Part shown: one piece after another, positions 1-64,000 of the stretch
How positions within the stretch are numbered: position 1 is the first letter of the stretch
Layout: each line of letters starts with the position of its first letter
Sequence record: NZ_CP010801.1
From: a plasmid
DNA length: 64,000 bases
Direction: 5' to 3' (one strand)
Position numbers and translations under genes: made by a program
Notes under the pieces: model-generated
What the model was told of the DNA's origin: nothing
The model's database searches: none
Seen by the model: the letters and a program-made list of their open reading frames with translations, nothing else

Positions 1-40
1 TGCCATTGAGGTTCCCCCTATCGCCAATACAAGGTAAGCC

Positions 41-853
41 ATGCAACGTTTTTCGCGTCTTGCCATTGCCGCCACCTGCACGCTGCTCACGCTCGCGGGA
101 TGTGCGACCAATCCTGCGTCTGGCAATCCTGAAGTTCAGGATCGCCCGGCGGCAACCTCCGTCGATGTGGGGGTGGACTGGGCATGGAGCATCGCTGGCG
201 ATGCCGCCGTGCGCCCGCTGCAAGTCTTCAGTCTGCAGGGAAAGACCTATTTGCAGATGCGCCCGGGGCAGATGCTGCCGGCGATCTTAGCTGAAGGCCA
301 ACCGCTGCCATTCACCATCAACGCGCCTTATATCGTGGTGCAGCAGACTCCCGAACACATGGACATCGTAGCCAACGGCTATCGCGCCGTTGTCGTCCAC
401 GCAAAGCAGCGCCAGACCATCCGGCAGGGCCCGGTCATGCCCGATCCGAAGGCGTCGCGTGTGCAGCGCGTGAGTGTTGAGGATGCAGGGAAAGACGAGA
501 CGCCGATAGCACACTCCGTCACGCCTTTGTTCGAAGCGCCTGCGCAGAGCACCGCCGACAGCGATCTCGCGCCAATGGAACGAGACAAGAGTTGGCCGGT
601 CGAGGCATCCAAAGCAAAGCTGTCTCGTGTCATCGCTGCGTGGGGCAAGCGTTCCCACGTGGCCGTGCGCTGGAACTCGCGTGCGGACGTGCCGGTTCGG
701 GCATCGGGCGAATTCAGGGCAAGCAATGTGTATGTAGCGGTCGCCAAGGCGCTCCGGGCCGCAAGCGCCAAGGGATGGACCTTCGCAATGAGCGTCGAAT
801 CGGACGGCTCGATTGTGGTCAATGGATACCAACAGGGGAGTGATGCGGCATGA
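41..853 (+). CDS. Lipoprotein with TcpQ-like C-terminal domain (PilL-like, first gene of type IVB pilus cluster)
   Basis: N-terminal lipobox LTLAGC. C-terminal V-x-W-N...V-x-V pattern resembles the TcpQ/PilL C-terminal domain. Sits at the head of the pil operon. Confidence 0.4.
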   Translation: MQRFSRLAIAATCTLLTLAGCATNPASGNPEVQDRPAATSVDVGVDWAWSIAGDAAVRPLQVFSLQGKTYLQMRPGQMLPAILAEGQPLPFTINAPYIVVQQTPEHMDIVANGYRAVVVHAKQRQTIRQGPVMPDPKASRVQRVSVEDAGKDETPIAHSVTPLFEAPAQSTADSDLAPMERDKSWPVEASKAKLSRVIAAWGKRSHVAVRWNSRADVPVRASGEFRASNVYVAVAKALRAASAKGWTFAMSVESDGSIVVNGYQQGSDAA

Positions 854-1923
854 AGAAGCCGATGCAAATTCTTTCCGTTGTGGCGCTGGTCGCCACGACT
901 GCTGAGGCGTGGGGCATGAGCGCTGCGAACCCACAAGCCTGGGCCAACCCGGAGGGGACAACCTCAGCGGCGGCCCCCAGCGTTCTCGGCGGTTCCGCGC
1001 CGATCGACCAAGCTCTCTCGATCATCATTCCAGAGCCTTGGAAAATCACTCTGGCGGCCAACGTTCCCGGCTCTTTGATGATGACCTGGCCGTCCTCGAG
1101 CGACTGGCGTGCAGCACTGCGCTCGGCCTGCGATGACATGGGCCTGCGCGCATCGATCGACCCCGTGCGCCAGACCGTGATGGTTGCGCCAGTACGCGTC
1201 ACCAACCCCGCGCCGGCGAAGCCCCTTGCGGAGGACGCTATCACCGCCGCCTTGCCACCCGAGAACGCCCCCGCGGCAGCGGCCAGCGATTCGACCCAGA
1301 AGCCGGATGCCTTGGTGCAGGTGGGGCGCACGGGAGCCGAACTGAATGGCACATGGCGCGAGTCTGTCCCTGCCGGTGAGCGTGTCATGCTGGTTGAGGC
1401 GATTCCCCGCTTGCTCCCTGCTTCGGAAAGCAAGGATGAAGTGCAAATCATCGGTCTGGACGCCAAGACGCCCGTGACCTGGAAGGCAGGGCCGCGTCTG
1501 CAAGCACTGACCAGTGTTGCATCGCAAGTCGGCGCACGTATCTCCGTCACGCCAGGCAGCGAAGTCGTGGCGACGCGCGCCATGCCTCCTGGGCGGGAAG
1601 CGCCTGCAACGTCCGTGCCGGTTGCGCAGGCAGCCGTCGCCCCTGAAAAGACTGCTGCCATAGCATCGCCGGGCATCACCCTCAGCGCGGGCCAACCCCT
1701 AGGCCAGCAACTCATGTCCATCGGCAGAGCACACGGTTGGACGGTGGTTTGGAACGCCGACCAAGACTGGATGGTGCCAGCCCCAGCCGCTTTCGAAGGT
1801 AGCTTCGACTCGGCCGCGCGTCAGATCATCAGCAACCTCGCAGCCAACGGCGCGGACGTGCGCGCCGATGTGTATATCGGGAATCAGACCATTGTTGTCC
1901 ACGCCGCAGGAGAGTCGCATTGA
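850..1923 (+). CDS. TcpQ-domain protein (PilL/PilM-position protein of type IVB pilus cluster)
   Basis: Signal peptide. C-terminal GWTVVWNADQDW...IVV motif (TcpQ-like). Start overlaps the upstream gene stop (operon coupling). Confidence 0.4.
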   Translation: MKKPMQILSVVALVATTAEAWGMSAANPQAWANPEGTTSAAAPSVLGGSAPIDQALSIIIPEPWKITLAANVPGSLMMTWPSSSDWRAALRSACDDMGLRASIDPVRQTVMVAPVRVTNPAPAKPLAEDAITAALPPENAPAAAASDSTQKPDALVQVGRTGAELNGTWRESVPAGERVMLVEAIPRLLPASESKDEVQIIGLDAKTPVTWKAGPRLQALTSVASQVGARISVTPGSEVVATRAMPPGREAPATSVPVAQAAVAPEKTAAIASPGITLSAGQPLGQQLMSIGRAHGWTVVWNADQDWMVPAPAAFEGSFDSAARQIISNLAANGADVRADVYIGNQTIVVHAAGESH

Positions 1924-3635
1924 ATCGCAAACCGTTGTTCCATCGTGCCATCGCGCTGGCCGCATGCGCCTCCATGGTGGGCTGCGGCTCGATTGAGCAG
2001 ACCCGCACACAAGCAAGGGATGTAGCCGACCAAGCTTCGCAAGCCGCCGCCAATGCCGCTCCGCAGTCCCGGCCAGTGGTGGTCGAACATCAGGCAGCCT
2101 GGCTTGCCGGTGATGCGATCGCCGTGAGCCGGCCCCAGCCGGCCATCCTCGACAAGCAGGTAGTTTTCAACGTCGCAAGCTCCGGCTCTTGGTCGTTGCG
2201 CGACTACTCGGACTGGATCTCGCAAAATGTCGGTGCCGTCACGCATCTGAGTGATTCGGCTCTATCCAGCACGCCGATCAGGGAAGGGGCCGCCACGGGC
2301 GGCTATGCGGCACCCACCAACGCCGGCGCCGGCTCGACCGCGATTCCTCCATTCCCTGGGATGCAGATGCCGGCGGCGTCGCCTGCTGCTGCTTCCACAA
2401 TGGCGATGCCTGCGCTGCCGTCGGCTGTCGCCAGCATGGCCACGGATTCGCGCCCATTGCGCTTTACGGGCGACCTGAAGGGCTTTCTGGACCTGATCAC
2501 TGGGCGCTTTGGCGTGTACTGGGCGTATCGCAATGGCCAGATCGAGATCTTCAAGACAACCACGCATACGTGGAGCATTCCCACCCTGCCGGTGCAGGCC
2601 AAAAGCTCGGGCTCGATCTCTACCAGCGGTTCTCTGTCGGGCAACAACGGTAACACCGGAACGGCGGGCGGGACCACGTCCTCTGGAACGAGTGGCGCTG
2701 GCGGCGGCGGAAGCACAAATGCCGACATTGCTCTGAGCGTCAACTACTGGGCGGACCTGCAAACCACCGCAAAGGCGATTGCGGGCCCCGGCGCTGAGTC
2801 GATCGTCGACAAATCGTTCGGTACGCTCACCGTCACAGGCCAGCCGCCCCAAATTGAGCGCGTCAACGAGTGGGTCAAGACCCTGACGTCCCACTTGCAA
2901 AAGCAAGTAGCCATCGACGTGCGCGTGTTCAAGGTGCACGTCAACCGCGAGGACAACTACGGGTTGAACCTCTCGCTGGCCGTCAACACCCTCTATCAGG
3001 GCAACCAAAACGGCGCCAAGTTCACCGTGACGTCCGCCGCGGCCCCGTCTGTGACTTCCGGCGTGACCCCGGTGCAGTTCGGCGCATCAATCTTGAGCGG
3101 CACGCTCAGCGGCACAAACGCCGCAGTCCAAGCGCTTTCGACCATGGGTAACGTGTCGCAGGTGTTCAGTCGTTCTGGCGTAACGATGAACGGCCAAATG
3201 CTCAACCTGCAGGCCGCGCAAACACAGAGCTACCTGGCCTCAAGCCAGACAACGCTCACGTCGACCTCTGGCTCGAGCACTGCGCTGCAGCCGGGTTCGG
3301 TCACGTATGGCTTCACCGGCGTCTTTCTCCCCAAGTACGTGAACGACCGGATCATGCTGGAACTCAACATGACCCTGTCGAACCTGCTTGGTATCTCAAC
3401 CTTCACCAGCAATGGCAGTTCGATTCAGTTGCCGTCGCTCTCGTCGGCAACGCTGCAACAATCTGTGGCACTCAAGCCTGGTCAGACCCTCGTGCTCACT
3501 GGCTACGAGCAACAGACCGCCTCCAATACGAACAACGGCGTAGGGTCTCCCAACTTTGCCCTGTTCGGCGGCGGGGTCGAAGCTCAGCGCGCGCGTGACG
3601 TTCTGGCCATCGTTGTTACGGCGAGGTTGCTGTGA
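1920..3635 (+). CDS. pilN: PilN-family type IVB pilus outer-membrane secretin lipoprotein
   Basis: Lipobox MVGC. 571 aa with a long G/S/T-rich linker and a secretin-like C-terminal half. Its position in the operon matches R64/PAPI-1 pilN. Confidence 0.55.
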   Translation: MNRKPLFHRAIALAACASMVGCGSIEQTRTQARDVADQASQAAANAAPQSRPVVVEHQAAWLAGDAIAVSRPQPAILDKQVVFNVASSGSWSLRDYSDWISQNVGAVTHLSDSALSSTPIREGAATGGYAAPTNAGAGSTAIPPFPGMQMPAASPAAASTMAMPALPSAVASMATDSRPLRFTGDLKGFLDLITGRFGVYWAYRNGQIEIFKTTTHTWSIPTLPVQAKSSGSISTSGSLSGNNGNTGTAGGTTSSGTSGAGGGGSTNADIALSVNYWADLQTTAKAIAGPGAESIVDKSFGTLTVTGQPPQIERVNEWVKTLTSHLQKQVAIDVRVFKVHVNREDNYGLNLSLAVNTLYQGNQNGAKFTVTSAAAPSVTSGVTPVQFGASILSGTLSGTNAAVQALSTMGNVSQVFSRSGVTMNGQMLNLQAAQTQSYLASSQTTLTSTSGSSTALQPGSVTYGFTGVFLPKYVNDRIMLELNMTLSNLLGISTFTSNGSSIQLPSLSSATLQQSVALKPGQTLVLTGYEQQTASNTNNGVGSPNFALFGGGVEAQRARDVLAIVVTARLL

Positions 3636-4879
3636 CGATCATCCAACTCCCTGGTTTCGATCGGGACAGTTTCTTACTGGGGCTGTCCTGGCGACATCTG
3701 GACAGCCAGCCCAAACCGGCTCTCCTGCGCTCGATGGCGGAAGAGCGCGGCGAGATCTACGCGGTCTATCACACGATCGATGCGGCTTGGCAAGCTGGCT
3801 TTTCCCAGCCGCCAAGCGATATGCCGAGCGACACGAAGATGGCGCGGATGTACGCGCTTGCGCCGCTTATCGCTGCCTTACGTCCGGCGCCATGGCGCGC
3901 CGTCTTCGACATCGGCAATGGTCTGTACTGGTATCTGGCTGTTCGAGATCAGCAGGAGATCATCCCGGAGGGCGATTTCGTCGGGTCCATAGACGCAGTG
4001 TCGCAGCTGCGTTCTCAGCACGATGCCTACGGTGTTTGGAATGACTACGACGAAGACGCCTCGCTGCAGGGGCTCGCCGACGCCGTTCGCAATCTGGCTA
4101 TCAAGCGCAAGCCGGTGCGGCGTCTGACCGCTGGAGGGACAAGCAAGAGGATCATCCTCGCTTCCTGCTCTTCGGTCATATTGCTGGCCGTGCTTGCCGG
4201 GGGTTGGTGGGCGTACCACAACCAGCAAGTTGCAAAGCAACGCGCGCTCGAACTGGCCCGGTTGCGTGCCGCGGCGGAGCAAAACAAGCCCAAGCCGGTC
4301 ATCCCCCCGTGGTTCCGTGTGCCGCAGCCGGATTACGTGTTGGACAGCTGTGCAGAACTGTGGCGCCAGCAGTCGTTGAGTACCGATGGCTGGGACCTGT
4401 CGTCATGGAAATGCAGCCTCGCTGGCGCACAGGTTTCCGCCGAGGCGAATTATTCACGCAACGGCGGCTTAGCCGAAAACGCACCCGGCGCTCTCGACCC
4501 GAGCGGGAATAAATCTGTGGCGTATTCATCCGCGGCGCTCGGTGTCTTGGCAGAAGATCACTCGGTGATGGTCCAGGAAGGCGCGCAGCGCCGCATCTGG
4601 TCGTTTGCGCAGCAATATGACCTCGCGCTGAACTTGGGCATTGTTCCACGGCCGCAAGTGCTCCCAGGCAAAGAACCCCCGCCGCTTGATCCCTGGGTGG
4701 CACAAAGCGTGGGCTTAACCCTGTCCTCGTCGCCATGGGATTTAGGCCTGCAGTTTGACGCTGTGCCGGGACTTCGCGTATCCAGCGTGACGTTCGATGG
4801 CGCGGTCTGGAGCGTTCAGGCACAACTGTATTCGGCCCGCCAAAACGGTGCCATTCCACTTCCGACTGGAGCTACTTGA
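3632..4879 (+). CDS. pilO: PilO-like type IVB pilus biogenesis protein (bitopic membrane)
   Basis: 415 aa with a single TM (ILLAVLAGGWWAY). Operon position between the secretin and pilP. Overlapping start and stop codons with its neighbours. Confidence 0.4.
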   Translation: MTIIQLPGFDRDSFLLGLSWRHLDSQPKPALLRSMAEERGEIYAVYHTIDAAWQAGFSQPPSDMPSDTKMARMYALAPLIAALRPAPWRAVFDIGNGLYWYLAVRDQQEIIPEGDFVGSIDAVSQLRSQHDAYGVWNDYDEDASLQGLADAVRNLAIKRKPVRRLTAGGTSKRIILASCSSVILLAVLAGGWWAYHNQQVAKQRALELARLRAAAEQNKPKPVIPPWFRVPQPDYVLDSCAELWRQQSLSTDGWDLSSWKCSLAGAQVSAEANYSRNGGLAENAPGALDPSGNKSVAYSSAALGVLAEDHSVMVQEGAQRRIWSFAQQYDLALNLGIVPRPQVLPGKEPPPLDPWVAQSVGLTLSSSPWDLGLQFDAVPGLRVSSVTFDGAVWSVQAQLYSARQNGAIPLPTGAT

Positions 4880-5487
4880 TGCTCAAATCCCGTACTCTTC
4901 TCGCCACGGCATCGCTTTGCCTGACCTGCGGCGCAACGCAAGCCCAGCAACCGGTGGCATTGGGCGCTAGTGCCCCCATGGCAGTACCGGCGTCCGCAAC
5001 ATCGGCAGCGCCGCCGGCCATGCAGGTGGTCAACAAAGTCAACACGCCGATGTCGCAGCCGGGTTCGCGTGCCGATCAGCTGTCGCAGCTGAATGCGGAA
5101 ATCCCACTGCTTGAGGCACAGGCAAAGATCGCGAAGCTGAAGGAGCAAATCGCGCACCCTTCCGGCGGCTCCCAGGGCCCCCAATCGGCTGCACCTGGCT
5201 TTGGCATTGGCAGTGCTCCATCTCCCCTTGGCGTGGCTGCGCAAGGTATCGGTGTCCCTGCTCAGTCTATCCAAGCCAGCGCAGGCAAGGCGGGCGCACG
5301 CACGTCCCAGCCGCAGGTGCTGGCGATCACGGGCTACAACGGCAAGCTCCAGGCAATCGTCCGTATGGGCGCCGAGCAACACATCGTTAACCGCGGCGCT
5401 ACCGTGGACGGCTGGCTCGTCGCTGATGTGATGCCATCGGCAGTTGTGTTTTCGCGGTCCGGAAAATCGGTAACGATCCGCCCGTGA
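4876..5487 (+). CDS. pilP: PilP-like type IV pilus biogenesis protein
   Basis: Signal peptide. C-terminal beta-rich domain (ITGYNGKLQAIVRMGAEQHIVNRGATVDGWLVADV) typical of PilP/GspC-like proteins. Confidence 0.5.
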   Translation: MMLKSRTLLATASLCLTCGATQAQQPVALGASAPMAVPASATSAAPPAMQVVNKVNTPMSQPGSRADQLSQLNAEIPLLEAQAKIAKLKEQIAHPSGGSQGPQSAAPGFGIGSAPSPLGVAAQGIGVPAQSIQASAGKAGARTSQPQVLAITGYNGKLQAIVRMGAEQHIVNRGATVDGWLVADVMPSAVVFSRSGKSVTIRP

Positions 5488-7310
5488 GGGGAAGCATGAT
5501 GCGTCTGCTGACGGCGAAAGCCGGCTTTCAGCCCGAAGACCCCACGAACGGCGCCCGTGCGTCCGTTGCTGGGGTAATCGAGCCTCCAATGCGCGCTGAA
5601 TTGCCTGCTTTGCCAGAGGTGCTTCGCGATGTAGTCGTAATCGATCCATCGCCGCAGGAAGATACGCGGGCGGGCTTGGAAGCGATCGCTCTGGCCATGC
5701 GGTGGATCGACCAGCGAGACGTTCAAAGTGCGCCACCACACAACGCCGACACGGAAGACTTCGAGCGCCTGACGTTCATTTCCAAGTTGCTCGATGCCGA
5801 TCAGATCCGCATCGCCAAGACGTTGCGTCATGTCGTCCTCTACGTGGACGAGCGGTACACCGCGCACCCAGCGCTCCTCATGTGGCGCAAAGACGCCTCA
5901 GACCTTGGTTTCTTCTGCATCACCCAACCCAGGGAGTTGAAGGAACTGAGAGAGGACAAGGTTCGCCTGAGCGCCGCAAGTAACGTACAGCGCGACTCGG
6001 CAAACCTTTCGACGCTAAATGCTGCGCGCGACCTCATCTTGCACGGCGCTGCCCTCGGGGCGAGCGATCTGCATATCCTGCTGCGCGAGGACATCGCCGA
6101 GGTGCAATACCGAGTCAAAGGCGCGCTTCGCTCGGCGCTGCAAATGAGCCGCGACGAGGGCGAGGCCTACATCCGTTCGATGTACACGGGACTTTCCTCG
6201 GTCAAGGAAGCGATCTACAACCCGTTTGAATTTCAAGACGCCCAGATCAACGGTTCGGACCTGCCCGGAAGCGGCTTGGCGTCAGTGCGGATCATCCGGG
6301 GACCAGCCTACCCTGTGGAGACGGGCGGCGGCTTCCTCGTCGCACGCTTGCAACCACTGAAGAAGAGCACAGGTCAAGCGGACGTGACACGGATTCCGTT
6401 CACGCTCAGGACACCGCGCTCTCCGCTCGGCTCCCTGCCGCTCAAGCAGATGGGGTACTCCGATTTGCAGGTCCGACTCCTGGAGCGTATGACGCGTATG
6501 CCATCGGGCGTCATCGTCGTTACGGGGCCGACGGGTAGCGGAAAGACGACAACCCTGTACGAGCTCCTCAAGCATCAAGCCAGGCAGTTCCCTGACAGCC
6601 GCCAGATCACCATCGAGAACCCTGTCGAGTACCCGATGGATTGGTCGGTGCAGCTGCCCGTAACAAAGTCCTCGAACCTGTCTTTCGGCGATATGGTGCG
6701 TATGACGCTGCGGATGGACCCGGACGTCGTGCTCGTAGGCGAACTGCGCAGCGCTGATGAAGCCGTGGCCGCCCTGCAAGAGGCAATGACCGGCCACCTT
6801 GTCTGGACGACGCTTCACGTGAACGACCCATTCATGACAATCGACCGCATGGAAATGCTCGATCGCGGGCAGTTGTCGCGCGAGATCATCTGCGATCACA
6901 AACTGCTGCGCGGATTCGTGGCGCAGCGCCTGGTGCCGGTGCTGTGCGATCACTGCAAGCGTCCCTTGACCGAGATCGCTGAGGATCTTCCCGCGGATAT
7001 GCTCGACGCGCTGGAGACCTGGGGGCCGATCGATTCCATGCGGGTGCGCGGCGCAGGTTGCGACCATTGCCATGACGAGAAGATCCAGGGCGTAACCGCT
7101 GTGGCCGAGGTAGTGGAAACCAGCGCAGCACTGATGCGCGACTTCATCAAGCTTGGCACCGACGAAGCCCGTCGGCAACAACGCCAGCGAGAAGGGGCCG
7201 ACCTGTCCATGCTCAGTAACGCAATGGTCGGGGTTCTCAGCGGCCGATTCGATCCGCGCGACGTCGAGCGCGCCGTAGACATCATCACCACGAAAGGAGC
7301 ACAAGATTGA
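5484..7310 (+). CDS. pilQ: PilQ-type secretion/pilus assembly ATPase (GspE/VirB11 superfamily)
   Basis: Walker A GPTGSGKTT, Walker B DVVLVGELR, His-box LVWTTLH. Tetracysteine motif CDHCKRP...CDHCHDEK. Confidence 0.8.
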   Translation: MRGSMMRLLTAKAGFQPEDPTNGARASVAGVIEPPMRAELPALPEVLRDVVVIDPSPQEDTRAGLEAIALAMRWIDQRDVQSAPPHNADTEDFERLTFISKLLDADQIRIAKTLRHVVLYVDERYTAHPALLMWRKDASDLGFFCITQPRELKELREDKVRLSAASNVQRDSANLSTLNAARDLILHGAALGASDLHILLREDIAEVQYRVKGALRSALQMSRDEGEAYIRSMYTGLSSVKEAIYNPFEFQDAQINGSDLPGSGLASVRIIRGPAYPVETGGGFLVARLQPLKKSTGQADVTRIPFTLRTPRSPLGSLPLKQMGYSDLQVRLLERMTRMPSGVIVVTGPTGSGKTTTLYELLKHQARQFPDSRQITIENPVEYPMDWSVQLPVTKSSNLSFGDMVRMTLRMDPDVVLVGELRSADEAVAALQEAMTGHLVWTTLHVNDPFMTIDRMEMLDRGQLSREIICDHKLLRGFVAQRLVPVLCDHCKRPLTEIAEDLPADMLDALETWGPIDSMRVRGAGCDHCHDEKIQGVTAVAEVVETSAALMRDFIKLGTDEARRQQRQREGADLSMLSNAMVGVLSGRFDPRDVERAVDIITTKGAQD

Positions 7311-8356
7311 AATTCTTTAAGCCCGGGCTGTCTTGGTCGACGCGCAAGATGCTATATCAGCAGTTGGCGTCGCAGCTCGACAACGGCCGTCCGCTCGTCG
7401 AGGCAATGGAGGACTTCCGCGATCGATTGGCGAGACGCGGGCGTAAAGGGCTGGCACAGGCGATGCGTGAAGCCACCAGTTGCCTGAAAGACGGAAAGAC
7501 CTTTGTGCAGTCGATGGGGCCAACGCTCTCGCCAATGGAGCGCAGTGTGCTGGCATCTGGCGAGAAGGCAGGCCAGTTGACCAATTCGATGCGCCTGGTG
7601 CTCGACGTTCGCGATCGTGTAACGCGCATACAGCGCAAGGTGATGAGCTACTTCACCGCACCGATTGTGTACCTGATCACTCTGCTGGCCTCGTTGTACG
7701 TCATCGGCTCAAGCGTTGTACCGCCACTGGCGCAGGTAGTGCCTGTAAGCAAGTGGACGGGATGGGCCTATGGGATGTATCTGATGGGAGCCGTCGCAAC
7801 GGGATGGGGGATGGTAATTACGGTTTCCCTCCTGGTCGTGCTAGGCGCCACGGTCATCTGGTCACTTCCACGCTGGACGGGCAGGGGACGAGCCTTTTGC
7901 GACCAATATGTCTTTCCCTACAACGTCTATCGCGAAGTGCAGGGCTTTGCATGGCTGCTGTCGTTCACCGCGCTTTTGCGCGCGGGCGTGCCAGACACCA
8001 CCGCACTGCAAGATCAGCTGACATCAGCCTCACCGTGGCTCGCGTCGCGCTTGCGACCTGTGATGATCGGTTTGCGCGACGGCCTTAACTTGTCGGCCGC
8101 ACTGCGCCGAACCGGGCTGGGCTTCCCCTCGATCGACCTGATCGATGAAGTTGCCGCCTACATGAACTTCCCGGATTTTCCGGAAAAGATTGACAACGTT
8201 GCGCGGGACTACTCCGAATTCCTGGAACGCAAGATGATGATCATCGGCGGAGCAATCGGCGGCGTGTTCTCGATGGCCATGTTTATGGCCTTTGGTGTCA
8301 TCACCATCGGTGCCAATACGATTTCGGATCTCATCACAAAAAGCGTTGGAGCGTAG
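7307..8356 (+). CDS. pilR: PilR-type (GspF-family) polytopic inner-membrane platform protein
   Basis: 349 aa with multiple hydrophobic segments. Immediately downstream of the GspE-type ATPase. Coupled start. Confidence 0.6.
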   Translation: MKFFKPGLSWSTRKMLYQQLASQLDNGRPLVEAMEDFRDRLARRGRKGLAQAMREATSCLKDGKTFVQSMGPTLSPMERSVLASGEKAGQLTNSMRLVLDVRDRVTRIQRKVMSYFTAPIVYLITLLASLYVIGSSVVPPLAQVVPVSKWTGWAYGMYLMGAVATGWGMVITVSLLVVLGATVIWSLPRWTGRGRAFCDQYVFPYNVYREVQGFAWLLSFTALLRAGVPDTTALQDQLTSASPWLASRLRPVMIGLRDGLNLSAALRRTGLGFPSIDLIDEVAAYMNFPDFPEKIDNVARDYSEFLERKMMIIGGAIGGVFSMAMFMAFGVITIGANTISDLITKSVGA

Positions 8357-8548
8357 TGCCGGGGCGTTCGTAACAATTGAGTGTTGACATGGTGTCCTAT
8401 TGGGCTTTTTTTTGCTTTACAATCTTCTAAGGATGCGCAACAGCCCAACTTACAATCTGTCGTTTGATTGTCAGCGTTATCGCGTCGTACGGCTACTGTG
8501 CTTGGTAGTTCCTGTCCCCCAATATTCTTTCTTCTGTGAGGTCATTCG

Positions 8549-9073
8549 ATGGATTCAATTCTTGGTCGTATCGCTGCGACCGTTCTCGGCCTGTTGGTTC
8601 TTGCCGCAGTTGGTCTGGGCATCTACAAGGCGTTCTCAGGCAACAAGGTCGGTCAGACCACCACTGATCTGAGCTTGCTGCAAACCAACGCGCGCGCGCA
8701 GTACAGCCAGGGTGCTAACGGCTACGCGAACTTCAACGTCGCAGCTGGCACGCCGACCGCTGGCATTGTGGATTCGACCGGTAATTCGGCGGTCATTCCG
8801 ACCGACATGCTGCGTGCAGGCCGGGTCGTGGACGCATGGGGTAATGACGTGACGATCGCTCCTACGTCGAACAACCAGCAATTCGCTGTGACGGTTGGCG
8901 GCACGGGTCTGACCGCAAGCCAGTGCTCGCAGATCCTCACCAGCCTGACGGGCTGGACCCGGGTTGCCACAAGCACCGGTCAGAGTTTCACGACCGGGAA
9001 TCCCCCCGATGCCACAACCGCCGGCGCTGCGTGCATGAACGACGGCGAAACCATTACGGTCACTATGCAATAA
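8549..9073 (+). CDS. pilS: PilS-like type IVB (thin-pilus) prepilin
   Basis: 174 aa. N-terminal hydrophobic pilin-like segment (RIAATVLGLLVLAAVGLGIY) followed by a T/G/N-rich beta domain. RBS GAGG 7 nt upstream. Preceded by a 190-bp non-coding region with TTGACA and TACAAT boxes. Confidence 0.5.
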   Translation: MDSILGRIAATVLGLLVLAAVGLGIYKAFSGNKVGQTTTDLSLLQTNARAQYSQGANGYANFNVAAGTPTAGIVDSTGNSAVIPTDMLRAGRVVDAWGNDVTIAPTSNNQQFAVTVGGTGLTASQCSQILTSLTGWTRVATSTGQSFTTGNPPDATTAGAACMNDGETITVTMQ

Positions 9074-9113
9074 ACCGTTTCGCTATCGTCAATACGGCCG
9101 GCGCAGCCGGCCG

Positions 9114-10211
9114 TTGCCTTTCTACCGTATTCCCGCTTTACCCCGACAACCACAGCGCGCAGAAGACCGTCGTGACATGCATCTGACCCCGCCTACGCCG
9201 ACCGACGACGCGGTCATCAGTGCCATCGATCCTGCCGAGGCGGATGGGGCGGCGTCGCGCCTCGCGTTCCTTGAATTCTCCGACCTGTACCTGGAGCCTA
9301 ACGGTGCCGCTTGGTACAAGACCGCACCGGACGACAACGTTCGCAACACCCTGGAAGGCCCATATCTTGAGGATGTGCAGTATCTGCGCGAGCAGTTGCT
9401 CAAGCACGTCGGAAGCGTGGATTTTCTGATGGACATCCAGGGGGTACGACTGCGCGTGCAGTGCATCTCCACAGTCGACGGCGACGTGTATGTGTGCCGC
9501 CGAGCCGCGAAGACACCGATGCCGGTAGAACGGCTGGGCTACCCGGCAGAATTGATCAAGTCGCTCCTGTCTGACGCATTCACTGGCGGTGGCCTCATTC
9601 TGTTCACAGGTGCCACCGGCAGCGGAAAAAGCACATCGCTCGCCTCCATATTGGCCGCGCGCCTGAAGTTGTTTGGCGGGGTGGCGTGGACTGCTGAAAA
9701 TCCGGTCGAGACGCTGCTCCATGGCACGCATGGTTCTGGCGTCTGCTACCAAACTGAAGTACCTCGCGATGAGGATTTTGGGATGGCCATCCAGCGCATG
9801 TTGAGGGGCGCGCCGAACATCATCGTCATTGGCGAGATCCGCAGCGCTAAAGCTGCGGCTCAGGCCGTACTGGCGGGCACGAGCGGACATCTCGTGTTGT
9901 CCACGCTGCACGCCAACGACATCCAGTCTGCGCTGCATCGTCTCAAAAGCATGCTCGTCCACGAAGGACTGGATGGTGCGTTTCTTGGCGACGCTATGGG
10001 GGCAGTGCTGCATCAATCGATGTCTTATGCGCGCGCACCAGATCGCAACCGTCGCGTCGTGACCGTGTCTCCTCTCATCGTAGCCGGCAGCCGTAACGCT
10101 ACGGCCATCCGCGCGCATATGCGCGGCGGCGAATTTCATCAGCTGTCCTCGGAAATCGAACGCCAGAAACGGGTGCTACTGATTCCCGGGCAAGCAGGAG
10201 GAATGCTATGA
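9114..10211 (+). CDS. Second GspE/PilT-family ATPase (PilT/PilU-like)
   Basis: Walker A GATGSGKST, Walker B IIVIGEIR, His-box LVLSTLHAN. An alternative start at the internal Met (9177) is possible. Confidence 0.7.
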   Translation: MPFYRIPALPRQPQRAEDRRDMHLTPPTPTDDAVISAIDPAEADGAASRLAFLEFSDLYLEPNGAAWYKTAPDDNVRNTLEGPYLEDVQYLREQLLKHVGSVDFLMDIQGVRLRVQCISTVDGDVYVCRRAAKTPMPVERLGYPAELIKSLLSDAFTGGGLILFTGATGSGKSTSLASILAARLKLFGGVAWTAENPVETLLHGTHGSGVCYQTEVPRDEDFGMAIQRMLRGAPNIIVIGEIRSAKAAAQAVLAGTSGHLVLSTLHANDIQSALHRLKSMLVHEGLDGAFLGDAMGAVLHQSMSYARAPDRNRRVVTVSPLIVAGSRNATAIRAHMRGGEFHQLSSEIERQKRVLLIPGQAGGML

Positions 10212-10687
10212 GCTTCGCGTGGGTGCCGATGGCCCTCATGATCTTCTTCGCCGGCCTGATTGCACAAGCATTCGACACCGCCCAGGCGGTGCCCGGGGCG
10301 GGCGCCGCCGGCCAAATGCAGGCTGTCGCTCGCGTGCGCGCGCAGCAAATCGCCGTATTCAGCTCTGCCTGCTCGCAAGCCGCAACGGCGAGTCCAGGTC
10401 TGGTATCTCCCAATATCGCAGTCGCACTGCCCAACGGGGTTGCCATTGCGCCAGGCGCTACATGCATGACCACGTCTGCGCCCGGCGGAGGGCGCTACGT
10501 CTATGCATGGATGCCGGCCAATGGAGGCACTTCCGCACAGGTCTATGCCATCACCCAAAGCGACCGGGCTTGGTGGCGCGTAACTGCCACGGGCATCGGC
10601 ACAAATATGACGGATGCACAGACGCTGGCCTTCCCGGCGAGTATCACGGCGCCTGCCATCGTGCGCTTTACCCAAGTCAACCCGTAA
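10208..10687 (+). CDS. Small membrane/periplasmic pilus protein (PilM-like)
   Basis: 159 aa. N-terminal TM (MALMIFFAGLIAQAF). Sits between the ATPase and the adhesin. Confidence 0.3.
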   Translation: MSFAWVPMALMIFFAGLIAQAFDTAQAVPGAGAAGQMQAVARVRAQQIAVFSSACSQAATASPGLVSPNIAVALPNGVAIAPGATCMTTSAPGGGRYVYAWMPANGGTSAQVYAITQSDRAWWRVTATGIGTNMTDAQTLAFPASITAPAIVRFTQVNP

Positions 10688-10697
10688 GGAATTCATT

Positions 10698-12236
10698 GTG
10701 GACGCAATCATAGGATTCATCGCCGCACTCACGCTCTCTTTGCTGAGCATGGCGGGGTTCGCAAAGTACGCCGACATGGGTGTGCGCAACATTCAGACTT
10801 CAGCGATCGCCAGCCAGGGCCGCGTCATTGACCAGGCTGCTGCGCAATATGTGCAGGACAACGCAGCTGCTCTGGCCGCGAGCGTGCCCGTAGGTGGCGC
10901 AGCCACAACGATCTCCGTGAACACACTCCAGACTGCGGGTTACTTGCCGGGCGGATTTTCGGCAAACACTGCGTTTGGCCAGACGTGGCAGGTGCAAGTC
11001 TCGCAGCCCACTGCTGGGAGGTTGCAAACCATCGTCATGACGACAGGCGGCAATCCGATCACCAACACCGCACAGCTTGCAGGCATTGCTGCGCAGATTG
11101 GGGCAGAGGGTGGTTTCGTGCCATACGCCAATCAAGGTGGTAACTCAGCAATGAGCCCATCCAACGCCAACGGCGCGTTTGGCGCGTGGCAGGTGAACCT
11201 GGGTGCGTCCGGTTTCACCAACGCCGGCTCTGGCCACGTCGCCAACCTGCTGGCCTTCACCAGTCAGCAGTCCAACGCCAACTACCTGTATCGCGTCTCG
11301 GTGCCAGGCCATCCTGAGTTGAACGCAATGCAGACCGACCTCTCGATGCAGGACGTCGGCGGAACAGCACACAACATCGCCGGCGCAAACAACGTCACGG
11401 CCGGCGGCACGGTGACCGGTGGCAAGCTTGTTTCAAACGGTGACGTGAACGCAGCTGGCAATGCCACGATCAATGGCACCCTCAGCGCTGCGGCCGGCCG
11501 CGTTACCGCCTGGAATAATGCGGCAGAGGGTGGGGTCATCACGATGCAAGGCGCCAATGGCGTCAACATGTACGTCGAGAACCTCAACGGGACTTTGCGC
11601 CTGGTCAACAGTCCCTGGAACGCGCAGCTGCTGACTGTTGACCAGTCGGGCAACACCGTGGCCAACGGCGGAGTTTCGTCGACAAACGCGCCGGGCTACG
11701 GGCAGACCACCTTGAATCAGTGGGGCCTTGCAAGCACGGGTGACATCTATGTCGAACCCGCCAACGGCCACAACCTGAATTTGAGCACTACGGCGTGGAA
11801 TGGAACCGGGCAGCTGAACAGCCAATTCGCTCAAAACTGGTTTCAGCATCGCGTCGTCGCGAATGAATATCTTCAGGTCAATGGGGGAGCCAGTCCGAAC
11901 ACGTCGTGTTCTCCGAATGGTATTGCCGCGGTGAATGCTGACGGATCCGGCCAATGGCTGAATTGCGTCTTTGGCACGTGGAAGCCGATTGGCGGCAATC
12001 TGCTGCGCTATGGCAAATACACAGCGACCCACGGGACGTACATTCCAGCGCCCTCGTGTCCTGCAGGCGGTACGGCCATGATTGTGGTCACGCCGGCCAA
12101 TTTCTCAGTCGATACAACCACGACTGTCAATTATGGCGCTTGGGGATCCGGACCTTGGACGGTGTACATCGTCGATGGCGCGTCGTCTCCACTTTGGGGT
12201 GCAACGGCCGCAGTCGGAACGTATTGCGGTTATTAA
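10698..12236 (+). CDS. pilV: PilV-like minor pilin/tip adhesin
   Basis: GTG start after RBS AAGGA. Pilin-like hydrophobic N-terminus (IIGFIAALTLSLLSMAGF) followed by about 480 aa of G/N/T-rich beta domain. Last pilin gene of the cluster. No shufflon or rci seen. Confidence 0.45.
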   Translation: MDAIIGFIAALTLSLLSMAGFAKYADMGVRNIQTSAIASQGRVIDQAAAQYVQDNAAALAASVPVGGAATTISVNTLQTAGYLPGGFSANTAFGQTWQVQVSQPTAGRLQTIVMTTGGNPITNTAQLAGIAAQIGAEGGFVPYANQGGNSAMSPSNANGAFGAWQVNLGASGFTNAGSGHVANLLAFTSQQSNANYLYRVSVPGHPELNAMQTDLSMQDVGGTAHNIAGANNVTAGGTVTGGKLVSNGDVNAAGNATINGTLSAAAGRVTAWNNAAEGGVITMQGANGVNMYVENLNGTLRLVNSPWNAQLLTVDQSGNTVANGGVSSTNAPGYGQTTLNQWGLASTGDIYVEPANGHNLNLSTTAWNGTGQLNSQFAQNWFQHRVVANEYLQVNGGASPNTSCSPNGIAAVNADGSGQWLNCVFGTWKPIGGNLLRYGKYTATHGTYIPAPSCPAGGTAMIVVTPANFSVDTTTTVNYGAWGSGPWTVYIVDGASSPLWGATAAVGTYCGY

Positions 12237-12248
12237 CGGGAGGGAAAA

Positions 12249-12872
12249 ATGAAGCGGATTTTGCGGATTCTTCTGTTGGGTCTGTTGTTGTTCGGTGCGC
12301 GCGCCGCGCTGGCCAACCCCACGCTCTGTTCGCCTGGCTATCAGGACTCGACGTGCGTCACGCCGATCAGTCACGGGGCGATTCCAGCCCCCCAGTGCTC
12401 GACCGATGCAGGATGGACTACGATTTCCAACGCAGTCTGGTTGGGGGCGCAATGGAGCCAGCCGCAGTGCAATTATCAGGCTCCGCCTGCTTGCCCGGCC
12501 GGTTACACCCAAACGAGCCCACCTTCGTGGAACGGATCGAGTTGGAGTGCGCCAGGATGTTCACCGCCGGTCGCCGCCAACCCTCAGCCGACGCTGACCT
12601 GTCTCTACGACTATAACCACAATGTTCGGTTAGCACCATATGGGAATTGCACAGCTGATGGGGGCTGTGACGGTATGGCATTGCAGGTCATGTGGGGTGG
12701 GAACGGCTTTCAGACCGTCGTATTTCAATTTTGGCCGAACGACTACACTGTGACTGACACAGACATCAACCAAGCGCTTGCCGGAACCGGTTACAGCCGC
12801 GGAGCTTTTATGGCGGGCGGCGGCGGCAACGGGAACGCGTCAGCATCCGAGTCGTGGCAGGTTTGCCACTAG
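12249..12872 (+). CDS. Cys-rich secreted protein of unknown function (pilus-cluster-associated)
   Basis: Signal peptide LLFGARAALA. Fourteen Cys in 180 aa. Followed by a strong terminator. Confidence 0.4.
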   Translation: MKRILRILLLGLLLFGARAALANPTLCSPGYQDSTCVTPISHGAIPAPQCSTDAGWTTISNAVWLGAQWSQPQCNYQAPPACPAGYTQTSPPSWNGSSWSAPGCSPPVAANPQPTLTCLYDYNHNVRLAPYGNCTADGGCDGMALQVMWGGNGFQTVVFQFWPNDYTVTDTDINQALAGTGYSRGAFMAGGGGNGNASASESWQVCH

Positions 12873-12888
12873 CGAGTGCCAGCAAGAC

Positions 12889-12921
12889 GCAAAAAAGGCC
12901 CCAATCTTGGGGCCTTTTTCC
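12889..12921. terminator. Bidirectional rho-independent terminator
   Basis: GGCCCCAATCTTGGGGCC hairpin flanked by an A-run and a T-run. Terminates the pil operon (plus strand) and the CAP lipoprotein gene (minus strand). Confidence 0.55.
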
Positions 12922-12936
12922 TTGGATGGCAGCGTG

Positions 12937-13992
12937 TCAGCCGACGATGTTACCCGTTGTGAACGTGAAGCTGCGAGTGAAAGGCGTGCCGTTGATCGTG
13001 CCGCTCAGATTCACTGAATACTGCGTATTCGGCTGCAGCGGCGACGCAGGGTATGCGACGGCCTGTTCCGGTTGAACGAGCTTGTTCGGATCGTTCGTCG
13101 AATTCAGGATCTGCAAGCTGATGACCGTTCCGGTGGTGTCGGCCATCGTCGCCGACGTCAGCAATACCTTATCGGCACCCGGATTCCCCATGACAACCAC
13201 CGGCGTACCCCAACCCGAAGCCGAGACGTTCGGTGGCGTCGGGATTTCGCCCGAAATCGACTTGTACGCTACGCCGGTCACGCCCTGGCACGGGAAGGTC
13301 AACGGGCCGTTGCTAATCGCTTGGGCCTGCGTGTTGAACAGGCTCATGCTGTCCCAGGATTGCGTGTAGGTGTAGCTGCCAGACGTCGTTTGCGTCTCGT
13401 ATTCGCCGATGCCGACAGTGTTGACCGGATATGCCGCAACAACCGAGTGGTAGACGCCCGCGAGCAGCGAATACACGAAATTCTGGCCAGCTACCTGGGC
13501 CGTGAACGAAGCGCTCGTTGTCGCATAGCCACCGCTCACGCCCACACCCAGGACGTTACTCGGGAATCCAGCCGCAACGGCGCGATCGACATACGTTGCC
13601 CCCGTATAACCCTGGTTGCTCGACACTTCGCTATCCGAGACAGCGTTGTTGAGGCCCATGTACTTGGCGTGCGCCTGCGCCGCCTGATCCAGTACCGTGT
13701 TCTCCTGCAAGGCAGGAAAACCACATTGCGTGCGGTACTGGTTCAGCTGGGTCAGTGCCGCCAGCTGCGCGCTGGAGGCCGTGTATTGGGGCGTCGTCAG
13801 CGTGCCCGTTACGGTCGTGGATGTGCCGCCGGTGCTGCCGCCCGTGCCGCCCGTGGTGGTGCCACCGGTCGTGCCGCCGGTGGAAGTGCTGCCGCTCGTG
13901 GTGCCGCCATCGCCGCCGCCACAGGCTGCCAGCGCGGTGCACAGCAGGAGTGCGCACGCGAGAGATGTGCGCTTAAAGGTAATCGTGCTCAT
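12937..13992 (-). CDS. CAP/SCP (PR-1-like) domain lipoprotein
   Basis: Lipobox LAAC plus a G/T-rich linker. The LNQYRTQCGFPALQENTVLDQAAQAHAKYM segment matches the CAP-domain N-terminal motif. Confidence 0.5.
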   Translation of the reverse strand: MSTITFKRTSLACALLLCTALAACGGGDGGTTSGSTSTGGTTGGTTTGGTGGSTGGTSTTVTGTLTTPQYTASSAQLAALTQLNQYRTQCGFPALQENTVLDQAAQAHAKYMGLNNAVSDSEVSSNQGYTGATYVDRAVAAGFPSNVLGVGVSGGYATTSASFTAQVAGQNFVYSLLAGVYHSVVAAYPVNTVGIGEYETQTTSGSYTYTQSWDSMSLFNTQAQAISNGPLTFPCQGVTGVAYKSISGEIPTPPNVSASGWGTPVVVMGNPGADKVLLTSATMADTTGTVISLQILNSTNDPNKLVQPEQAVAYPASPLQPNTQYSVNLSGTINGTPFTRSFTFTTGNIVG

Positions 13993-14036
13993 GATGCTCC
14001 TTTCTTCTTGGTGGATTGCCAGTCATGCCAGCGGCA

Positions 14037-14303
14037 TTATGCCGAAGGCTCTTGTACTTTCTTTGCGGCCTGCGCCGCCATCCCAGCCACAACTTGGGCC
14101 AGTCCCCTCTCCATCGCGTCAATGCGCTCCTCGACCGCGCTCAGCCGCTTGTCGTGCGCGGCCGGCGTATCGATCTGCTCATCCATGACTTTGCGACGCA
14201 GATATTCAGCGAGTGAAAGCCGTGCGGCTTTCGCTTGTTCGACAACCCGTTCGCGCTGCGAAGGCGTCAACAACAACAGGATTCTTTCTGTATATCGTTC
14301 CAT
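14037..14303 (-). CDS. Ribbon-helix-helix (CopG/MobC-like) DNA-binding protein
   Basis: MERYTERILLLLTPSQRERVVEQAKAARLSLAEYLRR is an RHH signature. ATG at 14303 preferred over the upstream TTG. Confidence 0.5.
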   Translation of the reverse strand: MERYTERILLLLTPSQRERVVEQAKAARLSLAEYLRRKVMDEQIDTPAAHDKRLSAVEERIDAMERGLAQVVAGMAAQAAKKVQEPSA

Positions 14304-14307
14304 GTCT

Positions 14308-14372
14308 GAATAATACCAACTCGCGCAACACAACGCAACATGCGTTGCTACAACACCACTGTACTACAGCAT
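14308..14372. promoter_or_regulatory. Palindromic operator region in a divergent promoter (CGCGCAACAC...GCAACATGCGTTGC...GTGTTGCGCG)
   Basis: Nested inverted repeats lie directly upstream of the RHH gene start. The 20-mer AATACCAACTCGCGCAACAC recurs at 61876-61895. Confidence 0.35.
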
Positions 14373-14409
14373 TTGTTGCGCGTGTTGGTCTTTTTGCTAC
14401 AATCGAACA

Positions 14410-15333
14410 ATGCAAATCCACCCCCTTACCCTCTCCGCGAACAAGTTACATATGCCGCCCCGCATGGCGGTGTCCGCGCCTCCGCCGCCACTCTCTCTCG
14501 ACGACATCGAGCGCGACGCTATGCTGCTTGAAAAGCACGAGCGAATCCGTCGCTGGCAGTGTGGAGCAGGGGGTCTTGTCGTGGGTCTTATGTTGGGAGC
14601 CGGCGGAGCAACACTCGCTTGGTGGTATTCCGCAAAGTTGACCGCCCCCACGATCAATAGCTCGTCGGCCAAGCAATCGTCGATCAAGCAGATGGCGATT
14701 CCAGCAAGCGCGGTCAGTGCGATTGCTCCGGTAGCCAGCGCAGTCATTGCTGCAACGTCTGATGCCAGCGCACCGCAAGTCGTGGCGCCAGTGTTCGCAT
14801 CGGCGGTTGTCGCCTCCGCGCAAGCTCAGCAGGGCTCAATCCAAAAAGCCTCACCTACCACGCGGCCTGCGGCTTCCGCGCCCCTCGCAGCCGCCCCCGG
14901 CGCACAACAGATGCAGGAGCTTCGTCGCATCATGCCGTTGCCTCCGTTGCCTGCTGCGGCGACCGCACCGGCGCTTCCCCTGCAGGAAAAGGCCAAGCCG
15001 GAAAGGGTGGCGGGCAGCCCCGCACACGCCGATGCTTCAAACGTCGTGCTCTACGTCGCAAAGCCCGCGGGGGAAATCACACCGGCAGCGCCCGCGCCCT
15101 CCGCTCCTGTACCACCAGCAACTTCGCAACCGGTCGGGCATGCGCCCGCCACACCAGGTTTTCGCATCGTCTCCATCCCGATGCCTGGGCTCGCGATGGT
15201 CGCGCAGGGAGAGAACGTCACGCCGGTACATGCCGGCGGCAAGCTCCCTGATGGCTCCGTCCTTGAATCCGCCGATCCGACGTCGGGTGTGGCGCGCACC
15301 AACCGCACGACCTTTACTCTCAAAGGAAAATAA
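14410..15333 (+). CDS. Ala/Pro-rich bitopic membrane protein, unknown function
   Basis: One TM (LVVGLMLGAGGATLAWWY). Long A/P-rich low-complexity region. Small beta-rich C-terminal domain. Confidence 0.35.
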   Translation: MQIHPLTLSANKLHMPPRMAVSAPPPPLSLDDIERDAMLLEKHERIRRWQCGAGGLVVGLMLGAGGATLAWWYSAKLTAPTINSSSAKQSSIKQMAIPASAVSAIAPVASAVIAATSDASAPQVVAPVFASAVVASAQAQQGSIQKASPTTRPAASAPLAAAPGAQQMQELRRIMPLPPLPAAATAPALPLQEKAKPERVAGSPAHADASNVVLYVAKPAGEITPAAPAPSAPVPPATSQPVGHAPATPGFRIVSIPMPGLAMVAQGENVTPVHAGGKLPDGSVLESADPTSGVARTNRTTFTLKGK

Positions 15334-15932
15334 TGGGCAACCTGCTCCGACATTCGTACAGCGACAATAGCCAGATCAACCCGCAATCCCACTTGCAAGA
15401 TGAGCAAGACGACGCAAACACAGATCCGCGCGCCCAGTTGATCACCGATCAGAACATCGAACGCTACCGGCAGGACGCAAGCCAATTCGCCCCTACGCAA
15501 CCACCCAAACCGATCAAGCAGGCCAAGCCGATGGCGATCGGCGTGGTCGAAGTCAATGACGCAGCTGAAGGCATCCGCACGTATATCGCCGAAGGCGACG
15601 TCATTGAGGGTGATCTTCGTCTGAAGACCTCAGGGCTTCGCTTGGCTGGACACGTCAAGGGCCGTATCTACTGCGAGAAGGGCTCAGTCATCGTTGAATC
15701 TACCGGCGTCGTTGACGGCGGCATCGAGGCCGAAGGCCGCGTTATCGTTGACGGACAGGTGGGGCACCAAAACAACATTGAAAACACCGGCGCCACGCGC
15801 CTGATCATCCGCACGCCGGGCCTACTGGCGGTGTTGGGTAACGGCAAGGTTTACGGCAATTACCACTACGGGCGTATCGCCTGCTACGACGACGCGACCA
15901 TCGAGGGGATGGGGCGCAAGGTAAGGGGCTAG
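15333..15932 (+). CDS. Bactofilin-like (beta-helical polymer-forming) protein
   Basis: Repeats of (V/I)xGx(V/I)xG spaced 8-10 aa apart (IEGDLRLKTSGLRLAGHVKGRIYCEKGSVIVESTGVVDGGIEAEGRVIVDGQV). Confidence 0.4.
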   Translation: MGNLLRHSYSDNSQINPQSHLQDEQDDANTDPRAQLITDQNIERYRQDASQFAPTQPPKPIKQAKPMAIGVVEVNDAAEGIRTYIAEGDVIEGDLRLKTSGLRLAGHVKGRIYCEKGSVIVESTGVVDGGIEAEGRVIVDGQVGHQNNIENTGATRLIIRTPGLLAVLGNGKVYGNYHYGRIACYDDATIEGMGRKVRG

Positions 15933-15935
15933 GAG

Positions 15936-16577
15936 ATGCAGCGCTGCTCGGTGCATTTCGCGGGCCGGCTGATCGATCTGGACGATCCGGGCGCGCTGGA
16001 TGTTGGCGCCATCGCTGCAACGCTCTCTCGCATCTGCCGTTTTGCCGGCAATCTGCGTGACGATCACCAGATCTCGTGGCACAGCGTCGCTGACCATTGC
16101 GTACTCACGGCGGAACTGTTGCGCCGTCGTGGGATGCCGGCCCAGACATGCTTGGCCGGCCTTTTGCACGACGCACATGAGGCACTGATCGGCGATGTCA
16201 TCACCCCCACGAAAACATGGCTTACCGGAGGCGGCTACGGCACGACCCATGCAAAGCGCAAGGAACATGATCTGGAACGCAAGGTTCTGCGCTCTCTCGG
16301 CTGCGAACCGGGCACGCAAGCAGGGGTTTTCGTCAAGCAGGCGGACGTAGAGGCGCTTCACATCGAAGTCTGCGCGCTTGGCCTGCCGCATACGTCGTTC
16401 GGGCTGCGCAGCGTGGTCCCGTTCGATCAAGCGATGCTCCGCGAGCTTGGCGTCTTGCAGCCGACCGCGCATCTGCCCATGGCCGCCGTATTCCTGGCCA
16501 GCCAACAGCGGTTTCTGAAGACCTATGCAGCCTTGCGCATGACGGGCGAGTGCGTGCCAGAGGCTGCCCATGCCTGA
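15936..16577 (+). CDS. HD-domain phosphohydrolase (YfbR-like 5'-deoxynucleotidase family)
   Basis: H...HD motif (AGLLHDAHEALIGDV) and upstream His (RICRFAGN...HSVADH). Confidence 0.55.
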   Translation: MQRCSVHFAGRLIDLDDPGALDVGAIAATLSRICRFAGNLRDDHQISWHSVADHCVLTAELLRRRGMPAQTCLAGLLHDAHEALIGDVITPTKTWLTGGGYGTTHAKRKEHDLERKVLRSLGCEPGTQAGVFVKQADVEALHIEVCALGLPHTSFGLRSVVPFDQAMLRELGVLQPTAHLPMAAVFLASQQRFLKTYAALRMTGECVPEAAHA

Positions 16578-17472
16578 CGCAAATCCTCGCGTGCTGGTCG
16601 TCGGTGCAGGACCGGCTGGGCTGACTTGCGCAAGCCATCTTGCCAAGATGGACGTGGCGGTTGACCTGGCCGAGCAAGGCCAGGCCGTCGGTGGCGCGGT
16701 TCGCCAATATGAGCACGCCGAAATCTGGGTGCCGATTCCTGGCCTGACCGCTAATTCGCTCGTTGCCGGCTTCCGCCAGGAGGCCCGCCAAGCCCGCCTG
16801 ACGCTTCTGCTGGGCCGACGCGTGACATCAATCCAGGTGCGCGAGGATTGCATCCTTGCCGATGATCAGCCGTATGCTGCCGTCGTGCTCGCCACGGGCG
16901 CTCCACCGCGCGGTTTGGAGCACGCCGGCGAGGGAGTGATCGTCGCGCCGGGCAGGGCGTTGGAATCGGTCGATGTCCGTGGTCTGCGTGTGGCGGTGTG
17001 CGGCGGCGGTGACAACGCGTTCGAAAACGCCGCCCGCATGCGGCGCGAGGGCGCAGCCTGTGTAGATGTGTTCTCTCGTGGGGATCTCCGCGCAAGACCG
17101 CAACTCATCCGTGAGGCGCTTGATCTTGGCGCACGGATTGCGGTGGGCCCGTATCGCATCGAGGGGCGACGAATCGTGCGCGCGCAGGATCCACGGAACG
17201 ACGACCAATTTGACATCGTGGCAGTGCTCTGGGGATTCGCACCGCGCCTCCCGAAGATCGAGGCGCCAGGCCTGACTGCAGGAGCCCCCCTCAAGGGCCG
17301 CCACCCACTGCCGCGCCTGTGGGTAATCGGTGACGCCCTTCCTGACGAGGAGCGATCGATCCTCGCTGCAATGGGTGATGGATCACGTGTGGCGAAGGCT
17401 GTAGAAGCCTTCCTGCACAGCGATCAATGCTGGACCGAAAAGGCATTGTCACTGGGTGCCGTCGATGCTTGA
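16570..17472 (+). CDS. FAD/NAD(P)-binding oxidoreductase (thioredoxin-reductase-like)
   Basis: GxGxxG dinucleotide fold VLVVGAGPAGL. Second Rossmann VAVCGGGDNAFENA. Confidence 0.6.
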   Translation: MPDANPRVLVVGAGPAGLTCASHLAKMDVAVDLAEQGQAVGGAVRQYEHAEIWVPIPGLTANSLVAGFRQEARQARLTLLLGRRVTSIQVREDCILADDQPYAAVVLATGAPPRGLEHAGEGVIVAPGRALESVDVRGLRVAVCGGGDNAFENAARMRREGAACVDVFSRGDLRARPQLIREALDLGARIAVGPYRIEGRRIVRAQDPRNDDQFDIVAVLWGFAPRLPKIEAPGLTAGAPLKGRHPLPRLWVIGDALPDEERSILAAMGDGSRVAKAVEAFLHSDQCWTEKALSLGAVDA

Positions 17473-18199
17473 GTTTATGATGCAGCGCGATGATGGCGTG
17501 TGCAAAGTGGAGCGCGCTGCCGTACGCCAAGCGCACTGGATGTGCGACGACATTGTGGCCGAGGCCGGAGCAGCCATAGCGGTTTTGCGCGGCGAGCCAG
17601 ATGGCTACAGGCGCGATGAGCGGCACCTTTGTCCCGTCGGGACCGTCGAGTTCTGCCGCGAGTGGATGCGCTTGACTGGCGTGGCCGAGCCGGTGCCGAT
17701 CGATTATCCCGCGTCGTTACGCGATGTGCTGGGCCGCGTCGTACAGTGCGTGCCATTTGCCGACGCGACGATCGGGGCGTGGATCAAGCCAGCGCGTACG
17801 AAGGCCTGGCTCCCGCAAGTCAAGCAATCGGATCGTGACCACCATCCTGACGAGCTTGTTTGGGAATCAGCCGTCATCCCGGAATCTGACTGGCTAGCTG
17901 AGTGGCGCGTCTACGTGCGCGATGGAGCGATCATTGGCTGCGGCAGGTACGACGATCGACCGGTGGAGAACATCGAGCTCGACGCCAAGCTCGTGGAGTC
18001 GTGGATCCAGCGCTGGGAGGCCACCGGCCGGGCACCACGCGGCTACGCACTCGATGTGGCGCGTTGGCCAAGGCAAACGGTGCTTGTAGAAGCGACCGAC
18101 GCCTGGGCAATCGGCCTGTACAAGGGAACCTGCCGGGCGGAGGGCTACACCAGGATGCTGGCCGCACGCTGGGGAGAAATAGCCAAGCAAGTCCTCTGA
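17456..18199 (+). CDS. ATP-grasp-like protein
   Basis: K/W-rich central region (WIKPARTKAW...WRVYVRDGAIIGCGRYD) resembling an ATP-grasp fold. Overlaps the upstream stop (operon). Confidence 0.35.
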   Translation: MPSMLEFMMQRDDGVCKVERAAVRQAHWMCDDIVAEAGAAIAVLRGEPDGYRRDERHLCPVGTVEFCREWMRLTGVAEPVPIDYPASLRDVLGRVVQCVPFADATIGAWIKPARTKAWLPQVKQSDRDHHPDELVWESAVIPESDWLAEWRVYVRDGAIIGCGRYDDRPVENIELDAKLVESWIQRWEATGRAPRGYALDVARWPRQTVLVEATDAWAIGLYKGTCRAEGYTRMLAARWGEIAKQVL

Positions 18200-18212
18200 A
18201 TGTTGCATTGTG

Positions 18213-18241
18213 TTGCGTCTATTGGTAATTGTGGTAAAATG
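18213..18241 (+). promoter_or_regulatory. Sigma70-like promoter for nuclease gene
   Basis: TTGCGT-N16-(TGG)TAAAAT about 25 nt upstream of RBS GGGGAG. Confidence 0.35.
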
Positions 18242-18266
18242 CCACCAACCATAGGGGAGCACAATC

Positions 18267-19130
18267 TTGAATTTCAACAACATCCGCCGTTCTCTTCGCT
18301 TCGCTCTCGCCCTGCTGGCGGCCGTTGCGCTCGGTGGCACGCTTACGCCAGGGCTGGCGCGCCAACACCATCACCAACTCTCGCTGACAGACATCTTTGG
18401 CGCACCGGCACTGTCACAAGACTGCGAGAGTAACTTCTTGCAAGGCCAGGCCCCACAGGTCACGAATCCAAAGCTGGCCGCCCAAACGCGCGAGCTTTGC
18501 AACCCCGGGTATGCCGTGCTTCATTCAGGCATCACCCGCACGCCGCTTTGGAGCGCCGAACACCTGACGCAGCCTCGTATCCGCGCTTCGATCAATCTGA
18601 GCCGCGAAGACAGCTTCCGCTCCGATGATCGTCTGCCGATGGCTGAGCGTGCCGAGCTTGACGATTACGCACGATCTGGATGGGATCGTGGGCACATGAG
18701 TCCCAACAAGGACGCACCGGACAGAACCAGCCAGTCCGCGACGTTCCTGCTGTCGAACATGATCCCGCAGGCACCCAAACACAACCAGCACCTGTGGGAA
18801 TCCATTGAACGAGCAACGCGCCAGCTGGCGCTCAATGGACATGACGTCTACGTGGTGACCGGCCCGGCATTCCTCGGGAGCCAGTTGCGTCGCACCGGAC
18901 ACGTGGCCATTCCCTCGCACGTCTGGAAGGCTGTCTACGTGGCCGACACGGGTGAAGCTGCGGTGTGGTGGACGGAGAATACCAACGAGTCCGGGTATGA
19001 TTTGATTTCGCTCGATGAGCTTGCCCGGCGCACCAGTATCGCCCCCTTTCCGGCCGCTTCTGCTGCATCTCGTGTGATGGTGGCGCGCCTGCCGAAGCCG
19101 CGGCAGCGCCATTCCAGCAACAACTTCTGA
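18267..19130 (+). CDS. Secreted non-specific DNA/RNA endonuclease (Serratia NucA / beta-beta-alpha-Me family)
   Basis: Signal peptide. Catalytic DRGHMSPN motif and the downstream N...IPQ motif. TTG start. Confidence 0.75.
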   Translation: MNFNNIRRSLRFALALLAAVALGGTLTPGLARQHHHQLSLTDIFGAPALSQDCESNFLQGQAPQVTNPKLAAQTRELCNPGYAVLHSGITRTPLWSAEHLTQPRIRASINLSREDSFRSDDRLPMAERAELDDYARSGWDRGHMSPNKDAPDRTSQSATFLLSNMIPQAPKHNQHLWESIERATRQLALNGHDVYVVTGPAFLGSQLRRTGHVAIPSHVWKAVYVADTGEAAVWWTENTNESGYDLISLDELARRTSIAPFPAASAASRVMVARLPKPRQRHSSNNF

Positions 19131-19140
19131 GGGGATCCAG

Positions 19141-19389
19141 ATGGACTACTTTGCCAACGAAAGCCAAGTGCTGCGGGTGGGTGACTTTGAATTTGCCAAC
19201 CGCACTGATCGCATTACGATCGGCGGGGGGGACATCACGCGCGACGAAGACGGCCTGAAAACGCTGCGCGCTCTGGCTGAGCAGCTGCGCCAGATCGAAG
19301 CGGCGCTGACCGTCGATCGCGACAAAGGCCAACTGCCCAAGAAGATCGCGATCAAGGCTGATACGAGCGAGGCCAATCCCTTCAACTGA
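19141..19389 (+). CDS. Small acidic protein, possible nuclease inhibitor/immunity
   Basis: 82 aa. Starts 11 nt after the nuclease stop. Not a secreted protein. Confidence 0.25.
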   Translation: MDYFANESQVLRVGDFEFANRTDRITIGGGDITRDEDGLKTLRALAEQLRQIEAALTVDRDKGQLPKKIAIKADTSEANPFN

Positions 19390-19393
19390 AATA

Positions 19394-20161
19394 GTGGCAG
19401 CCAAGCCTAACCCGACCCCACCTGGAGCGGCACCCGGTACGCGCTATGGCCGCTATACCGTGCTTGCCGTGTCGTCCATTGGGCGAAAGGCGAGGGTTCT
19501 GTGCCGCTGCGACTGCGGTACGGAAAAGGACGTACGCCTGGATGGCCTGAAGGCGGGAACTGTCATGTCGTGCGGCTGTTTGAATGCGGAGCGTCGCAAG
19601 GACGAAAAGCCCTCTCGCCAAAGCGTGTTCGCAGATGTGATGCACAAGCGGTTTGGACGGTTGGTGGCCACCGACATTCAGAGGGGCTCCGCCAAGAACA
19701 CGCAGATCGTCTGCCGCTGCGACTGTGGCGGGCAAATTGTGACGACGCCATCCCGCCTGCGTCATGGCGACACGACCAGCTGTGGCTGTTATCACGAAGA
19801 GCGCCTTGTTCAGCAGGGTGCGCAAACGCGGGACCACGGCCATGCTGTTGATGGCGAACTGGCATCGGGGCACACCTCGATCTATCGCGCCTGGCTCAAG
19901 GTCCGCGCCTTGTGCCGGGATGTTCAGCGGCGCGGCGCGGGCAAGGTCAATGGCGAATACGATCCGCGATGGGATGCGTTTGACGAGTTTCTGGCGGACT
20001 TCGGCGAGATCGGTTTCAGCGAAACGGTCTGCCGCAAGGATCAAAGCCTGCCGTGGTCGAGGTCGAATTGCTATATCGCGCTGGGGCCGGCTGATCGCCG
20101 CCGAAAGACCCGCGAGGAAAACGCACAGGCCGCGCAGAACAAGCTGGGGCATCAATCATGA
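19394..20161 (+). CDS. Tandem zinc-ribbon repeat protein (GRxxVLxxxxCRCDCG...SCGC, two copies), phage-associated fold
   Basis: Two copies of the motif RCDCG-x20-30-SCGC, each preceded by FGR(Y/L). Confidence 0.4.
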   Translation: MAAKPNPTPPGAAPGTRYGRYTVLAVSSIGRKARVLCRCDCGTEKDVRLDGLKAGTVMSCGCLNAERRKDEKPSRQSVFADVMHKRFGRLVATDIQRGSAKNTQIVCRCDCGGQIVTTPSRLRHGDTTSCGCYHEERLVQQGAQTRDHGHAVDGELASGHTSIYRAWLKVRALCRDVQRRGAGKVNGEYDPRWDAFDEFLADFGEIGFSETVCRKDQSLPWSRSNCYIALGPADRRRKTREENAQAAQNKLGHQS

Positions 20162-20736
20162 GCGCAGAACTGTTGGCCGTTGTCGAAGTCGATAAAGACG
20201 ATCGAGTGGTGTGCCAAGCGCCAGGCTGCGGCCGGGGTGTCTACAAGCGGATCCACGTTGTGCGCCACAACGGCACGCTTGGCGTCTACGGCGAGGATTG
20301 TTTCGATCGTCTCTTCGTCGGCCTTTCTCGTGAGGCCGAGCCGCGCTATGGGGGTGGACCCGGGCGCTTGCTGAGCGCAGAAGAGCGCCAGCTGCTGATC
20401 GAAAACACCGAGCGTCTGATCACCCAGTTCGAGCTTGAGCGTCAGCAGGCGATTGAGCGAGCGCGCCAGCAAGAGCAAGAACAAGAGCGCCTGCGGGAGC
20501 AGGAGCGCTTGCGAAGAGAGCAGGCCGAGAGAGAGCGGCTTGCTCGGTCCAGGGCAGCCTTCCAACATCGATCAGCACCTGCCAGAGTCGCAGCACCGGG
20601 GCCAACTCCAGAAGAGCTCAAATCCGTCGAGGCCGAGGCCAAGCGCCTGGTGCGTGAGCGTTACGGTGTGGACCCAGACCAGGCCGGCTGGAGAGGTCTT
20701 GTGATGGCGGCCCAGCGTGAACTGCTTGGGCGTTGA
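20158..20736 (+). CDS. Zn-finger plus charged coiled-coil (ER/EQ-repeat) protein
   Basis: N-terminal C-x4-C...C. Long RE/QE-repeat helix. Confidence 0.3.
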   Translation: MSAELLAVVEVDKDDRVVCQAPGCGRGVYKRIHVVRHNGTLGVYGEDCFDRLFVGLSREAEPRYGGGPGRLLSAEERQLLIENTERLITQFELERQQAIERARQQEQEQERLREQERLRREQAERERLARSRAAFQHRSAPARVAAPGPTPEELKSVEAEAKRLVRERYGVDPDQAGWRGLVMAAQRELLGR

Positions 20737-20855
20737 AGCGCTTGCCGTTGCTGGCACCAGCCGATTTCCGCGACCTTGCCGGCCCTTGACCTATCTGGAA
20801 TGCGCGGGCGGTTGCCGCGGCTGCAAGGGCGGGCATTTTATTCGTCCGCGCTGAA

Positions 20856-20889
20856 CAACTACTCCTGAACCCCGGCGCTGTGCCGGATC
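20856..20889 (+). promoter_or_regulatory. CAACnA-CTGAA-CCGGC-N6-GCCGG upstream module (copy 1 of 14)
   Basis: CAACTACTCCTGAACCCCGGCGCTGTGCCGGATC then AGGAG then ATG 20904. Confidence 0.5.
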
Positions 20890-20903
20890 TTCAGGAGTTG
20901 AGC

Positions 20904-21569
20904 ATGGCAAGCGTTCCATTGCCCCCCTATCGGGCATGCCGGGTTACAGGCGATTGGTTGGACGGCAGCCCCAGCATTCCGGCATTCACAAATGGCCGGC
21001 TCTGGAATGGATTTCAGCAGCCGCTGTTTTCCAGGCCATCTGTCTTGCAGCTGGCCCTGCTGATGCCAGGCCAGGTGGAATTCGACGCGTCGGGCACGGC
21101 CGTCATCGTCATCGCCGACGATGGCGAGCCATTCCTCGTCAATGGCCAGCAAATCGAAGTCAATGGCAGGCGCATCGAAGTGTTTGCCGTTGGCTCTGGA
21201 TGGTGGTGCTGGGAAGAAGCAGACACCGGAATCGGTCCGGCCACCGATGCCCCGCTGGACAAGCGCTTCGATGACGTGCTTTTCGGCACAACACAGGAAG
21301 AGTTCGACGCGCTGGAAGTGCATGGCGTGCGTAACGTACGCACCCCAGCCGGCGAGAACGTGGGGATCCGCGAAGTCGACGATGTGAATCCCGAACTTTT
21401 CTCGGTCTACGTGCACTTCCGCGCGGGCGGGGTTGAATGTGTAGGTGATCACGGCACACTACATCTGGCACTGAAGTACGCCCGAGAGCTCGCCAATCGA
21501 TTCGGATGCCCAATCCACAACTTCGCGCCGATGCCCGTACCACCACGCGCACCGAGTACAGCTGTCTGA
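20904..21569 (+). CDS. Hypothetical protein
   Basis: ORF with AGGAG RBS behind the repeated module. Terminator follows at about 21585-21612. Confidence 0.4.
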   Translation: MASVPLPPYRACRVTGDWLDGSPSIPAFTNGRLWNGFQQPLFSRPSVLQLALLMPGQVEFDASGTAVIVIADDGEPFLVNGQQIEVNGRRIEVFAVGSGWWCWEEADTGIGPATDAPLDKRFDDVLFGTTQEEFDALEVHGVRNVRTPAGENVGIREVDDVNPELFSVYVHFRAGGVECVGDHGTLHLALKYARELANRFGCPIHNFAPMPVPPRAPSTAV

Positions 21570-21689
21570 GTCAAAGCCCGCCTGTCCAATGGACCAGGCG
21601 GGCTTTTTTTCACACTTAGAGGCTGAAGAAACAGAGTGTGGTACAACAAACACCAAAGCAACTCAGGGGGGTGAAATGAAGAAAAATGG

Positions 21690-22079
21690 GTGGCTGCACT
21701 CGCTACGGCGTCACTTCTGATCCCTGGTATATCGTCAGCGAGTGATTGGTATGCTTATTCGAGTGACAGTGATGCAAGGCACTTGATCGACATTTCCAGT
21801 CTTGTCGTTAAGCCCGACGGCACTCGCTTGGCGTGGGTGGCGCATATCTTCAATAAGCCTCAAGAAGCACCTAATCACAAGCGCTACGCCAAGCTTTCCA
21901 CGAGAGTGCTCGTCGATTGCGGACAAAGGAAATTGGCTTTGCTTTCTACCTATTTCTACGACGGCAAAGGTACTCTTGTTCAAGGCACATCATTCGATTT
22001 CATAAAACTGGTAGACGTACCTCCCGACTCAAATGGAGAAACATTAATGCGCGCAGTCTGCGCGGCGTCTCCACGGTAA
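21690..22079 (+). CDS. Small secreted protein in AT-rich islet
   Basis: GTG start. Signal-like N-terminus AALATASLLIPGISSA. Lower GC. Terminator at about 22098-22138. Confidence 0.3.
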   Translation: MAALATASLLIPGISSASDWYAYSSDSDARHLIDISSLVVKPDGTRLAWVAHIFNKPQEAPNHKRYAKLSTRVLVDCGQRKLALLSTYFYDGKGTLVQGTSFDFIKLVDVPPDSNGETLMRAVCAASPR

Positions 22080-22294
22080 GCGCGTAGCCTTAGCCTGAGT
22101 AAAACCCGCCTGTCGTAGGACACGGCGGGTTTTTTTGCCTCTGACGTGATTAAGAGCGAGCCGTTTTGATCTGCGGACGTTGCGAGAATATTTTAATGCA
22201 TGTATTGTCATGTCACGCAACATGCTGATTTATTGGGATCGGTTTCGCCTGACCCCAAACTACTTACAGATCCACTCACGCTTTAAGGCAACCC

Positions 22295-22591
22295 ATGTCC
22301 ACGTACGCAGAGTTAATGCAGCAGATCAACGATCTCAAGGTGCAAGCCGAGCAACTTCGAATTCGCGAGCGCGACCAGTTCATTGCTGAAGTGCGCGAGA
22401 GAATCCACGCGTACGAGATCACCCCCGCAGACTTGTTCGGAAAACCCAAGGGCGTCAAGGTAGTCGGGACGGTCGCGGTCAAATACCGGGACACCAACGG
22501 GAACGTCTGGTCCGGCCGCGGAAGGCAACCGTTCTGGCTGGTCAAGGCGCTGGCGGGGGGGAAGAAGCGCGAGGACTTTCTAGTTTCCTGA
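22295..22591 (+). CDS. H-NS-family nucleoid-associated protein (xenogeneic silencer)
   Basis: N-terminal coiled-coil. C-terminal H-NS DNA-binding motif WSGRGRQPFW. Confidence 0.8.
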   Translation: MSTYAELMQQINDLKVQAEQLRIRERDQFIAEVRERIHAYEITPADLFGKPKGVKVVGTVAVKYRDTNGNVWSGRGRQPFWLVKALAGGKKREDFLVS

Positions 22592-22599
22592 GCCCTTAC

Positions 22600-23630
22600 A
22601 TCTTCACGCTATCCAATGGCATCGCGTAAAAACGCTACGCCATACTTTACAAAGTCACGCAACGCTCTATAATAAGCCACATCGAGTTTGACTGGGCCGA
22701 GCGCGTGAGCGTCGAGGAAATGGCCCAAAGCTGATGCGGGTAAACGTCGCGCAAGACCGCATCTAACCCCCGGACATGGACGCCTGGCGGGACAGCGAAA
22801 CAGTCCAGGTCGGGTCTCGGATCCGACGCTGCCGAGCCTGGGGAAAGGCCCTCCGCGGACGCGGATCAAGGGCGGCACAACCAGGTGCACATCTGGCGCC
22901 GGAGCGAGTAACCGGCCATCCCTTACGCGAGGAGTCGATCCGCCGGGCCTGTCGGACAGCCTGGCGGGGATCCCAGGGACCGACTTAACCGGGGCGCTTC
23001 GCTGGGCTGAAGAACCGGGGATTGGGCATAGCAAAACCCAGCATCCTCATGCATGGCGATTGCCGACTTGGGCTTGATGCCGTAGGGACTGGCCTGCAGA
23101 GCGGGAAAACAGTCGCCAGCCGTGAGGGAACGCGCGGGCTGACGCGCAAGGGTCGGGCGGCACGAAACCTTTCCGCGCGAGAGCCGCGACTAGCGGAAGC
23201 CAGACAGAGCTCAGCACTGGCCCCTCAACCTTCACGCATGGCGATTCGCTGAAAGTCGGCTACCCCAGTCCCGCCGACTACATGCCGGCCCGCGCAAGCC
23301 GGATGAGCTTGGGATCGAGTCGCCAGCCGTGAGGGAACGCGCAGTGGTGATGCGCTGTACCGGTAGACGGGCGACGCGCGTCTGAAAGCCGCAAGCGGGC
23401 CTCGCGTGAGCCGCGCAAGCCGGGATACACACCTCCGGCCCCTCACCCCAAACCGGCCGCACGATAGGGCGGACGCTGGAACCCGTCACCAGCGCAGCAA
23501 GACGGCAGTGAAAGCCTGCGCCGGAGACGTAACCGGCACCAATACCGATGGTGGCGCTCAGCATGTATAGACGCGCCATTTTTTTGGCCCCAAACAGCAT
23601 TAATACACGCATCCGGCACTTTTTATTGTT
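22600..23630. other. About 1 kb GC-rich non-coding region with tandemly duplicated motifs (candidate structured RNA / long leader)
   Basis: No credible ORF. CATGGCGATTGC occurs twice (about 23044 and 23229). CTTGGG...GTCGCCAGCCGTGAGGGAACGCGC occurs twice (about 23075-23135 and 23300-23340). Many local hairpins. Confidence 0.2.
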
Positions 23631-23636
23631 TCGACG

Positions 23637-24341
23637 ATGACCACCACCCCCAAATCCCTGCGCGCCCGTGTCGAAGAGGTCGTGCGCGAAGCTGGCGGAC
23701 AGTATTCGCCGGGCCTGCGCGTGGCGCTGCCTGCAAGCCAGGTGCTTGAAATCGCTGGAGCGCTCGAGCGCGGCGTGCCGTCGCCCGAGGACGCGGCGCG
23801 CACAAAAGCGGCGCGCAGGGAAATCAAGAGCGAGTTGCATTCCGAGTTGGCCGCGGGCCTGAATCTGATGCGGGCGGCGATCGCCAAGCGCATTGGCGAG
23901 GCTGACGGCGACATGCGCGCGGCCATCCTGGCTAACGCGATGCTCGACGCGACGGAATCCGCCGTGGAAGAAGCAGGGTACTTCGCGACCAACACGACGC
24001 TGCAGCGCGCCGCCGTGGACCGGTACATCGAGCGTGTCGCGATCGCGTTCGGAGCGCTGGAGCGGCTGCATGCCTTCGCCAAGGCCCAGCTGCCGGAACC
24101 CATCGATCCGGCCATCGCTCCCGCAGCCATGGCCGTGAAAGACCTGGATCTGTCCACACGCACGCATAACTGCTTGCGGCTGGAAGGCATCAAGACGCTG
24201 GCTGACCTGATGGGCTGCCGCGCCGATGAATTGCTGCGCATTCCGAACCTCGGGCGTAAGGGGCTGGCGGAAATCGAGCACGAACTGGCGGCACGCGGCT
24301 TCCAGCTGGCCACGAGCCGCAATCAAGCCGGAGCTCGTTGA
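23637..24341 (+). CDS. Protein with RNA-polymerase alpha-subunit C-terminal-domain (alphaCTD)-like HhH domain
   Basis: C-terminal LDLSTRTHNCLRLEGIKTLADLMGCRADELLRIPNLGRKGLAEIEHELAARGFQL matches the RpoA CTD fold signature. N-terminal part is novel. Confidence 0.5.
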   Translation: MTTTPKSLRARVEEVVREAGGQYSPGLRVALPASQVLEIAGALERGVPSPEDAARTKAARREIKSELHSELAAGLNLMRAAIAKRIGEADGDMRAAILANAMLDATESAVEEAGYFATNTTLQRAAVDRYIERVAIAFGALERLHAFAKAQLPEPIDPAIAPAAMAVKDLDLSTRTHNCLRLEGIKTLADLMGCRADELLRIPNLGRKGLAEIEHELAARGFQLATSRNQAGAR

Positions 24342-25255
24342 TGATCGCAATCGACCTGTTCGCCGGCGCTGGCGGATTCTCGGAGGGGGCCAAGCTGGCC
24401 GGGGTGCACGTCGCTTGGGCAGCCAACCATTGGCCACTCGCCGTGCAATTTCACGCAGCCAACCATCCCGGCACGTCGCACAAATGCCAGGACCTGCAGC
24501 AGGCCGACTGGCGGGATGTTCCGCGCCACGACATACAGCTGGCGTCTCCGGCGTGCCAAGGTCACAGTCCGGCACGCGGCAAGGAACGGCCGCACCACGA
24601 TGCGCTACGCAGCACGGCATGGGCCGTGGTCAGCTGCGCTGAATACCATCGCAGCCCGATCGTCCTGGTAGAGAACGTCCCGGGCTTCAGGGACTGGACT
24701 CTATACCCGGCTTGGGAACACGCGATGCGCAGTCTGGGCTACAGCGTGTCCCCGCATCTGGTGGATGCCGCCGATCATGGCGTGCCGCAGCACCGCGAGC
24801 GGCTGTTCCTGGTCTGCACCCAGAGCAAGGCTCCGCTGCAGCTGCGCCTGCCGCGCCGCGAGCACGTCTCCATTGGCAGCGTGATCGATTGGGACGCTCA
24901 CACATGGACGCCCATCGACAAGCCCGGCCGCAGTCCGAAAACCTTGCAGCGCACCGAGGCCGGCCGCGCTGAATTCGGCTCGCGCTTCGTCGCACCCTAC
25001 TACAGCAGCGGCAGTGGTTTGAAAGGCCGCAGCATCCACCGACCCATCGGGACCATCACCACACGCGACCGCTGGGCGGTGATCGACGGTGATCGCATGC
25101 GGATGTTGCAGGTCCCCGAGATCAAGGCGGCAATGGGCTTTTCGCCCGACTACACGCTGCCGGCAACCAAGAAGGAAGCCATGCACATGCTGGGCAATGC
25201 CGTGTGCCCGCAAGTTGCCGCCGATCTGCTGAACGCGCTGCGCAACGCCGCGTAG
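24338..25255 (+). CDS. DNA (cytosine-5)-methyltransferase
   Basis: Motif I DLFAGAGGF, motif IV PCQGHS, motif VI LVENV, motif X LGNAV. Confidence 0.85.
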   Translation: MMIAIDLFAGAGGFSEGAKLAGVHVAWAANHWPLAVQFHAANHPGTSHKCQDLQQADWRDVPRHDIQLASPACQGHSPARGKERPHHDALRSTAWAVVSCAEYHRSPIVLVENVPGFRDWTLYPAWEHAMRSLGYSVSPHLVDAADHGVPQHRERLFLVCTQSKAPLQLRLPRREHVSIGSVIDWDAHTWTPIDKPGRSPKTLQRTEAGRAEFGSRFVAPYYSSGSGLKGRSIHRPIGTITTRDRWAVIDGDRMRMLQVPEIKAAMGFSPDYTLPATKKEAMHMLGNAVCPQVAADLLNALRNAA

Positions 25256-25268
25256 ACAAGGGCGTCCC

Positions 25269-25817
25269 ATGACGAACACTACCGAGAGCACACACACCAT
25301 GCCGCGCATCTACCTCGCTGGTCCTGATCTGTTCTTCCCGGATGCCGAAGCGCGCTACGACGCGCTGAAGGATCTGTGCGCACGCTATGGACTCGAAGGC
25401 GTCGCGCCGACGGATGGCCAGACCTTCCCCATCGAGCCAACTGCGGCCTGTGCGCGCCGCATTCGCGAGCACGACCTTTCGCAGCTGCGCAGCGCGGACG
25501 CCGTGCTCGCCAACATTACGCCGTTTAACGGTCTGGAGCCGGACTCGGGCACGGCCTACGAAATTGGCTTTGCTGCCGCGCTCGGGATGCCTGTCGTCGC
25601 GTACTGCCTCGATGGCCTGGACACTCGAACCCGAACGCTGCGCGCGGGGCGGCTGCTCAATGTGCATGGTCGTGATGATGAGGGCCTGCTCGTCGAGAAC
25701 TTCGGGCTACACGCCAATCTGATGCTGTGCGCAGAACATCCAACGTTTTCTTCGGCGGATGAGGCAGTTCGCGCTCTCGCCGAGATCCTATTTGGCGCTG
25801 CGCAAGCCGCTGCCTGA
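25269..25817 (+). CDS. Nucleoside 2-deoxyribosyltransferase-like protein
   Basis: IYLAGPDLF N-terminal motif and DSGTAYEIGFAAALGMPVVAY nucleophile region. Possible start at 25299. Confidence 0.55.
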   Translation: MTNTTESTHTMPRIYLAGPDLFFPDAEARYDALKDLCARYGLEGVAPTDGQTFPIEPTAACARRIREHDLSQLRSADAVLANITPFNGLEPDSGTAYEIGFAAALGMPVVAYCLDGLDTRTRTLRAGRLLNVHGRDDEGLLVENFGLHANLMLCAEHPTFSSADEAVRALAEILFGAAQAAA

Positions 25818-25923
25818 AGCCATTACCGCTCAATGGGCGCCTGGCGCAGCAGCCGTTTTGCAGGCGGCAAGCTGTGAAGCAGGGGGAGCCAGGCGCCCAC
25901 CCTTCAATGCTCGTAGATAGCCG

Positions 25924-26106
25924 ATGGATACAACTCTCGAAGAAGCACAAGCCGCTGCCGCCAGATTTGCGGACGAAAGCTGCTTACCCCAAACCGTCTA
26001 CCTCTTGAAGGACTCCGGCGGCTGGTGGCACACCAATCCGCTGGCCAGCTTGCTGGTGTCGGCCGAAGTCTTCGTGACCGTGCTGCCACTGCGCTACTTC
26101 GCGTGA
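25924..26106 (+). CDS. Small hypothetical protein
   Basis: 60-aa ORF only. Confidence 0.2.
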   Translation: MDTTLEEAQAAAARFADESCLPQTVYLLKDSGGWWHTNPLASLLVSAEVFVTVLPLRYFA

Positions 26107-26154
26107 GATCTGAAATGGGAGTCCAACTTCGCTTGAGATGACAGGGGACGCTTC

Positions 26155-27201
26155 ATGGCGGAAAACACAAACATTGCATGGTGCGATCACACCTTCAATC
26201 CGTGGGAAGGTTGTCAGAAGGTTGGCCCCGGCTGCGACCACTGCTACGCGGAGACGCGAAATGCTCGATTCAGTGGCGGTACGTCCGTCAATTGGGGGCC
26301 TGGCGCGCCGCGTCGGCGCACTTCGGCTGCCAACTGGAGAAAGCCGATAGCCTGGAACAGGAATGCTGGCGAGTTTTACGCCCAACACGGGCGAAGGCAG
26401 CGCGTCTTCTGCGCGAGCCTCGCCGACGTGTTCGACAACGCAGTCGATCCGACGTGGCGCGAGGATCTATTCGCTCTGATCCGCGCAACCCCAAATCTTG
26501 ACTGGCTGCTGCTCACAAAACGCATCGGCAATGTACCCAGCATGGTTTCGCTTATTCCGGGCTGGCTGCCAGAAAACGTCTGGCTCGGCGCCACGATCGT
26601 CAACCAGGCCGAGGCCGATCGCGACATCCAGAAGTTACTCGAGACGCCCGCGCGCGTGCACTTCCTGTCGATCGAGCCGATGCTTGGGCCGATCAACCTG
26701 GAGAGCGTGGCGTGGCCGTCGATAGCCGAGCATCGCGTCGATGCGCTACGAGGAGGCTACTGGAACAAGGCGGGCGTGCTGGCCTGTGGGCCGGCCGCGG
26801 GTCTTGGCGAACCTCGCGGCGGATTCACGAACCACAGCGATATGCCGGGGCGCATCGACTGGGTGATCGTCGGCGGAGAGAGCGGTCCTGGCGCGCGGCC
26901 AATGCACCCGGACTGGGCTCGAGATCTGCGTGACCAGTGCGTGTCGGCCGGCGTGCCCTTTCTCTTCAAGCAATGGGGGGAGTTTGTGCCGGGCTCTGGC
27001 GACTTCGGTGCTGGGCAATACGTCACAGCGGCTGTTGCACGCGACGGTCGCATTGTCCCAGGTGGATTTGACGCGGCCGCCTATCCGCGCGGCGCAACTT
27101 CCGCAGACGGCTGGGCAATGGTCCATCGGGTTGGGAAGAAGGCGGCCGACCGCCTGCTCGACGGCGCCCAGCACGACCAATTTCCGCATGTGCGCTCGTG
27201 A
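26155..27201 (+). CDS. Phage Gp37/Gp68-family protein
   Basis: N-terminus IAWCDHTFNPWEGCQKVGPGCDHCYAE matches the family-defining motif. Confidence 0.6.
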   Translation: MAENTNIAWCDHTFNPWEGCQKVGPGCDHCYAETRNARFSGGTSVNWGPGAPRRRTSAANWRKPIAWNRNAGEFYAQHGRRQRVFCASLADVFDNAVDPTWREDLFALIRATPNLDWLLLTKRIGNVPSMVSLIPGWLPENVWLGATIVNQAEADRDIQKLLETPARVHFLSIEPMLGPINLESVAWPSIAEHRVDALRGGYWNKAGVLACGPAAGLGEPRGGFTNHSDMPGRIDWVIVGGESGPGARPMHPDWARDLRDQCVSAGVPFLFKQWGEFVPGSGDFGAGQYVTAAVARDGRIVPGGFDAAAYPRGATSADGWAMVHRVGKKAADRLLDGAQHDQFPHVRS

Positions 27202-27210
27202 GGAATAGCC

Positions 27211-27510
27211 ATGCCTTGCTACATCGAACGAACGAAGGACGGCGGCGTGATGTTCCTGTGCGGCGACCTTGGGCCGCATTGCGCAGCCGATAAATGCTGC
27301 GCGCTGGGCGTCAATTTGTGCGATTTCCCCGTAGGCGAGGGCAAGACCTGCGACTTGCCACTGTGCAACAGCCACGGCTACGAGGTTGCGCCGAACGTGC
27401 ACTACTGCCCCGGCCATCTCATTCTGTGGAACGCATACCGAGAATCTGGCGCGGTTGAGCGCGAGCTTTCCAACGTGGTTCCGCTTGGGCGGACGCCGAA
27501 GCCGGAATGA
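27211..27510 (+). CDS. Small Cys-rich protein
   Basis: Ten Cys in 99 aa. RBS GAGGAATAGCC then ATG. Tightly linked. Confidence 0.3.
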   Translation: MPCYIERTKDGGVMFLCGDLGPHCAADKCCALGVNLCDFPVGEGKTCDLPLCNSHGYEVAPNVHYCPGHLILWNAYRESGAVERELSNVVPLGRTPKPE

Positions 27511-27550
27511 GCAAGTAATCCGTCTGCCAACACCATCATCCAACGCACGC

Positions 27551-28726
27551 ATGCAAACGCTCTTACCGCTCAACTTCGTTCCGCGCACGCCACCCGCTTC
27601 TTTCTGGCAGCCGGTCAGCGCAAAGACGGACTTGCCGCCCGTGACCACCACGCCGGAGGTTGCCGCCGCGCTCTCTCGCGACTGCGTGGTCGCCGTGGGC
27701 GTGAGCGGCGGCAAGGATTCAGTCGCGTGCGCGCTCGCCACCGCGCGCTATTTGGATGAGATCGGGCACACTGGTCCGCGCGTGCTGATCCACTCGGATC
27801 TGGGGCGCGTCGAGTGGCGCGACAGCCTGCCATCATGCGAGCGCCTGGCGCACGCGCTGGGCTGGGAACTGCTGGTCGTCACGCGCCAAGCCGGCGACAT
27901 GCTGGCGCGATGGGAGGGCCGATGGCAAAACAACGTCAAGCGCTATGCTGACCTGGCTTGCGTCAAGCTGATACTGCCGTGGAGCACGCCGTCTATGCGC
28001 TTCTGTACGAGCGAGCTCAAGGTCGCCATCATCTCGTCGGCGCTGCGCAAGCGATGGCCGACGCAGGAGATCGTCAACGTGTCGGGCATCCGCCGCCAGG
28101 AAAGCGCCGCACGAAGCAAGATGCCTGTGTCAGTGCGCATGCCAAAGCTTTGCCGGAAAGGAGCCGAAGGGCTTTCATGGCACCCGATCATCGAGTGGAA
28201 GGTGCAGGAGGTGTTCGGAGCCATCGCGGACGCGGGCCTGCAGCTGCACGAGGCCTATACGCGCTATGGCATGAGCCGCGTCAGCTGCGCGTTCTGCATC
28301 ATGTCGTCGGCTGCCGACCTGGAGGCCTCTGTGTCGTGTATCGACAACCAGCCGGTCTACCTGCAGATGGTCGAGCTCGAGGCTGCCAGCACGTTCGGAT
28401 TCCAGTCTGGGCGTTGGCTGGCCGATGTCGCACCCCATCTGCTATCCACGGACCTGCAAGCCAAGGTGGAGCGTGCCAAGCTGGCCGCTGCCGAGCGTGA
28501 AGCCTTGGAGGCCAGGCTGCCGGCACACCTGCTGTACACCGGCGGCCTGCCAACGGCTGTGCCGACGTTCGATGAGGCTACCTTGGTCGGGCAGATCCGC
28601 CGGCGGGTTGCCGAGCTTGTCGGCATCGAGGTCAGGTATCTCCATGCCGCCGAAATCCGCGACCGATACGCGGAGCTTCTTGATCGGCGCGAGGAGCATG
28701 CGCCGAACTCTCTCGTCATCGTTTGA
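27551..28726 (+). CDS. PAPS-reductase-like PP-loop ATP pyrophosphatase (DndC/BrxP-like family)
   Basis: PP-loop VAVGVSGGKDS. Start chosen at internal Met 27551. Confidence 0.6.
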   Translation: MQTLLPLNFVPRTPPASFWQPVSAKTDLPPVTTTPEVAAALSRDCVVAVGVSGGKDSVACALATARYLDEIGHTGPRVLIHSDLGRVEWRDSLPSCERLAHALGWELLVVTRQAGDMLARWEGRWQNNVKRYADLACVKLILPWSTPSMRFCTSELKVAIISSALRKRWPTQEIVNVSGIRRQESAARSKMPVSVRMPKLCRKGAEGLSWHPIIEWKVQEVFGAIADAGLQLHEAYTRYGMSRVSCAFCIMSSAADLEASVSCIDNQPVYLQMVELEAASTFGFQSGRWLADVAPHLLSTDLQAKVERAKLAAAEREALEARLPAHLLYTGGLPTAVPTFDEATLVGQIRRRVAELVGIEVRYLHAAEIRDRYAELLDRREEHAPNSLVIV

Positions 28727-28740
28727 TCCTGAACATCGCT

Positions 28741-29010
28741 ATGAGTCCATCTAATCTCGATGCCCCTGGGTACGGCAATGCCCTGGACGTCCTGCGTCGC
28801 ATCGTGGAGGAAGCTGACCGTGATCCATTCATACCGGTCGGCCACGTCATTGAGCACGTCGTGCCGCAGGCGCGCGCCGCTCTCGCGGCAGCGCTTGCCG
28901 ACGAGGTGTGCCAGTTCTGCGGCGTGCGGACCTTTTCGCCGTGCGATGCCCCGCCTGCTGATGTGTGCGAGCAGGCTTTGATGCGTAATATGACGATGGC
29001 CGAGCGCTAA
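28741..29010 (+). CDS. Small hypothetical protein
   Basis: ORF with ATG 28741. Abuts the IS insertion. Confidence 0.3.
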   Translation: MSPSNLDAPGYGNALDVLRRIVEEADRDPFIPVGHVIEHVVPQARAALAAALADEVCQFCGVRTFSPCDAPPADVCEQALMRNMTMAER

Positions 29011-29087
29011 TTAAGGGCGAGGAGTAGAACGTTAGGCGCTTTGGATCGGCCTGCGCACCTGTCTTGCCTGAATGAAGCCGAGATATA

Positions 29088-30201
29088 CTGTACATATATG
29101 TGGGGTATCCACTTAGCTCCACCAGCACAGGATAACTGGATGGATATACAGTATTCGTATGCTACACCGTCTCGACCCGGTTCACTACATCCGCATACGT
29201 CACAGGGCCGGTAACGACCGCTTGCTGAAGCAGCCGATAGAACAAGAGACCGCGCGAGCCCGAGGTGCGGCGATTGAAGCGGAACACGAACTCATCCAGG
29301 TAGGCGTCCAGATGTTCGGGCTGAACCGAGCCGTGATGCGTGCCGAGAATCCAGCGTTTGACCAGTGAAGCAACCCGATGAACGCCAGCCATCGAAACGT
29401 GAGCTGGCACCTCGGCACCCAGCATCACATTGCGCTGGTGTTCGTAACCCAGCTTGCTCAATGTCCGGTAGGCTGCTGACCCGTCAGTTCTGACTTGGGC
29501 GCCAGGCTCAATCGACGCCTGTATGAACGGGATGACGCATTCGGCGCCATCGTTCTGGATGCGCTGCAAGCGTATCCGGCCGAAGCCCTTGGGCTGAAGC
29601 ATTTCGACCGCAAGGATGACCAGCACTTTGCTCGTGCGGTTCTTGCGGTTGATGGCCGAGATAGGGGCCTCTCGGTCCGTGATGGCCAGGTAGGTCTCGT
29701 CAACCTCTACACACCCCTTCAGGCGTTCGCGGTCCGGTCGCACCATAGCGCGGCGAAACCGGTGCAGCATCGTCCAAGCGGTCTGGTAGCTTCCCAGGCC
29801 TAGCACCCGTTGCAAACCAAGGGCGCTGACGCCTTGCTTTTGATTGGTCAGATACCACGCACCAGCCAGCCACACACGTAGCGGGGTACGGGTCTTGTCG
29901 AATATCGTGCCAGCGGTCACCGTCGTTTGGTGAGCGCAACTGCGACACATCAGGCGCGTGCGGCTCGACCGATAAGGCTCGGCCGCTACGCCGCAATCAG
30001 GGCAAACGAACCCCTGCGGCCACCGCAATCCCTCCAGGTAGGACAGGCAAGCCTCTTCCGTCCCGAACCGGTCCAGAAACTCGTTCCAGTTACGGGGGTA
30101 GTCCTTCCCCGGTTCTGGGGGTAATATCTGCTTTACCTGTATATCCATCCAGTGATTCTGGCATGGCTGGAGCTAAGTGGATAGCCCTTACATATATACA
30201 G
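29088..30201 (-). mobile_element. IS1595-family (ISXO2-like) insertion sequence
   Basis: About 65-bp imperfect terminal inverted repeats (CTGTACATATATGT...GGATGGATATACAG / CTGTATATCCATCC...ACATATATACAG) flank a single DDE transposase. Confidence 0.7.
29162..30148 (-). CDS. IS1595-family DDE transposase
   Basis: N-terminal Zn-ribbon (FGTEEACLSYLEGLRWPQGFVCPDCG). 328 aa. DDE-type core. Confidence 0.8.
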   Translation of the reverse strand: MDIQVKQILPPEPGKDYPRNWNEFLDRFGTEEACLSYLEGLRWPQGFVCPDCGVAAEPYRSSRTRLMCRSCAHQTTVTAGTIFDKTRTPLRVWLAGAWYLTNQKQGVSALGLQRVLGLGSYQTAWTMLHRFRRAMVRPDRERLKGCVEVDETYLAITDREAPISAINRKNRTSKVLVILAVEMLQPKGFGRIRLQRIQNDGAECVIPFIQASIEPGAQVRTDGSAAYRTLSKLGYEHQRNVMLGAEVPAHVSMAGVHRVASLVKRWILGTHHGSVQPEHLDAYLDEFVFRFNRRTSGSRGLLFYRLLQQAVVTGPVTYADVVNRVETV

Positions 30202-30217
30202 TTGTTTCGAGGGTGTC

Positions 30218-30621
30218 ATGGAAGTGCATGTAACGCCACTTAAAAGCAAGGGACAGACCAAACAAAAGTGGTTACGGGCAATGGGCAACGCAGTTGGAAC
30301 GCTGAGAATCCGAGACAAGCGCGATACCGTTAATCTTCGCAGCACGCGCGTTGCAGAGCTCTTCAACCACCGCCCCGTCCGCGCCGAGGGCGAGAAGTGG
30401 ATCCTGTTCGATGTCCAACTTGTCTGGGCCAAGGGGGGCAGTTCCTGCTGTCCGGCTACGAGCGCCACGTCCAGTGGAACGGCGACACTACGGATTACGC
30501 CCAGAGTTGGCTCGTCAGCGTGCCGGCGCCGGGAACGTCGGTCGCGATCGTCCCAGACACCGTCGAGGCACCAAAACAGACGCCGATCGAAGACCCGGCT
30601 GCCGGCAGCCTACGCATTTGA
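30218..30621 (+). pseudogene. Possibly frameshifted small gene adjacent to IS
   Basis: Two overlapping frames join at a G6 run (about 30433-30438). Confidence 0.25.
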
Positions 30622-30627
30622 CCAACA

Positions 30628-31272
30628 ATGAATACATCTGATAGCGGGTTCGTAGAAGTCAAAAGCAAAGTAGCAAAGCCCGAATTGCAGGCATTCATGG
30701 AACACCTGAGCGCCTTCCATGAGGGCGACACGGATGCCCAGCGGGCGGCAGAGATCCGCGCTCAGGACGAGAACGACGGCCTGGATTCACTGAAGCGCCT
30801 ATTCGATCTGGCGAACGGGAGCAGTGGACAGTGCCGTCACGTCGCGCGCTTCCTGCTTGGTCTGTACAACGGCACTCGATTCCCGTTCGATCTGACTGAC
30901 TTCCGATGCGTTGATGCCTCGATCTTTGAGGACATGATGCGAGTGCTGCGGATGGACAGCCGGCCACGGGCAGAAGTCCACACGTATTTCCCGCGCGGCG
31001 GCGAGCGTTTCGAGCAACTGGCGCAGGACTGGAATCTGTACAAGACCGAGTGGGAGCCGGCGGGCAGCGGGTTCACGCGCAGACGCAGCGCGTACCGCCT
31101 CGACATCGAGGCAGGCGTGCGCGGCGAGACGCTGGTGTGGAAGTGGTCTGTATCGCGGTGGGGCGGCGACAGTAAAAAGGTTGCCAGCGGCGCGGCATGG
31201 TCGGCCGAGAGTGCGAAGTACGAGATTGATGCCTGGTTCGAGCGCGGCGGCGAGACGCCTTACGAAGACTGA
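30628..31272 (+). CDS. Hypothetical protein
   Basis: 214-aa ORF with no recognised motif. Confidence 0.4.
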   Translation: MNTSDSGFVEVKSKVAKPELQAFMEHLSAFHEGDTDAQRAAEIRAQDENDGLDSLKRLFDLANGSSGQCRHVARFLLGLYNGTRFPFDLTDFRCVDASIFEDMMRVLRMDSRPRAEVHTYFPRGGERFEQLAQDWNLYKTEWEPAGSGFTRRRSAYRLDIEAGVRGETLVWKWSVSRWGGDSKKVASGAAWSAESAKYEIDAWFERGGETPYED

Positions 31273-31274
31273 CA

Positions 31275-32036
31275 ATGAAAACGGATCTGATCGAAAAGTA
31301 CGCACCGGTGCTCTGTGCGTCGACACCTCCAGTGGTGCGTGACCCACGCCTATTGATGGATGCAAGCGGCGACGTGAAGATCTACTATGCGCCCTTCGAA
31401 TACATCAACCCGAGTGCACGGCTCGTGCTGGTCGGGATCACACCGGGCCCCACCCAGATGGTCAATGCCAACAACGAGGCGCGGCGCGCTCTTCAGGCGG
31501 GCAAGTCCAGCATCGAGGCGATGCAGGCCGGAAAGAGCGTCGGCGCTTTCAGTGGCGAGCCGCTGCGGAGTAACCTGATCAATCAACTCAACCATTGGGG
31601 CTTCCAAAAGTGGCTCGGCCTGAGCGATTCGGCCGACCTATTCTCCAGGTCACAGCACTTGGTGCAGACTACCTCTCTCCTACGCTATCCGGTGTTCGTC
31701 AAGGACGGTGATTACCGTGGCACTCCAGATATGACCAAGCATCCGCTGCTGCGGAAATACCTGCTCGAATACTTTGCGGCGGAGGTCGAGGAGCTCAAGG
31801 AAGCCGTATTTGTCGGTCTCGGGCCACAGGTCCAGAAGGTGCTCGATCGCCTGATCCACGAGCGCGTCCTGAGTCCAGAACGGGTCATCGGCGGGATGCT
31901 GCACCCGTCCGGTAACTGCACATACCGAATCAACTATCTTATCGGTGACAGAAACGCGCCAGTCCCGCACGCCACCAACCCCGTGCCTTACGACCAGGGC
32001 CGACGAGCGTTTCGGGAGCGCTTCATTGGCGCGTGA
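31275..32036 (+). CDS. Uracil-DNA-glycosylase-superfamily-like protein
   Basis: VLVGITPGP (GEAPG-like motif A) and GMLHPSGNC (HPS motif B-like). Confidence 0.3.
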   Translation: MKTDLIEKYAPVLCASTPPVVRDPRLLMDASGDVKIYYAPFEYINPSARLVLVGITPGPTQMVNANNEARRALQAGKSSIEAMQAGKSVGAFSGEPLRSNLINQLNHWGFQKWLGLSDSADLFSRSQHLVQTTSLLRYPVFVKDGDYRGTPDMTKHPLLRKYLLEYFAAEVEELKEAVFVGLGPQVQKVLDRLIHERVLSPERVIGGMLHPSGNCTYRINYLIGDRNAPVPHATNPVPYDQGRRAFRERFIGA

Positions 32037-32153
32037 TCGGGAGTCATATGAGCCGATGCGAACTGGCCGCCGTCTTGTTGCTGCTCGCTCATCGCACCGC
32101 GCTGTGCTGGCCATCAATGGCCGGTGAAAACCAGCTACCAGACAGAGACCGCA

Positions 32154-32480
32154 ATGAAACGAACAATAGCTTTTGCCTTGCTCATCGCAGCGATACCGCT
32201 GTCATCGCACGCGTCTTGCACTGATTGGGGATTGTATGCAGTGCAGGTAGCCCAAATGCGAAACGGCGGGCTAGCCAAAGAGGCTGCAGAGGGGATGATG
32301 TGGCAACACTCTCTCAGCGGAGCGCTTGACGGAGAGAAGAACGAGACCAGCTTCAACGGGTTCGACCCCGTCCGGGCGAAGGAAGTCATCAAGTCTGTGT
32401 ACGAATCGCACCACGCTCCCTCGTACTATGGGGTTGTTACGACGGATCTCTGTCACACCCAGGCGTGGATTAAGCAGTAG
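32154..32480 (+). CDS. Small secreted protein
   Basis: Signal peptide MKRTIAFALLIAAIPLSSHAS. Confidence 0.3.
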   Translation: MKRTIAFALLIAAIPLSSHASCTDWGLYAVQVAQMRNGGLAKEAAEGMMWQHSLSGALDGEKNETSFNGFDPVRAKEVIKSVYESHHAPSYYGVVTTDLCHTQAWIKQ

Positions 32481-32591
32481 AAGACAATGCACTGAGGAAA
32501 TACGCGGGCGGTGCCGGCAGAAGATGAGCCGCTTACCGGCCGGCGTGCCGGTCGTAAAGACAAAAATGCCTCACCAATCGAAAGGGGGAGA

Positions 32592-32871
32592 GATGAAATA
32601 TCTGCTGATCATTTCCGCGTCCATGGTTGCTCTCGCTGGTTGTGCGGCCCAGCGGGCAGCTAGTGACTGCGAAGCAATGGGGTACACCCGTGGCACACCA
32701 GAGTTTTCTCAATGCGCGGAGCGGCAGGTCGCTGCACGCAGAGAGCGGTTGATGGAAATGCGTGGGCAGGATGCGGCGATCTCGATCCAGTGCGAAAAAT
32801 CATCGCAAGGTATCTTTGGGCGCAACACCGGCCGCACCGATTGCCCGCACCCAGCCGGGATGGTGAAGTGA
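32592..32871 (+). CDS. Small lipoprotein
   Basis: MKYLLIISASMVALAGC lipobox. RBS GGGGGAGAG. Confidence 0.35.
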
Positions 32872-33120
32872 CCACGCGCAATTCAGACAAACAGGCGTAA
32901 CTGGCCGCGCTGCTCCAGGTGTTCTCGCACAGCCTGATCGGTGCCTGGCTTCGTGAGCGGATGGACAGCACGACAGGTGGAGCAGATCCAGTTCTCGGTC
33001 GGTTGGTCGGCGCCAAACGGCGTCATCGCCGGGGCGTCCGGCGTGTGATGGCGCAGCACCCCGCAGGTGTCGCAAGCAAGCCATTTGGTAAGTGGTTTCA
33101 TGCGCGATCCCATCACCTTG

Positions 33121-33507
33121 TCAAACCTTGCGGATCGAGCCGCTGTACTGCGCTACGATCGGGTCGGCCGTAACTAGAAGGATGCCTTCCACCAGCGACT
33201 GCGCCACCAGGATGCGGTCGAATGGATCCTTGTGCAAAGGCGGCAGGCTATCGACCATGACCGTGTGCTCACTGGTGATGGGTAATTCCAGATAGCCATT
33301 GTCTAAGAGCCCTCGGCGTAGCAGCCTGGGATCAACGCGAAAGTCCTGCCGGCCCAGTCCTCGCTTGATAGCCACCTCCCACAGGCTGGCAGCGCTGAAC
33401 ACCAGCTCGTGCGTCGGGTCCTGGATGAGAGCGAGCGTGTCGCGCGACAGCTTGTCAGGCTGGCCAGCGGCCCACAGCAGCAGATGAGTATCGAGCAACA
33501 ACTTCAC
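33121..33507 (-). CDS. vapC: PIN-domain toxin (VapC family)
   Basis: MKLLLDTHLLLW...ASLWE...VTAD acidic PIN residues. Overlaps the antitoxin stop. Confidence 0.8.
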   Translation of the reverse strand: MKLLLDTHLLLWAAGQPDKLSRDTLALIQDPTHELVFSAASLWEVAIKRGLGRQDFRVDPRLLRRGLLDNGYLELPITSEHTVMVDSLPPLHKDPFDRILVAQSLVEGILLVTADPIVAQYSGSIRKV

Positions 33508-33743
33508 GCGTCGCCCCCGAACATCTGTTCAATGGCATCGGCACCCATGCGATCGAAGTCCGCCGGCACTGCGATCTCGCCGACCAGGAAGCCAACACGG
33601 CGCGGCTGAGCGGGCGCATCGAGAGCGGTCACCTTGGCCAGCGGCTTGCCAGCCTTGGCGATCACGAAGGATTGGCCTCGGGCTGCCTTGTCGACCAGAC
33701 GCGACAGGTGCGTCTTCGCGTCGTGGATGTTGACGATTTCCAT
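33504..33743 (-). CDS. Phd/YefM-type antitoxin
   Basis: MEIVNIHDAKTHLSRLVDKAARGQSFVIAKAGKP is a Phd/YefM signature. Confidence 0.75.
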   Translation of the reverse strand: MEIVNIHDAKTHLSRLVDKAARGQSFVIAKAGKPLAKVTALDAPAQPRRVGFLVGEIAVPADFDRMGADAIEQMFGGDA

Positions 33744-33754
33744 GACCGACTCCG

Positions 33755-33778
33755 ATTAAACTAAGTTCAGTTAGTTTA
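33755..33778. promoter_or_regulatory. TA operator palindrome TAAACTAA-GTTCAG-TTAGTTTA
   Basis: Perfect 8-bp inverted repeat directly upstream of the antitoxin start. Confidence 0.35.
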
Positions 33779-33820
33779 GTCCGTTCTAGGAAATCATGGT
33801 ATGGCAATCAGCAGAACAAA

Positions 33821-33838
33821 GTGTCCCAATTGGGACAC
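33821..33838. promoter_or_regulatory. parS-like palindrome GTGTCCCAATTGGGACAC (isolated copy)
   Basis: Same 18-bp palindrome family as the six copies flanking parAB. Confidence 0.5.
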
Positions 33839-33889
33839 TCTCTGTGCGCGCATGGGGCTTCAATGACGGGCAGAACTGATGGGCAAGAG

Positions 33890-34705
33890 CTACCGCTTCG
33901 GTGGTGTCGGCACGCCACCGGCGCCGCGCCGATAGGCATCCACGGCGGTCCTGGCTGTTGCCAAGTCGCGCTCAAGCGACTCGATACGGATCCTGAGCAT
34001 GTTGCGTTCTTCAATAAAGGCCTGACGGATACTGTCGGTCTCGACCATGCGCCTACGCTCTGCGCCCTCGAGTCTGTCTGCAAGCGCACTTAACGCGCTC
34101 GGCAGGCCACCGACGCTGCCAGTAAGCTCGCTTTCACGAGCACTCGCCTCTGCTTTGGCCTCGGCCAACTGATTCCGCAACGAGTTCGCTTCAGCTTCAG
34201 CTGCCGATGCTCGCTCAAGCGCCTGCTGCAGCTGGCCGCGCAACGCATGGTTTTCGTCTTCCAGCCGCTCGCAGTGCTGAGACAACCAGGCGCTGTTCGC
34301 GTCACCACTCGACGGCGCTTTCGTCTCGGGGACAGCTGCTGCCTGGGCGGGCGGCACGATCTCACGCACGGCGACCTGGATCTCCTTGTGCACGTAGCCG
34401 CGCAGCCAGTCGTCGCGAACTTCGGGCGTGATCGCCTGCGTCCCGTCTTTCGCGGCCCGGCGCTCGGCTTGCACCGCCAGGAATGTCTGCGCGCTCGGAC
34501 GGCGATTCGTGATGCCGGCCGTGGCCATCAGCCTTCGAAATACCTTCTCGCCGTAGCTCCGGCCAGCAATGCGTTCGATCTGATCGAGCGCATGCCGCAA
34601 GAAATTGCGGTTATCCGGATAGGGATACCGCACGTCCAGTTGTTGTAAGGACAGCAGGATGGCCTGCAACTGGGCGTCGGGAAACGAAGTCGGTGTGCGG
34701 GGCAT
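33890..34705 (-). CDS. KfrA-like coiled-coil DNA-binding protein
   Basis: N-terminal putative DNA-binding region. Long Ala/Glu/Arg coiled-coil. Confidence 0.3.
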   Translation of the reverse strand: MPRTPTSFPDAQLQAILLSLQQLDVRYPYPDNRNFLRHALDQIERIAGRSYGEKVFRRLMATAGITNRRPSAQTFLAVQAERRAAKDGTQAITPEVRDDWLRGYVHKEIQVAVREIVPPAQAAAVPETKAPSSGDANSAWLSQHCERLEDENHALRGQLQQALERASAAEAEANSLRNQLAEAKAEASARESELTGSVGGLPSALSALADRLEGAERRRMVETDSIRQAFIEERNMLRIRIESLERDLATARTAVDAYRRGAGGVPTPPKR

Positions 34706-34803
34706 CGTGGCTCAGCTGACAGCTGTTGCTGGAAATTTCACCTATCGTAGCACTCATCGGCTACTTATTAGAATACTTTTTACACTACGCATTAGGACTA
34801 CGC

Positions 34804-34829
34804 TTTACCATTATTCCACTAATGGTAAA
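34804..34829. promoter_or_regulatory. Perfect palindrome TTTACCATTA-N6-TAATGGTAAA upstream of integrase
   Basis: 10-bp perfect inverted repeat in the AT-rich region 30 bp before the integrase ORF. Confidence 0.3.
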
Positions 34830-34860
34830 ATAAGCTTAGTATCCCGTTCCATAGATCGTC

Positions 34861-36081
34861 ATGGGGCAAAAAATGCCTTATGGAGCACACATGAACAATC
34901 TGACGCCAGTTCCACGCACGCCAAGCAATGCGCTGATCAGCCCGGTGCTGCAGGACGTCAGCACTGACGAGCAGTTGCTTGGCGAATGGCTCAAGGATCT
35001 GTTCAACGCTGGGATGGGAATCAGCCAGAACACGCTGAGCCAATACAGCCTGGAAGGTCGGCGTCTGCTTTGGTTCGCGAACGCGGTCGAGCGTCGATTT
35101 CAGGCGTGGGATAAGCCAACTGCCAACGCCTATCTCACATTTCTCGCGTCACCGCCGGAGCACGCCATCGGCGACTCGCGCACGAAGAATTCCGGTGCCT
35201 GGCGGCCGTTCCGTAAGCCGCCCTCAGCCGCGTCAGTCAAGCAAAGCGCGATCATCGCCAGGAGCTTCTTCAACTGGCTGGTCGATCAGCAAGCGATCCG
35301 GGTCAACCCTCTCCCCCGCCCTCCCCGTTCACGCGAAAACCGCGGCCCGGGCACGCAGCAGCGTTACTTGAACATCACGCAGCTGAAGGCCGTTTTCGAC
35401 GCCATTGCGGCCAGGCCTGCCGAGATGTTCTGGGATCGACTCAAGCAGGACCGTGATCGCATGGTGATCGCCCTCGCCTTCCAAACTGGCTTGCGCGCGT
35501 CGGAGATGGCCGAACTCAGGTGGTCCGACTTCCAGCGCCGGGATGGCAAACATGGCCCCTACTGGGTCATCGTTGTTCGGCACGCCAAGAGCGGCGACAA
35601 CCAGGTAGTGCCGTGCGACGCGGCCATGGAGGAAATCTCGGCGTTTCGCCGCACGATCGGCCTGGGCCCGGAGCCGAAGGCCAACGACACGATAGCGGTC
35701 ATCCCCTGCATCGCCGGCGGCAAGCGCAAGCGTGTGAAGCCGCATGGCAGCCTCGATCTGCAACTTCTGCTGCAGCGAGGGGTGACAACGCGCCACGGCA
35801 TCTACGCGATCGTCAAGGACGCTTTCAAGCAGGCGGCCGACCTCCTCAGGGACCTAGGCGACGAGCTCAGCGCCGACGGATTGGAGCACGCTTCAACCCA
35901 CTGGCTGCGCCACAGTGCAGCCACACACCTGCTGCGCTCTGGAAAATCAGTAACGAATGTCCAGCGCGTGCTGCGGCATCAGGACATCAATACGACGCGC
36001 AGATACACGCACGAGGAGATGGATGATCTGGCGCACGATGTCAGCGATGGGCTGATGCTCGACAACATCTTACGAAAGTAG
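34861..36081 (+). CDS. Tyrosine site-specific recombinase/integrase
   Basis: C-terminal HWLRHSAATHLLRSG...LRHQDINTTRRYTH (R-H-R-Y catalytic signature). Confidence 0.8.
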   Translation: MGQKMPYGAHMNNLTPVPRTPSNALISPVLQDVSTDEQLLGEWLKDLFNAGMGISQNTLSQYSLEGRRLLWFANAVERRFQAWDKPTANAYLTFLASPPEHAIGDSRTKNSGAWRPFRKPPSAASVKQSAIIARSFFNWLVDQQAIRVNPLPRPPRSRENRGPGTQQRYLNITQLKAVFDAIAARPAEMFWDRLKQDRDRMVIALAFQTGLRASEMAELRWSDFQRRDGKHGPYWVIVVRHAKSGDNQVVPCDAAMEEISAFRRTIGLGPEPKANDTIAVIPCIAGGKRKRVKPHGSLDLQLLLQRGVTTRHGIYAIVKDAFKQAADLLRDLGDELSADGLEHASTHWLRHSAATHLLRSGKSVTNVQRVLRHQDINTTRRYTHEEMDDLAHDVSDGLMLDNILRK

Positions 36082-36132
36082 CCCCCTACCCTGCTGGCTC
36101 GGTCTGACGTGGCTGTTGCCGGGCATTAGCAC

Positions 36133-36150
36133 CGTGTCCCAACTGGGACA
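36133..36150. promoter_or_regulatory. parS-like palindrome copy
   Basis: GTGTCCCAACTGGGACAG. Confidence 0.5.
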
Positions 36151-36232
36151 GTTTTTAATCCGCCCTTTTCCCGACGAGAATTGTTATCGGATCGGGCTCG
36201 AATGCTCGCGAATGTCGTCCTTCGCTTGCAAA

Positions 36233-36250
36233 GTGTCCCAGTTGGGACAG
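36233..36250. promoter_or_regulatory. parS-like palindrome copy
   Basis: GTGTCCCAGTTGGGACAG. Confidence 0.5.
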
Positions 36251-36337
36251 TCAACCGAAGACAGGGCTGGGACAACCTACCTCTGTTTCGCGCGCCTACT
36301 GTAGGGTGATGCCACTCCCCTACCCCGCACCTCAAAA

Positions 36338-36355
36338 CTGTCCCAACTGGGACAC
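36338..36355. promoter_or_regulatory. parS-like palindrome copy
   Basis: CTGTCCCAACTGGGACAC. Confidence 0.5.
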
Positions 36356-36495
36356 TTCAGCGGCGACTCCGGAATGTCCGCGCACAAGATACTGCAATAA
36401 CGAACACCGCAAATAGTTCGCCTTGGCTGCAAAGCGCCGAACAGCCCTCCTAACTTGCCGCACCTTCCCTTTACAGCAGCCCATACCATCGAAAA

Positions 36496-36513
36496 GTGTC
36501 CCAAATGGGACAC
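36496..36513. promoter_or_regulatory. parS-like palindrome copy (in parA promoter region)
   Basis: GTGTCCCAAATGGGACAC. Confidence 0.5.
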
Positions 36514-36588
36514 TTTCACAGTCAATCCTTGCCTTGCCTGATAGTTACGTCTATCGTGCACGGAAATCATCAACAACGTACACGATCC

Positions 36589-37419
36589 ATGAGTGAATTC
36601 AAGAATGCCAAAGTGATTGCGATCGTCAACCACAAAGGCGGTTGCGGGAAGACGACCACGACAGTCAACCTGGCCGCGGAGTTCGCCAGGCAAGGCAATC
36701 GCGTCCTGGTTGTCGATCTGGACCCTCAGGCAAACGCCACACTCCATATCGGCAAGGTCCACCCCTCCAACGTCGAAGTCTCCGCAGCTGATTTGCTGAC
36801 CGGCGACCACAGCCTGCTTGCGCCCTCGGTCCAAGACGACACCACCATCGATGGTGTCTGCCTGATTTCGGGCAGTCTGGCACTCGGCAAGGCCGAAGAC
36901 GAACTTAAAGACTTGTCGCCGCGGCCAAACGAAGAATTGCGCAGCAAGCTGTTGCCAGCGGACTCGGTCTTCGATGTCATCCTCATCGACTGCCCGCCGA
37001 GCCTGAAGCTGCTGGCGAGCAACGCGCTCGCCGCGGCTACGCACGTTATCGTGCCCATCGAGGCCGGCGATCAGTATGGCCTGTACGGCGCAGAGGATCT
37101 GCTCAAAAAGGTTGCACAGATCCGCAGGATCAACCCGAATCTCGAAATGCTAGGCGCTTTGCTCATTAAATACGACGACCGCCAGACCATCTGCAAGCTG
37201 CTCGCAGGCCAAGCCGAACAAACCTTTGGTGCGCTGTTGCCAGAAAAGATTTCTCAGGGCACGGCGGTTCGACAGGCTGTCGTGATGAAGACCAGCGCGC
37301 ACGGCATCGATCGGGGGTCCAAACCAGCGCGCCAGTTCCGCGCGCTCGCGCAAGCGCTGGCCCAATCTCTCAAGCTCAAGGTCGGAGATGAGACACCGAT
37401 CGAAGGGGCTGAAGCGTGA
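36589..37419 (+). CDS. parA: ParA/Soj-family partition ATPase
   Basis: Deviant Walker A KGGCGKTTT. Start at internal Met 36589. Confidence 0.85.
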   Translation: MSEFKNAKVIAIVNHKGGCGKTTTTVNLAAEFARQGNRVLVVDLDPQANATLHIGKVHPSNVEVSAADLLTGDHSLLAPSVQDDTTIDGVCLISGSLALGKAEDELKDLSPRPNEELRSKLLPADSVFDVILIDCPPSLKLLASNALAAATHVIVPIEAGDQYGLYGAEDLLKKVAQIRRINPNLEMLGALLIKYDDRQTICKLLAGQAEQTFGALLPEKISQGTAVRQAVVMKTSAHGIDRGSKPARQFRALAQALAQSLKLKVGDETPIEGAEA

Positions 37420-38303
37420 GCAAGAGCATCAAGGAAATGCTGGCGCGGCAGGCTGCCGCAAACATCAAGCAGCATCGCGATGCGGACTACGCCGTGGATT
37501 TTGACGCAGGCCGCCAGCACACCAAAATCCCGCTTCAACGCATCCAGCCAGGCCGCTACCAGCCGCGCATGAAGTTCACGGAAGCCAGCATTCGTGAATT
37601 GGCGGAATCGATCGCGGCCATAGGTCTGACGCAACCGATTATCGTGCGCCCGTTGGGTGAAGCGTATGAGCTCATCGCTGGCGAGCGGCGTCTGCGCGCG
37701 CATCGTCTGCTCAACAAGCCGACCATTGAGGCGATCATCGTCGATGTAGACGATGCTACAGCCGCGGCCATGTCGTTGTCAGAAAACATTGATCGCGAGG
37801 CGCTGACTGATTTCGAGGTAGCAGAAGGTCTGCGTCGCTTGGAGGTGGAATTCCCGAAACGGGCCCATCTCGCCAAGGCCATCAATATCTCGCGCTCGGA
37901 GCTCTACCGATACCTTGCGTTCCGCGACTTGCCTGAACCCGTGATCGACCGGCTACGAGTCAATCCCGGGTTGATCGGCAGAAGCGCAGCCTCCGAGATT
38001 TCGCAGGCCATCAAGGCAGTGCCCAAACTTGCCCCGAGACTTTTAGAAGCATTGGATCTCGTTGAGGCCGGCAAACTCGAGCAGGGCAAGGTGGTCGCAT
38101 TCCTCCAGCAGAGTATCGCGGAGCGGCGGAGCAGAACGGAAGCCGAGCCGACAACCTACTTGATACACGAAGGAGCGCGCGTCGGTTCGATCGTCGCGAC
38201 GCCCAAAGAATTCGTCATCAAGGTCTCGCAGGTAGCGCTGCCCGAGAGCAAGGCAAAGCGTCTGCACGCCTTTCTGACTGAATTGCTGGCCGCCGACGAA
38301 TAA
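37416..38303 (+). CDS. parB: ParB-family partition protein
   Basis: ParB N-domain LIAGERRLRA box. Coupled to parA. Confidence 0.75.
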   Translation: MSKSIKEMLARQAAANIKQHRDADYAVDFDAGRQHTKIPLQRIQPGRYQPRMKFTEASIRELAESIAAIGLTQPIIVRPLGEAYELIAGERRLRAHRLLNKPTIEAIIVDVDDATAAAMSLSENIDREALTDFEVAEGLRRLEVEFPKRAHLAKAINISRSELYRYLAFRDLPEPVIDRLRVNPGLIGRSAASEISQAIKAVPKLAPRLLEALDLVEAGKLEQGKVVAFLQQSIAERRSRTEAEPTTYLIHEGARVGSIVATPKEFVIKVSQVALPESKAKRLHAFLTELLAADE

Positions 38304-38321
38304 GTGTCCCAGCTGGGACAC
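38304..38321. promoter_or_regulatory. parS-like palindrome copy
   Basis: GTGTCCCAGCTGGGACAC immediately after the parB stop. Confidence 0.5.
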
Positions 38322-38408
38322 TGTCACGCTGATCTCGGGGCGCGTACATGCGCGCCTCCTTGAGTCAGTGCTGATTTGAGGGCACCACTCGAATATTTCC
38401 GCTGCAAG

Positions 38409-38426
38409 GTGTCCCAAATGGGACAC
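38409..38426. promoter_or_regulatory. parS-like palindrome copy
   Basis: GTGTCCCAAATGGGACAC. Confidence 0.5.
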
Positions 38427-38439
38427 TTTCAACGCTGAT

Positions 38440-39010
38440 TTAGGGGCGCTTTTTAAAGCAGGCTCCTGAGCCGCGCTGATTTAGGGGCGTTTTCACGCTG
38501 ATCTGGGGGCGCGATCTTCGCCACACAACCATTTTCACGCTGATCTGGGGGCGTTGCTGTCGACCGGTCACGCTGATTTAGGGGCGCAGTTACTAAATGG
38601 CGTATTTGGATCAACGCTGAACTAGGGGCGCTCGGCCCCGGCCGATGCGATCAACGCGGTTATTCAATGCGGCTCGAGCGGTATTGCCGCCGCGTCGGCG
38701 AGAGCGACGATGCCACGCTGATCTGGGGGCGCTTTGCTTTGGATGTCACGCTGATCTGGGGGCGCTTGCGCGATCTCCCGACGCTGATCTGGGGGCAAAA
38801 CGCACCGACGATCTCGTGATGCGGGCCGGCCGCGAGGGCTACGCTGATGTGGGGGCGCTGTTTCTTACCGGGATTGTGGATAAGGCCTGTGGAAAACCAC
38901 AGTTATTCACGCTGATCCAGGGGCGTCGCCACGCTGAAGTGGGGGCACTGCAGCGCTGATCCAGGGGCGAACGTACGCTGATCTAGGGGCGCTTTAACGC
39001 TGATCTAAGG
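38440..39010 (+). repeat. Iteron array (about 15 direct copies of ACGCTGATCTGGGGGCG) followed by AT-rich tract, an oriV-like origin
   Basis: Repeats of consensus CACGCTGAT(C/T)T(G/A)GGGGCG at irregular 18-60 bp spacing. 39011-39110 is AT-rich. Confidence 0.7.
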
Positions 39011-39255
39011 GCTAAAATTTTCACAAACCATTGAATTTAAAGAGAAAATTCCGTATCTAGTTTACTGATATTAGGTATTAACTTCATAGATTTACTGGTA
39101 AGACGACGCGCTTCTGTGGACAACCTCCGGTTGCCCACCATACGCACGCCGTCCACCACGATGGAAGAGATACAGCCAAAGTCAAAACAATCGCCCCCAG
39201 ATCAGCGTGACTGCGGTTTGCGTGCGTGCTATACCGTCGCAAACGTGGAGATAGG

Positions 39256-40210
39256 CATGGCAAAGCCACAGAGCAAACAACCAGACCTGACTGCCCCCGG
39301 TGGCCAAGTGATTCGTCCTACGATCGCTGCAAGGCTATACGAGGAGGCACAAGCAATGGAACTAGCCGACGCGAAAGCGGCTGGAACCATTGGCTTCATG
39401 GGCCGCGCGCTGGTTCAGGCAACGTTACCGTACAGGGAACCTTCAGCAGATCTGCGCGCTTGGGGCCGCCGCGCGGGCAACGTCAGTCTGGTGATCCAAC
39501 CAGGCATGTATTTTGACGAGAACAACGAAGCCCAAAGCATTGGCTTTCCATATGGTTCTTATCCGCGCTTGCTGCTCGCCTGGATTGCCACCGAAGCTTT
39601 TCGAACCAAATCCCGTCAACTCGTTTTAGGGAACCGCCTTACCGACTTTCTGGAGTCCCTCGGCTACACCTCGCAGAACGGTGGGCCACGCGGGAACATC
39701 ACGCGTATCCGCGAGCAGATGAAGCGGCTGTTTGCAGCCCACATCGCAATAGTCTATGGGGGAGGGCAGGGGAGCGATTTCGCACATAAGCCGTTTTTGA
39801 TCGCCGATGACACCGAGCTCTGGTGGGACCCCCAGCGCCCAGACCAAGCGGGCCTGTGGCAGTCGACAGTGACACTCTCGGAGCGCTTCTACGACGAGGT
39901 TGTCAGCACGCCGGTGCCTATCGATCTGCGTGCTCTGCGAGCGTTGCGACAATCGCCGATGGCGCTCGATTTGTACTGCTGGCTGACCTACCGCATGTTC
40001 TCACTGAAGGCTCCAGTGACCGTGCCGTGGGAAGCGCTGAAGCTGCAATTCGGATCGGAAGCCGGGCGCGATCGCAAGTTCAAGGAAGGGATCAGCAAGC
40101 AGCTGCAGCAGGTGCTCTCCGTTTATCCCGCCGGCGTGCGGCCCACCAAGGCCGGGCTCGAACTGAGCCCATCGAAAACAAGCGTGCCACGACTGGTCAC
40201 CGACTGGTAA
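39256..40210 (+). CDS. repA: Replication initiator RepA-like protein
   Basis: Immediately downstream of iterons plus AT tract. Wing-helix-like LDLYCWLTYRM region. An inverted iteron lies in the 5' region (39195-39213). An alternative upstream start at 39116 is possible. Confidence 0.55.
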
Positions 40211-40238
40211 GCGCCCCCAAATCAGCGCAAAGAAAAAT

Positions 40239-40264
40239 GCCCCTCCGAGAAGACTCGGAGGGGC
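40239..40264. terminator. Bidirectional terminator hairpin
   Basis: GCCCCTCCGAG-AAGA-CTCGGAGGGGC. Confidence 0.5.
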
Positions 40265-40345
40265 ATTCATAATCAGGCAATTCTAGGCGGCGCGGCGCTC
40301 GGCCTTGCGGCTTTTGCGGTGCGCGCGGGCGCCATTTCCGTTACT

Positions 40346-40978
40346 TCAGAACTCCCAAGGGGACGGGGCGGCTTCAGTGGCTACCGGTTCCCTCAGGTGC
40401 TTGCCAAGGTCCTGCAACATCTCGGCCACGCTGACTGGCGGCTCCACCAGCACGGCATCGACTGGCGCGCCATTCGCATCCATCTTGGCATCCCACATTG
40501 CGCGCAGGTGAGGGTGGCTGTCCAAGCACTGCTCTGCAACGTGCTTGGCAACGCGTGCCAACGAGCTCATCGCAACCCCGCCGCTCGAACGCTCGCAACT
40601 GATGAGCACGTCAGCCACCCCCGCGATCGCTTCATTGCTGGCAGAACTGTAGGAACCACTCAACAACATCAGCGTCGAGGCCGGAATGCCGTCAACCACT
40701 ACGTCATAGCCCGTTTTCTGCTTGTCCAGCCAGGTCGCCGATGTCTCGCCCTCAGTCTTGCCGAGGTGCATGTATTCGATCGGCCCCCACATGGCGGAGC
40801 CTCGTCCGAATTTACCTTCCTTGGCCCACCACTTTGGGGAGCCTCCGTTGTTGTGCACCATCAAAATCATTGCCTTCTCCTTTGAGTCCAGGTCGGCACA
40901 GTGCCGAGTGTTCGAAAATGGTTGCTCGATCGAGGCATGAAAAAAGCCAGGCGCAAGGCCTGGCTGGATCTGGATCAT
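40346..40978 (-). CDS. Hypothetical protein (Rossmann-like fold)
   Basis: Long ORF. Internal Met at MILMVHNNGGSPKWW may be the true start. Confidence 0.3.
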   Translation of the reverse strand: MIQIQPGLAPGFFHASIEQPFSNTRHCADLDSKEKAMILMVHNNGGSPKWWAKEGKFGRGSAMWGPIEYMHLGKTEGETSATWLDKQKTGYDVVVDGIPASTLMLLSGSYSSASNEAIAGVADVLISCERSSGGVAMSSLARVAKHVAEQCLDSHPHLRAMWDAKMDANGAPVDAVLVEPPVSVAEMLQDLGKHLREPVATEAAPSPWEF

Positions 40979-40993
40979 TCGGTCGCCGTCGAA

Positions 40994-41203
40994 TCACGGC
41001 GTAAGCTTCTGCGTCCACGTGCTGTCATCGAGCGCCATCTGCGCTTGTTCGCGCGTGCGGAAATACTCCACAGACTCGCGAGAGCATGGACCTTCCTCGC
41101 TATCGAACGTGCCAATGTAAAAGCCCGCGTTCGACTTGAGCACCTGCAACGATAACCGCTTCTTGCAATACTCCCAGGCCAATAAGCCATACGTTCCGCT
41201 CAT
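40994..41203 (-). CDS. Small hypothetical protein
   Basis: 69-aa ORF. Confidence 0.25.
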   Translation of the reverse strand: MSGTYGLLAWEYCKKRLSLQVLKSNAGFYIGTFDSEEGPCSRESVEYFRTREQAQMALDDSTWTQKLTP

Positions 41204-41328
41204 CGCATTTCTCCAGTTTTGGATCCGGCAAAGCGCCGGTGTTCGTAAATAGTTGTACTGCCAGACGATGAAAAAGCCCTGCCGATTTCTCGGTCAGGGC
41301 TTTGGTGAAGTGTGCTGCTACGGGCGAA

Positions 41329-41826
41329 TCAGAACGGCAGGCCCTCGTCCTGCTCAGCCGGCACAGCCTCGTGTTCCTTGCGGGCCGGGGCGTTGCTGGC
41401 GCTGCCGTTTTCTTCGCGTTTCGCCTTGTCCATCGAGGAAAGGGCGATGAACTGACCGCGCTCGCCGTCGATCTTGCGACCGAAGACCGGGTACTCGAAG
41501 CCGTTGCCGTCCTCGATCATCCCCTGGTAGTCGTAGTTCACGCCATCCTTCTTGGCGCGGAACAGGACGCCACGCAGCGCGCCGCCGCCGATCGACAGCA
41601 CCAGACGACTGTTGTCGCCTTCGCCGGCCAACGCAGCCTCCATCGTCAGGCGGCCGTACTCGGTCGGGCTGTACTTGCCGTCCTCGCCTTTGACTTCACC
41701 AGCGCCGACATAGCCCGTCATGATGACCGGGGACTTGGTGTTGCGGGCGACGAAGAGTTCACGACCGTTTTTCTCGTTGAACAGGGCGCCGCTGACTTGT
41801 TTCGTGTTGATGGTGATGAGAGACAT
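41329..41826 (-). CDS. Conserved hypothetical protein (DUF736-like, plasmid/ICE-associated)
   Basis: ATG 41826 with AGGAG RBS. G-rich beta N-terminus. Confidence 0.3.
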   Translation of the reverse strand: MSLITINTKQVSGALFNEKNGRELFVARNTKSPVIMTGYVGAGEVKGEDGKYSPTEYGRLTMEAALAGEGDNSRLVLSIGGGALRGVLFRAKKDGVNYDYQGMIEDGNGFEYPVFGRKIDGERGQFIALSSMDKAKREENGSASNAPARKEHEAVPAEQDEGLPF

Positions 41827-41951
41827 GATTGCTCCTTGGATGAAAACGCCGCTTCCCAGAACGGGGAGCTTCAAACGCTTCCCTATTGGTTGTTGGCACG
41901 AAAATAAAAAAAACCCCCCCTTTCTCTTCGCCCCCACTTCAGCGTGATCTC

Positions 41952-44198
41952 TCACGCCACGAGGCGAAAAATTCCTGTCTCGTCCTCCTGCGATTTGTTC
42001 GCCAGCAACTGGCAAAGGCGCGTCACGCGATTGGCCGCATCGCGCTGGCGCACGGCCGCGGCGATCGCGCGCGACTGGCCCACCAGCACCACCAGCTTTC
42101 GCGCCCGCGTGACACCTGTGTAGAGCAGGTTGCGCTGGAGCATCGCCCAGTGCTGCGTGACCATCGGAATGATCACCGCCGGCGCCTGCGAGCCCTGCGA
42201 CTTGTGGATCGTCATCGCGTACGCCAGGCGCATGTCGTCCAGATCGTCGAACGGCACTGCCACGTGTTTGCCGTCGAACGACACGTGCAGGACCGAGTTG
42301 TCGTCATCGACGGCCTCAACCAGGCCCATGTCGCCGTTGAAGATCTCCAGGTCGTAGTTGTTGCGGGTCTGCAAGACCTTGTCGCCAACACCGAAGCACG
42401 CGCCATAGCGGCGAACGACGGCCGACGGATGAGGGTTGATGGCCTGCTGCAACGCTTCGTTGAGCGCTCCAACTCCGCATGCGCCCTTGTTCATCGGCGA
42501 GAGCACCTGGATGTCGCGCACCGGGTCGAAGCCGAACTTGGCCGGCAAGCGGTTCGTGATCAGATCCCGGATGACATCCGCGCAGGCCTGCGCGACGGCG
42601 GCCGGCACGGCATCCTCGTCCTTGATCGACAAGGCGTCGCTCAAGCTTGTCGTGTTCTTCTCCGTCATGAGGAAGAAATCGTCACCGTGCACGCCTTGCT
42701 CGGGGTTCTTCCCATGGTTGATGGCGTGCGCGTTTCGGATGATCAGGCTGCCCTGGGCCTGCCGGAAAACCTCGTCCAGGATCACGACCGGGACCCGGCC
42801 GCTGCGGATAATGTCGCCCAGCACGTTGCCGGGCCCAACCGAGGGAAGCTGGTCAACGTCGCCTACCAAGATCAGGGCGGTGCCGCGCTTCAGGCCGCGC
42901 ATCACGTTGCGCATCAGCGGCACGTCCACCATCGACATCTCGTCGATCAGCAGCGCGTCCGCCTGCACCTGCTGCAACTCCTTGGAGTCGCCCCCCTTGA
43001 GGCCGAGCAGACGGTGAATCGTGCTGGCTGGTTGCCCAGTGGCCTCGGACGCGCGCTGTGCAGCCTTGCCCGTAGGGGCCGCCACAGCCACGTTCAGCCC
43101 CATCTCGCGCATGGCCGCCAGAATGACGTTGGTGGTCGCCGTCTTGCCGACACCGGGTCCGCCTGAGATGACGCACACGCGGCTGTTGAGCGCCATGACC
43201 ACTGCCTGGCGCTGCTTGTTGGCCAGCTTCATGTTCACGCGCGTCTCTATCCGCGCAATCAGCGCAGCGGTGCCGCCAGCCGGCTCCTTCCATGGCGCCA
43301 TCAGATCGGCCTTCTCGATCAGGCGCTCGCAGACGAATTCCTCGGCGGCGGCCAGCCAGCGGAAGCAGACGCAGTCCTCGTGCTGCACGAACTGCGGATT
43401 GTCGACCTGGTCATTCAGGTCCGCATCGAGGATGGGCGCAATACACTCGGCACCGACACCGAGCGCCTCGACGTTGAGCTCAAGGAATTTCGGGCGGGGG
43501 ACGCCGACGTGCCCCTGGCCAACGGCCTCCTGCATGACGTAGATCATGCCGGCGCGTATGCGCTGCGGGCTGTCCGTGGGGATGGCCAGGCGTTTGGCGA
43601 TCGTGTCCGCCGTCTTGAAGCCGATTCCGCGGATCTCCAGGCACAGCCGGAAAGGATCGGACTGGATTAGCTGGACGGCCTTGTCGCCCCAGGCGCGGTA
43701 GATGCGCCGACAGAGGGCGGCGGAGACGTTCTGGCTGTGCAGGAACAGCATGATGCTGCGCACCTGCCGCTGCTCATCCCATGCCGCCTTGATGCGCTCG
43801 ACCGTGGCGGGGCCGAAGCCCTTGATTCCAATGAGCTTGTCGGGCTCTTCATCCAGCACGCGCAGGACATCCACACCAAAGGCGGCGACCAGTGCGGCGG
43901 CCTTCTTCTGACCAATGCCGGCAATCGTGCCCGAGCCCAGGTAGGCGGTAATGCCTTCGGGGGTGGTCGGGTTCGTCGCGGTGATGCGGTCCGCCTTGAA
44001 CTGCGGCGAGCCATTGCGCTGAGTCCACTTGCCGGTGGCAGTCACAAACTGCCCCGGACCGGCGTTGGTCACGCCGACACAGTGGATCTCCGGCGGGCCG
44101 TTGCGGTCGGGGTTGCGCAGTACGAGAACGCTCCAGTCGTTCTCCTCGCTGCGAAACGTGACGCGTAGCACCTCGCCGTTCAGGGTCGCTTCAGCCAT
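41952..44198 (-). CDS. RecD2-like SF1B helicase
   Basis: Tandem HhH. Walker A GGPGVGKT. Motif II LLIDEMSMVD. SF1 C-terminal motifs. Start at MAEATLNGEV. Confidence 0.8.
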   Translation of the reverse strand: MAEATLNGEVLRVTFRSEENDWSVLVLRNPDRNGPPEIHCVGVTNAGPGQFVTATGKWTQRNGSPQFKADRITATNPTTPEGITAYLGSGTIAGIGQKKAAALVAAFGVDVLRVLDEEPDKLIGIKGFGPATVERIKAAWDEQRQVRSIMLFLHSQNVSAALCRRIYRAWGDKAVQLIQSDPFRLCLEIRGIGFKTADTIAKRLAIPTDSPQRIRAGMIYVMQEAVGQGHVGVPRPKFLELNVEALGVGAECIAPILDADLNDQVDNPQFVQHEDCVCFRWLAAAEEFVCERLIEKADLMAPWKEPAGGTAALIARIETRVNMKLANKQRQAVVMALNSRVCVISGGPGVGKTATTNVILAAMREMGLNVAVAAPTGKAAQRASEATGQPASTIHRLLGLKGGDSKELQQVQADALLIDEMSMVDVPLMRNVMRGLKRGTALILVGDVDQLPSVGPGNVLGDIIRSGRVPVVILDEVFRQAQGSLIIRNAHAINHGKNPEQGVHGDDFFLMTEKNTTSLSDALSIKDEDAVPAAVAQACADVIRDLITNRLPAKFGFDPVRDIQVLSPMNKGACGVGALNEALQQAINPHPSAVVRRYGACFGVGDKVLQTRNNYDLEIFNGDMGLVEAVDDDNSVLHVSFDGKHVAVPFDDLDDMRLAYAMTIHKSQGSQAPAVIIPMVTQHWAMLQRNLLYTGVTRARKLVVLVGQSRAIAAAVRQRDAANRVTRLCQLLANKSQEDETGIFRLVA

Positions 44199-44338
44199 GA
44201 CGTTGCGAAATCTTGCTCTTCCTCCGATGTTGGAAACAAAGTATGCTTTACGTTGCGCATCTTGGCAATCTTTATGAAACAAACATATTGCTGATGTTGT
44301 GTGCCAGGCTTTTTCTCTTTCCGTCCTGACAACCAGTC

Positions 44339-44362
44339 CTGAATCCCGGCAATTCCGCCGGT
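44339..44362 (+). promoter_or_regulatory. Upstream module copy 2
   Basis: CAACCAGTCCTGAATCCCGGCAATTCCGCCGGTC. Confidence 0.5.
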
Positions 44363-44380
44363 CCATGACAGGAGAAAGAG

Positions 44381-45394
44381 ATGGAATTCATCGAAGGCAT
44401 CAAGGTGCAATACAAGGAGCTCGTCGCTGACGCCAACGGCCAGTCCTACATTCCGTGGGCCGCTGCGCTCGCCATCGCTGAGCGCCCGCAGCAAAACGTG
44501 GTGATGTGGAAGGGCAATCCTGCGCGTACGTTGCTGGGCGGGGCGGTCGTGGCCATCGACATGAACGGACATCGGACCTGGCTGCCGATCCTCGATGCGC
44601 GCAACGAAGCGGTCCCGACCTCGCGTCTGACGTCTCGCGACGTGAACGACGCGATCAATCGCTGCCGCGCCAAGGCGATTGCCTCGGTGCTTGGTGTTGG
44701 ACTTGGCCTGTACGGCAAGTACGACGAGGCAGCGGCGTTTTTGCGCGCCCTCAACGTAGGTCCAGCAACTGACCTCGCAAAGATGGCGCCCCTGACCGTG
44801 AAAAAGGGGGGTGACAAGGGGCCGTCGTACGTTTCATGGCCCGCCGCGCTGGCGGCATGCCGGATCACCGACCCGGAGTTCAGCTGGGAGGTGATCGAGT
44901 ATGAGTCGGTTGACCCGGTCAGCGGGGAGATTGGCGAGCAGCCGTACGTCGTCATTGGCCAGAGCTATATGGTCTCGGTCAAGGTGACCTACAAGGGCCA
45001 GAGCCACATCGAGATGCTGCCCATCATGGGTGTCGTCGAGGTGAACGGCAAACGGCGCGAGCACATGGCGCTCACGACCCCGACGCCGCACGATTGGAAC
45101 CGCGCCGTCATGCGTTGTCTTGCAAAGGGCATCGCGGTGCAGTCCGGTTATGGCCTGAACGTCTACGCGAAGGAAGACCTGGAGGCGTTGCAGACCACGT
45201 TCGTTGGCAGTGGGTCGCAGCCCGCAGGAGCCTCCGTCGAGGCGATCAACGCGTTGCGCGAAACGCTTTCGCGAGTCGACCGGTCCGAAGACTCGTTGAT
45301 GACCTGGCTCGGCAAGCCCGGCTTGGCGCTTGACACCCTGACCGCAGCGGAGATCCAACGCGCTATGCGTGCGCTGGAACCCAAGGCTGCCTGA
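44381..45394 (+). CDS. Hypothetical protein (possible phage Sak/Rad52-like annealing protein)
   Basis: N-terminal SYIPWAAALAIAER...MWKGNPARTLLGG. Confidence 0.25.
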   Translation: MEFIEGIKVQYKELVADANGQSYIPWAAALAIAERPQQNVVMWKGNPARTLLGGAVVAIDMNGHRTWLPILDARNEAVPTSRLTSRDVNDAINRCRAKAIASVLGVGLGLYGKYDEAAAFLRALNVGPATDLAKMAPLTVKKGGDKGPSYVSWPAALAACRITDPEFSWEVIEYESVDPVSGEIGEQPYVVIGQSYMVSVKVTYKGQSHIEMLPIMGVVEVNGKRREHMALTTPTPHDWNRAVMRCLAKGIAVQSGYGLNVYAKEDLEALQTTFVGSGSQPAGASVEAINALRETLSRVDRSEDSLMTWLGKPGLALDTLTAAEIQRAMRALEPKAA

Positions 45395-45451
45395 CCAACC
45401 AACCGCCCCGACATCAGTATGTCAGGGCGGTTTTTCTTTGCCGGCTTACCG

Positions 45452-45482
45452 CAACCATTTGCGAAACCGGCCTGTTGCCGGA
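45452..45482 (+). promoter_or_regulatory. Upstream module copy 3 (degenerate)
   Basis: CAACCATTTGCGAAACCGGCCTGTTGCCGG. Confidence 0.4.
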
Positions 45483-45498
45483 AAGAAAGGAGAGAGTC

Positions 45499-46038
45499 AT
45501 GAAGAGCAACATCATTGGCCTAGCCGGTATCAAGCGCAGCGGCAAGGACACAGCAGCCAATGCGCTGCGCGCGGCCGGTTACGTGACCGTGGCCTTCGCC
45601 GACGCGCTGCGCGAAGAGATTTTTGCGCAATACCCTCAGGCTCGCAGAATCGCCGATGAGGACAAGGAGAAGCCTCAGGATTTCCTGAGCGGGAAGTCTT
45701 TGCGCGATCTGCTGATCGAAGTTGGAATGGGCCGGCGGGCGCAAGACCCGGACTACTGGGTGAAGATCCTGCGCGATCGCATCCGGGGCCTAGTCGCAAG
45801 CGGAAAGCGCGTGTGCGTCACGGATACGCGCTTGCCCAATGAGTTCGCGATGCTGCGTGAGCTCGACGCCTTCATCGTCTGGATCAATCGGCCTGGCATC
45901 GAGCCAGGGGCGCACGTTACCGAGCAGGACCACTCTTCGCTGTGCGATGCCGTGGTGCACAACGACTCGACGCTGCAGACACTGCACCAGAAGCTCATCG
46001 CCCTGCTGACGCAGATCGACATGGAGGTAGCCGCGTGA
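45499..46038 (+). CDS. Deoxynucleoside-monophosphate kinase-like P-loop protein
   Basis: IIGLAGIKRSGKDT P-loop. Confidence 0.55.
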   Translation: MKSNIIGLAGIKRSGKDTAANALRAAGYVTVAFADALREEIFAQYPQARRIADEDKEKPQDFLSGKSLRDLLIEVGMGRRAQDPDYWVKILRDRIRGLVASGKRVCVTDTRLPNEFAMLRELDAFIVWINRPGIEPGAHVTEQDHSSLCDAVVHNDSTLQTLHQKLIALLTQIDMEVAA

Positions 46039-46322
46039 TGGTGCCAATGTTCGAAACCGCTTGGGTTGGCCAGCGGATTACGTGCGCGCGGGACACGCTG
46101 ATTGTCACCTTCTCGGGCCTGAGCGTTCACGTTCCAGAGGGCGGCAATTGCGTGGTGGAGCAGGGCGCAATGCTCTCGATCTTCAACGCGTCGGGCGTAC
46201 CGATCTGCCTAATGCCGCTCATTGATGTGGCCGAAAGTTTTCCGTGCCGGTCATGCGCAGACGAGGAGGAGTCACTGGACGTCTGGGACTTCGACGTTCC
46301 AAGCGCAAGGACATTGAACTGA
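46038..46322 (+). CDS. Small hypothetical protein
   Basis: ATG overlaps the upstream stop. Confidence 0.3.
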   Translation: MVPMFETAWVGQRITCARDTLIVTFSGLSVHVPEGGNCVVEQGAMLSIFNASGVPICLMPLIDVAESFPCRSCADEEESLDVWDFDVPSARTLN

Positions 46323-46372
46323 GGAACCGCCGTGCCCGCAAGGCTCGGCGGTTTTTTCTTTGCCCGTGGCCG

Positions 46373-46407
46373 CAACCAATACCGAACCCCCGGGCATTCC
46401 GGGACAT
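46373..46407 (+). promoter_or_regulatory. Upstream module copy 4
   Basis: CAACCAATACCGAACCCCCGGGCATTCCGGGAC. Confidence 0.5.
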
Positions 46408-46423
46408 TTAGGAGCAGATCCAA

Positions 46424-46765
46424 ATGATTGCACCCATTTTCACTCAGGGCTGCCGCCCGATGCTTGCTGCAATGCTGTCGATGCTGGTCTCAATGGCATC
46501 GCAAGCACAAGTGCCGCAGCCTGCGGCAAACGCTCACGATGTAACCGTGGTCACTCTGTACAGCGAATTCCGTCCGGCTCCAGGCACGCTTCGAACCGAA
46601 GACAAGCCTGAGCGTCCGCCGATCCAGATTGTTGGCGGAGGCGTCAAAAGCGCCGGCCCTTCGTGTTGGGACATGGATGAGTCCGGCCAGATCGTTCCTG
46701 TCGCTGGCGAATGCTACGTCCTCCGGTCGGCAGCACCTGGCGAGAAGCCGCCAGTTCGGCAATAA
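46424..46765 (+). CDS. Small secreted protein
   Basis: Signal peptide MLAAMLSMLVSMASQAQV. Confidence 0.3.
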   Translation: MIAPIFTQGCRPMLAAMLSMLVSMASQAQVPQPAANAHDVTVVTLYSEFRPAPGTLRTEDKPERPPIQIVGGGVKSAGPSCWDMDESGQIVPVAGECYVLRSAAPGEKPPVRQ

Positions 46766-46782
46766 GCGGGGAGGGGCACACC

Positions 46783-47064
46783 ATGACTGGACAGCACATC
46801 GTCACCATCGGTGCTCACCTGCGCACGAACTATGGCACCGGCCCCTACGTCGTTCGAGAGATCGACGGCCCATGTACTTGCGTCGAATACCACGACCAAA
46901 TCAATGGTCGGGAGCGCCCGTCGCAGGAGCACTACCACCTGGTCGTGCGCCGGCCGTGCGGCAAGGGCGGCGACTACTACCTCAACGGATTCACCCTCGA
47001 TGGCCGGTCAGTATGGGGCAAGGACCGCTTGTTCGAGGTCAACCAAATGGAGCTTTTCGCATGA
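46783..47064 (+). CDS. Small hypothetical protein
   Basis: ATG 46783 with GGGAGGGG RBS. Confidence 0.3.
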   Translation: MTGQHIVTIGAHLRTNYGTGPYVVREIDGPCTCVEYHDQINGRERPSQEHYHLVVRRPCGKGGDYYLNGFTLDGRSVWGKDRLFEVNQMELFA

Positions 47065-47264
47065 CATCCCAGGTGCAAAGGAAGCCGAGCGATGAGGAGA
47101 TTATCCGCATCGCCCGCGGTGCCATCGGTGACTTCCCCTGGCGTCTGACTCGCGAGACGTTCGTGCAAGCGGTACGCGCCGTTCTGCATCACGTTGCGTG
47201 CGAGCCTACTGTGCACGGTCCGGGACCGAAGCCTGAGGAGATGCCAGGCTTGATCCAAACCTGA
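47061..47264 (+). CDS. Small hypothetical protein
   Basis: ATGA overlap with the upstream gene. Terminator follows. Confidence 0.25.
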   Translation: MTSQVQRKPSDEEIIRIARGAIGDFPWRLTRETFVQAVRAVLHHVACEPTVHGPGPKPEEMPGLIQT

Positions 47265-47323
47265 CATACGTACTAAGCCCGCTTCCTCGATGAGGAGGCG
47301 GGCTTTTTTATGGTCGGGCATGA

Positions 47324-47357
47324 CAACCAACGTGGAACCCCGGCGATTAGCCGGACA
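47324..47357 (+). promoter_or_regulatory. Upstream module copy 5
   Basis: CAACCAACGTGGAACCCCGGCGATTAGCCGGAC. Confidence 0.5.
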
Positions 47358-47368
47358 TCAATCGGGAG

Positions 47369-47896
47369 ATGAAATTGGAAAAAGTCTATTCGCAGGCAGA
47401 ATTTGAGGCGGCCTTGCAGGCTGCTCTGGTCGGCGCCGAGCCGGTGGCTTGGTCTTACGAACTGGCCGGCACCCTGTTAGCTGACGGCCAGTACGGGAAC
47501 TGGCGGCCATATCTGACATGGAGTAAGCCCAACGTGCCGGAGGGCGCAATCCGAAATCTGAAGGCGCTGTGCGAGCGGTCCTCCAGCCATGATGGCGCTG
47601 GGGATCTGAAGCTAGGAGGGTACAGCCGAGAAGACATCGAGGCGATTGCCGACGGGCTCGAATGCTACGACAAGACGGTGAACGTCGGTCCCGTACAGGG
47701 CGAGTTTGACGAGCTCCTCCCTTCGGCGACCGCGGCCGCTGCGAAGGTCTTGCGCGCCATTCTTTCCTCTTCGGCTACTGACCTTTCTGGCCAGCGGGCG
47801 GGCGTGTCGGAGGATGCAGCGCGATGGAACCAGTGTGCCGCCGCGCCCGCACAGCAGCAGGAGCCAACCACTCCAGGCGTGCATTCCGCGCCTTGA
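47369..47896 (+). CDS. Hypothetical protein
   Basis: 175-aa ORF behind module. Confidence 0.35.
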   Translation: MKLEKVYSQAEFEAALQAALVGAEPVAWSYELAGTLLADGQYGNWRPYLTWSKPNVPEGAIRNLKALCERSSSHDGAGDLKLGGYSREDIEAIADGLECYDKTVNVGPVQGEFDELLPSATAAAAKVLRAILSSSATDLSGQRAGVSEDAARWNQCAAAPAQQQEPTTPGVHSAP

Positions 47897-47952
47897 TTTC
47901 GACCAGAGCCCGCTTCCTACATGGAGCGGGCTTTTTCTTCGGCAGCGCGAGA

Positions 47953-47987
47953 CAACCATCCTGGAAAACCGGCGCTCCCGCCGGACC
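47953..47987 (+). promoter_or_regulatory. Upstream module copy 6
   Basis: CAACCATCCTGGAAAACCGGCGCTCCCGCCGGAC. Confidence 0.5.
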
Positions 47988-48003
47988 TTTACAGGAGATC
48001 AAC

Positions 48004-48222
48004 ATGCAAAACGATGTGCCCGCTTTCATCGGCTTGTCTGCGGTGCGCCTGGCCGCGCAAGTCGGCAAGACGCTGGCGCGCATTCCCGTCGAGCGCCAAG
48101 AATTTCTCTTCGGGGCTGGTTCGACACCGGAACCCCAACGCGAGGGCTACGCGTTGACTGCAAAGTGGCCCCGCAAAGCCCGCGCCCCTGGCGCCGCGCA
48201 GCAGGAGCAGGACCATGCGTGA
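48004..48222 (+). CDS. Small hypothetical protein
   Basis: 72-aa ORF. Stop overlaps the next ATG. Confidence 0.25.
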   Translation: MQNDVPAFIGLSAVRLAAQVGKTLARIPVERQEFLFGAGSTPEPQREGYALTAKWPRKARAPGAAQQEQDHA

Positions 48223-48667
48223 GAAGACACCTTGGAATCCATCGCGCCGTGCCATTGCGCGCGTGCAGAACCCGCTGCCGGCGCCGAAGGTGCACGAGGC
48301 CTGCGGTGGCTCCGTCGAGATCGTCGGCAACGAGAAGATCTACGGGCGGCCATATGGCGACTGGCCGTGGGCGTATCGCTGCTGCGGCTGCGGAGCCTAC
48401 GTGGGAATGCACCCCTTCACCGCGATCCCCCTGGGGACGTTGGCGGACGGACCCACCCGCGAGGCGCGCAAGCGAGCCAAGGCGGCATTCAATCCGCTGT
48501 GGCAGTCCAGGCAGATGACTCGCTCGGAGGCCTACGCTTGGCTTGCAGGCCAACTTGGGATCGCGTGCGTCGATGAATGCCACATTGGCTGGTTCGACGT
48601 CCCCACGTGTGAACGGGTTGTTATGGCCTGTGCCCGGCGATCGGCTGGCGCTATTGCCCCGGCGTGA
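48215..48667 (+). CDS. Zinc-ribbon protein (prophage DUF3268-like)
   Basis: CGGS...CCGCGAY Zn-ribbon and conserved aromatic positions. Confidence 0.35.
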   Translation: MREKTPWNPSRRAIARVQNPLPAPKVHEACGGSVEIVGNEKIYGRPYGDWPWAYRCCGCGAYVGMHPFTAIPLGTLADGPTREARKRAKAAFNPLWQSRQMTRSEAYAWLAGQLGIACVDECHIGWFDVPTCERVVMACARRSAGAIAPA

Positions 48668-48727
48668 CTGCTGATGTGCAACCAATCCCGTCTGCTACAG
48701 GCGGGATTTTTTTTTGCCCCCCACTGA

Positions 48728-48762
48728 CAACCACCTGCGAACCTTGGCAATCCCGCCGAGAT
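48728..48762 (+). promoter_or_regulatory. Upstream module copy 7
   Basis: CAACCACCTGCGAACCTTGGCAATCCCGCCGAG. Confidence 0.45.
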
Positions 48763-48777
48763 CCACAGGAGACCTGT

Positions 48778-49584
48778 ATGCCAGGACCAGACTTCTTTCA
48801 AACCATGATGGGCCGCAACTTTTTCGAGGGCACTATGCCGTCGATCGCGCGCAACCTTGCGACGATTGCCGAGGCGCTGAAGCGTAGCAATGAGCTACTC
48901 GAGCAGAAGCCCTCGACAGCGGAAGGTCAGCCGCGCGATGCGATACCGCTGAACAAGCTGCAGCGCATCGCAGTCAGCGGCTATGAGGACGGAACGTATT
49001 CCGCACTGCGGTCGGTCCGTGAGTTCGAAGGAATCGGCGACACGCTGATTCTGGCCATCGTTCGTGAACTAGAGGACGCAGATAGCACGACATGCGCGCT
49101 GAATCGTCTGCAGGGCATGGCCGCTCAGATCTCGCAAGTCGTCGGCGCCATCGAATCGTCCGCTGGCCAGCCGCCGGCAACGGCAGAATGGGCGCCGGAG
49201 AAGGGCGTCATGACCGACGCGCAATTCATTGCCCGTCGTGGTTGTCATTGCCCCTCTTGCGGGAGCAATGACCTTTCCTGCCAGGGGCATATCGAAGGCG
49301 AGGAAGCTACCGCTTCGCAATCGGTGAAGTGCGAAAACTGCAGTGCAACCTGGGTCGACACATATTCGTTGAGCGGATATGCCGAACTGGATGGTGGCAT
49401 TGACCTGAAGTCAGTCCAATCCATTGTCGATGAGGTGCGGAGCCGCGCGCAGACGTACAGATTCGCGATCGGAAGCGAAGTCCAGGCGCGCGAAGCCGTC
49501 AATAAAACTTGCGATCAGGTCGATCCTTCATTGAGTGAGGCCGAAAGAACGATCGCTGTGAAGCTGCTCCGAGCCGCCGATTGA
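48778..49584 (+). CDS. Hypothetical protein with internal Zn-ribbon
   Basis: CHCPSCG...CENC. Confidence 0.35.
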   Translation: MPGPDFFQTMMGRNFFEGTMPSIARNLATIAEALKRSNELLEQKPSTAEGQPRDAIPLNKLQRIAVSGYEDGTYSALRSVREFEGIGDTLILAIVRELEDADSTTCALNRLQGMAAQISQVVGAIESSAGQPPATAEWAPEKGVMTDAQFIARRGCHCPSCGSNDLSCQGHIEGEEATASQSVKCENCSATWVDTYSLSGYAELDGGIDLKSVQSIVDEVRSRAQTYRFAIGSEVQAREAVNKTCDQVDPSLSEAERTIAVKLLRAAD

Positions 49585-49640
49585 TGTTCCACCAAACCGC
49601 CTCGCGAAAGCGCAGGCGGTTTTTTCTTCTTCGCGCTGAG

Positions 49641-49676
49641 CAACCACTCCTGAAAAACCGGCAATCCCGCCGGACT
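49641..49676 (+). promoter_or_regulatory. Upstream module copy 8
   Basis: CAACCACTCCTGAAAAACCGGCAATCCCGCCGGAC. Confidence 0.5.
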
Positions 49677-49691
49677 TTGCAGGAGGAAAAA

Positions 49692-50627
49692 ATGAAGCAG
49701 GTTGCATTTACCACGTCCTCGGGCTCGCCCGACAACGATGCTTGGCACGCTTGGCGTGCGCAGCATTTGGGCGCGTCCGATGCACCGGTGATCGCAGCAG
49801 GACGCGGCTTGTGCAGCAAGCCGTCGTGGGCGCGGTCTCTACACGCCCTCTGGCTGGAGAAAACCGGGCAACTGCCGCCGCAGAAATCGAACTTCGCGAT
49901 GAATCGGGGTCGGCAGTACGAGGAAACTGCCCGCCTGGCGTATGAGGCGAAGACGGGCGAAATGGTGTCGCCTTGCTTCGGCGAGTGCGAACCCTTTCCG
50001 CAGCTTTCGGCATCGTTCGATGGCATGAGCCTGGATGGCAATACGATCGTCGAGATCAAGGTGCCATCCGCGAAGGTTCACGAGATGGCCAAGAATGGCC
50101 AGGTGGTCGATTACTACGTGCCACAAATCGCGCACCAGGCGCTGGTCGCTTGGGGTATGCCTGAGTCCTGGGGCAACGACAAGCGAGCGTTCTTCGTGAG
50201 CTACGACCCGGATAAGGACGAACTGGTCATCGTGCCGGTCGACATGGGCGAACTGGCGATGATGGCGAAGCGGTTGCTGCCGTGTCTGCTGGACTTCTGG
50301 CAGGCGGTGTTCGAGAAACGTCCTCCGCTTGGCGATGGCATGGAGCCGCTTGCGCAAGCCTACCTGGAGCTGGTCGACAGAATTGGCGACCTCGAAGGCG
50401 AGAAAGACGCGCTGCGCGCGCAACTCATTGAGTTGGCAGAGAAGCAGGGTGGCCGCGCCGAAGGCTATGGCGTGTCGGTGATCAAATCCATGGTCAAGGG
50501 CACGATCGACTATGCCAAGGCTGCCAAAGATTTGAACATCGACTTCGAACCGTACCGCAAGCAAGGTAAGGAGACCTGGTACGTGAAGGCCAGCGGCCAG
50601 AGAGAGGGGCAGCAAGCGAGCGCGTGA
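49692..50627 (+). CDS. YqaJ-like viral recombinase-domain exonuclease (PD-(D/E)xK)
   Basis: LGASDAPVIAAG...ASFDGMSLDGNTIVEIKVP. Confidence 0.55.
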   Translation: MKQVAFTTSSGSPDNDAWHAWRAQHLGASDAPVIAAGRGLCSKPSWARSLHALWLEKTGQLPPQKSNFAMNRGRQYEETARLAYEAKTGEMVSPCFGECEPFPQLSASFDGMSLDGNTIVEIKVPSAKVHEMAKNGQVVDYYVPQIAHQALVAWGMPESWGNDKRAFFVSYDPDKDELVIVPVDMGELAMMAKRLLPCLLDFWQAVFEKRPPLGDGMEPLAQAYLELVDRIGDLEGEKDALRAQLIELAEKQGGRAEGYGVSVIKSMVKGTIDYAKAAKDLNIDFEPYRKQGKETWYVKASGQREGQQASA

Positions 50628-50702
50628 TCGTTCGTCAGCTGAATCACACCACCATCACACAACCCGCCAGCACACGCTGGCGGGTTTTTTCATGTGCCGC
50701 GC

Positions 50703-50740
50703 GCAACAACTACAGGGGAAACCGGCGAATCCCCGCCGAA
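50703..50740 (+). promoter_or_regulatory. Upstream module copy 9
   Basis: CAACAACTACAGGGGAAACCGGCGAATCCCCGCCGAAG. Confidence 0.45.
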
Positions 50741-50759
50741 GATGAGAGGAGAACCCCAG

Positions 50760-51137
50760 ATGAAGAACGTAATCGAGGTCGGCGCTGGCCCTTCCTGCGC
50801 GGACGTGGCCCAGGTCGGCGAGGTGAATTTTGCCGTGCGCAATCGTAGCGAGTGCAGAGCATTCATTCGCCAGATCGAGCGCGCCTATGGCCAGCCTCCA
50901 GTTGGCGTGAGTCTGGTGCTGACCACCAATCAGCACGAATTTGGCACCTACCGCGAAGTTGGCATTGAGATCGAGCCGCTTAGCATTGAGCAAGTCCGGA
51001 CGGCTTCGGACTGGGCCAATGCGGTCGAGTCTGATTCCCAGTGCAAGCTGGAGGACTGGGACGCCGAGGCTCTGTTGGAGTTGGGCTTGGAGGCGAATGC
51101 AACGCAGAGCGCTTCGCAGGCTGTCATCCATGGCTGA
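50760..51137 (+). CDS. Hypothetical protein
   Basis: 125-aa ORF. Confidence 0.3.
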   Translation: MKNVIEVGAGPSCADVAQVGEVNFAVRNRSECRAFIRQIERAYGQPPVGVSLVLTTNQHEFGTYREVGIEIEPLSIEQVRTASDWANAVESDSQCKLEDWDAEALLELGLEANATQSASQAVIHG

Positions 51138-51621
51138 TTTCATCAATGTAGCCATCGCCGCCATCCCCGTGGTGAACAGGAAGGCCCTGGACGACGAGGA
51201 CAGGCATGTGCCCGCCGTGTATTCGGTCATGGTGGCCACCGGCCTGTCCGAAGGCAGCATGGCAGCTGCGGCGCTCGATGTCTTCCATTCGGAGATCGGC
51301 GTGGATGTGCTCGATGATTTCGAGTTCTTCGTGATTGACCCGCGCACCGGCCGCGTGCTGGAGCAGGACGAAGACCACGAGGACTACTCGAAAACGCACC
51401 TCGGGCGCGACGTGGAACGTATCGGTGACAAGCTGCCCGGGATCTACTCGGTGACCGTTGAAGCCGTCGGCGACGACGTGGCAGTCACGGTGCTCGGCAT
51501 TATCAAGGTCGCGGCAGACAATAAGCCTGAAGCGAACCGGAAAGCCCTCGACATCCTATGGGATGACCGGCTCGATGCGGCAAGCTGTTCGGCCCGCTGC
51601 CACAGCGTGCGCTGTCGTTAA
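51130..51621 (+). CDS. Hypothetical acidic protein
   Basis: ATGGCTGA overlap. Confidence 0.3.
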   Translation: MADFINVAIAAIPVVNRKALDDEDRHVPAVYSVMVATGLSEGSMAAAALDVFHSEIGVDVLDDFEFFVIDPRTGRVLEQDEDHEDYSKTHLGRDVERIGDKLPGIYSVTVEAVGDDVAVTVLGIIKVAADNKPEANRKALDILWDDRLDAASCSARCHSVRCR

Positions 51622-51706
51622 GCGACTGTAAATCAAGCAACCAGGCCCTGTTCTCTTCGGAGACGGGGCTTTTCTCATTGGCCCGATTTTCTATGTCCCG
51701 GCAGGG

Positions 51707-51741
51707 CAACCACTCTGGAATACAGCCAATCCCGGCTGGAT
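51707..51741 (+). promoter_or_regulatory. Upstream module copy 10 (degenerate palindrome)
   Basis: CAACCACTCTGGAATACAGCCAATCCCGGCTGGA. Confidence 0.4.
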
Positions 51742-51757
51742 ACTCAAGGAGAATTCC

Positions 51758-52468
51758 ATGAGCAATTTGAACAAGTTGTTTGACTTGACCGATGCGCTGA
51801 ACGAGTCGGGCAGCAATGAAGGCTGCGAAGCCGATCTGATGGTGGTGAGTTCCGCGCGACTCTGGGATCTAACGCAATACGTGCGGCTACTCAAAGCAGT
51901 CGAGCAGTCCCAGAATGTGGAAGACCATGCCAACGCCAACAAAATCTGTGAACGCCTCCTCAATTCGGAAGAGCACTCTGTTGAGTCGGCAATTCCAGGG
52001 GTGGCGGAGGATGCGGTGGAGGTGATCAACCGCCTTTCTATCGCTATGAAAGCCACTCAGGTCGCGCTATCGCAAGCCATGCAGCATTCGGAGGAAAGGG
52101 CGCGGTTTGTCAAACAGATTGCTGATCTCAGCATCTGGGATTTCGAAAAGGATGACGGCACCCCGTACAAAGAATGCGAACGGCCTTCGGACGGTTTCCT
52201 CGATTCCCATTGCTGCTTGATGGCGAGCATCGAGGAGGCACGACGGATTGACCTGCGTGCCGCCCTTGAGGCGTTGAATTCGCCGCAGGGCGAGGACAGC
52301 GAGGACTGGACCGGCCGGGTGGAGATGAGCGTCACTGCTGATTCTCCCGAGGAAGCAGCAAAGTTCACGCTCGATGACATTCGCGACCGCGAACTGGAAG
52401 GTATCAACGTCGATGTCCAGAACGTTGGCAGCGGTCGTATCGTGACCGTGTTTGTCAAGAACGCGTAG
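51758..52468 (+). CDS. Hypothetical acidic protein (lower-GC patch)
   Basis: 236-aa ORF. Local GC drop from 51640 to 52640. Confidence 0.35.
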   Translation: MSNLNKLFDLTDALNESGSNEGCEADLMVVSSARLWDLTQYVRLLKAVEQSQNVEDHANANKICERLLNSEEHSVESAIPGVAEDAVEVINRLSIAMKATQVALSQAMQHSEERARFVKQIADLSIWDFEKDDGTPYKECERPSDGFLDSHCCLMASIEEARRIDLRAALEALNSPQGEDSEDWTGRVEMSVTADSPEEAAKFTLDDIRDRELEGINVDVQNVGSGRIVTVFVKNA

Positions 52469-52583
52469 GCCAGTTCACGGATGCGGTTGCCGCTCAAGCG
52501 CAAGCCTCAAAGGATGTCCAATTCGGTGCGCCGAATGAAGCACATAACCACAGAACAGCCGGGCCTCATGCCCGGCTTTTTTA

Positions 52584-53027
52584 TTGCCAATGAAAGAATC
52601 GCGATATATGATTTCTATAGCAAGAAACCGGACTCAACAAATGGGAACCAACGCAATCGTAGGGAAGCAGAATCAGGCGACCGCCGGCGCGGTGCTGACG
52701 AAGGCCGCCCTGCGCTCAGCGGACCTGCTGGGGTTGAATAACGCCATGCTTGCACGTGTGGTCGGTGTGAGCGAGTCGCAAGTCTCGCGCATGGCCGCCG
52801 GCCAGCGGCAACTGGAGATCGGGACCAAACCAGCAGAGCTCGCGACATTGCTCGTGCGTGTCTACCGTTCTCTGGATGCCATGGTCGGTAACAGCGACCA
52901 GCACCGCAAGCTCTGGATGTCTTCCTTTAACCGCGCCTTCAACGAAGTCCCGAAGGATGCGATCCAGAAGGTGGACGGCCTCGTGCGGGTGGTGAGCTAT
53001 CTGGACGGCGCGCGCGCCATCGCCTGA
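52584..53027 (+). CDS. Xre/MbcA/ParS-type antitoxin
   Basis: HTH (LLGLNNAMLARVVGVSESQVSRMAAGQRQ) plus C-terminal toxin-binding domain. Start uncertain (52584, 52608 or 52641). Confidence 0.55.
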   Translation: MPMKESRYMISIARNRTQQMGTNAIVGKQNQATAGAVLTKAALRSADLLGLNNAMLARVVGVSESQVSRMAAGQRQLEIGTKPAELATLLVRVYRSLDAMVGNSDQHRKLWMSSFNRAFNEVPKDAIQKVDGLVRVVSYLDGARAIA

Positions 53028-53728
53028 TGCAGTGGCACGCAGAATGGCTGGCATCGATTGGCACCCAACATCGCGATCTCTGGCGCGCGGTGGAGGCGCA
53101 GCATCGCGTTGCGACGATGCGTCTGGCGGACTCTCTGGATGAGCAGCATCTACTCGAGCAATTGCTTGAGGATAGCAAGCCAACGTTGCCTGTCGAAGCC
53201 GAAGGGGCGCCCTATCTGCTTTCGACCCCCTTTCGCTATGTCTCTCAGTGGTCCTCGCGCTTTCGCCGTCCAGGTGAGGGCGGTGCTTGGTACGGAGCCG
53301 ACGAGCCAGAGACCGTCGCGGCAGAAATCGCCCACTGGCGCTGGAAATTCTTTATGGACAGCGAGGGACTCAAGGACACGCAGCTTGTCGTGGAATTGAC
53401 GTTCTTCCAGGCACACTTTTGCGGGCTAGAGTTGGATCTGACCGAACCGCCCTGGAACGCGCACCGCGCCAACTGGCGTGATCCCGAGAATTACGCTCAC
53501 TGTCACGCGCTTGCAACGCATGCCAGAAGCCTTATTCCGCCTACGGGTGCAATCCGGTACGAATCTGCGCGTAGGGAGTACGGAGCCTGCCAGGTGGTGT
53601 TCGACGTCCAGACACTGAGTATGCCAAACGCCTGTTTGCAACAGACCTGGGTGTGCAAGACGACAGCCGAGCGTGTTCTCATTTCACGGGACGACACGGT
53701 GCTGCAGTTTGATATGCCCGAGGCGTAG
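53027..53728 (+). CDS. RES-domain toxin (MbcT/ParT family)
   Basis: RFRRPGEGGAWYGADEPETVAAE RES motif. TGATG overlap with the antitoxin. Confidence 0.7.
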   Translation: MQWHAEWLASIGTQHRDLWRAVEAQHRVATMRLADSLDEQHLLEQLLEDSKPTLPVEAEGAPYLLSTPFRYVSQWSSRFRRPGEGGAWYGADEPETVAAEIAHWRWKFFMDSEGLKDTQLVVELTFFQAHFCGLELDLTEPPWNAHRANWRDPENYAHCHALATHARSLIPPTGAIRYESARREYGACQVVFDVQTLSMPNACLQQTWVCKTTAERVLISRDDTVLQFDMPEA

Positions 53729-53784
53729 CAGGCTCCCAAAGATAGTCCCCCGAAGGCCGCAGGTTTTTTTCTGTCCTTACCAGG

Positions 53785-53817
53785 CAACTATCTCCGAATC
53801 CCGGCATTTCGCCGGAC
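53785..53817 (+). promoter_or_regulatory. Upstream module copy 11
   Basis: CAACTATCTCCGAATCCCGGCATTTCGCCGGAC. Confidence 0.5.
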
Positions 53818-53832
53818 CTTGAGGAGAGCCAC

Positions 53833-54702
53833 ATGAAAGTGACAGTCACCTGGGGCCAAGACACCCCCGCCTACGCAACCGAAGTCATTGAAGTGCCGGA
53901 TGACGCCAACGATGGCCAGATCATCGAAGCGGTCATGGCAAGGGCGGATGCTGTCGGCAATCTCGTTTTCGATCCGTCGTACGATTGGACCGGCCTGCGC
54001 GCTGTTGAAATCTCGGCGCCCGACGGGCGAGTCATTGATAACGACGTCGCCATCGAGCCGTCTGGCGAAGACCTGGGCCTGGTGGTGCGAAACGTCATGA
54101 GCGGTGCCGTGAGTCTGGAGGCCATGCTTCACGAGGCCGAACGCCAGAACATCGTACCCGCGCAAGAAGTCATCGGGGCGCTGAAGCTGGCCGGGGACGC
54201 CATGGCAGCACGCAAGGCGCTTCCGGAAATCCCGTCGTTCACGCCGTACCAGCTGGTGATCGATGCCTTCGCGTGCAACCAAGACGGGGATAGCCCGTCT
54301 TACGCTGCAATCGAGGTCAAGCCGGAGTTTCTGGCCAAGATCGCTCGCGTGTCGGCAGCTGCTTCGGCGGCCGGCATTCGGGTGGCGCATGTTGACGCAG
54401 ACAATGGCATCTGGAGCGATCCGGATAACAGTCTGCGTATGCGCGACAGCGAGCTTGTGGTGTATCCGCAGCACGGGGCGGGGAACACCTCGTTCTGGTT
54501 CCGTGGGCATCCCAAAAACGCGGACTACGACTGCGAGACGCGAGCGATCGATCTCAACGATCTGATCACCAGTGTCAGCACCGATGGCGAACTGCCTTCC
54601 GGGTTCGAGCGCGACCGTGGCGTGTTGTTCTACGACGGCGGCGCGGGGACGGCGATCGATCTGAGGGATCTGTACTTCGAAGGGAGCGATGCCGAGCACT
54701 GA
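53833..54702 (+). CDS. Hypothetical protein
   Basis: 289-aa ORF. Confidence 0.35.
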   Translation: MKVTVTWGQDTPAYATEVIEVPDDANDGQIIEAVMARADAVGNLVFDPSYDWTGLRAVEISAPDGRVIDNDVAIEPSGEDLGLVVRNVMSGAVSLEAMLHEAERQNIVPAQEVIGALKLAGDAMAARKALPEIPSFTPYQLVIDAFACNQDGDSPSYAAIEVKPEFLAKIARVSAAASAAGIRVAHVDADNGIWSDPDNSLRMRDSELVVYPQHGAGNTSFWFRGHPKNADYDCETRAIDLNDLITSVSTDGELPSGFERDRGVLFYDGGAGTAIDLRDLYFEGSDAEH

Positions 54703-54854
54703 GCAGGCGCATTACGCCTACCCGGACGAGCAATTTCAGTCCGTTCACCTGACCGAAGAACTGGAGGCCTGATCACGGCCCCAAGGACTCGGGCATTGAC
54801 CCGAAAACCGGCCTGCGCGCAAGCGTGGGTCGGTTTTTTCTTTTTGGCATCGCA

Positions 54855-54887
54855 CAACCATTCCCGAATCCCGGCAATTCCGCCGGA
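54855..54887 (+). promoter_or_regulatory. Upstream module copy 12
   Basis: CAACCATTCCCGAATCCCGGCAATTCCGCCGGAC. Confidence 0.5.
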
Positions 54888-54903
54888 CTATAAGGAGCAA
54901 GAC

Positions 54904-55425
54904 ATGGCAAATTGGTATGGCAGTGCACGGACGAACTATGTCCGCCTCAACGATGGCGTGACAGTTGAGGCATTGCAGGAGCACCTTGAGCTCATCGGCG
55001 CCGATCTGGAAATGTGGGAAAAGGAAATCGAGGGAGGCTTGCACGTCGGCTTCGGCGCAGGCGACTCCGACAACGGCGGTTTCCCCTGCTGGTTGTCTCC
55101 GAACATCCCGGACCGTGAGGCTGACCCCGAAGGCTTCGCCCGCTTGGCGAAAGCCTTGCAGGTGCCCGAGGACGACCTGGAGGGCACCGATGAAGCTGAG
55201 TTTTCGTGGGAGCAGCACATCATGCCGTTCGTTGCGGAGGGCGAGGTGCTGGTTGCGCAGGAGATCGGTGCAGAGAAGCTGCGCTATCTGACTGGTCACG
55301 CCACTGCTTTCATACGCCGCGGTGAAACCATCCAGAAGGTCGGCGTTTCTATCCGCGACATCTATGAGGAGGCTGCAGAGACTTTCGGCGTGGATGCGAC
55401 GAAGATCATCGAGGCCACATACTGA
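54904..55425 (+). CDS. Hypothetical acidic protein
   Basis: 173-aa ORF. Strong terminator follows. Confidence 0.35.
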   Translation: MANWYGSARTNYVRLNDGVTVEALQEHLELIGADLEMWEKEIEGGLHVGFGAGDSDNGGFPCWLSPNIPDREADPEGFARLAKALQVPEDDLEGTDEAEFSWEQHIMPFVAEGEVLVAQEIGAEKLRYLTGHATAFIRRGETIQKVGVSIRDIYEEAAETFGVDATKIIEATY

Positions 55426-55435
55426 TTCACTCAAG

Positions 55436-55480
55436 ACCCCCATGCAGCCGTGATCGGCTGTGTGGGGGTTTTTGTTTTTC
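55436..55480. terminator. Rho-independent terminator
   Basis: CCCCCATGCAGCCG-TGAT-CGGCTGTGTGGGGG plus T-run. Confidence 0.55.
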
Positions 55481-55665
55481 AGCTTTCAGTGGGTCGGTGG
55501 CGCGAGCGTAGGATCATTCGGTTGTCGACGCACCCTAAGCATCGACTACTTGACCGCCGTTACCTTCAACTTTCGTCCATGTAGCAACCTGGCGTTGGTA
55601 CTTTCTGCAGCTAGTGTCACCAGCAGTGCCAAGAAGAAGATTCTGCGCATCTAGGCCTTCCTGCA

Positions 55666-56982
55666 TCAATTGACGGAGAATGGAGCATGTGAAACTGGCC
55701 GCGCCCAGTTCACCGCGCGAAGTAAAGGCACGCCCCAAATCCGGGCCTGCATGCCGATAGCGCGAGTTTGAGCGACCGCGTTGCCGTCGTGAGCGAACCA
55801 CTGGTTGGCAGCTGAAATGAGCAGCGCCGGGGTCGTGCCATGCGCGGTCATCTGCAGACGCTGGGCAATCAGCGGCCACAATAGCAGATCCTCATAGCAG
55901 ATCGAGATTAACGCCGGGCCGTAGCGAGTCTGCAGGCCGCCCCCGGGTGCCCGCATCGGGTAGTGCTCATCTGCCCACGGTCTCCACATTCCAATTGGCA
56001 TGGGCATTTGCGCTGTGTAGTGCTGGTCCGTTACCAGGTCGAGCAGAGTGTCACGCCCGTCATGCTGGGTGAGTGGATCGGTCTCATAGACTCCCAGCAG
56101 AACCGTCGCCTTCTTCTTCCTTGCCAACTCTGCGATGTCGCTCCAGTAGAAGGCCTGGCCGTCATTCCATTGCGCGTTCGCGCCCTCAGGTAGCACGATC
56201 AGGCGGGCGCCTTCGTCGATCGCGCGGCGCACCTGCGCCTTGAGGTCGTCCTGGCGGGCAAAGCGCTGCTGCAGAGCCTCCGGATAGTCGCCGAGATACG
56301 TCGTCATCGCCCAAGCAAGATCGGGAGCGGCAGGCAGACGATATGTGGCAGCCTGGAGTGCGCCCCATAGTAGCGCTGCGATGAGCGCAGCCGTCACTGC
56401 CTTATTCCCGCTGGTGCGCGCCGTCGAGCTCCAGGACGCGATGGCCAGCAGCGCGGCGATCAGCGCTACGCCAGCCAGCCCCCAACCCGGGAACAGCGCG
56501 CCGGCTGCCAGAAGGGGAGAGGCCATACCAAGTATGCCCAGTGGGGGTACTGCGCCCAGACTCAGTCCGCAAAGGATGCCGATCCAAGGCCGGCCTCGCG
56601 GTGCGAGGAGGAAGGGGGCGGCCATTATCAGCGCCCAGCCTAGCCAGGCCATCACGCCTGGGGCCACCGAGCCTGCGAAGAAGCCAGTCCACAGAGATGG
56701 AATCGCCGAGCCGGCACCGAGATACCAGCCAAAGAACAGCAGTGCCACATCGCGCCGGCGGTGTTTCGGCCGAAATGCCAGCGTCATGGACAGCAGGGCG
56801 AAGCCGAACAGCATGCGCTGGGCATCGTTGGGCGCCAGCCAGCTTGTGCTGATGATGGATTCGATGGAAAACCAGCCGGCGAGCGCGCCGAGGGCGGCCC
56901 AGCTGCCCGCTGTAGACAGGTTGGACCAGGGAAGTGCGGCGCGCAGGCGCGCGCCTACCGGGGACGATGCTGCCGTGCTCAT
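55666..56982 (-). CDS. Polytopic membrane protein with C-terminal carbon-nitrogen hydrolase domain (apolipoprotein N-acyltransferase Lnt-like)
   Basis: About 7 TM segments. LIVLPEGA (catalytic Glu context) and ISICYEDL (catalytic Cys context) of the nitrilase/Lnt superfamily. Confidence 0.5.
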   Translation of the reverse strand: MSTAASSPVGARLRAALPWSNLSTAGSWAALGALAGWFSIESIISTSWLAPNDAQRMLFGFALLSMTLAFRPKHRRRDVALLFFGWYLGAGSAIPSLWTGFFAGSVAPGVMAWLGWALIMAAPFLLAPRGRPWIGILCGLSLGAVPPLGILGMASPLLAAGALFPGWGLAGVALIAALLAIASWSSTARTSGNKAVTAALIAALLWGALQAATYRLPAAPDLAWAMTTYLGDYPEALQQRFARQDDLKAQVRRAIDEGARLIVLPEGANAQWNDGQAFYWSDIAELARKKKATVLLGVYETDPLTQHDGRDTLLDLVTDQHYTAQMPMPIGMWRPWADEHYPMRAPGGGLQTRYGPALISICYEDLLLWPLIAQRLQMTAHGTTPALLISAANQWFAHDGNAVAQTRAIGMQARIWGVPLLRAVNWARPVSHAPFSVN

Positions 56983-58979
56983 GCAGCCGCCATTGCCGCG
57001 CGCGCGGCCTGTACATGCTCGAGCAATACTACTGCCTTCTTCCCCGTGTTCTGTCCACCCATGGCATCCATCACAGCCATGTTCTTGGCGTCCTTGAGCG
57101 CCTCCAGGATCGAGGCCTGGGACAGCCCAGTCAGCACTCCGGCCGCCTGATCCACCCAAGACACCGGATCCCCTTCACCGAGGAAGCCGGCGTGCTCGGA
57201 CGCCCACCAGGCCACCACATCTCGAACGACGTCGCCGTCGGGCAGCCCAATCTCCACACGCGTCCCGAAGCGCCCACCGCGCACGGCTGCAGCGTCGATC
57301 ATGTCCGGATTGTTTGTCGCCGCGATCCACACCACGTCCTGCAGCATGCCGCCGGCGCCGTCGATGAGTTGCAGCAGAGCGTTGGTAGCCTCCTTGGTCG
57401 CGCTCATCGAGCGATCGGCGAGGATGTCATCCGCTTCGTCGATGAAGACAATGGCCGGGCGCATGTTGCTCGCCTTGTCGCGCAGCTTCTGCACGGCGTC
57501 CTCCGACATCAGTTGCTTGCCCGAATACACGAGCAACGGCCACTGGCACGCCTTGGCTAGGGCAGACGCCGCTGCAGTCTTGCCCGTGCCCGGCGGGCCG
57601 GAGAACAGAACGCCCTTGGGCAGAGTGCCGCCTAGTTCCTCGAAACGGTCGAGATCGCGCATCTGCGCAGCGAGGTTTTCCAACCGGCGCTTGACTTCAG
57701 GCGCATAGAACAGCTGGCCGATCTCCTTCGTGCCCTCCGCGGCGCCGCCCTTGTAGCCTTGCAGTGTCCGCATGGCCTTGAGCAGATCCGAGAAATTGAC
57801 CTCGCTTGCATTGCCCGCGCGAGCGATCTCGATGGCGCGTTGGGTGGCTTTCTGGATCGTCGGCACATTCAAGCCGCCCCAGCGCCGCACGAGCCGCTCG
57901 AGCACCCCATTGTCGATGCCGATGCGTTCCTTCTTAAGCTCGATGTCGATCAGGTGGGCGCGGGCTTGCGCGTCGGGCAGCGGCACCTCCACGGGGAAGT
58001 CAAAGCGCGCCGCGCGCACCGCCGCCTCGTCCAGTCGGTCCTTGAAGTTGGTCGCCGCCACCAGCAGCACGCCGGGATGGTGGGTGCGCGTGTCGTCCAC
58101 GAGCGAGAGGAACGTCGTCACCATCCGGTTGTATTCCTCGTAGCTGCCCGATCCGGAGCGCTGGCTGACCAGGCTGTCCGCTTCGTCGAAGAACAGCACC
58201 ACGGGCGCCTGCGCCCAGGCGTCCTCAAACACCTTGCGCAGATTCTCGGTGGTGGCGCCAACCCACTTGGACGCCAGATCGCCGTAGCTCACCTTAATGA
58301 GCCCCAGGGCGGCCTGCCCAGCCAGGGCGCTGGCCATGAGGCTCTTGCCGCCGCCAGGAGGGCCGAACAGCAGGACGCCATTGCCCGATTTCTCTTGCCA
58401 GGCCGACAGCGCACGGCGCATATCGCTCTTGAGGGTCTCCTGACCAACGATGCTGTCGAAGTTCACACTGGGGCGTGCCGCACGGAACTGGAAGTTCTGC
58501 GTCGGCAGCTGCGTCTGATCAGCGGCACCGGCAGGGGCGGTCGCGTATTGTTCCTCCCAGACCAGCAGCAGATCTTGATTGGGCATAACGACTGGCTTGG
58601 TTGTCAGCGCCATGGCTACCGCAAACAGCGTGTAGATCGCGCCAACAATGAGCATGCCCGCGCAGCCCGGGACGATCCAGCCGGCGAGGGAAGGGAAGGT
58701 ACGGGCAGCTGCATGCCACGCGATACCTGTTGCAACCATAAGCACTAGACCGGGGCTGATGGGAAGGTTGTTCAGCTTCATGTCGAGCAGCTGCCGCAAC
58801 AGGTTGAAGAGCGCCGCAACGCTCAGCAGCACCAGCAGTGCGATCAGGCCGAACACCACGCCATGCGTCGCAGCCGGGAACAGGCTGAGCGCGGCCATGA
58901 TGCTCACCGGCACGATGAGCAATGCCGTAAAGCTGCGGGTGCTGTAGACCTCGGCGCTGGCACTCTTGAGTTGGTTCAT
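56979..58979 (-). CDS. Membrane-anchored tandem AAA+ ATPase
   Basis: 4 N-terminal TM. D1 GPPGGGKS/LFFDEAD. D2 GPPGTGKT/VFIDEADD. Arg-finger-like regions. Stop overlaps the downstream gene start. Confidence 0.7.
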   Translation of the reverse strand: MNQLKSASAEVYSTRSFTALLIVPVSIMAALSLFPAATHGVVFGLIALLVLLSVAALFNLLRQLLDMKLNNLPISPGLVLMVATGIAWHAAARTFPSLAGWIVPGCAGMLIVGAIYTLFAVAMALTTKPVVMPNQDLLLVWEEQYATAPAGAADQTQLPTQNFQFRAARPSVNFDSIVGQETLKSDMRRALSAWQEKSGNGVLLFGPPGGGKSLMASALAGQAALGLIKVSYGDLASKWVGATTENLRKVFEDAWAQAPVVLFFDEADSLVSQRSGSGSYEEYNRMVTTFLSLVDDTRTHHPGVLLVAATNFKDRLDEAAVRAARFDFPVEVPLPDAQARAHLIDIELKKERIGIDNGVLERLVRRWGGLNVPTIQKATQRAIEIARAGNASEVNFSDLLKAMRTLQGYKGGAAEGTKEIGQLFYAPEVKRRLENLAAQMRDLDRFEELGGTLPKGVLFSGPPGTGKTAAASALAKACQWPLLVYSGKQLMSEDAVQKLRDKASNMRPAIVFIDEADDILADRSMSATKEATNALLQLIDGAGGMLQDVVWIAATNNPDMIDAAAVRGGRFGTRVEIGLPDGDVVRDVVAWWASEHAGFLGEGDPVSWVDQAAGVLTGLSQASILEALKDAKNMAVMDAMGGQNTGKKAVVLLEHVQAARAAMAAA

Positions 58980-59021
58980 GGTCAGTGGCTCGTGGACTTC
59001 GAATAACGATCAATTTGTGTT

Positions 59022-60881
59022 GTGTTGCGAGTATATGTAGCAACACTGCGAGAAGCAAGGTATGATAACTATCAAAATCAAGCAGCCAGGGATGCGCGGC
59101 TCGACATCATTAGAATGGCTGCAGATCCAACCCCAGAGCGGTATCCCGGCCGCGCATCGGACGGACCTATGCGAATCGATCTTCCGCACATTGCCTTCTT
59201 GCGCAGCGTCATCGATGGCATGGACGTCAACGCTGCGTTCGACCGTTACCTGTCGCTGATTTATGACGGCCGGCGCGTCGATAGTAGCTTCGTGCGCCAG
59301 ACTCTAATGGAGGTGCATGAGACTTGCGCAGGCGCGGCCTTAGAGGCGGGCAAGCCCGAGCTTGCCAAGCTGTTCGACTTCGACGTGCTCGCACTCACGG
59401 GCAATAGCGAAACTGCGCCTGAAAAGGAGCGGATCACCGTCGGCGGCGAAGCCATCGTTCAAGCGCTCGAGCAGATCGAGACGCAGTTTGCGCGCCGTCC
59501 TGTGCCAAGCGACCCGATCGATGACTGGTTTGCACCGCGTATCGCGTCGTGTCTGCAGGCCAGTGGGATCGTGTCTTTGCACGCGTTGTGCGTACGGATG
59601 ATGAGTCCATACTGGCACACGAGCATCAGCGGCATCGGCCGACTCAAGGCCGAGCGCCTTGAGGCCTTCATGCGCGAGTGGTCGTTGACGACTGATGAGC
59701 GCGCCGCCTGGCCGGCTGTGCCGATCGACACGGGATCGCAGGCCGCCGACAACGCCGAGTTGTTGGTGCCGGCCACGTTTCTCACTTTGGTGAACGTGCT
59801 GGACGATCCGGCCAGTGCAAGTAACGCGCTAGGAGCGCAGACTCATGCCGACGCGGTACGTGCATTTCTGTCGCGCTACAGCGGCCACACCTTGCGCGCC
59901 TACCGCCGCGAAGTCGAGAGGCTGCTGATCTGGGCTACGTTCGAGCGCCGCAAGCGCATTGTCGAGTTCGTGCGACAAGACGTCATTGCTTACCGGGACT
60001 TCCTGGAGGATCCCCAGCCGCGCGAGCACTGGTGCGCGCCGAGGAACATTCCGAAGAACAGCCCAGCGTGGCGTCCACTGGAGGGACCGCTCTCTGAGGC
60101 CAGCCTGCGCCAGTCCACCATCATCATCGGCAAGATGTTCACGTTCTTCGTGCAGACGGGCATCATGCGCCTCAATCCGGCACTTCACCTGCCGCGGCCG
60201 GGCCGGCAGAATTTGCGTCAACAGTTCGGGCGCCGCCTGCTTTCGCGAGCCGATCTGGACCTGCTGCGCGAGCACGCAGGCCCAGGCGCGCGCGGTGAGC
60301 GTACGGTTTTGCTGCTCGATTTGTTGTACGCCACGGGTCTACGCATCTCAGAGGCCGCTGGTGCGATGTTCAAACATGTCATGCCACTCGGCGAGGGTTA
60401 CCTGCTTGGTGTCGTCGGCAAAGGCAAGAAGTATCGGGAGGTGCCTGTTCCCGCCGAAATCATCGATAGGGCACGGCGCATGGCGCATGCGCGCGGAGCC
60501 CAAGGTGCACGTGCCAATGGCGCGTATCTGCTGGGGTGGGTGGGCCCGAAGGGCCTGACCATTTCTCTCGATCCATATGAGGGCGTGAATGCGTCGGTGC
60601 TCGCGCGAGACGTGAAGCAAGCGGCAGAACGCGCTGCCGAGAGCGTGAAGGCTCAAGATCCGGCGCGTGCGGAGCGCCTACTTGGCGCCTCGGCGCATTG
60701 GCTGCGGCATTCGCACGCCTCGCATGCGCTGGAGGCGGGTGTCGCTTTGGCGGCGGTCCAAGCCAACCTGGGCCACACGTCGCTCGTCACCACTAGCGTC
60801 TACGCTACGACCGAGCAAAGTCTGCGCATGCAGCAGATGCAGGAGTTCTGGCAGCAGTCGTCCGGCGATTCCGATCGATAG
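59022..60881 (+). CDS. Large tyrosine recombinase/integrase (IntB13/P4-like)
   Basis: C-terminal HWLRHSHASH...LGHTSLVTTSVYATT (R-H-R-Y). 619 aa. Confidence 0.75.
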   Translation: MLRVYVATLREARYDNYQNQAARDARLDIIRMAADPTPERYPGRASDGPMRIDLPHIAFLRSVIDGMDVNAAFDRYLSLIYDGRRVDSSFVRQTLMEVHETCAGAALEAGKPELAKLFDFDVLALTGNSETAPEKERITVGGEAIVQALEQIETQFARRPVPSDPIDDWFAPRIASCLQASGIVSLHALCVRMMSPYWHTSISGIGRLKAERLEAFMREWSLTTDERAAWPAVPIDTGSQAADNAELLVPATFLTLVNVLDDPASASNALGAQTHADAVRAFLSRYSGHTLRAYRREVERLLIWATFERRKRIVEFVRQDVIAYRDFLEDPQPREHWCAPRNIPKNSPAWRPLEGPLSEASLRQSTIIIGKMFTFFVQTGIMRLNPALHLPRPGRQNLRQQFGRRLLSRADLDLLREHAGPGARGERTVLLLDLLYATGLRISEAAGAMFKHVMPLGEGYLLGVVGKGKKYREVPVPAEIIDRARRMAHARGAQGARANGAYLLGWVGPKGLTISLDPYEGVNASVLARDVKQAAERAAESVKAQDPARAERLLGASAHWLRHSHASHALEAGVALAAVQANLGHTSLVTTSVYATTEQSLRMQQMQEFWQQSSGDSDR

Positions 60882-60905
60882 CTACCCAGGTGGCTGGGAT
60901 ACGGC

Positions 60906-61808
60906 CTAATCAGTGTCTGCTACGTTGGTCACGATCGATGGCTCGAGCACCCACTCTGCCGCCGGCGCAGCTGCCTTGTCGCTGGACAGGAAAAAGTAGA
61001 GCGTGCAGCCCAGGCCTTCGCAATGTTCCAAGGCCTGATGCATGACGTCATGCCGATGTTCGAGCATCAGTTCCGGATTCGCGCGGTCCTTCAGGGACAG
61101 TTCGTTCTTCAGCCGGATCGTGAACGTCTTCACCGTGCCAGTGCGCGCTGTCGCGACGATCCTGTATTCGCAGGCATCGCGCTCGACGAGCTCGGGCGGC
61201 GTGCGCAACGTATGCAGTGCGCCATCCTCGGCGACCCTGATCTCGAACCAATACGCGAAGGCGGACTGGATCTCCTCTTCACTGAGCTCGATGCCCTGGG
61301 CCTTGGCCGATCGAAGAGCGTATTCGGGATCCGGGATCAGCGAGTCGATCGTGCCGTGTTCGTAAGGGCGCACCGCGACGATCCGGGTGCCGCGGCCGAC
61401 GGACACCATGACGATGATTGCGCGGCCAGCGTGCCAGAGCGCGTAGGCGCGCAGCGGCTCGGCGATGATCGGCGCGAGCTCAATCCCTCCGTGTTTCCGG
61501 GCCATGTCGCTGAGATCGGCTATCGAGCAGTCGTACACGGACGTGGGATCTTCGCCCAGGCCAATTAGCCAGCTGGTGAGGTGCGCCACTACGGGGCACT
61601 GCACGATACCCGGGATTTCAAACGCATAGTCCTTGCAGGCGTTCAGGAATGCAGCCGGGCTCAGCCCAGTGATCTGCTCGATGTCGCGCCGGACAGCTTT
61701 GGGGACGACGAAAATGGGGGAGGCGGTCCGCTGGGGAGATTCACTCATCTCGACATGCTGCGGACGATCGATTTTATGGGCGAGCAGCCCAGCGATGGCT
61801 TGAAACAT
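60906..61808 (-). CDS. Hypothetical protein
   Basis: 300-aa ORF convergent with the integrase. Start may be at the internal MSESPQ. Confidence 0.35.
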   Translation of the reverse strand: MFQAIAGLLAHKIDRPQHVEMSESPQRTASPIFVVPKAVRRDIEQITGLSPAAFLNACKDYAFEIPGIVQCPVVAHLTSWLIGLGEDPTSVYDCSIADLSDMARKHGGIELAPIIAEPLRAYALWHAGRAIIVMVSVGRGTRIVAVRPYEHGTIDSLIPDPEYALRSAKAQGIELSEEEIQSAFAYWFEIRVAEDGALHTLRTPPELVERDACEYRIVATARTGTVKTFTIRLKNELSLKDRANPELMLEHRHDVMHQALEHCEGLGCTLYFFLSSDKAAAPAAEWVLEPSIVTNVADTD

Positions 61809-61920
61809 ATTGTTCTCCAGATGGCACCCAGGTGAACGCGGGGGTGCTGTGTCCGCGTGAAATTCATCTTACTTGGCAATACCAACTCGCGCAACACCCT
61901 TTTTTGTCTGTGCCAGCTAA

Positions 61921-61952
61921 CAACTACTTCTGAACCCCCGGGATGTCCGGGA
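61921..61952 (+). promoter_or_regulatory. Upstream module copy 13
   Basis: CAACTACTTCTGAACCCCCGGGATGTCCGGGA. Confidence 0.5.
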
Positions 61953-61968
61953 TTTTCAGGAGACGATC

Positions 61969-62184
61969 ATGGTTTGGCTGATTGCTTTGGTTGGTGCTTC
62001 CGCTCTGCTGTTCTGGTGGCGCCTGCTTGTCGTGATGGTGAAGTCCAATGCTGGCCAGGCGTTTCTACGTCGCGCGTGCTTTTTCGTCGGCGCTGCTTGG
62101 CGTCAGAAGAGTCTGCGACGCGCGGCCAGCCTGACGCGCCAAGCCGAGTGGAAACACACCTGGCTGGGAGGTCATCGTGGTTGA
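61969..62184 (+). CDS. Small membrane protein
   Basis: TM WLIALVGASALLFWW. Confidence 0.25.
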   Translation: MVWLIALVGASALLFWWRLLVVMVKSNAGQAFLRRACFFVGAAWRQKSLRRAASLTRQAEWKHTWLGGHRG

Positions 62185-63196
62185 TCTTCCCGAGCTTGTT
62201 CAGGAACAGGGTTTTGCCCTGCGCAAGCAAGGGAGGACATGGGGCGGCGCCAGCTGCCCCTCGTGTGGTGAGGGGCAGGAAACCTCGAACCGGCTGTGCG
62301 TCTATGTAGGAGACGGTGGGAAATGGCGCTTCAAGTGCCATGCCTGCGGGATCCGAGGGGACGCGGCCGACTTCCTTGCCGTTTCACGCGGCATTTCCTT
62401 GCGTGCCGCGCTTAAGGAGGTCCAGTCTCGTACTGGAGTCGTTCAATCTCAACCCTCCAAGGCTCCCCGCCGAGAGGCGGGTCCAGCGCCTATCGACGAT
62501 GGCGCCAAGGCGCAAGCCATCAACGTCATCGTGGACAAGCTGCTGGATTCGCAGGAAGGCAAGCGCGACGCGCAAGCCTACTTTCGACGCCGGGGCATCT
62601 CGAGCAAGGTGTTCCAGGAGGCGTGGGGGCGAGGCATCATCCGCAGTCTGCCATCGCAGTCGCCGATTGCCACTCGTTGGCTTCGCGAACAGATCGGTAG
62701 CATCCACCTGATGGCGTCAGGCCTACTGCGTCAAGGCGCAGCGTGCCCGGCGGCAGCTTTCCGCCCGATCGTCGGCATCCTGCCGAAGAAGTCTGGCGTG
62801 GAGTTCCGCCTGAACCACGAGGCTGATCGCACGGAGGTCAAGGCGTTGCGCTATGGGCGTTTGGTCTACCCATGGTGGTGGCGGCCGAATGGCGAGATGC
62901 ACCGCCTGATCGTCGTCGAGGGGTACATCGACATGCTCAGTCTGGTTGAGCAGGGGCAAGACAAGGACACCGCCATCATGGCGCTGCCGGGCGCTAATTC
63001 GTGGCGTCTGCCCTGGTTCGAGACCCTGAAGCAGCGCAATCCGAATCTGGAGGTGCTGGTGGCCCTTGATGCGGATGACGCTGGTGATCGCACCGCCGCG
63101 ACGATGATTGAAGCCGTCGCCGGCGTCGGTCTGAAAACCCAGCGCTTGCGCCCCGAGAAAGGCAAAGACTGGAACGAAGCCCTTTTGGCTGCATGA
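62177..63196 (+). CDS. DNA primase (CHC2 Zn-finger plus Toprim)
   Basis: CPSCGEG...CHAC zinc finger. Toprim EGYIDMLS...DADDAGD. GTG start after GGAGG. Confidence 0.6.
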   Translation: MVDLPELVQEQGFALRKQGRTWGGASCPSCGEGQETSNRLCVYVGDGGKWRFKCHACGIRGDAADFLAVSRGISLRAALKEVQSRTGVVQSQPSKAPRREAGPAPIDDGAKAQAINVIVDKLLDSQEGKRDAQAYFRRRGISSKVFQEAWGRGIIRSLPSQSPIATRWLREQIGSIHLMASGLLRQGAACPAAAFRPIVGILPKKSGVEFRLNHEADRTEVKALRYGRLVYPWWWRPNGEMHRLIVVEGYIDMLSLVEQGQDKDTAIMALPGANSWRLPWFETLKQRNPNLEVLVALDADDAGDRTAATMIEAVAGVGLKTQRLRPEKGKDWNEALLAA

Positions 63197-63251
63197 ACCG
63201 AACCCGTCGGCGCGTTTGCGCTGGCGGGTTTTTTTCTTTTTTCCGGCCGAA

Positions 63252-63282
63252 CAACTAATGGGGAACCCCGGCGCATTGCCGG
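63252..63282 (+). promoter_or_regulatory. Upstream module copy 14
   Basis: CAACTAATGGGGAACCCCGGCGCATTGCCGG. Confidence 0.5.
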
Positions 63283-63301
63283 TTATTACCAGGAGCCCAT
63301 C

Positions 63302-63904
63302 ATGAGCGAAAACAACGTGCCTACCCATGGGGTCGAGCGTGCACGTCAGCAGCAGTCCCCACAAGACCAACTGGTTCGAGCGCTTTGCGAACAGGGCGTT
63401 GCCGTCTACCAAGTTGGGAACCTGTTCGAAACGGATTCCAACGGCATTCCCATTCCAGAGTGCGACAGGGACAAGTGGTTTGTCTCTGTGCTCGCAGATT
63501 CTCCTCTCGTGGCGAAGGTAGAGGCCATTCCCCTCTCATCAACTGAGGCCGAAGCATGGGAGCTCGCGGCACGGCACCTGATTCTGACCGATGAGCGCGT
63601 CGAGTTGGGAGGCACGGTTCTACGTCAGAACAATGACGCGGGCAGCGGGGAAGCCTCGAGCGACGAGGCGACAAGCTACCTCCTGAAGAAGCCGCTCAAG
63701 CTTTCGTTCACGGTCGAAGTGCACGATTGCTGTAGCGGCTTTGACGTGGTGCTGCCGGACGGTCGACGTTGCGACGGCCTTGGCTGGGACGAGATGCTTG
63801 GGCAGGTCGCACACCTGACACACCCGAATCTTGGAGCGCCGCGATATGCCATGCGGACCCCCGAAGAGTGGGCTGCGTACAGAGCAGAGATTGCCAGACG
63901 ATAG
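63302..63904 (+). CDS. Hypothetical protein
   Basis: 200-aa ORF behind module. Confidence 0.3.
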   Translation: MSENNVPTHGVERARQQQSPQDQLVRALCEQGVAVYQVGNLFETDSNGIPIPECDRDKWFVSVLADSPLVAKVEAIPLSSTEAEAWELAARHLILTDERVELGGTVLRQNNDAGSGEASSDEATSYLLKKPLKLSFTVEVHDCCSGFDVVLPDGRRCDGLGWDEMLGQVAHLTHPNLGAPRYAMRTPEEWAAYRAEIARR

Positions 63905-64000
63905 TAACCAAACCGGGCCACGCGCCTGCTTATTTCGGGAAAGACGATACGGTCGACGACGTGGAAGAGAATTAACGCAATTCAGGACAACCAGAAAGGA

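Follow-up and report, generated by a model that had tools for sequence, protein, structure and literature searches.

The array at 23637-29010 of a Ralstonia plasmid raises the question of whether its genes form one pathway that modifies the element's own DNA, as had been proposed for this locus, or a set of genes that act independently. It was analysed within a window of 64,000 nucleotides (the whole stretch taken from record NZ_CP010801.1), where eight coding open reading frames (ORFs), all on the same strand (+), stand tightly packed. The array and its flanks comprise the following features.

22295-22591, + strand: H-NS-like nucleoid protein, 98 aa, encoded upstream of the array (its identical copy in public contigs has PF00816)
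22646-22673, + strand: sigma-70 promoter-like site, TTTACA-16-TATAAT, near-consensus (11/12 matches)
22674-23636, + strand: GC-rich non-coding leader, ~960 nt, with two diverged ~207-nt units sharing a perfect 25-mer
23637-24341, + strand: alphaCTD-domain protein, 234 aa (PF03118, RNA_pol_A_CTD, 4e-16, residues 164-218)
24341-25255, + strand: orphan C5 DNA cytosine methyltransferase, 304 aa (PF00145, DNA_methylase, 1.7e-38)
25269-25817, + strand: nucleoside 2-deoxyribosyltransferase (NDT) family enzyme, 182 aa (PF05014, Nuc_deoxyrib_tr, 3.9e-33)
25924-26106, + strand: 60-aa ORF (o60), coding GC3
26155-27201, + strand: DUF5131 / phage Gp37-Gp68 protein, 348 aa (PF07505, 1.9e-89)
27211-27510, + strand: 99-aa Cys-rich ORF, coding GC3, weak match to phrog_13747
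27551-28726, + strand: PAPS-reductase-like PP-loop ATP pyrophosphatase, 391 aa (PF01507, PAPS_reduct, 8.8e-9, 36 bits against a cut-off of 22.5)
28723-29010, + strand: 95-aa ORF, coding GC3, start overlapping the stop of the PP-loop gene
29100-30188, - strand: IS1595-family insertion sequence (transposase 29162-30148; Zn_ribbon_IS1595 and DDE_Tnp_IS1595 on the identical gene)
30628-31272, + strand: DUF7673 protein (PF24720, 6.6e-32), co-directional continuation of the array
31275-32036, + strand: divergent UDG-superfamily protein, 253 aa (AF2 pLDDT 90, fold matches)

In all eight ORFs of the array GC3 is 0.70-0.80 and above GC2, a coding-type signal. The gaps between them measure -4 to 106 nt and two stop/start pairs overlap; on these grounds the genes are probably co-transcribed. 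The initial annotation had listed six genes here, and all six are real, each on the + strand at its given place, with significant Pfam or NCBIfam domains in the five larger ones; it had missed two small ORFs (25924-26106 and 28723-29010) and misplaced the start of the PP-loop gene, which is 27551, as in public assemblies, and not the upstream TTG at 27386. Its placement of the array on a mobile element also holds. The island lies on a Ralstonia plasmid of ~190 kb, between type IVb pilus genes and an integrase/ParA/ParB/RepA module, all within the window. Proteins identical to those of the window carry Ralstonia names (one member is labelled plasmid-borne in R. mannitolilytica), and the longest contig with identical proteins measures 190,542 bp. 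Neither a relaxase nor an oriT was found within the window, so that a 'leading-region' location cannot be claimed. Toxin-antitoxin genes (PIN/PhdYeFM, RES) occur in the vicinity, and a dNMP kinase gene is found at 45475-46038.

Transcription of the array may be driven from the promoter-like site and long leader at 22646-23636. The site, a putative promoter by its match to the consensus, is the sole strong one on the + strand in 22000-29300 and a possible start of the array transcript. The leader carries no coding GC3 signal, and public assemblies call no gene there; its 25-mer occurs at 23111 and 23318 (0 expected), its RNA fold has z = -1.95, and no Rfam match was found in it. The first protein of the array places a helix-hairpin-helix (HhH) DNA-binding domain of the RNA-polymerase alpha C-terminal type behind an almost unique N-terminal domain: one other full-length relative was found among 1.84 billion representatives, and a word-indexed search returned no further ones. 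In a structure alignment with alphaCTD it keeps the equivalents of R265, N268, G296 and K298. The methylase starts at ATG 24341, overlapping the stop of this gene. The two are probably coupled in translation, and the alphaCTD-domain protein may bind the minor groove of DNA as a regulator or adaptor.

The methylase scores 109 bits against TIGR00675 (cut-off 100.65), and in alignment with M.HhaI it has motifs I, IV (SPACQ, Cys kept), VI (ENV) and VIII (QxRxR). Pfam, NCBIfam and PADLOC detected no restriction-enzyme-like neighbour, in agreement with the earlier view that it is an orphan with no restriction partner. On a Xanthomonas oryzae plasmid a methylase with 90% identity occurs by itself, downstream of mobF, and on a prophage contig a 63% identical methylase follows DUF5131 after 12 nt. 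The anti-defence genes of plasmids are enriched in orphan methylases (Samuel et al., 2024, PMC11541004). As in the conjugative-plasmid islands described there, the methylase has no cognate nuclease, belongs to a co-directional array of small ORFs and nucleoid-protein genes, and has neighbours whose relatives adjoin Lar-like restriction-alleviation genes. Conversely, no relaxase was found in the window that would place the Ralstonia island relative to oriT, and the island's NDT, DUF5131 and PP-loop enzymes are not mentioned in the main text of PMC11541004.

The NDT had been taken to imply base exchange on DNA. Its nearest solved structures are the NDTs of T. brucei (2a0k) and L. mexicana (6qai), which align over the full length at 1e-20, and its catalytic-Glu motif GTAYEIG aligns with GTAFEVG of the solved enzymes. 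These relatives act on free nucleosides and the protein is a single domain with no added DNA-binding part, features that speak against base exchange on DNA; its substrates would be free deoxynucleosides or nucleotides, so that the pool and not the DNA would be affected. The family is present on 120 plasmid records. In contrast to the trypanosomatid enzymes, the island NDT is plasmid-encoded, and such plasmid NDTs often come right after an H-NS gene. The arrangement H-NS–NDT–integrase recurs separately from the array, with H-NS directly upstream in 2/3 plasmid loci and the integrase adjacent in 2/3.

DUF5131 is listed as a subgroup of the radical SAM superfamily (PMC9477430). The island protein has the motif C20-x6-C27-x2-C30, its three Cys being invariant in 11 homologues, and may be a radical-SAM-type Fe-S enzyme. 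The phage link drawn from its Gp37/Gp68 family proved correct (phrog_2045 at 2e-108; at least 584 viral contigs), and the family also occurs on 411 plasmid records; on Burkholderia plasmids it lies inside tra operons. It shares the family and the three-Cys motif with the DUF5131/TcmP 'radical SAM mobile pair' (TIGR04471/TIGR04474) and with PDC-M30 and PDC-M41. It differs from these in standing without TcmP or an 'A' partner, in scoring 43 bits against TIGR04471 (cut-off 355), and in having a DNA methylase as its recurrent neighbour. Among the small ORFs, a 59% identical homologue of o60 lies between a DNA methylase and a PP-loop gene on a Cupriavidus plasmid, and homologues of the 99-aa Cys-rich ORF occur in 4/80 DUF5131-bearing prophage loci, 2.5-5 kb off and non-adjacent. 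No homologues of the 95-aa ORF were found beyond this Ralstonia plasmid lineage.

The PP-loop protein had been assigned to the family of DndC and BrxP. The superfamily (PF01507) stands, and neither name does: the protein reaches 16.8 bits against DndC (cut-off 290) and matches BrxP weakly and partially (41 bits over ~110 residues). Nor is it an ordinary CysH (19 bits, cut-off 154) or an APS reductase (17.6 bits, cut-off 235). Across 30 homologues the SGGKDS loop is unchanged; C137, C152, C246, C249 and C263 are also invariant among homologues, and these Cys residues are compatible with an Fe-S site. In an AF2 model (pLDDT 83) the best folds are TtuA/NcsA, TilS and APS reductase, and an extra helical C-terminal domain of ~130 residues is own to this plasmid clade. 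More than 2410 homologues were collected, and the family is on 412 plasmid records. The protein thus resembles DndC, SspD and BrxP in superfamily, in Fe-S-compatible conserved Cys and in its DNA-modification contexts, whereas its gene occurs alone on plasmids, without DndA/B/D/E, SspB/C/E or Brx partners of the Dnd, Ssp and BREX type 4 systems. Its best phage-family match is phrog_424 (2.4e-20). The phage PAPS reductases of that family are likewise stand-alone PP-loop genes located in the variable, accessory parts of mobile elements, although the island protein, known from sequence, is 27-32% identical to them and has its own C-terminal domain. One phage PAPS reductase reportedly helps a phage to escape Dnd (Piel et al., 2022, as cited in PMC13551039). 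By analogy, the island protein, predicted to be an ATP-dependent adenylating enzyme that is probably Fe-S dependent, might act against, or imitate, host defences based on sulfur or modification.

The distribution of the genes bears most directly on whether they form one pathway. The exact set occurs in only one lineage of ~190-kb Ralstonia plasmids, always at ~100% identity. Between variants, identity stops exactly at 27755, inside the PP-loop gene, and a 6170-bp block (21586-27755) recurs in differing contexts (Tn3, czc, a sulfate transporter). Of 23 contigs read, 15 have a PP-loop gene that breaks off after codon 68, the remainder of the block being identical; since the truncated copies are all 100% identical, the truncation is recent, and it shows the gene to be dispensable in the short term rather than over evolutionary time. 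The annotation itself had named conserved synteny as a test of its proposal, and synteny largely fails in diverged PP-loop loci and prophage DUF5131 loci alike. Among ~26 of the former there is no NDT and no alphaCTD gene, and DUF5131 is nearby at plasmid R716 alone, an unrelated plasmid where the two genes are one gene apart; among 80 prophage contigs, all lack both a PP-loop gene and an NDT gene in the 6-kb neighbourhood of DUF5131.

The recurring feature is the placement of a DNA methylase, of any type, beside DUF5131 or the PP-loop gene. At least 11/80 prophage loci have a C5 methylase within 6 kb of DUF5131 (the methylase seed panel being incomplete, such adjacency rates are lower bounds and have no proper background rate), and DUF5131 adjoins an Mrr_N–N6/N4 methylase on Cupriavidus, Methylibium and pMOL28 plasmids. 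These pairings are sometimes joined by Lar-like restriction-alleviation genes and a non-specific nuclease. For instance, a Lar-like gene and Endonuclease_NS follow DUF5131/methylase on Cupriavidus-type plasmids (C. taiwanensis, pMOL28), and in C. taiwanensis STM 8555 both are present with the adjacent methylase absent. On one Cupriavidus plasmid a methylase is followed in turn by the o60 homologue, the PP-loop gene and DUF7673. The megaplasmid islands of Cupriavidus, Methylibium and Burkholderia share with the Ralstonia island the DUF5131, DNA methylase, o60, PP-loop, DUF7673 and Endonuclease_NS families in shuffled order, and adjoin an integrase and partition module as it does. They differ in carrying Lar-like genes, absent from the Ralstonia island, and a methylase of Mrr_N–N6/N4 rather than C5 type; of the two, only the Ralstonia block has the alphaCTD protein, the NDT and the 99-aa Cys-rich ORF.

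The array is best explained, at a probability of roughly 60%, as a mosaic accessory island anchored by a methylase, its genes acting independently and likely serving anti-restriction or establishment functions. The methylase would methylate plasmid (and host) DNA and so blunt restriction in new hosts, and the other products would act on their own and not as successive steps of a single pathway. The Lar-like genes beside the same families in related Cupriavidus islands make an anti-restriction reading reasonable. The dense spacing of the genes and their overlapping stops and starts would also be consistent with functional coupling, and the recurring methylase adjacency could mean that the DUF5131 or PP-loop enzymes act on DNA together with the methylase.

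It is unlikely that the array is instead a defence island protecting the host, with DUF5131 as effector or sensor and the methylase providing self-marking for an unrecognised restriction-like system in which a small ORF encodes the nuclease. DUF5131 does match the PADLOC candidate components PDC-M41B and PDC-M30B (1e-49), DrmMII is the methylase's best PADLOC match, the PP-loop superfamily takes in DndC, SspD and BrxP, and the toxin-antitoxin genes are near; yet the 'A' partners of PDC-M30/M41 are absent, as is TcmP, TIGR04471 is far under its cut-off, PADLOC matches no neighbour, and nothing in the block corresponds to the nucleases, helicases or ATPases characteristic of DISARM, BREX or Dnd. 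Moreover, DUF5131 is common in prophages and found in tra operons, and the Lar-like genes of related islands point the opposite way. Ordinary metabolic cargo outside any genetic conflict (NDT for nucleoside salvage, the PP-loop protein for sulfur or cofactor metabolism, the methylase a remnant of a lost restriction-modification system) is quite improbable. NDT and PAPS-reductase-family proteins have housekeeping relatives and the block accompanies metal-resistance and transporter cargo in some contexts, but the PP-loop protein falls far under the CysH and APS-reductase cut-offs and has an extra helical domain, and its family, DUF5131 and the NDT clade are concentrated on plasmids and prophages amid small ORFs, methylases, Lar, H-NS, HU and integrases.

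The originally proposed single pathway, in which NDT would provide or swap in an unusual base for the PP-loop protein to adenylate or thiolate, DUF5131 would contribute radical chemistry, and the methylase and UDG-like protein would complete the system, is very improbable: the co-directional, overlapping ORFs, the R716 arrangement, the repeated methylase adjacency, the downstream UDG-superfamily gene and the dNMP kinase all speak for it, but the set is not syntenic beyond one near-clonal lineage, most copies have a truncated PP-loop gene beside otherwise intact genes, the NDT is nearest free-nucleoside enzymes and its homologues recur with H-NS or integrase without the other genes, and the ORFs scanned yielded no TGT/DpdA, QueC/D/E, hydroxymethylase or glycosyltransferase. 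Of that proposal the mobile element, the orphan methylase and a reasonable anti-restriction role are retained by the mosaic-island reading.

Downstream, the array is interrupted by the IS1595 segment, which is missing from an otherwise identical locus (L006). The DUF7673 gene beyond it also adjoins PP-loop homologues on Caballeronia and Cupriavidus plasmids. The next gene, called UDG-like from the outset, is weakly confirmed at the level of fold, its top PDB matches being SMUG1, UdgX and a family-4 UDG (E 7e-4, TM ~0.36); the protein has the motifs GITPGP and HPSG and 439 homologues at 65-99% identity.

Eight plus-strand ORFs occupy positions 23637-29010 of the window, and they probably (at roughly 0.6) form a mosaic, methylase-anchored accessory island of the plasmid, whose genes were joined by cassette shuffling and act independently. 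The GC3 of these ORFs is 0.70-0.80 and exceeds GC2, a coding-type composition, and the gaps between them range from -4 to 106 nt. The initial annotation described a tight, co-directional cluster of six genes. This description is borne out by the ORFs, their significant domains, the coding-type GC3 and the small gaps, and two small ORFs absent from its list round off the array together with a 99-aa Cys-rich ORF. In public gene calls, the PP-loop gene starts at 27551 (391 aa) rather than at an upstream TTG. The array and the promoter-like site ahead of it comprise the following features:

22646-22673, plus strand: near-consensus sigma-70 promoter-like site, TTTACA-16-TATAAT, just past the H-NS gene
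23637-24341, plus strand: alphaCTD protein (RNA-polymerase alpha C-terminal domain at residues 164-218, 4e-16)
24341-25255, plus strand: predicted C5 DNA methyltransferase (PF00145, 1.7e-38; TIGR00675 over cut-off)
25269-25817, plus strand: nucleoside 2-deoxyribosyltransferase (NDT) family protein (PF05014, 3.9e-33)
25924-26106, plus strand: small 60-aa ORF (o60), additional to the first list
26155-27201, plus strand: DUF5131 protein, alias Gp37/Gp68 (PF07505, 1.9e-89)
27211-27510, plus strand: 99-aa Cys-rich ORF (cys99)
from 27551, plus strand, 391 aa: PAPS-reductase-like PP-loop protein (PF01507 over cut-off)
28723-29010, plus strand: small 95-aa ORF, additional to the first list

The distribution of these genes is mosaic, and the PP-loop gene is dispensable. 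The initial annotation had made synteny elsewhere a test of its proposal, and here the proposal largely fails: the full set is not kept outside one near-clonal plasmid lineage. Across all 23 contigs read, alphaCTD, methylase, NDT, o60, DUF5131 and cys99 follow one another in constant order at ~100% identity (the collection has 109 blocks with the identical DUF5131 protein), and the PP-loop gene is cut past codon 68 in 15 of the 23, identity to the window stopping exactly at 27755. Three public loci (L002, L004 and L005), otherwise unrelated in their surroundings, share at 100% identity a 6170-bp block (21586-27755), which includes an Adhesin_E-like gene, H-NS, the leader, alphaCTD, methylase, NDT, o60, DUF5131 and cys99 as well as the initial 204 nt of the PP-loop gene. 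Such identity amid unrelated surroundings, with a right junction at exactly 27755, suggests that the block moves or recombines as one unit. Around the block elsewhere are found a Tn3 transposase, czc/cnr metal resistance and a sulfate transporter. The combination of six genes had also been called unusual; it is confined to one lineage, but trivially so, since that lineage is near-clonal. Full and truncated variants of the block exist naturally in Ralstonia isolates and provide a ready comparison for effects on modification or restriction evasion.

At more distant loci, the genes occur apart. Diverged PP-loop genes were examined at ~26 independent loci (Burkholderiales, Pseudomonas, Rhizobiales, Acidiphilium, Spirosoma and a viral metagenome); homologues of NDT, alphaCTD and cys99 are missing within 4-10 kb of every one, and DUF5131 is near the PP-loop gene on P. 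aeruginosa plasmid R716 alone, one gene away. Similarly, no PP-loop, NDT or alphaCTD homologue lies within 6 kb of DUF5131 at any of 80 viral loci. A 90% identical methylase is found on a Xanthomonas oryzae plasmid, with none of the array's other genes around it. The ORF cys99 was considered as a conserved partner of DUF5131 or the PP-loop gene and was rejected, being missing from 13 plasmid contexts and, in 80 prophage contexts, never adjacent. The R716 locus (825-5155) consists of an NA37 nucleoid-associated protein with an FtsK-gamma domain, the PP-loop protein (56%), a 230-aa protein and DUF5131 (32%); it is the sole independent case found of PP-loop and DUF5131 genes close together.

The methylase is the anchor of the proposed island. 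C5 methyltransferases are recognized by curated cut-offs together with motifs I (FxGxG), IV (PC, with the catalytic Cys), VI (ENV) and VIII (QxRxR). The protein scores 133 bits with PF00145 (cut-off 22) and 109.1 with TIGR00675 (cut-off 100.65), and its alignment with M.HhaI yields these four motifs as DLFAGAGG, SPACQ, ENV and QHRER, respectively. In motif IV, the catalytic Cys is kept in SPACQ versus the usual PCQ, with the Pro one position off. By family score and motifs, it is thus a predicted C5 DNA cytosine methyltransferase (PF00145/TIGR00675). Its neighbors are the alphaCTD protein and NDT, and searches for a cognate restriction endonuclease with Pfam, NCBIfam and PADLOC detected no nuclease domain in any ORF of 23637-29010, which upholds the claim that a restriction partner is missing and that this is not a classic R-M system. 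An orphan methylase of this kind would most plausibly shield the plasmid against the restriction systems that it meets in a new host; among the anti-defense genes of plasmids, orphan methylases figure prominently (PMC11541004). The first protein of the array retains the equivalents of the DNA-contacting residues R265, N268, G296 and K298 of E. coli alphaCTD. A word-indexed search returned the protein itself alone. An exhaustive search of 1.84 billion representatives gave thousands of alphaCTD-domain matches, and its N-terminal ~150 residues are almost unique, with one other full-length relative.

The array is preceded by ~960 nt of non-coding, GC-rich (~0.66) leader that extends from the promoter-like site to the first gene and ends at 23636. 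This leader holds two diverged units of ~207 nt (23030-23240 and 23225-23460), which share the box TCAyGCATGGCGATT and the perfect 25-mer AGTCGCCAGCCGTGAGGGAACGCGC; within the boxes, TGGCGA is complementary to TCGCCA. RNA folding has a modest z-score of -1.95, Rfam gives no family at gathering score or at E <= 1, and neither a tandem array (TRF) nor a long hairpin of the ssDNA-promoter type is found in the leader. The plasmid collection contains no homologue of the leader, and viral contigs no match to the 25-mer. Possible identities of the region are a long leader, an ncRNA and a regulatory repeat.

The PP-loop protein scores 36 bits with PF01507 against a cut-off of 22.5, and its SGGKDS loop and five cysteines are invariant. 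Judged by this score and the SGGxDS motif, it is a putative member of the PP-loop ATP pyrophosphatase/PAPS_reduct superfamily. The AlphaFold model (pLDDT 83) resembles best the Fe-S tRNA thiolases TtuA/NcsA, TilS and APS reductase, in generic matches that cover the PP-loop domain alone at TM ~0.3 and indicate no specific family; a sequence search against solved structures gave no match. Assimilatory CysH and APS reductase are rejected by scores far under the curated cut-offs (19.2 versus 154 bits for NF002537 and 17.6 versus 235 bits for TIGR02055), so the protein is not the ordinary CysH that the initial annotation had allowed for. The proposed kinship with DndC and BrxP holds at the level of the superfamily (PF01507, SGGKDS) but not as membership of those families: DndC model TIGR03183 gives 16.8 versus 290, and the PADLOC matches to DndC (25 bits), SspD (20 bits) and BrxP (41 bits) are all partial. 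None of the partners DndA/B/D/E, SspB/C/E and BrxA/B/C/L is present among the ORFs scanned, and assignment to DndC, SspD or BrxP is rejected on the missed equivalog score and the missing partner genes. The best phage family is phrog_424, and homologues number more than 2410 sequences and 412 plasmid records. The protein could have an anti-defense role; a phage PAPS reductase has been reported to aid Dnd evasion (Piel et al. 2022, as cited in PMC13551039).

The DUF5131 protein scores 299.8 bits with PF07505, and its C-x6-C-x2-C motif (C20, C27 and C30) is invariant across 11 homologues. In PMC9477430, DUF5131 counts among the subgroups of the radical SAM superfamily, and the literature found under this name is limited to that classification. 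The score and the three-Cys motif place the protein in PF07505, and it would be an uncharacterized Fe-S enzyme of the radical-SAM type. A sequence search of solved structures gave no match. Its PADLOC matches are the candidate components PDC-M41B and PDC-M30B, for which the partner gene is absent; TIGR04471 gives 43.4 against a cut-off of 355, and no neighbor matches any PADLOC model. The radical SAM mobile pair (TIGR04471 plus TcmP) and the PDC-M30 and PDC-M41 systems are rejected on that sub-threshold score and the missing adjacent partner. Homologues occur in 411 plasmid records and at least 584 viral contigs, and on Burkholderia plasmids DUF5131 lies within F-type tra operons.

The NDT protein scores 114.5 bits with PF05014 (cut-off 28.8), and its catalytic Glu motif GTAYEIG aligns with GTAFEVG of 2a0k; the family score and the nucleophile motif make it a predicted PF05014 enzyme. 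The closest solved structures are the nucleoside 2-deoxyribosyltransferases of T. brucei and L. mexicana (E 1e-20). Its single-domain build points to free nucleosides or nucleotides, rather than DNA, as substrates, and the enzyme probably acts on the nucleoside pool. Homologues occur in 120 plasmid records. Three NDT loci were examined: an H-NS gene is directly upstream in two and an integrase directly downstream in two. A cluster look-up found a second copy on the same Ralstonia plasmid (172 aa, AJW47719.1, in the same 90%-identity cluster), and Caballeronia zhejiangensis plasmid NZ_CP084287.1 has three NDT matches; thus, NDT genes tend toward multiple copies on such megaplasmids. Beyond the array, positions 31275-32036 (plus strand) encode a 253-aa protein with an AF2 pLDDT of 90 and no Pfam match. 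Members of the UDG superfamily are defined by an alpha/beta fold, motif 1 (GxxPG) and motif 2 (HPS). The top PDB folds for this protein are UDG families (SMUG1, UdgX and family-4), which match weakly (E 7e-4, TM ~0.36); the motifs GITPGP and HPSG are present, and an invariant Thr occupies the position of the catalytic Asn of SMUG1/MUG. The family is strongly conserved (439 matches at 65-99% identity in many taxa), and the weak fold matches suggest that it is a divergent member of the superfamily.

All of the enzyme activities and the anti-restriction purpose are inferences; in function, the region would resemble the orphan-methylase anti-defense islands of plasmids. The array is not a Type II R-M, Dnd, Ssp, BREX or CysH system or a DUF5131–TcmP pair, since one defining feature of each was tested and found lacking. 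A defense island that protects the host is an unlikely reading of the array, and plain metabolic cargo is a quite unlikely one. Very unlikely is the single hypermodification pathway raised by the initial annotation: phage-type clusters are recognized by DpdA/TGT with QueC/D/E, or by a hydroxymethylase similar to thymidylate synthase and accompanied by tailoring enzymes (glycosyl, amino-acyl or kinase), and a Pfam scan of ~60 of the window's ORFs detected none of these domains. Should the mosaic reading hold, the array is a further case of plasmids that carry orphan methylases and auxiliary enzymes in shuffled islands and thereby enter new hosts more easily; for the biology of Ralstonia, Cupriavidus and Burkholderia megaplasmids, this is useful context and unsurprising.

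The array is partly homologous to islands on Cupriavidus, Methylibium and Burkholderia megaplasmids, and DUF5131 and the PP-loop gene both frequently have a DNA methylase, of one type or another, as a neighbor. On C. taiwanensis, Methylibium and pMOL28 plasmids, DUF5131 directly adjoins an Mrr_N–N6/N4 methylase, and one Cupriavidus order is Mrr_N–N6/N4 methylase, o60 homologue (59%), PP-loop (68%), DUF7673 (56%) and integrase. Compared with these Cupriavidus layouts, the Ralstonia block looks like the same kind of island with the methylase type swapped, NDT inserted past the methylase, and DUF5131 and cys99 inserted between o60 and the PP-loop gene. A C5 methylase lies within 6 kb of DUF5131 at 11 of 80 prophage loci. 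This association of methylases with DUF5131 and the PP-loop gene is suggestive, as it comes from a seed panel without Dam-type enzymes and with no background rate. In IMG/VR prophage contig L123 (6001-7976), DUF5131 is followed 12 nt on by a C5 methylase 63% identical to that of the window, the closest independent repeat of the pairing. On three Cupriavidus plasmids (two of C. taiwanensis, and pMOL28), DUF5131 is followed by a Lar-like restriction-alleviation gene and a non-specific nuclease, a homologue of which is encoded 7 kb upstream in the window.

The lead that emerges is that DUF5131 and the PP-loop clade, two large families borne by mobile elements, stand repeatedly beside DNA methylases. 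A possible, if improbable, reading makes DUF5131 and the PP-loop protein of the plasmid clade associates of DNA methylases, as enzymes with a role in modifying nucleic acids or in countering restriction. The repeated adjacency to C5 or N6/N4 methylases and the one-gene spacing on R716 would follow if the two act alongside whatever DNA methylase their element carries. The pair on the Ralstonia plasmid might then add a second, non-methyl modification of DNA or RNA, or destroy a defense cofactor or signal, and, as both uncharacterized families are large, a role as methylase-associated enzymes that modify nucleic acids or oppose restriction would be of considerable interest.

The plasmid itself appears to belong to Ralstonia. 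In an exact-sequence look-up, identical proteins carry Ralstonia names, and one member is labeled as plasmid-borne in R. mannitolilytica; many fragmentary copies under unrelated species names are, we infer, Ralstonia contamination of other sequencing projects. The longest public contig of the lineage is 190,542 bp. A near-identical DNA search of the plasmid collection with the cluster and 46 kb of flanks gave short, partial matches only, the plasmid itself being absent there. The window encodes a type IVb pilus (secretin, PilO, ATPases and a shufflon-type PilV), integrase, ParA, ParB and RepA, as well as RecD2, Sak, YqaJ, a dNMP kinase, a RES toxin and a primase; no oriT was identified in its 64 kb, nor a relaxase among the ORFs scanned, the landmarks from which a leading-region anti-defense island (among the first genes to enter from oriT, and transcribed from the T-strand) would be recognized. 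A phage-like replication/recombination module that includes the dNMP kinase spans 41.9-63.2 kb of the plasmid region (41952-63196), and a PIN/PhdYeFM toxin-antitoxin pair separates the array from the integrase/ParAB/RepA module. Features beyond the array are:

29100-30188, minus strand: IS1595-family insertion sequence (transposase 29162-30148)
33121-33507, minus strand: PIN-domain toxin
33504-33743, minus strand: ORF for PhdYeFM antitoxin
41952-44366, minus strand: RecD2-type helicase
44381-45394: Sak single-strand annealing protein
45475-46038: dNMP kinase (PF21448)
49581-50627: YqaJ exonuclease
53027-53728: RES-domain toxin
56979-58979, minus strand: double AAA ATPase
59022-60881: DUF3701 integrase
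62177-63196: Toprim/CHC2 primase

The IS1595-family element interrupts the array in the window and in one public locus (L007), and it is missing from the otherwise identical L006, where the 95-aa ORF and the DUF7673 gene are separated by a 134-aa ORF.

Follow-up and report, generated by a model that had tools for sequence, protein, structure and literature searches.

The seven short palindromes that lie within the window (the whole 64,000-nucleotide stretch of plasmid DNA analysed here) very probably constitute the parS centromere of a chromosomal-type (Spo0J-like) ParABS partition system, carried by a large conjugative Ralstonia plasmid of about 175-190 kb. The kind of element is well known, and the sites represent a specificity variant of parS. 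No published description of their recognition sequence, TGTCCCA-NN-TGGGACA, was found.

This 16-bp core occurs exactly seven times in the window by motif scan, always between positions 33821 and 38426 (Table 1), where the chance expectation for 64 kb is 0.16 copies (about 0.2 or less); none of 100 shuffled sequences reached seven cores. No further copy appears in the 64-kb window even when two mismatches are allowed, and the looser pattern TGTCC-N6-GGACA returns the same seven sites only. A sequence-only reading of this DNA had counted seven copies of an 18-bp palindrome. The count stands for the exact core, and likewise for the 18-mer GTGTCCCANNTGGGACAC scanned with up to three mismatches (seven matches in the window), but the full 18-mer is exact at four sites only (33821, 36496, 38304 and 38409), the copies at 36134, 36233 and 36338 each having one mismatch at the outermost base (G1 or C18). 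Six of the positions given there were right, and 36133 should read 36134. The central dinucleotide is unconstrained among the seven copies (AT, AC, GT, AC, AA, GC and AA). The flanks cannot be aligned apart from A-rich and T-rich shoulders (AAAG...CTTT); hence the core is conserved by itself and not through recent duplication. The spacings between neighbouring copies are 99, 105, 158 and 105 bp, and independent assemblies of the plasmid, read at four distinct places, keep all seven sites in each. A search of the replicon for further copies, which had also been proposed, found none in the native plasmid over 10 kb on either side of the window (20 kb, bringing the DNA inspected to about 84 kb of the 175-190 kb).

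Table 1. Predicted parS copies and neighbouring features, in window coordinates
Feature	Position	Strand	Remarks
Outlying parS copy, GTGTCCCAATTGGGACAC	33821..33838	.	exact match; sole fully symmetric 8+8 copy
Tyrosine recombinase	34861-36081		
parS copy, GTGTCCCAACTGGGACAG	36134..36151	.	core exact, outer base 18 mismatched; 53 bp past recombinase stop
parS copy, GTGTCCCAGTTGGGACAG	36233..36250	.	core exact, outer base 18 mismatched
Isolated half-site TGGGACA, tentative	36269..36275	.	conserved island in the window/L008 alignment
parS copy, CTGTCCCAACTGGGACAC	36338..36355	.	core exact, outer base 1 mismatched
Promoter-proximal parS copy, GTGTCCCAAATGGGACAC	36496..36513	.	exact match; 15 nt upstream of the conserved -35
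Putative parA promoter (TTGCCT, 17 nt, TATCGT)	36529..36557	+	alignment of eight replicons
parA, 276-aa Walker-type ATPase	36589..37419	+	AAA_31/CbiA/ParA Pfam matches
parB, 295-aa ParB/Spo0J-type protein	37416..38303	+	ParB_N, TIGR00180
parS copy, GTGTCCCAGCTGGGACAC	38304..38321	.	exact match; first base directly after the parB stop codon
Replication origin field, 17 iterons of ~22 nt (ACGCTGATCTGGGGGCGC)	38323..39015	+	iteron family; adjoins the centromere, not part of it
parS copy among iterons, GTGTCCCAAATGGGACAC	38409..38426	.	exact match; 105 bp from preceding copy, iteron directly after
104-aa ORF inside the iteron field	38645-38959		no family match
repA (RepA_C family)	39116..40210	+	PF04796, E = 8e-37

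The sites enclose a complete ParAB operon. ParA, as read from the sequence, carries a deviant Walker A motif (KGGCGKTT), is without an N-terminal HTH domain and is 81-95% identical to its counterparts in related replicons. It is encoded immediately upstream of parB, the parA stop overlapping the GTG start of parB. ParB is matched by ParB_N (PF02195) with 88.7 bits and by TIGR00180 with 132 bits against a cutoff of 58, and its translation contains GERRLRA (GxxRxxA, CTP-binding) and ENIDRE (ENxxRE) motifs as well as an HTH following ParB_N, of which the helix RSELYRYLAF is conserved within the clade. The nearest solved structures in phmmer, which match residues 34-183, are Spo0J (1VZ0), ParB-parS (4UMK), Noc and 6T1F. 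A Spo0J-type ParABS is recognised by ParB_N motifs, an HTH, an upstream Walker ParA and position-conserved palindromes that co-vary with ParB, and all of these are found here. The -35 CTTG and the -10 TATCGT of the putative parA promoter are invariant columns across the eight aligned replicons; the promoter's score fell short of the threshold (9 of 12) applied by the consensus scanner.

The sites keep their place in relatives of the plasmid. Ralstonia and Cupriavidus plasmids and phage-plasmids with ParB orthologues that are 63-73% identical carry the identical palindrome at the same two places, namely 15-17 bp upstream of the parA promoter and 1-8 bp past the parB stop, the latter site standing ahead of the first iteron in all of them (those compared were L008 from Ralstonia pseudosolanacearum, L009, the Cupriavidus oxalaticus phage-plasmid L001/L013, L011/L012 from C. 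necator, L014/L028, L015 and L016). The site at 36496 has the same position in eight of eight aligned relatives, and that at 36338 is also held in L008, where the distance to the promoter-proximal site is 158 versus 159 bp. In these relatives the palindromes stay although the DNA that separates them has diverged. The complete phage-plasmid L013 (37,950 bp) has exactly two copies, one on each side of parAB. The Rep of L016 is TrfA-type and its iterons are unrelated, and L008 has a Rep3 with iterons of its own, yet in both the palindromes flank parAB; the sites travel with parAB and not with the replication module. The sequence-only reading had regarded them as parS-like, for which this positional conservation in eight replicons, the independence from Rep and the co-variation with ParB described below argue. 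It had also called them a private centromere of this replicon, a view contradicted by the plasmids and phage-plasmids of Ralstonia and Cupriavidus in which ParB orthologues are served by the same core.

In more distant relatives the palindrome changes with the clade of ParB. In Paraburkholderia and Mycetohabitans, whose ParB is 47-50% identical, the same two positions are occupied by TGTCCAAA-S-TTTGGACA. They are occupied by TGTAGCAA-S-TTGCTACA in Chromobacterium pChV1, pM02_c6, A. baumannii pD36-4 and Sulfuricella (ParB 36-41%), and by TGTGGCAA-T-TTGCCACA in Moraxella. The ParB HTH differs from clade to clade alongside the palindrome. In two Cupriavidus replicons the core has an additional base (17 bp) and the HTH is unchanged, a combination not expected under a rigid dimer model. 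Over about 35% ParB divergence the arms are invariant and without compensatory changes, and it is the centre that varies (CC, GG, CT or AG in the relatives).

Several known systems resemble the one described here. The canonical chromosomal parS (tGTTtCAC-GTGaAACa) is also a 16-bp palindrome, and TGT..CA....TG..ACA is common to both when they are set in register, the core being identical to TGTTTCAC-GTGAAACA at 10 of 16 positions as read from the sequence; this alignment rules out a palindrome unrelated to canonical parS. They differ at positions 4-5 and 12-13 (CC/GG here rather than TT/AA) and in the centre, which is CG there and an unconstrained dinucleotide here. A canonical site is a match to TGTTTCACGTGAAACA, usually with at most two mismatches and with the central CG, and the palindromes fall outside this definition. 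No match to TGTTTCACGTGAAACA with three or fewer mismatches exists in the 64-kb window, in agreement with the earlier remark that the sites differ from chromosomal parS. Chromosomal ParB/Spo0J is built from the same domains (ParB_N with GERRxRA, HTH and C-terminal region) and Soj is a short Walker ATPase like the ParA here, whereas the present system is plasmid-borne and adjoins an iteron origin.

The Bsr (Burkholderiales secondary replicon) Par systems of B. cenocepacia c2, c3 and pBC and of Ralstonia pickettii 12D and 12J plasmids (PMC5450999) come from the same host order and a similar replicon type. Each parS site there is a 16-bp palindrome, and several copies precede parAB (five in 12J); such multiple upstream copies are known from Ralstonia plasmids other than this one (PMC5450999). 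The outermost position of Bsr parS tolerates change (PMC5450999), as it does in the three imperfect copies here. Length and palindromy match, but what defines Bsr parS is the CG in its centre together with a six-bp core of 2C/2G/1A/1T (PMC5450999), and the sites here, with CA-NN-TG and a free NN, fall outside that definition. The sopC sites of F likewise have 7-bp arms 2 bp apart, TGGGACC-AC-GGTCCCA (PMC3177203), but in the opposite arm order (TGTCCCA..TGGGACA here; TGGGACC..GGTCCCA in sopC). They stand in tandem 43-bp repeats, each with TGGGACCACGGTCCCA; the 43-bp unit is absent here and the flanks are unrelated. The type Ia ParA of F has about 390 aa with an N-terminal regulatory domain, in contrast to the 276 aa without such a domain here. 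The SopA model scores 52.8 bits on ParA against a cutoff of 725, and the SopB/ParB-P1-type model NF010252 is the weakest of the ParB-family models (21 bits against a cutoff of 274). Membership in the F SopB-sopC type Ia is ruled out by spacing, flanks, arm order, ParA length and the SopA score.

From these features we infer ParB binding, CTP-dependent sliding, autoregulation and segregation. A ParB dimer would recognise each site via its HTH, one monomer per TGTCCCA arm, and would not read the two base pairs in the centre. Binding to parS would load CTP-dependent ParB clamps, which is expected because ParB retains the GERRLRA and ENIDRE motifs. These clamps would slide across a few kilobases around the sites to give the partition complex, and the Walker ATPase ParA would move such complexes apart on the nucleoid. 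ParB probably also represses parAB through the site at 36496, which precedes the parA promoter by 15 nt, because ParA itself is without the N-terminal repressor domain found in type Ia ParAs. The centre of this site lies about 25-30 bp upstream of the -35 and not over it; hence direct steric repression is not evident. The change from TT to CC in the arms, together with the free centre, would prevent a host chromosomal ParB specific for canonical parS from recognising the centromere.

The 33821 copy is perfect; the stop codon of the coiled-coil gene lies 51 bp before it, and the native plasmid variants L032-L035 have conserved it. It lies just outside the mobile phd-vapC cassette, beyond the upstream region of about 50 nt that homologous cassettes have in common. 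It is most simply read as a further ParB loading site, a plausible alternative that the sequence-only reading had also offered. With it, ParB would also cover the recombinase and coiled-coil genes, as far left as the cassette boundary. A displaced copy has a precedent in phage-plasmid N15, whose centromere sites are in part dispersed at a distance from the par operon, and close relatives of the present system are also found on phage-plasmids. The earlier suggestion that this copy marks the edge of the partition region before an integrase-gene block was inserted finds no support: the order is the same in all contigs read with an identical ParB, there is no compositional break, and relatives without the integrase block (L014/L028, L003 and L038) have extra sites too, 0.8-1.5 kb from parAB. 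The 33821 site may also have a regulatory role, the phd start codon being no more than about 80 nt away; any transcriptional effect there would be secondary.

Such a role would be primary if ParB were mainly a KorB-like regulator and the palindromes its operators, ParB repressing phd-vapC from the one at 33821, either directly or by sliding, and/or affecting the coiled-coil gene and thereby coupling addiction and partition gene expression. KorB, of the KorB-OB system of IncP (RK2), is a ParB-family protein with palindromic sites, some of them away from the par operon; its sliding can reach distant promoters, and its ParA partner IncC is also without a repressor function of its own. Here, the 33821 site is 77 nt upstream of the phd ATG and the 36496 site 75 nt upstream of the parA ATG, TTGCC(A/T) follows both after 13-15 nt, a ParA without a repressor domain makes ParB the likely autoregulator, and KorB is detectable as a homologue of ParB (8QA8). 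However, the phd-vapC homologues of other Ralstonia replicons have just the proximal ~50 nt in common and are without the site, which places the 33821 copy outside the cassette's own control region; the shared region has a palindromic operator of its own, CTAAACTAA...TTAGTTTA. No acceptable -10 at the correct spacing follows the TTGCCA near 33821, and ParB is much nearer to Spo0J (E = 6e-24) than to KorB (E = 1e-8). KorB has about a dozen operators at promoters across its plasmid, plus its partner KorA, whereas six of the seven sites here flank parAB and the origin, one is away from them, and none is dispersed to other promoters in about 84 kb. A predominantly regulatory ParB is hence considered unlikely, while an operator role of the palindromes is compatible with a centromere role.

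Far less probable still is that the palindromes are targets of the adjacent tyrosine recombinase, for example in multimer resolution or inversion, with the 33821 and 36134 copies bracketing a recombinable segment. The recombinase and coiled-coil genes do fall exactly between these two copies, and the authors of pChV1 proposed a role in recombination or circularisation for the equivalent repeats (PMC5871888). Rather, L001/L013, L015 and L016 have parAB-flanking sites with no recombinase nearby, site sequence co-varies with the ParB clade, and the order is identical in all native contigs read, without inverted or deleted variants. The cores of tyrosine recombinases have a crossover region of 6-8 bp between longer arms; here, 7-bp arms surround a free spacer of just 2 bp. 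Equally hard to credit are replication-origin sites (for auxiliary Rep or a host factor) or hairpin terminators, even though two copies are interleaved with iterons and one copy with its T-run scored terminator-like. The sites stay with parAB under other Rep proteins and iterons (TrfA in L016, Rep3 in L008), four tandem copies lie upstream of a promoter, and there is no match in Rfam. The invariant arms with a varying, loop-equivalent centre and no compensatory changes fit recognition by a protein and not an RNA structure.

The gene context is otherwise as first described, with a PIN toxin and Phd antitoxin at the left followed by the tyrosine recombinase, parA, parB, the iterons and repA. The exception is the gene labelled kfrA-like, whose coiled-coil product gives no match to KfrA_N and is not significantly similar to the KfrA_N protein of one relative. 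The half-site at 36269 lies in intergenic DNA that has otherwise diverged between the window and L008, from which a function may tentatively be supposed. The two right-hand sites (38304 and 38409) are at the edge of the iteron origin, and repA as called on the native contigs spans 39257-40210, with a product of 317 aa in L032.

The seven palindrome copies around parA and parB of this plasmid are predicted, from their sequence and setting, to be parS sites and would represent a specificity variant that is new within a well-known class. The 18-mer GTGTCCCANNTGGGACAC is found exactly at four places in the window (starts at 33821, 36496, 38304, and 38409), and three more copies (36134, 36233, and 36338) appear when mismatches are permitted, each with one mismatch at an outermost base. 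The 16-bp core TGTCCCA-NN-TGGGACA is exact in all seven, and the dinucleotide at its centre is unconstrained. The sequence-only reading had also counted seven copies, a number that stands, and the start that it placed at 36133 is corrected to 36134. No further core-like site with up to two mismatches occurs in the 64-kb window (0.16 expected), where a looser TGTCC-N6-GGACA pattern returns the same seven sites and nothing else; the search for additional copies that had been recommended finds none within 10 kb past either end of the window on the native plasmid. When aligned with 50-nt flanks, the copies share no homology beyond the core and its A-rich/T-rich shoulders, the sole exception being an iteron that follows both right-hand copies. 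Hence, the core appears to be maintained in its own right and not through recent duplication. In four distinct places, from independent assemblies, the plasmid with the identical ParB has the full set of seven sites and an unchanged gene order.

Features of the partition region and of other parts of the window discussed in the text
Feature	Position (nt)	Strand
R64-like thin-pilus (type IVb) set with shufflon-type PilV	1-12236	
Variable junction	29162-31272	
253-aa ORF	31275-32036	
vapC (PIN toxin)	33121-33507	-
phd antitoxin	33504-33743	-
Operator-like element of phd-vapC	33744-33800	
Outlying site	33821	
Coiled-coil protein, 271 aa	33890-34705	-
Tyrosine recombinase	34861-36081	+
Four sites in a non-coding stretch of ~500 bp	36134-36513	
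Isolated half-site	36269-36275	
parA	36589-37419	+
parB	37416-38303	+
Two sites among the first of 17 iterons	38304-39015	
Iterons	38323-39015	
104-aa ORF	38645-38959	
Promoter-like site	39020-39049	
repA (RepA_C)	39116-40210	+

ParA (276 aa) is a Soj-like Walker ATPase with the motif KGGCGKTT and without an N-terminal DNA-binding domain. ParB (295 aa) is of the Spo0J type, with the motifs GERRLRA and ENIDRE, and its nearest solved structures are Thermus Spo0J, the Helicobacter ParB-parS complex, Noc, and Caulobacter ParB, KorB being a far weaker match. The iterons, of about 22 nt each (ACGCTGATCTGGGGGCGC), occupy the entire gap between parB and repA, and five of them stand in tandem immediately 5' of the promoter-like site. 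The 104-aa ORF in the same gap is probably not a gene, since it falls among the iterons and matches no protein family. The coiled-coil gene had been labelled 'kfrA-like', a label that finds no confirmation: its product has no match to KfrA_N, even at E <= 10 using the N-terminal 120 aa.

ParB homologues sort into clades. In relatives with ParB 63-73% identical, the palindrome recurs at two fixed positions. These relatives are Ralstonia pseudosolanacearum (locus L008), L009, a 37.9-kb phage-plasmid of Cupriavidus oxalaticus (L001/L013), C. necator (L011/L012), and three phage-plasmid-like contigs (L014/L028, L015, and L016). One position is 15-17 bp upstream of the invariant parA promoter CTTG...TATCGT (alignment A1), which was assigned by phylogenetic footprint, the consensus promoter scanner having made no call there. 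The other is 1-8 bp past the parB stop codon, followed by the first iteron (alignment A2). L013, a complete phage-plasmid, has exactly two copies, one on either side of parAB. The intergenic DNA of the window and of the R. pseudosolanacearum relative is diverged, with conserved islands consisting of the sites, the promoter, and an isolated half-site, (C)TGGGACA, kept in both (about 4468-4477 in L008) and positioned some 70 bp 5' of the second parS copy; the two proximal sites also keep their distance from each other (158/159 bp).

Farther out in the family, ParB proteins 36-50% identical to that of the window are accompanied by 17-bp palindromes in the same positions around parAB (L002, L003, L004, L036, L037, L038, L039, and L040). 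The site reads TGTCCAAA-S-TTTGGACA in Paraburkholderia and Mycetohabitans plasmids (ParB 47-50%) and TGTGGCAA-T-TTGCCACA in Moraxella osloensis (36-38%). In Chromobacterium pChV1, pM02_c6, Acinetobacter baumannii pD36-4, and Sulfuricella pSCD (36-41%) it is TGTAGCAA-S-TTGCTACA, a form common to Chromobacterium, pD36-4, Sulfuricella, and an uncultured plasmid. The HTH likewise varies by clade (HLAKAINISRSELYRYLAF vs KLAESLGIQRSDLYRYLSF). A ParB-parS pair is expected to show just this combination, in which the position is held and the sequence changes along with ParB. The earlier proposal of a plasmid centromere is thereby upheld: the palindrome is real and non-random, its position is conserved in relatives, and its sequence co-varies with the ParB clade. 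Spacing varies as well: a 19-bp Cupriavidus form, GTGTCCC[C/T]AAGTGGGACAC, occupies both sites of two replicons (L001, 5006-5024 and 6821-6839; L011, 9074-9092 and 10888-10906), where one extra base between the arms gives an asymmetric site (17-bp vs 16-bp core); the ParB HTH of these replicons is identical to that of the 18-bp-form relatives L014 and L016.

The same comparisons bear on other roles for the palindromes. Recombinase targets are rejected, as the sites persist in relatives with no recombinase nearby, just 2 bp separate the arms, and the site sequence changes with the ParB clade. Origin elements are rejected too, as the sites remain when Rep and iterons are exchanged: L016 combines a TrfA-type Rep with iterons that are unrelated, L008 combines Rep3 with iterons of its own and remnants of window-type iterons, and in both the palindromes are still found around parAB. 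The only genes that always accompany the sites are parA and parB. Terminators or RNA hairpins are rejected on account of the invariant arms without compensatory changes, the variable centre, the location of four copies upstream of a promoter, and the lack of an Rfam match. Equivalent repeats flanking parAB had been noticed on pChV1, with a role in circularisation or recombination suggested (PMC5871888), and these are better explained as parS.

The motif aligns in register with canonical chromosomal parS (TGT-CC-CA-NN-TG-GG-ACA vs TGT-TT-CA-CG-TG-AA-ACA), with 10 of 16 positions identical and a symmetric change in the arms. No canonical parS is present in the window at three mismatches or fewer, in agreement with the earlier view that the motif is distinct from the chromosomal consensus. 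In secondary replicons of Burkholderia and Ralstonia, the Bsr centromeres are likewise palindromes of 16 bp that recur upstream of parAB, and they are defined by a central CG (PMC5450999). The window motif resembles them in its 16-bp palindrome and upstream repeats, but is without the central CG; the outermost position of Bsr parS tolerates change, which is consistent with the three imperfect copies. Literature searches for the motif with ParB or parS returned nothing relevant, matches to GTCCCA being F sopC, and no published naming of the motif as parS was found; as coverage was incomplete, this is absence of evidence only.

The displaced copy at 33821 is the only fully symmetric one (TGTCCCAA|TTGGGACA); it follows the coiled-coil gene by 51 bp and precedes the phd start codon by 77 nt. 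The phd-vapC cassettes of other Ralstonia replicons (L047-L049) match the window only in the 50 nt or so that precede the ATG, and contain no parS-like site. Hence, the displaced copy stands just outside the mobile toxin-antitoxin cassette and not within its control region. The cassette, in which vapC is followed by a conserved 72-aa ORF, has a conserved palindromic operator-like element of its own, CTAAACTAA-N6-TTAGTTTA, just 5' of the start codon (about 2950-3000 in L047-L049), common to the cassettes of R. solanacearum and R. chuxiongensis replicons. At roughly the spacing of the parA -35, the displaced copy is followed by a TTGCCA hexamer with no usable -10 after it, and a convincing sigma-70 promoter for phd was not identified beside the site.

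We infer ParB binding, CTP-dependent spreading, and autoregulation for this system, as well as the role of the displaced copy. The simplest reading is that it serves as an additional ParB loading site, inside the several kilobases over which ParB clamps spread. Relatives also have extra sites 0.8-1.5 kb from parAB, such as directly after repA (L014/L028), 1.15 kb upstream (L003), and 0.84 kb downstream (L038). The suggestion that the copy is a relic of the original partition boundary, left behind when the recombinase block was inserted, lacks support: no plasmid variant without the recombinase/coiled-coil block was found, there is no compositional discontinuity, and the toxin-antitoxin pair beside parA in C. 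necator (L011), once a candidate for an ancestral TA-parS-parA arrangement, is not orthologous to phd-vapC of the window. Apart from loading, a regulatory side effect of the site on phd-vapC is unlikely.

These results supply, for annotation, the centromere sequence of a plasmid widespread in Ralstonia. The same core is shared within a small clade of plasmids and phage-plasmids from Ralstonia and Cupriavidus, which predicts partition-mediated incompatibility among them; compatibility is predicted with host replicons using canonical or Bsr-type parS. Three features are mildly interesting: parS variants that co-vary in a natural series, a centre free of constraint, and the 16/17-bp spacing difference with an identical recognition helix. 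The arrangement is otherwise that of a standard ParABS system, which opens no new question and would not surprise a specialist. A bolder and distinctly improbable proposal is that the ParB family forms a natural centromere-specificity series, in which a three-base arm block is swapped (CCC, CCA, AGC, or GGC in TGT-NNN-A...T-NNN-ACA), the 16/17-bp core spacing varies despite an identical recognition helix, and the Ralstonia plasmid ParB is starting to gain KorB-like regulatory reach via the displaced site by the toxin-antitoxin cassette. If true, this would offer a compact system for studying the tolerance of ParB dimers to spacing changes and the origin of new compatible centromeres on plasmids and phage-plasmids.

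PLSDB megablast, with either the par region or 49 kb of the window as query, gave no close relative, and only distant blastn and tblastn yielded relatives. In other searches, tblastn against a phage database gave no close ParB, and a genome-collection scan with ParB peptides gave irrelevant distant matches only. Of 12 loci that the 18-mer recovered from IMG/VR, L028 alone is a true relative; the other 11 are single matches with no ParA or ParB in the DNA inspected and were treated as chance. The closest parAB-cassette relatives are on 36-45 kb phage-plasmids (L013, NZ_CP038638.1; L014-L016; L028), deposited or assembled as plasmids, with genes for terminase, portal, capsid, contractile tail, and CI/Cro-like repressors. 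The same cassette is paired with RepA_C, TrfA, or Rep3 replication modules. Large proteins with ParB_N and H-NS domains (677-701 aa) are encoded a few kilobases upstream of parA in L014 (3600-5705) and L015 (5097-7130).

Elsewhere the window holds genes for a type IVb pilus that is R64-like and has a shufflon protein, for the recombination proteins Sak and YqaJ, and for a RecD2 helicase and a primase; insertion sequences are present as well. VirB/Trb-type type IV secretion genes (L044, 1-10000) adjoin the thin-pilus set just past the left end of the window, and the plasmid is therefore probably conjugative, as well as large and with a variable pilus tip adhesin. The variable junction lies about 2 kb from the toxin-antitoxin cassette, left of the 253-aa ORF; here the window has an IS1595-family transposase and a DUF7673 gene, and other assemblies of the same plasmid (L032, 1-3811) have Tn3-family and Mu-like transposases. 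Under the name 'MULTISPECIES [Ralstonia]', the identical ParB appears in 95 blocks of the collection, and the contigs that carry it reach 190 kb. Fragments of this ParB also turn up on short contigs (about 400 bp) of assemblies labelled E. coli, Salmonella enterica, Francisella tularensis, Streptococcus pneumoniae, and Corallococcus. Ralstonia is a frequent reagent contaminant, and such contamination is the most likely source of these fragments.

Follow-up and report, generated by a model that had tools for sequence, protein, structure and literature searches.

How might a plasmid start many small operons, each for itself, from one recurring sequence? The question is raised by a Ralstonia plasmid of ~190 kb, on which a start unit of ~75 bases heads at least 17 small operons. 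In the stretch analysed here (the 'window', 64,000 nucleotides of this plasmid), a covariance model built from nine of the copies identifies 17 modules, 14 on the plus strand and three on the minus strand, all at E <= 3e-4; a search of the whole 64 kb with this model returned no site besides these. They are listed below, together with one example of a terminator and with an exception to the pattern.

20835..20906, plus strand: module 1, with T-tract, CAACTA at 20856, GAA, hairpin CCGGC/GCCGG, AGGAG and ATG at 20904 (63.7 bits)
40868..40945, minus strand: module heading a 174-aa gene, with CAACCA anchor at 40924, GAA, hairpin TCGGC(A)/(T)GCCGA, AGGAG and ATG at 40870 (40.8 bits)
41201..41276, minus strand: module heading a 69-aa gene, with CAACTA anchor at 41255, GAA, hairpin CCGGC/GCCGG, GGAG and ATG at 41203 (65.1 bits)
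41824..41913, minus strand: degenerate module heading a 165-aa gene, with T8, CAACCA anchor at 41892, GAA, an atypical longer leader, AGGAG and ATG at 41826 (25.8 bits)
44309..44383, plus strand: module heading the Sak-type SSAP gene, in a divergent region, with CAACCA at 44330, ATG at 44381 and a T-tract lacking a terminator hairpin
45431..45501, plus strand: module heading the dNMP-kinase operon, with CAACCA at 45452 and ATG at 45499
46352..46426, plus strand: module with CAACCA at 46373, stem CCCGG/CCGGG and ATG at 46424
47275..47305, plus strand: intrinsic terminator hairpin (example), with a T-run that also forms the T-tract of the module that follows
47303..47377, plus strand: module with CAACCA at 47324; likely start TTG at 47375, not ATG at 47369
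47932..48006, plus strand: module heading an operon that includes a DUF3268 gene, with CAACCA at 47953, stem CCGGCG/CGCCGG and ATG at 48004
48707..48780, plus strand: module with CAACCA at 48728, stem CTTGGC/GCCGAG with one sense-strand G.U pair, and ATG at 48778
49620..49694, plus strand: module heading the YqaJ exonuclease gene, with CAACCA at 49641 and ATG at 49692
50686..50762, plus strand: module with CAACTA at 50707, stem CGGCG/CGCCG and ATG at 50760
51686..51760, plus strand: module with CAACCA at 51707, fully compensated stem CAGCC/GGCTG and ATG at 51758; its own T-tract lies apart from the upstream terminator
52557..52612, plus strand: exception, an Xre-RES pair with a terminator at 52557-52577, then a sigma70-like TTGCCA-17-TATGAT at 52584-52612, and no module
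53764..53835, plus strand: module with CAACTA at 53785 and ATG at 53833
54834..54906, plus strand: module with CAACCA at 54855 and ATG at 54904
61900..61971, plus strand: module heading the Toprim/CHC2 primase operon, with CAACTA at 61921, stem CCCGG/CCGGG and ATG at 61969
63231..63304, plus strand: module with CAACTA at 63252 and ATG at 63302

The repeat is real and lies far above chance expectation, both by pattern counts and by the covariance model: a degenerate module pattern was matched 12 times against 0.01 expected, and a stricter one that includes the T-tract six times against 0.00. The initial annotation had described a terminator-plus-promoter-like cassette before 14 genes, and all 14 are present at the plus-strand gene starts it named; this much of its observation stands, while its account of strand, extent and anatomy needs correction. 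It had placed every copy on the plus strand; the three minus-strand modules (anchors 41892, 41255 and 40924) head three small genes downstream of a RecD2-type helicase, of which the 165-aa gene is conserved in the related elements L141 and L155. It had also let the array end at 63302; looking beyond the window, we find at least five further modules within the next 7 kb (L130 anchors 13222, 14433, 15493, 15825 and 16927), giving a strand bias of at least 19 plus to three minus. The genes so headed include those for a single-strand annealing protein, a YqaJ exonuclease, a dNMP kinase, a primase and a MoxR/VWA pair, as well as many unknowns.

In order, the module consists of TTTTT, 16 nt, CAACYA, 5 nt, GAA, 0-3 nt, a GC hairpin of 4-7 bp, 6-12 nt, AGGAG and the start codon, and every copy points toward its own Shine-Dalgarno (SD) sequence and start codon. 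The core had previously been given as (T)GACAACCA-3 nt-CTGAA, where it actually reads CAACYA-N5-GAA with an unconserved TGA. The ATG at 47369 abuts GGGAG with zero spacing, and the public gene call is the TTG at 47375. The T-tract keeps a fixed register (T at -21 to -17), 16 nt from CAACYA, in 20-21 of 21 copies, and the distance from CAACYA to GAA is 5 nt in the plasmid copies; the gap between GAA and hairpin ranges over 0-3 nt on the plasmid and up to 8 nt in relatives, and that between hairpin and SD over 6-12 nt. Such a rigid upstream and flexible downstream geometry would be expected of a promoter recognised as DNA, followed by features that act in RNA.

It is scarcely credible, in our view, that the copies are a generic repeat or mobile element (REP/MITE-like, or an attC-like recombination site) with no role in gene expression, even with many intergenic copies and a tyrosine recombinase gene (59022-60881) inside the array. 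Conservation is position-specific, and the spacers and stems are unrelated between copies, which are therefore not decaying from one sequence; each copy is oriented to an SD and start codon 6-12 nt away, and there is no R''/R' GTTRRRY core. The covariance model, moreover, places no module in that half of the window which carries the transfer and pilus genes, and the strict pattern was not found in viral and metagenome collections.

A T-tract is present in all 17 window modules, whereas a true terminator hairpin abuts it in only 11. The terminator T-run serves as T-tract in the example listed, at 48684-48708, 50661-50686 and 54803-54838 and, by folding, at the modules anchored at 45452, 46373, 47953, 49641, 63252, 41255 and 40924. 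At 44330 and 61921 there is a T-tract without any terminator hairpin, and at 51707 the terminator sits further upstream; before gene 16565 of L141 the T-tract and the T-run of the true terminator stand apart, and in L125 and L128, in divergent promoter regions, TTT is retained at the same register. Being present where the terminator hairpin is absent, the T-tract belongs to the module and is more than a terminator tail. The copy before 51758, which had been thought degraded, is intact, with all boxes present and a compensated stem. The idea that the cassette isolates each small operon as a unit of its own is supported, and we agree that the RES-Xre pair lacks the motif; its own sigma70-like promoter supports the proposal that it was inserted later.

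As to what reads the module, a PWM scan finds no sigma70 -10 anywhere within it, as the initial annotation had surmised in setting it apart from ordinary sigma70 promoters; there is no TAnnnT element upstream of the hairpin, and sigma70, ECF and sigma54 signatures are absent from the module. We know of no sigma specificity that would match CAACYA as -10 with TTTTT as -35. The module at 61921 has no adjacent same-strand gene, terminator hairpin or sigma70-like promoter upstream of it, and for this reason it would itself have to contain a promoter; a -10 downstream of the hairpin would cut the SD off the mRNA, which argues for a start upstream of the hairpin. The whole promoter assignment rests on geometry, from which we infer both start site and promoter function. 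A sigma70-like match (9/12) at 44262-44289, just upstream of the first cassette at 44330, would permit read-in transcription to that copy; matches of this quality are about as frequent in the region as chance would predict.

The initial annotation had also entertained an ECF-sigma promoter, with GAAC as -35, the palindrome filling a 16-17 nt spacer and the -10 just before the SD. We consider this highly improbable: GGAAC/TGAAC-like pentamers are found in many copies, but the segment 16-17 nt downstream is unconserved (of tccatg, aagaaa or cattta type), and the would-be -10, just after the hairpin, lies 0-6 nt from AGGAG, so that the start would fall within or beyond the SD; the reading also leaves aside CAACYA and the T-tract, which are better conserved.

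The palindrome, formerly given as one set sequence, occurs in the plasmid family as at least nine different stems, all perfectly paired. In the model-fitted alignment from which the covariation counts are drawn, 111 of 111 cells are paired (100%), with double changes in four of five pairs, a level that none of 500 shuffles reaches; among ~40 T-tract-bearing sites chosen by a loose pattern, more than 20 different stems comprise 210 Watson-Crick pairs, three sense-strand G.U and no A.C. All 14 plus-strand leaders fold such that the hairpin begins 3-5 nt from the proposed 5' end and the SD stays mostly unpaired, at modest energies of about -9 to -10 kcal/mol and with mostly unremarkable single-leader z-scores. 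As the stems differ freely in sequence yet remain complementary, these data speak for a folded strand, which we take to be transcribed, and against a protein operator. The palindrome as operator of a dimeric regulator accordingly falls away, and the 5'-UTR stem-loop, which the initial annotation had offered as a third possibility, fits best.

A regulator might alternatively bind the CAAC...GAAC direct repeat (11-bp period), with or without the T-tract, as double-stranded DNA; a plasmid protein, for example of the ribbon-helix-helix or winged-helix kind, would then switch an otherwise host-read promoter. The module genes would be jointly repressed in the donor and expressed in a burst on transfer, a case of zygotic induction for which Reg576 of p576 and ArdK/CUP of pKM101 offer precedents. 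We regard such a regulator as distinctly unlikely. SAAC repeats one helical turn apart would be typical of tandem-binding regulators, a NikA-like RHH protein and, at the array end, an Xre-type HTH protein are present, and in p576 four establishment-gene promoters carry a dual heptamer operator (PMC6294495). The module, however, offers no host-type -10 or -35 for a regulator to modulate, such that a repressor-only model leaves the promoter unexplained; the hairpin covariation is not accounted for by a regulator of either kind, and the candidate proteins have no link to the site.

We also considered a signal in single-stranded DNA, acting on the transferred strand in the recipient as a miniature promoter or primase start, with synthesis opposite TTC (GAA) yielding early transcripts and/or primers for the complementary strand. 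The strand bias, the structural conservation of the hairpin, the primase encoded inside the array and the occurrence of Frpo ssDNA promoters in leading regions (PMC11541004) are all compatible with this. Three copies nevertheless lie on the opposite strand, the hairpin falls far short of the size needed to restore a duplex -35/-10 in the manner of Frpo, the G.U wobbles (only three cases) are in the sense and not the template strand, and the close coupling to SD and start codon favours gene expression over priming; such a signal is, we think, very unlikely.

A further reading, rather unlikely in our estimation, is that a few ordinary promoters (e.g. the divergent sigma70-like pair at 44240-44290) produce read-through transcripts, on which CAACYA/GAA and hairpin act as an RNA element, either a nut-like site, at which a processive antiterminator is reloaded past each terminator, or a site of processing or translation control. 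With a linear box ahead of a 5-bp GC hairpin, amid strong terminators, the array does resemble lambda nut, with its boxA and boxB; both arrays diverge from one region bearing sigma70-like matches, the G.U wobbles are on the sense strand, and comparable arrays on a related Azonexus plasmid use ops-like DUF3085 RNA elements. Roughly half of the loops, some of them in distant relatives, share AAUCCC/AUUUC/AUUCC; the other half are unrelated, which makes a loop-reading protein unlikely. A T-tract spacing of 16-17 nt over an unconserved spacer is, moreover, hard to account for in RNA, the T-tract usually being the 3' end of a terminated RNA; upstream of the copies at 61921 and in L125 and L128 no promoter is convincing, homologues of NusG/RfaH, N or Q were not seen, and no Rfam family matches the module at the gathering threshold.

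Beyond the plasmid, variant arrays (TTTTTAC-N16/17-GCAACTY-N4/5-GAAC-hairpin-SD) are found on the related elements L141, L142, L144 and L155 (53-64% GC), which share DNA-metabolism genes with the plasmid array; the distance from T-tract to box is 17 nt in most L141/L142 copies and varies over 15-18 nt in those of L155, and GAA follows the six-base box by 4 nt in L141 and L155. Single diverged modules head YqaJ homologues in L123, L124, L125 and L128. The module travels with its downstream gene, being retained ahead of YqaJ homologues with 36-70% identity in differing gene neighbourhoods.

Synthesising these findings, we propose, with about an even chance of being right, that the module is a self-contained, non-sigma70 bipartite promoter whose transcripts start at GAA and carry a stem-loop at the 5' terminus ahead of a strong SD, and that its copies form one regulon under one factor. 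Each module would be the three-part head of an independent transcription unit. In the first part, two elements 16-17 bp apart, the T-tract and CAACYA (GCAACTY in relatives), would lie in the -35 and -10 zones respectively, with transcription starting ~7 nt downstream of CAACYA at the conserved GAA(C). The second, a short GC stem-loop, follows GAA by 0-3 nt in the plasmid family, such that the mRNA would begin with a near-terminal hairpin; this probably serves to shield the 5' end and to keep upstream context from affecting the SD. The third would be the strong AGGAG SD, then the start codon. Where the upstream gene's terminator hairpin butts the T-tract, one T-run may serve both as terminator tail and as upstream promoter element.

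On this proposal, roughly 25 units on the ~190 kb plasmid would constitute one regulon, given that the same promoter stands in every unit. The module looks unreadable by the ordinary bacterial transcription factor, and a dedicated factor therefore probably turns the gene set on jointly; we suggest an alternative sigma, or an activator or RNAP-modifying protein, encoded outside the sequence examined. No regulator is visible in the window, as the initial annotation had noted, and in ~75 kb of the plasmid and ~100 kb of related contigs we found no sigma factor, RNAP or clear activator. Reliance on a plasmid-encoded factor would sit badly with a role of the module genes in establishment, since a naive recipient would then have to express them without delay.

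Several known systems invite comparison. The CUP (conserved upstream) repeats span a few hundred bp and combine an ordinary sigma70 promoter with a plasmid-encoded repressor, unlike the module with its ~75 nt, no sigma70 -10, a T-tract common to the preceding terminator and a covarying 5' hairpin. Reportedly described by Delver and Belogurov in 1997 from the leading region of the IncN plasmid pKM101, they likewise place one repeated regulatory cassette before many small leading-region or establishment-type genes as a single regulon. Phage promoter sets (T7 class II/III before DNA-metabolism genes; T4 late TATAAATA) similarly provide a conserved non-host promoter for each unit of a DNA-metabolism block, with transcripts that begin or end in hairpins; for the module, in contrast, the search yielded neither an RNAP of phage type nor a phage sigma, its 16-17 bp bipartite geometry is nearer the sigma70 family than single-subunit RNAP, and its replicon is a conjugative-type plasmid. 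Lambda nut shares the linear conserved box, 5-bp GC hairpin and terminator-rich setting; the module differs in loops unconserved in half of the copies, dozens of sites as against two, an upstream T-tract at fixed spacing, and the lack of N and of a Nus-recruiting boxA consensus.

Promoters of the Bacillus plasmid p576 controlled by Reg576 combine a canonical sigmaA promoter with a dual TTATCCC operator, bound by an RHH repressor, at establishment genes (PMC6294495). There, as here, the same short cis motif stands at several putative establishment-gene promoters, making co-ordinated, transient expression possible; the module differs in having no canonical promoter and in belonging to a different phylum. 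Frpo, in the leading regions of F and ColIb-P9, is also a folded single strand tied to establishment-type genes, but as an imperfect hairpin of ~300 nt that rebuilds a duplex sigma70 promoter, where the module hairpin has 4-7 bp and no promoter hexamers. In ompA-type 5' UTRs, finally, a stabilising stem-loop stands at the 5' terminus, and the module would resemble these in having a hairpin no more than a few nt from the putative 5' end of its mRNA, with an accessible SD farther downstream.

The genes of this region are headed by a module of about 75 nt, in which a T-tract, the box CAACYA, the trinucleotide GAA, a GC hairpin and the Shine-Dalgarno sequence (SD) AGGAG precede the start codon. 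Individual copies are named here by the window position of the C of CAACYA, which also serves as position 0 of the alignment.

Conserved positions in 21 aligned copies of the unit
-23: G, 17 of 21 copies
-21 to -17: T-tract, 16 of 21 at -21 and 20-21 of 21 at -20 to -17
-1: A or G, 20 of 21
0 to 5: CAACYA, near invariant
+7: T, 14 of 21
+11 to +13: GAA, 20 of 21
0-3 nt past GAA: start of the hairpin, all copies

The remaining spacers are GC-rich and not conserved. The hairpin, with a stem of 4-7 bp and a loop of 3-6 nt, lies 6-12 nt from AGGAG, which in turn stands 6-8 nt from the start codon; spacing is rigid in the upstream half of the unit and loose in the downstream half.

All fourteen plus-strand copies reported in the initial annotation were recovered at their gene starts, by reading the sequence and anchoring on CAACYA...GAA, but both that number and the confinement to the plus strand proved too narrow: a minus-strand trio (41892, 41255 and 40924) heads three small genes downstream of a helicase gene, and further copies lie past the window end. 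The minus-strand trio and the plus-strand array therefore form two arrays that diverge from the intergenic region at 44.2-44.3 kb. Within the window a degenerate pattern has 12 matches against 0.01 expected, and a longer pattern including the T-tract has six against 0.00. A covariance model trained on nine gap-free copies returns 17 window sites at E <= 3e-4 and nothing else in the 64 kb, the pilus/transfer half being devoid of the module. In L130, a public contig reaching 10 kb beyond the window, the model scores four sites (13198-13254, 14409-14466, 15801-15859 and 16903-16960), and a weaker variant lies at 15468-15505, the element being repeated before more than 20 operons in window and contig together. 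One start codon differs from that first assigned, in that the ATG at 47369 directly abuts GGGAG and the public gene call begins at TTG 47375 (173 aa).

The window plasmid is about 187-190 kb in size, and exact copies of its proteins occur in Ralstonia pickettii, R. mannitolilytica, R. insidiosa and R. thomasii, some flagged ‘(plasmid)’; the first base of the window falls at about position 4041 of contig JBJKIH010000003.1 (GCA_045764145.1). Short fragments identical to its genes have been deposited as E. coli, Klebsiella, Legionella, Streptomyces and others, consistent with Ralstonia contamination of sequencing projects.

Gene content of the window
1-12.3 kb: thin-pilus cluster, IncI-like (TcpQ, secretin, PilO, two T2SSE ATPases, T2SSF, shufflon-type PilV)
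about 14 kb: NikA-like gene
23-29 kb: possible DNA-modification cluster
33-40 kb: PIN/Phd pair, integrase, ParA/ParB, RepA_C replication gene
41952-44366, minus strand: RecD2-type helicase
from 44.3 kb: array described in the initial annotation

The NikA-like gene near 14 kb is the sole hint of an oriT. The possible modification cluster (23232-28726) holds a C5 cytosine methyltransferase (24338-25255), a nucleoside 2-deoxyribosyltransferase (25269-25817), DUF5131 (26155-27201), a PAPS-reductase-like protein (27386-28726) and, on the opposite strand, a 462-aa orphan. Genes headed by the module encode a single-strand annealing protein (SSAP), an exonuclease, a dNMP kinase, a primase, helicase neighbours, a MoxR/VWA pair, NinX and many orphans; such a set, phage-like DNA metabolism plus orphans, fits a co-ordinately switched establishment or recombination programme. 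The RES-Xre toxin-antitoxin pair (52557-53728), already singled out as an exception, is the only array unit without the module, and a consensus scan assigns it a sigma70-like TTGCCA-17-TATGAT (52584-52612) after a terminator, which fits a later insertion. Directly past the window end (63975-64000; L130 10680-12871), an IS21-family element (rve transposase plus IstB) with target duplication CAGAAAGGA has split the gene head GGACAACCAGAAAGGA...ctcatcATG by its insertion.

When the 58 nt upstream of each of the 17 window copies were folded, a strong terminator hairpin (-18 to -32 kcal/mol) was found to abut the T-tract in 11, each having the GC-rich hairpin directly before a T-run that defines an intrinsic terminator. 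At 44330, 61921, 51707, 53785, 20856 and 41892 this hairpin is missing or displaced, and the T-tract keeps its register in copies of this kind. The copies at 44330 and 61921 have a divergent gene upstream and no terminator hairpin, and at 51707 the actual terminator sits about 25 nt further upstream. In the related array L141, the unit ahead of gene 16565 shows a genuine terminator T-run and, 12 nt on, a separate CTTTTTC at the canonical distance, whilst divergent promoter regions without terminators in two other related elements (L125 and L128) keep TTT at -22..-19. The T-tract is thus kept in register where the terminator is absent or separate, and we therefore conclude that the terminator borrows an element which the unit needs anyway.

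That the unit does not look like an ordinary sigma70 promoter, as had been noted from the sequence, is borne out: a consensus scan finds no site at any module, and across 23 aligned copies the mean score of a position weight matrix for the -10 (TAnnnT, 16-18 bp past the -35) is below 0 at every position. The T-tract is weakly similar to a TTGACA-like -35 (mean +3.3 bits at -19, with 11 of 23 copies above 3 bits), and the relatives carry TTTACN in this zone. The initial annotation had proposed an ECF sigma factor using GAAC as its -35 with a 16-17 nt spacer, a reading that the GGAAC/TGAAC-like pentamers of many copies would favour, and which we consider highly improbable. The corresponding -10 stretch, just past the hairpin, is unconserved and lies 0-6 nt from AGGAG. 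Transcripts initiated 6-7 nt beyond it would begin within or past the SD, which is hard to square with an SD that is nearly invariant and properly spaced from the start codon, and the model fails on this point. If CAAC is taken as the -35 instead, the -10 lands in the variable hairpin; the start would again hit the SD, and stems such as CCGCCG...CGGCGG contain no -10-like sequence. Inspection of the aligned copies on both strands found the GG/GC pairs of sigma54 (10 nt apart in TGGCAC-N5-TTGC) only at 7 or 13 nt, and for sigma32, sigma28, IHF, OmpR/PhoB-type boxes, the vir box and the hrp box it found wrong spacing or unconserved partner elements. The BisDC motif of ICEclc differs in architecture, its 27 bp lying about 150 bp ahead of the start at the one promoter where this has been mapped.

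With a -10 excluded within or after the hairpin, transcription must therefore start upstream of it, where the T-tract, CAACYA and GAA are the only conserved elements. Their layout is that of a sigma70-family promoter recognised by a factor different from sigma70, with blocks 16-17 bp apart and a purine 7 nt past the second. Upstream of the copy at 61921 there is neither an adjoining gene on its own strand nor a terminator nor a sigma70-like site, so the unit itself must supply the promoter, the only other source being antisense read-through over 1 kb from the integrase gene.

The palindrome had been offered as a possible dimeric-regulator operator, an option that does not survive comparison of the copies, in which stem sequence varies and complementarity is kept. 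Stems in the window plasmid include CCGGC/GCCGG, CCCGG/CCGGG, CGGCG/CGCCG, CAGCC/GGCTG, CTGGC/GCCAG, TCGGC/GCCGA and CTTGGC/GCCGAG, to which close relatives add CCGC/GCGG, CGGC/GCCG and CCATCGC/GCGATGG. In the alignment derived from, and hence fitted to, the covariance model, 111 cells are 100% paired with two-sided changes in four of the five pairs; in this same model-fitted alignment none of 500 shuffles matches the stem pairing, and slid registers come nowhere near. Scanned with a loose pattern, the window and nine related loci give about 40 sites with a T-tract, whose stems are of more than 20 different kinds and comprise 210 Watson-Crick pairs, three G.U and no A.C, counts that are approximate and include one stray coding-region match (window 12726). 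The three wobbles, each G.U when read on the sense strand, hint weakly (p about 0.125) at folding of the mRNA-sense strand. The palindrome is thus a folded strand and not an operator, since a protein operator would not tolerate a change from CCGGC to ATCGC.

Folded as RNA, all 14 leaders of the original set form a hairpin of about -9 to -10 kcal/mol, beginning 3-5 nt after the proposed 5' end, whose stem covaries in the model-fitted alignment; were transcription to start at GAA, it would qualify as a 5'-terminal stabilising stem-loop, defined by no more than about 4 unpaired nt at the mRNA 5' end. About half of the loops are AAUCCC, AAUUCC, AUUUC or AUUCC, distant relatives included, with one loop CUCC and the others unrelated. 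Loops of these kinds (for example window 44351-44356, 48749-48754, 49663-49668 and 51729-51734, L125 9972-9977, and 11175-11180 of the metagenome contig L155) show partial complementarity to the GGA within the SD.

These half-conserved loops, along with the box-plus-hairpin anatomy and the divergent sigma70-like sites at 44240-44290, would suit an element that acts at the RNA level on read-through transcripts, in nut-like fashion or in processing or translation. We think this unlikely given the rigid spacing to the T-tract and promoter-less contexts such as 61921. Compared with a lambda-type nut site, the hairpin is present and covaries in the model-fitted alignment, loops are AAUCCC/AUUUC-like in about half of the copies and unrelated in the rest, and no N or NusG-paralogue gene was seen. 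Ops-like GGTAGC elements show no enrichment in the window (64 matches against 64 expected). Rfam 15 returns no match at the gathering threshold across the whole window, and only chance-level matches in 40.5-56 kb, the highest of them SorX with 27 bits (gathering score 46.6). A regulator of double-stranded DNA recognising the CAAC/GAAC direct repeat, which would bring about zygotic induction as in p576 (PMC6294495), seems to us distinctly unlikely, as it would leave the promoter itself and the hairpin unexplained.

The bias of copies to one strand, and the primase encoded within the array, raise the idea of a single-stranded DNA promoter or priming signal, but three copies lie on the other strand and the hairpin is too small to rebuild a duplex promoter, making this very unlikely. 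An Frpo-type promoter employs an imperfect hairpin of about 300 nt that rebuilds a duplex -35/-10, and the conserved folds here are a terminator and a 4-7 bp stem only, without promoter hexamers. The many intergenic copies and a tyrosine recombinase gene inside the array might, finally, suggest a REP- or attC-type element, an idea that is hardly credible in view of the position-specific conservation. As a REP/MITE-like repeat the module fares poorly, since conservation is confined to the motif columns (mean column identity 61%, with random spacers) and every copy faces an SD and start codon, contrary to the common REP element unrelated to gene starts that the initial annotation had named as its own refutation. 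As an integron attC it lacks an inverse GTTG partner for CAAC, its conserved boxes lie outside the palindromes, and the recombinase is of the DUF3701/phage-integrase type.

Relatives were traced through the gene for YqaJ, and the module heads homologues of 36-70% identity in quite different neighbourhoods.

Gene heads and variant arrays in related elements
L123: YqaJ 70% identity, CAACCActcctGAA identical, N5 included
L124: YqaJ 49% identity, TAACTA, stem CCGC/GCGG
L125: YqaJ 40% identity, GCAACTC
L128: YqaJ 44% identity, GCAACTC-N4-GAA
L141: variant array, 64% GC, at least 6 units
L142: variant array, 53% GC, about 8 units
L144: variant array, 2 units in 2.4 kb
L155: variant array on a 168-kb metagenome contig, at least 4 units

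The search of the adjoining 10 kb and of relatives, along lines recommended at the outset, has yielded further copies in L130 and arrays of the variant form (C/G)TTTTT(A/C)-N16/17-(G)CAACT(C/T)-N4/5-GAAC-hairpin-AGGAG. Between L123 and the window, homology starts at CAACCA and the upstream terminators are unrelated; the unit therefore travels with its downstream gene, as a promoter plus leader would, a layout that would ease cassette shuffling. L141 and L155 carry a block of RdgC, RecD2 helicase, Sak-SSAP and YqaJ, shared with the window plasmid except for RdgC, which the latter lacks. Most related loci also encode a TraB-like membrane protein and a double-AAA ATPase; the former (438 aa; in the window at 55666-58979, minus strand) adjoins YqaJ homologues in five of them, and the latter (666 aa; same region and strand) accompanies it in three of those five. 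In PLSDB there is no near match to the array or pilus region and, at BLAST sensitivity, no module elsewhere, distant and protein matches falling on plasmids that lack it and carry other recurrent upstream motifs. The strict pattern has no match in viral and metagenome collections. Among the matches listed in a genome-wide motif scan are single, evidently chance matches in unrelated phyla, which have no bearing on distribution, and two of 120 loci with two matches, both inside repeated genes.

In the search for a trans-acting factor, about 60 proteins of the window and its relatives were scanned against Pfam and NCBIfam, Pfam annotations already available for public gene calls were consulted, a 735-aa orphan protein was searched against PDB sequences, and the ORFs of 10 related loci were compared all against all. 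About 175 kb of the window-plasmid family yielded no sigma factor, RNA polymerase (RNAP), NusG/RfaH or N/Q-like protein, in keeping with the earlier remark that no regulator lies in the window, and the proposed look for an ECF sigma or activator had the same outcome in relatives. Proteins common across elements are YqaJ, the TraB-like protein, the double-AAA ATPase, RecD2, a Sak-type SSAP and one 165-aa orphan; candidate regulators, with no link to the site, are the NikA-like RHH protein and a 200-aa Xre-type HTH protein (L130 18822-19424).

Building on the observed anatomy and spacings, the covariation, the exclusion of common promoter classes and the conservation with the downstream gene, we propose as the best reading, held with about equal measures of confidence and doubt, a promoter for a dedicated factor joined to a 5' stem-loop and an SD. 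RNA polymerase with a dedicated specificity factor would bind the T-tract and CAACYA and start at the A of GAA, whereupon the nascent RNA would fold at once into a near-terminal stem-loop with 3-5 unpaired nt at its 5' end. We suggest that this stem-loop may shield the transcript from 5'-end-dependent decay and free the SD from upstream context, such that the strong SD can drive translation, and that the next terminator would close the unit on the T-tract of the following one. For genes that a naive recipient needs straight away, reliance on a plasmid factor would be awkward, and this, together with the negative search for a sigma, RNAP or activator gene in about 175 kb of the family, counts against this best reading.

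We regard the module, on its sequence characteristics, as a real, highly non-random and previously undescribed variant of the plasmid regulon promoter cassette, with a hypothetical role in a regulon. More speculatively, and with considerable doubt, a conjugative-type plasmid family of Beta- and possibly Gammaproteobacteria might possess an orthogonal transcription system, in which a dedicated sigma or an RNAP-modifying or RNAP-like protein reads a T-tract/(G)CAACTY promoter ignored by the host holoenzyme, and so runs an insulated, phage-like block of DNA-metabolism and establishment genes as shuffleable terminator-promoter-5' hairpin-SD cassettes. Should the start site and factor hold true, this would amount to a plasmid-private transcription channel, and host-independent silencing or synchrony of recombination and replication genes on large plasmids would become testable here, with about 25 promoter variants and compensatory hairpin mutants as natural material. 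The unit may also be of use as a compact, naturally insulated expression cassette, and as a sequence tag for the window-plasmid family, Ralstonia being a common sequencing contaminant.

Analogous gene heads occur elsewhere. In pBVIE01, the C. metallidurans Ni-2 plasmid and Methylibium RPME01 (L136-L138), many small genes share a head in which GTTnnGCATCTC precedes a small, variable GC hairpin and then an SD, and which often comes right after a terminator, the architecture being analogous and the recognition sequence different. Array genes of the Azonexus hydrophilus plasmid NZ_CP151407 (L139; 9300-20100 and 30600) are each headed by CAACC, a multi-stem element and an SD; three of these sites match the Rfam DUF3085 RNA (gathering score 40.6), the best of them at 46.8 bits. 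At its 5' end this motif has a conserved CGGUAGCUGG that resembles the RfaH ops element. The window itself has, at 32100-32145 on the minus strand, a stretch TGGTAGCTGGTTTTCACCGG...CCAGC that looks like the DUF3085 motif in its 5' half but scores below any threshold. Cassette-style gene heads may be a general habit of Burkholderiales/Rhodocyclales megaplasmids, with the recognition sequence varying by family.

Co-regulated promoter cassettes before plasmid establishment genes are already known from CUP and Reg576; what is new here is a promoter grammar that fits none of the sigma specificities tested, the reuse of a terminator T-run as upstream element, and conservation in variant form across divergent elements. 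The CUP repeats of pKM101 carry ordinary sigma70 promoters; they work alike, whereas the module has no sigma70 promoter. Reg576 operators of p576 overlie canonical sigmaA promoters (PMC6294495), again a likeness in working, though the module is without a canonical promoter. The definitions of Frpo, attC and nut elements apply to the module in part or not at all, and phage-private promoter sets resemble it in their working, but come with a phage-type RNAP or sigma of a kind not found alongside the module.
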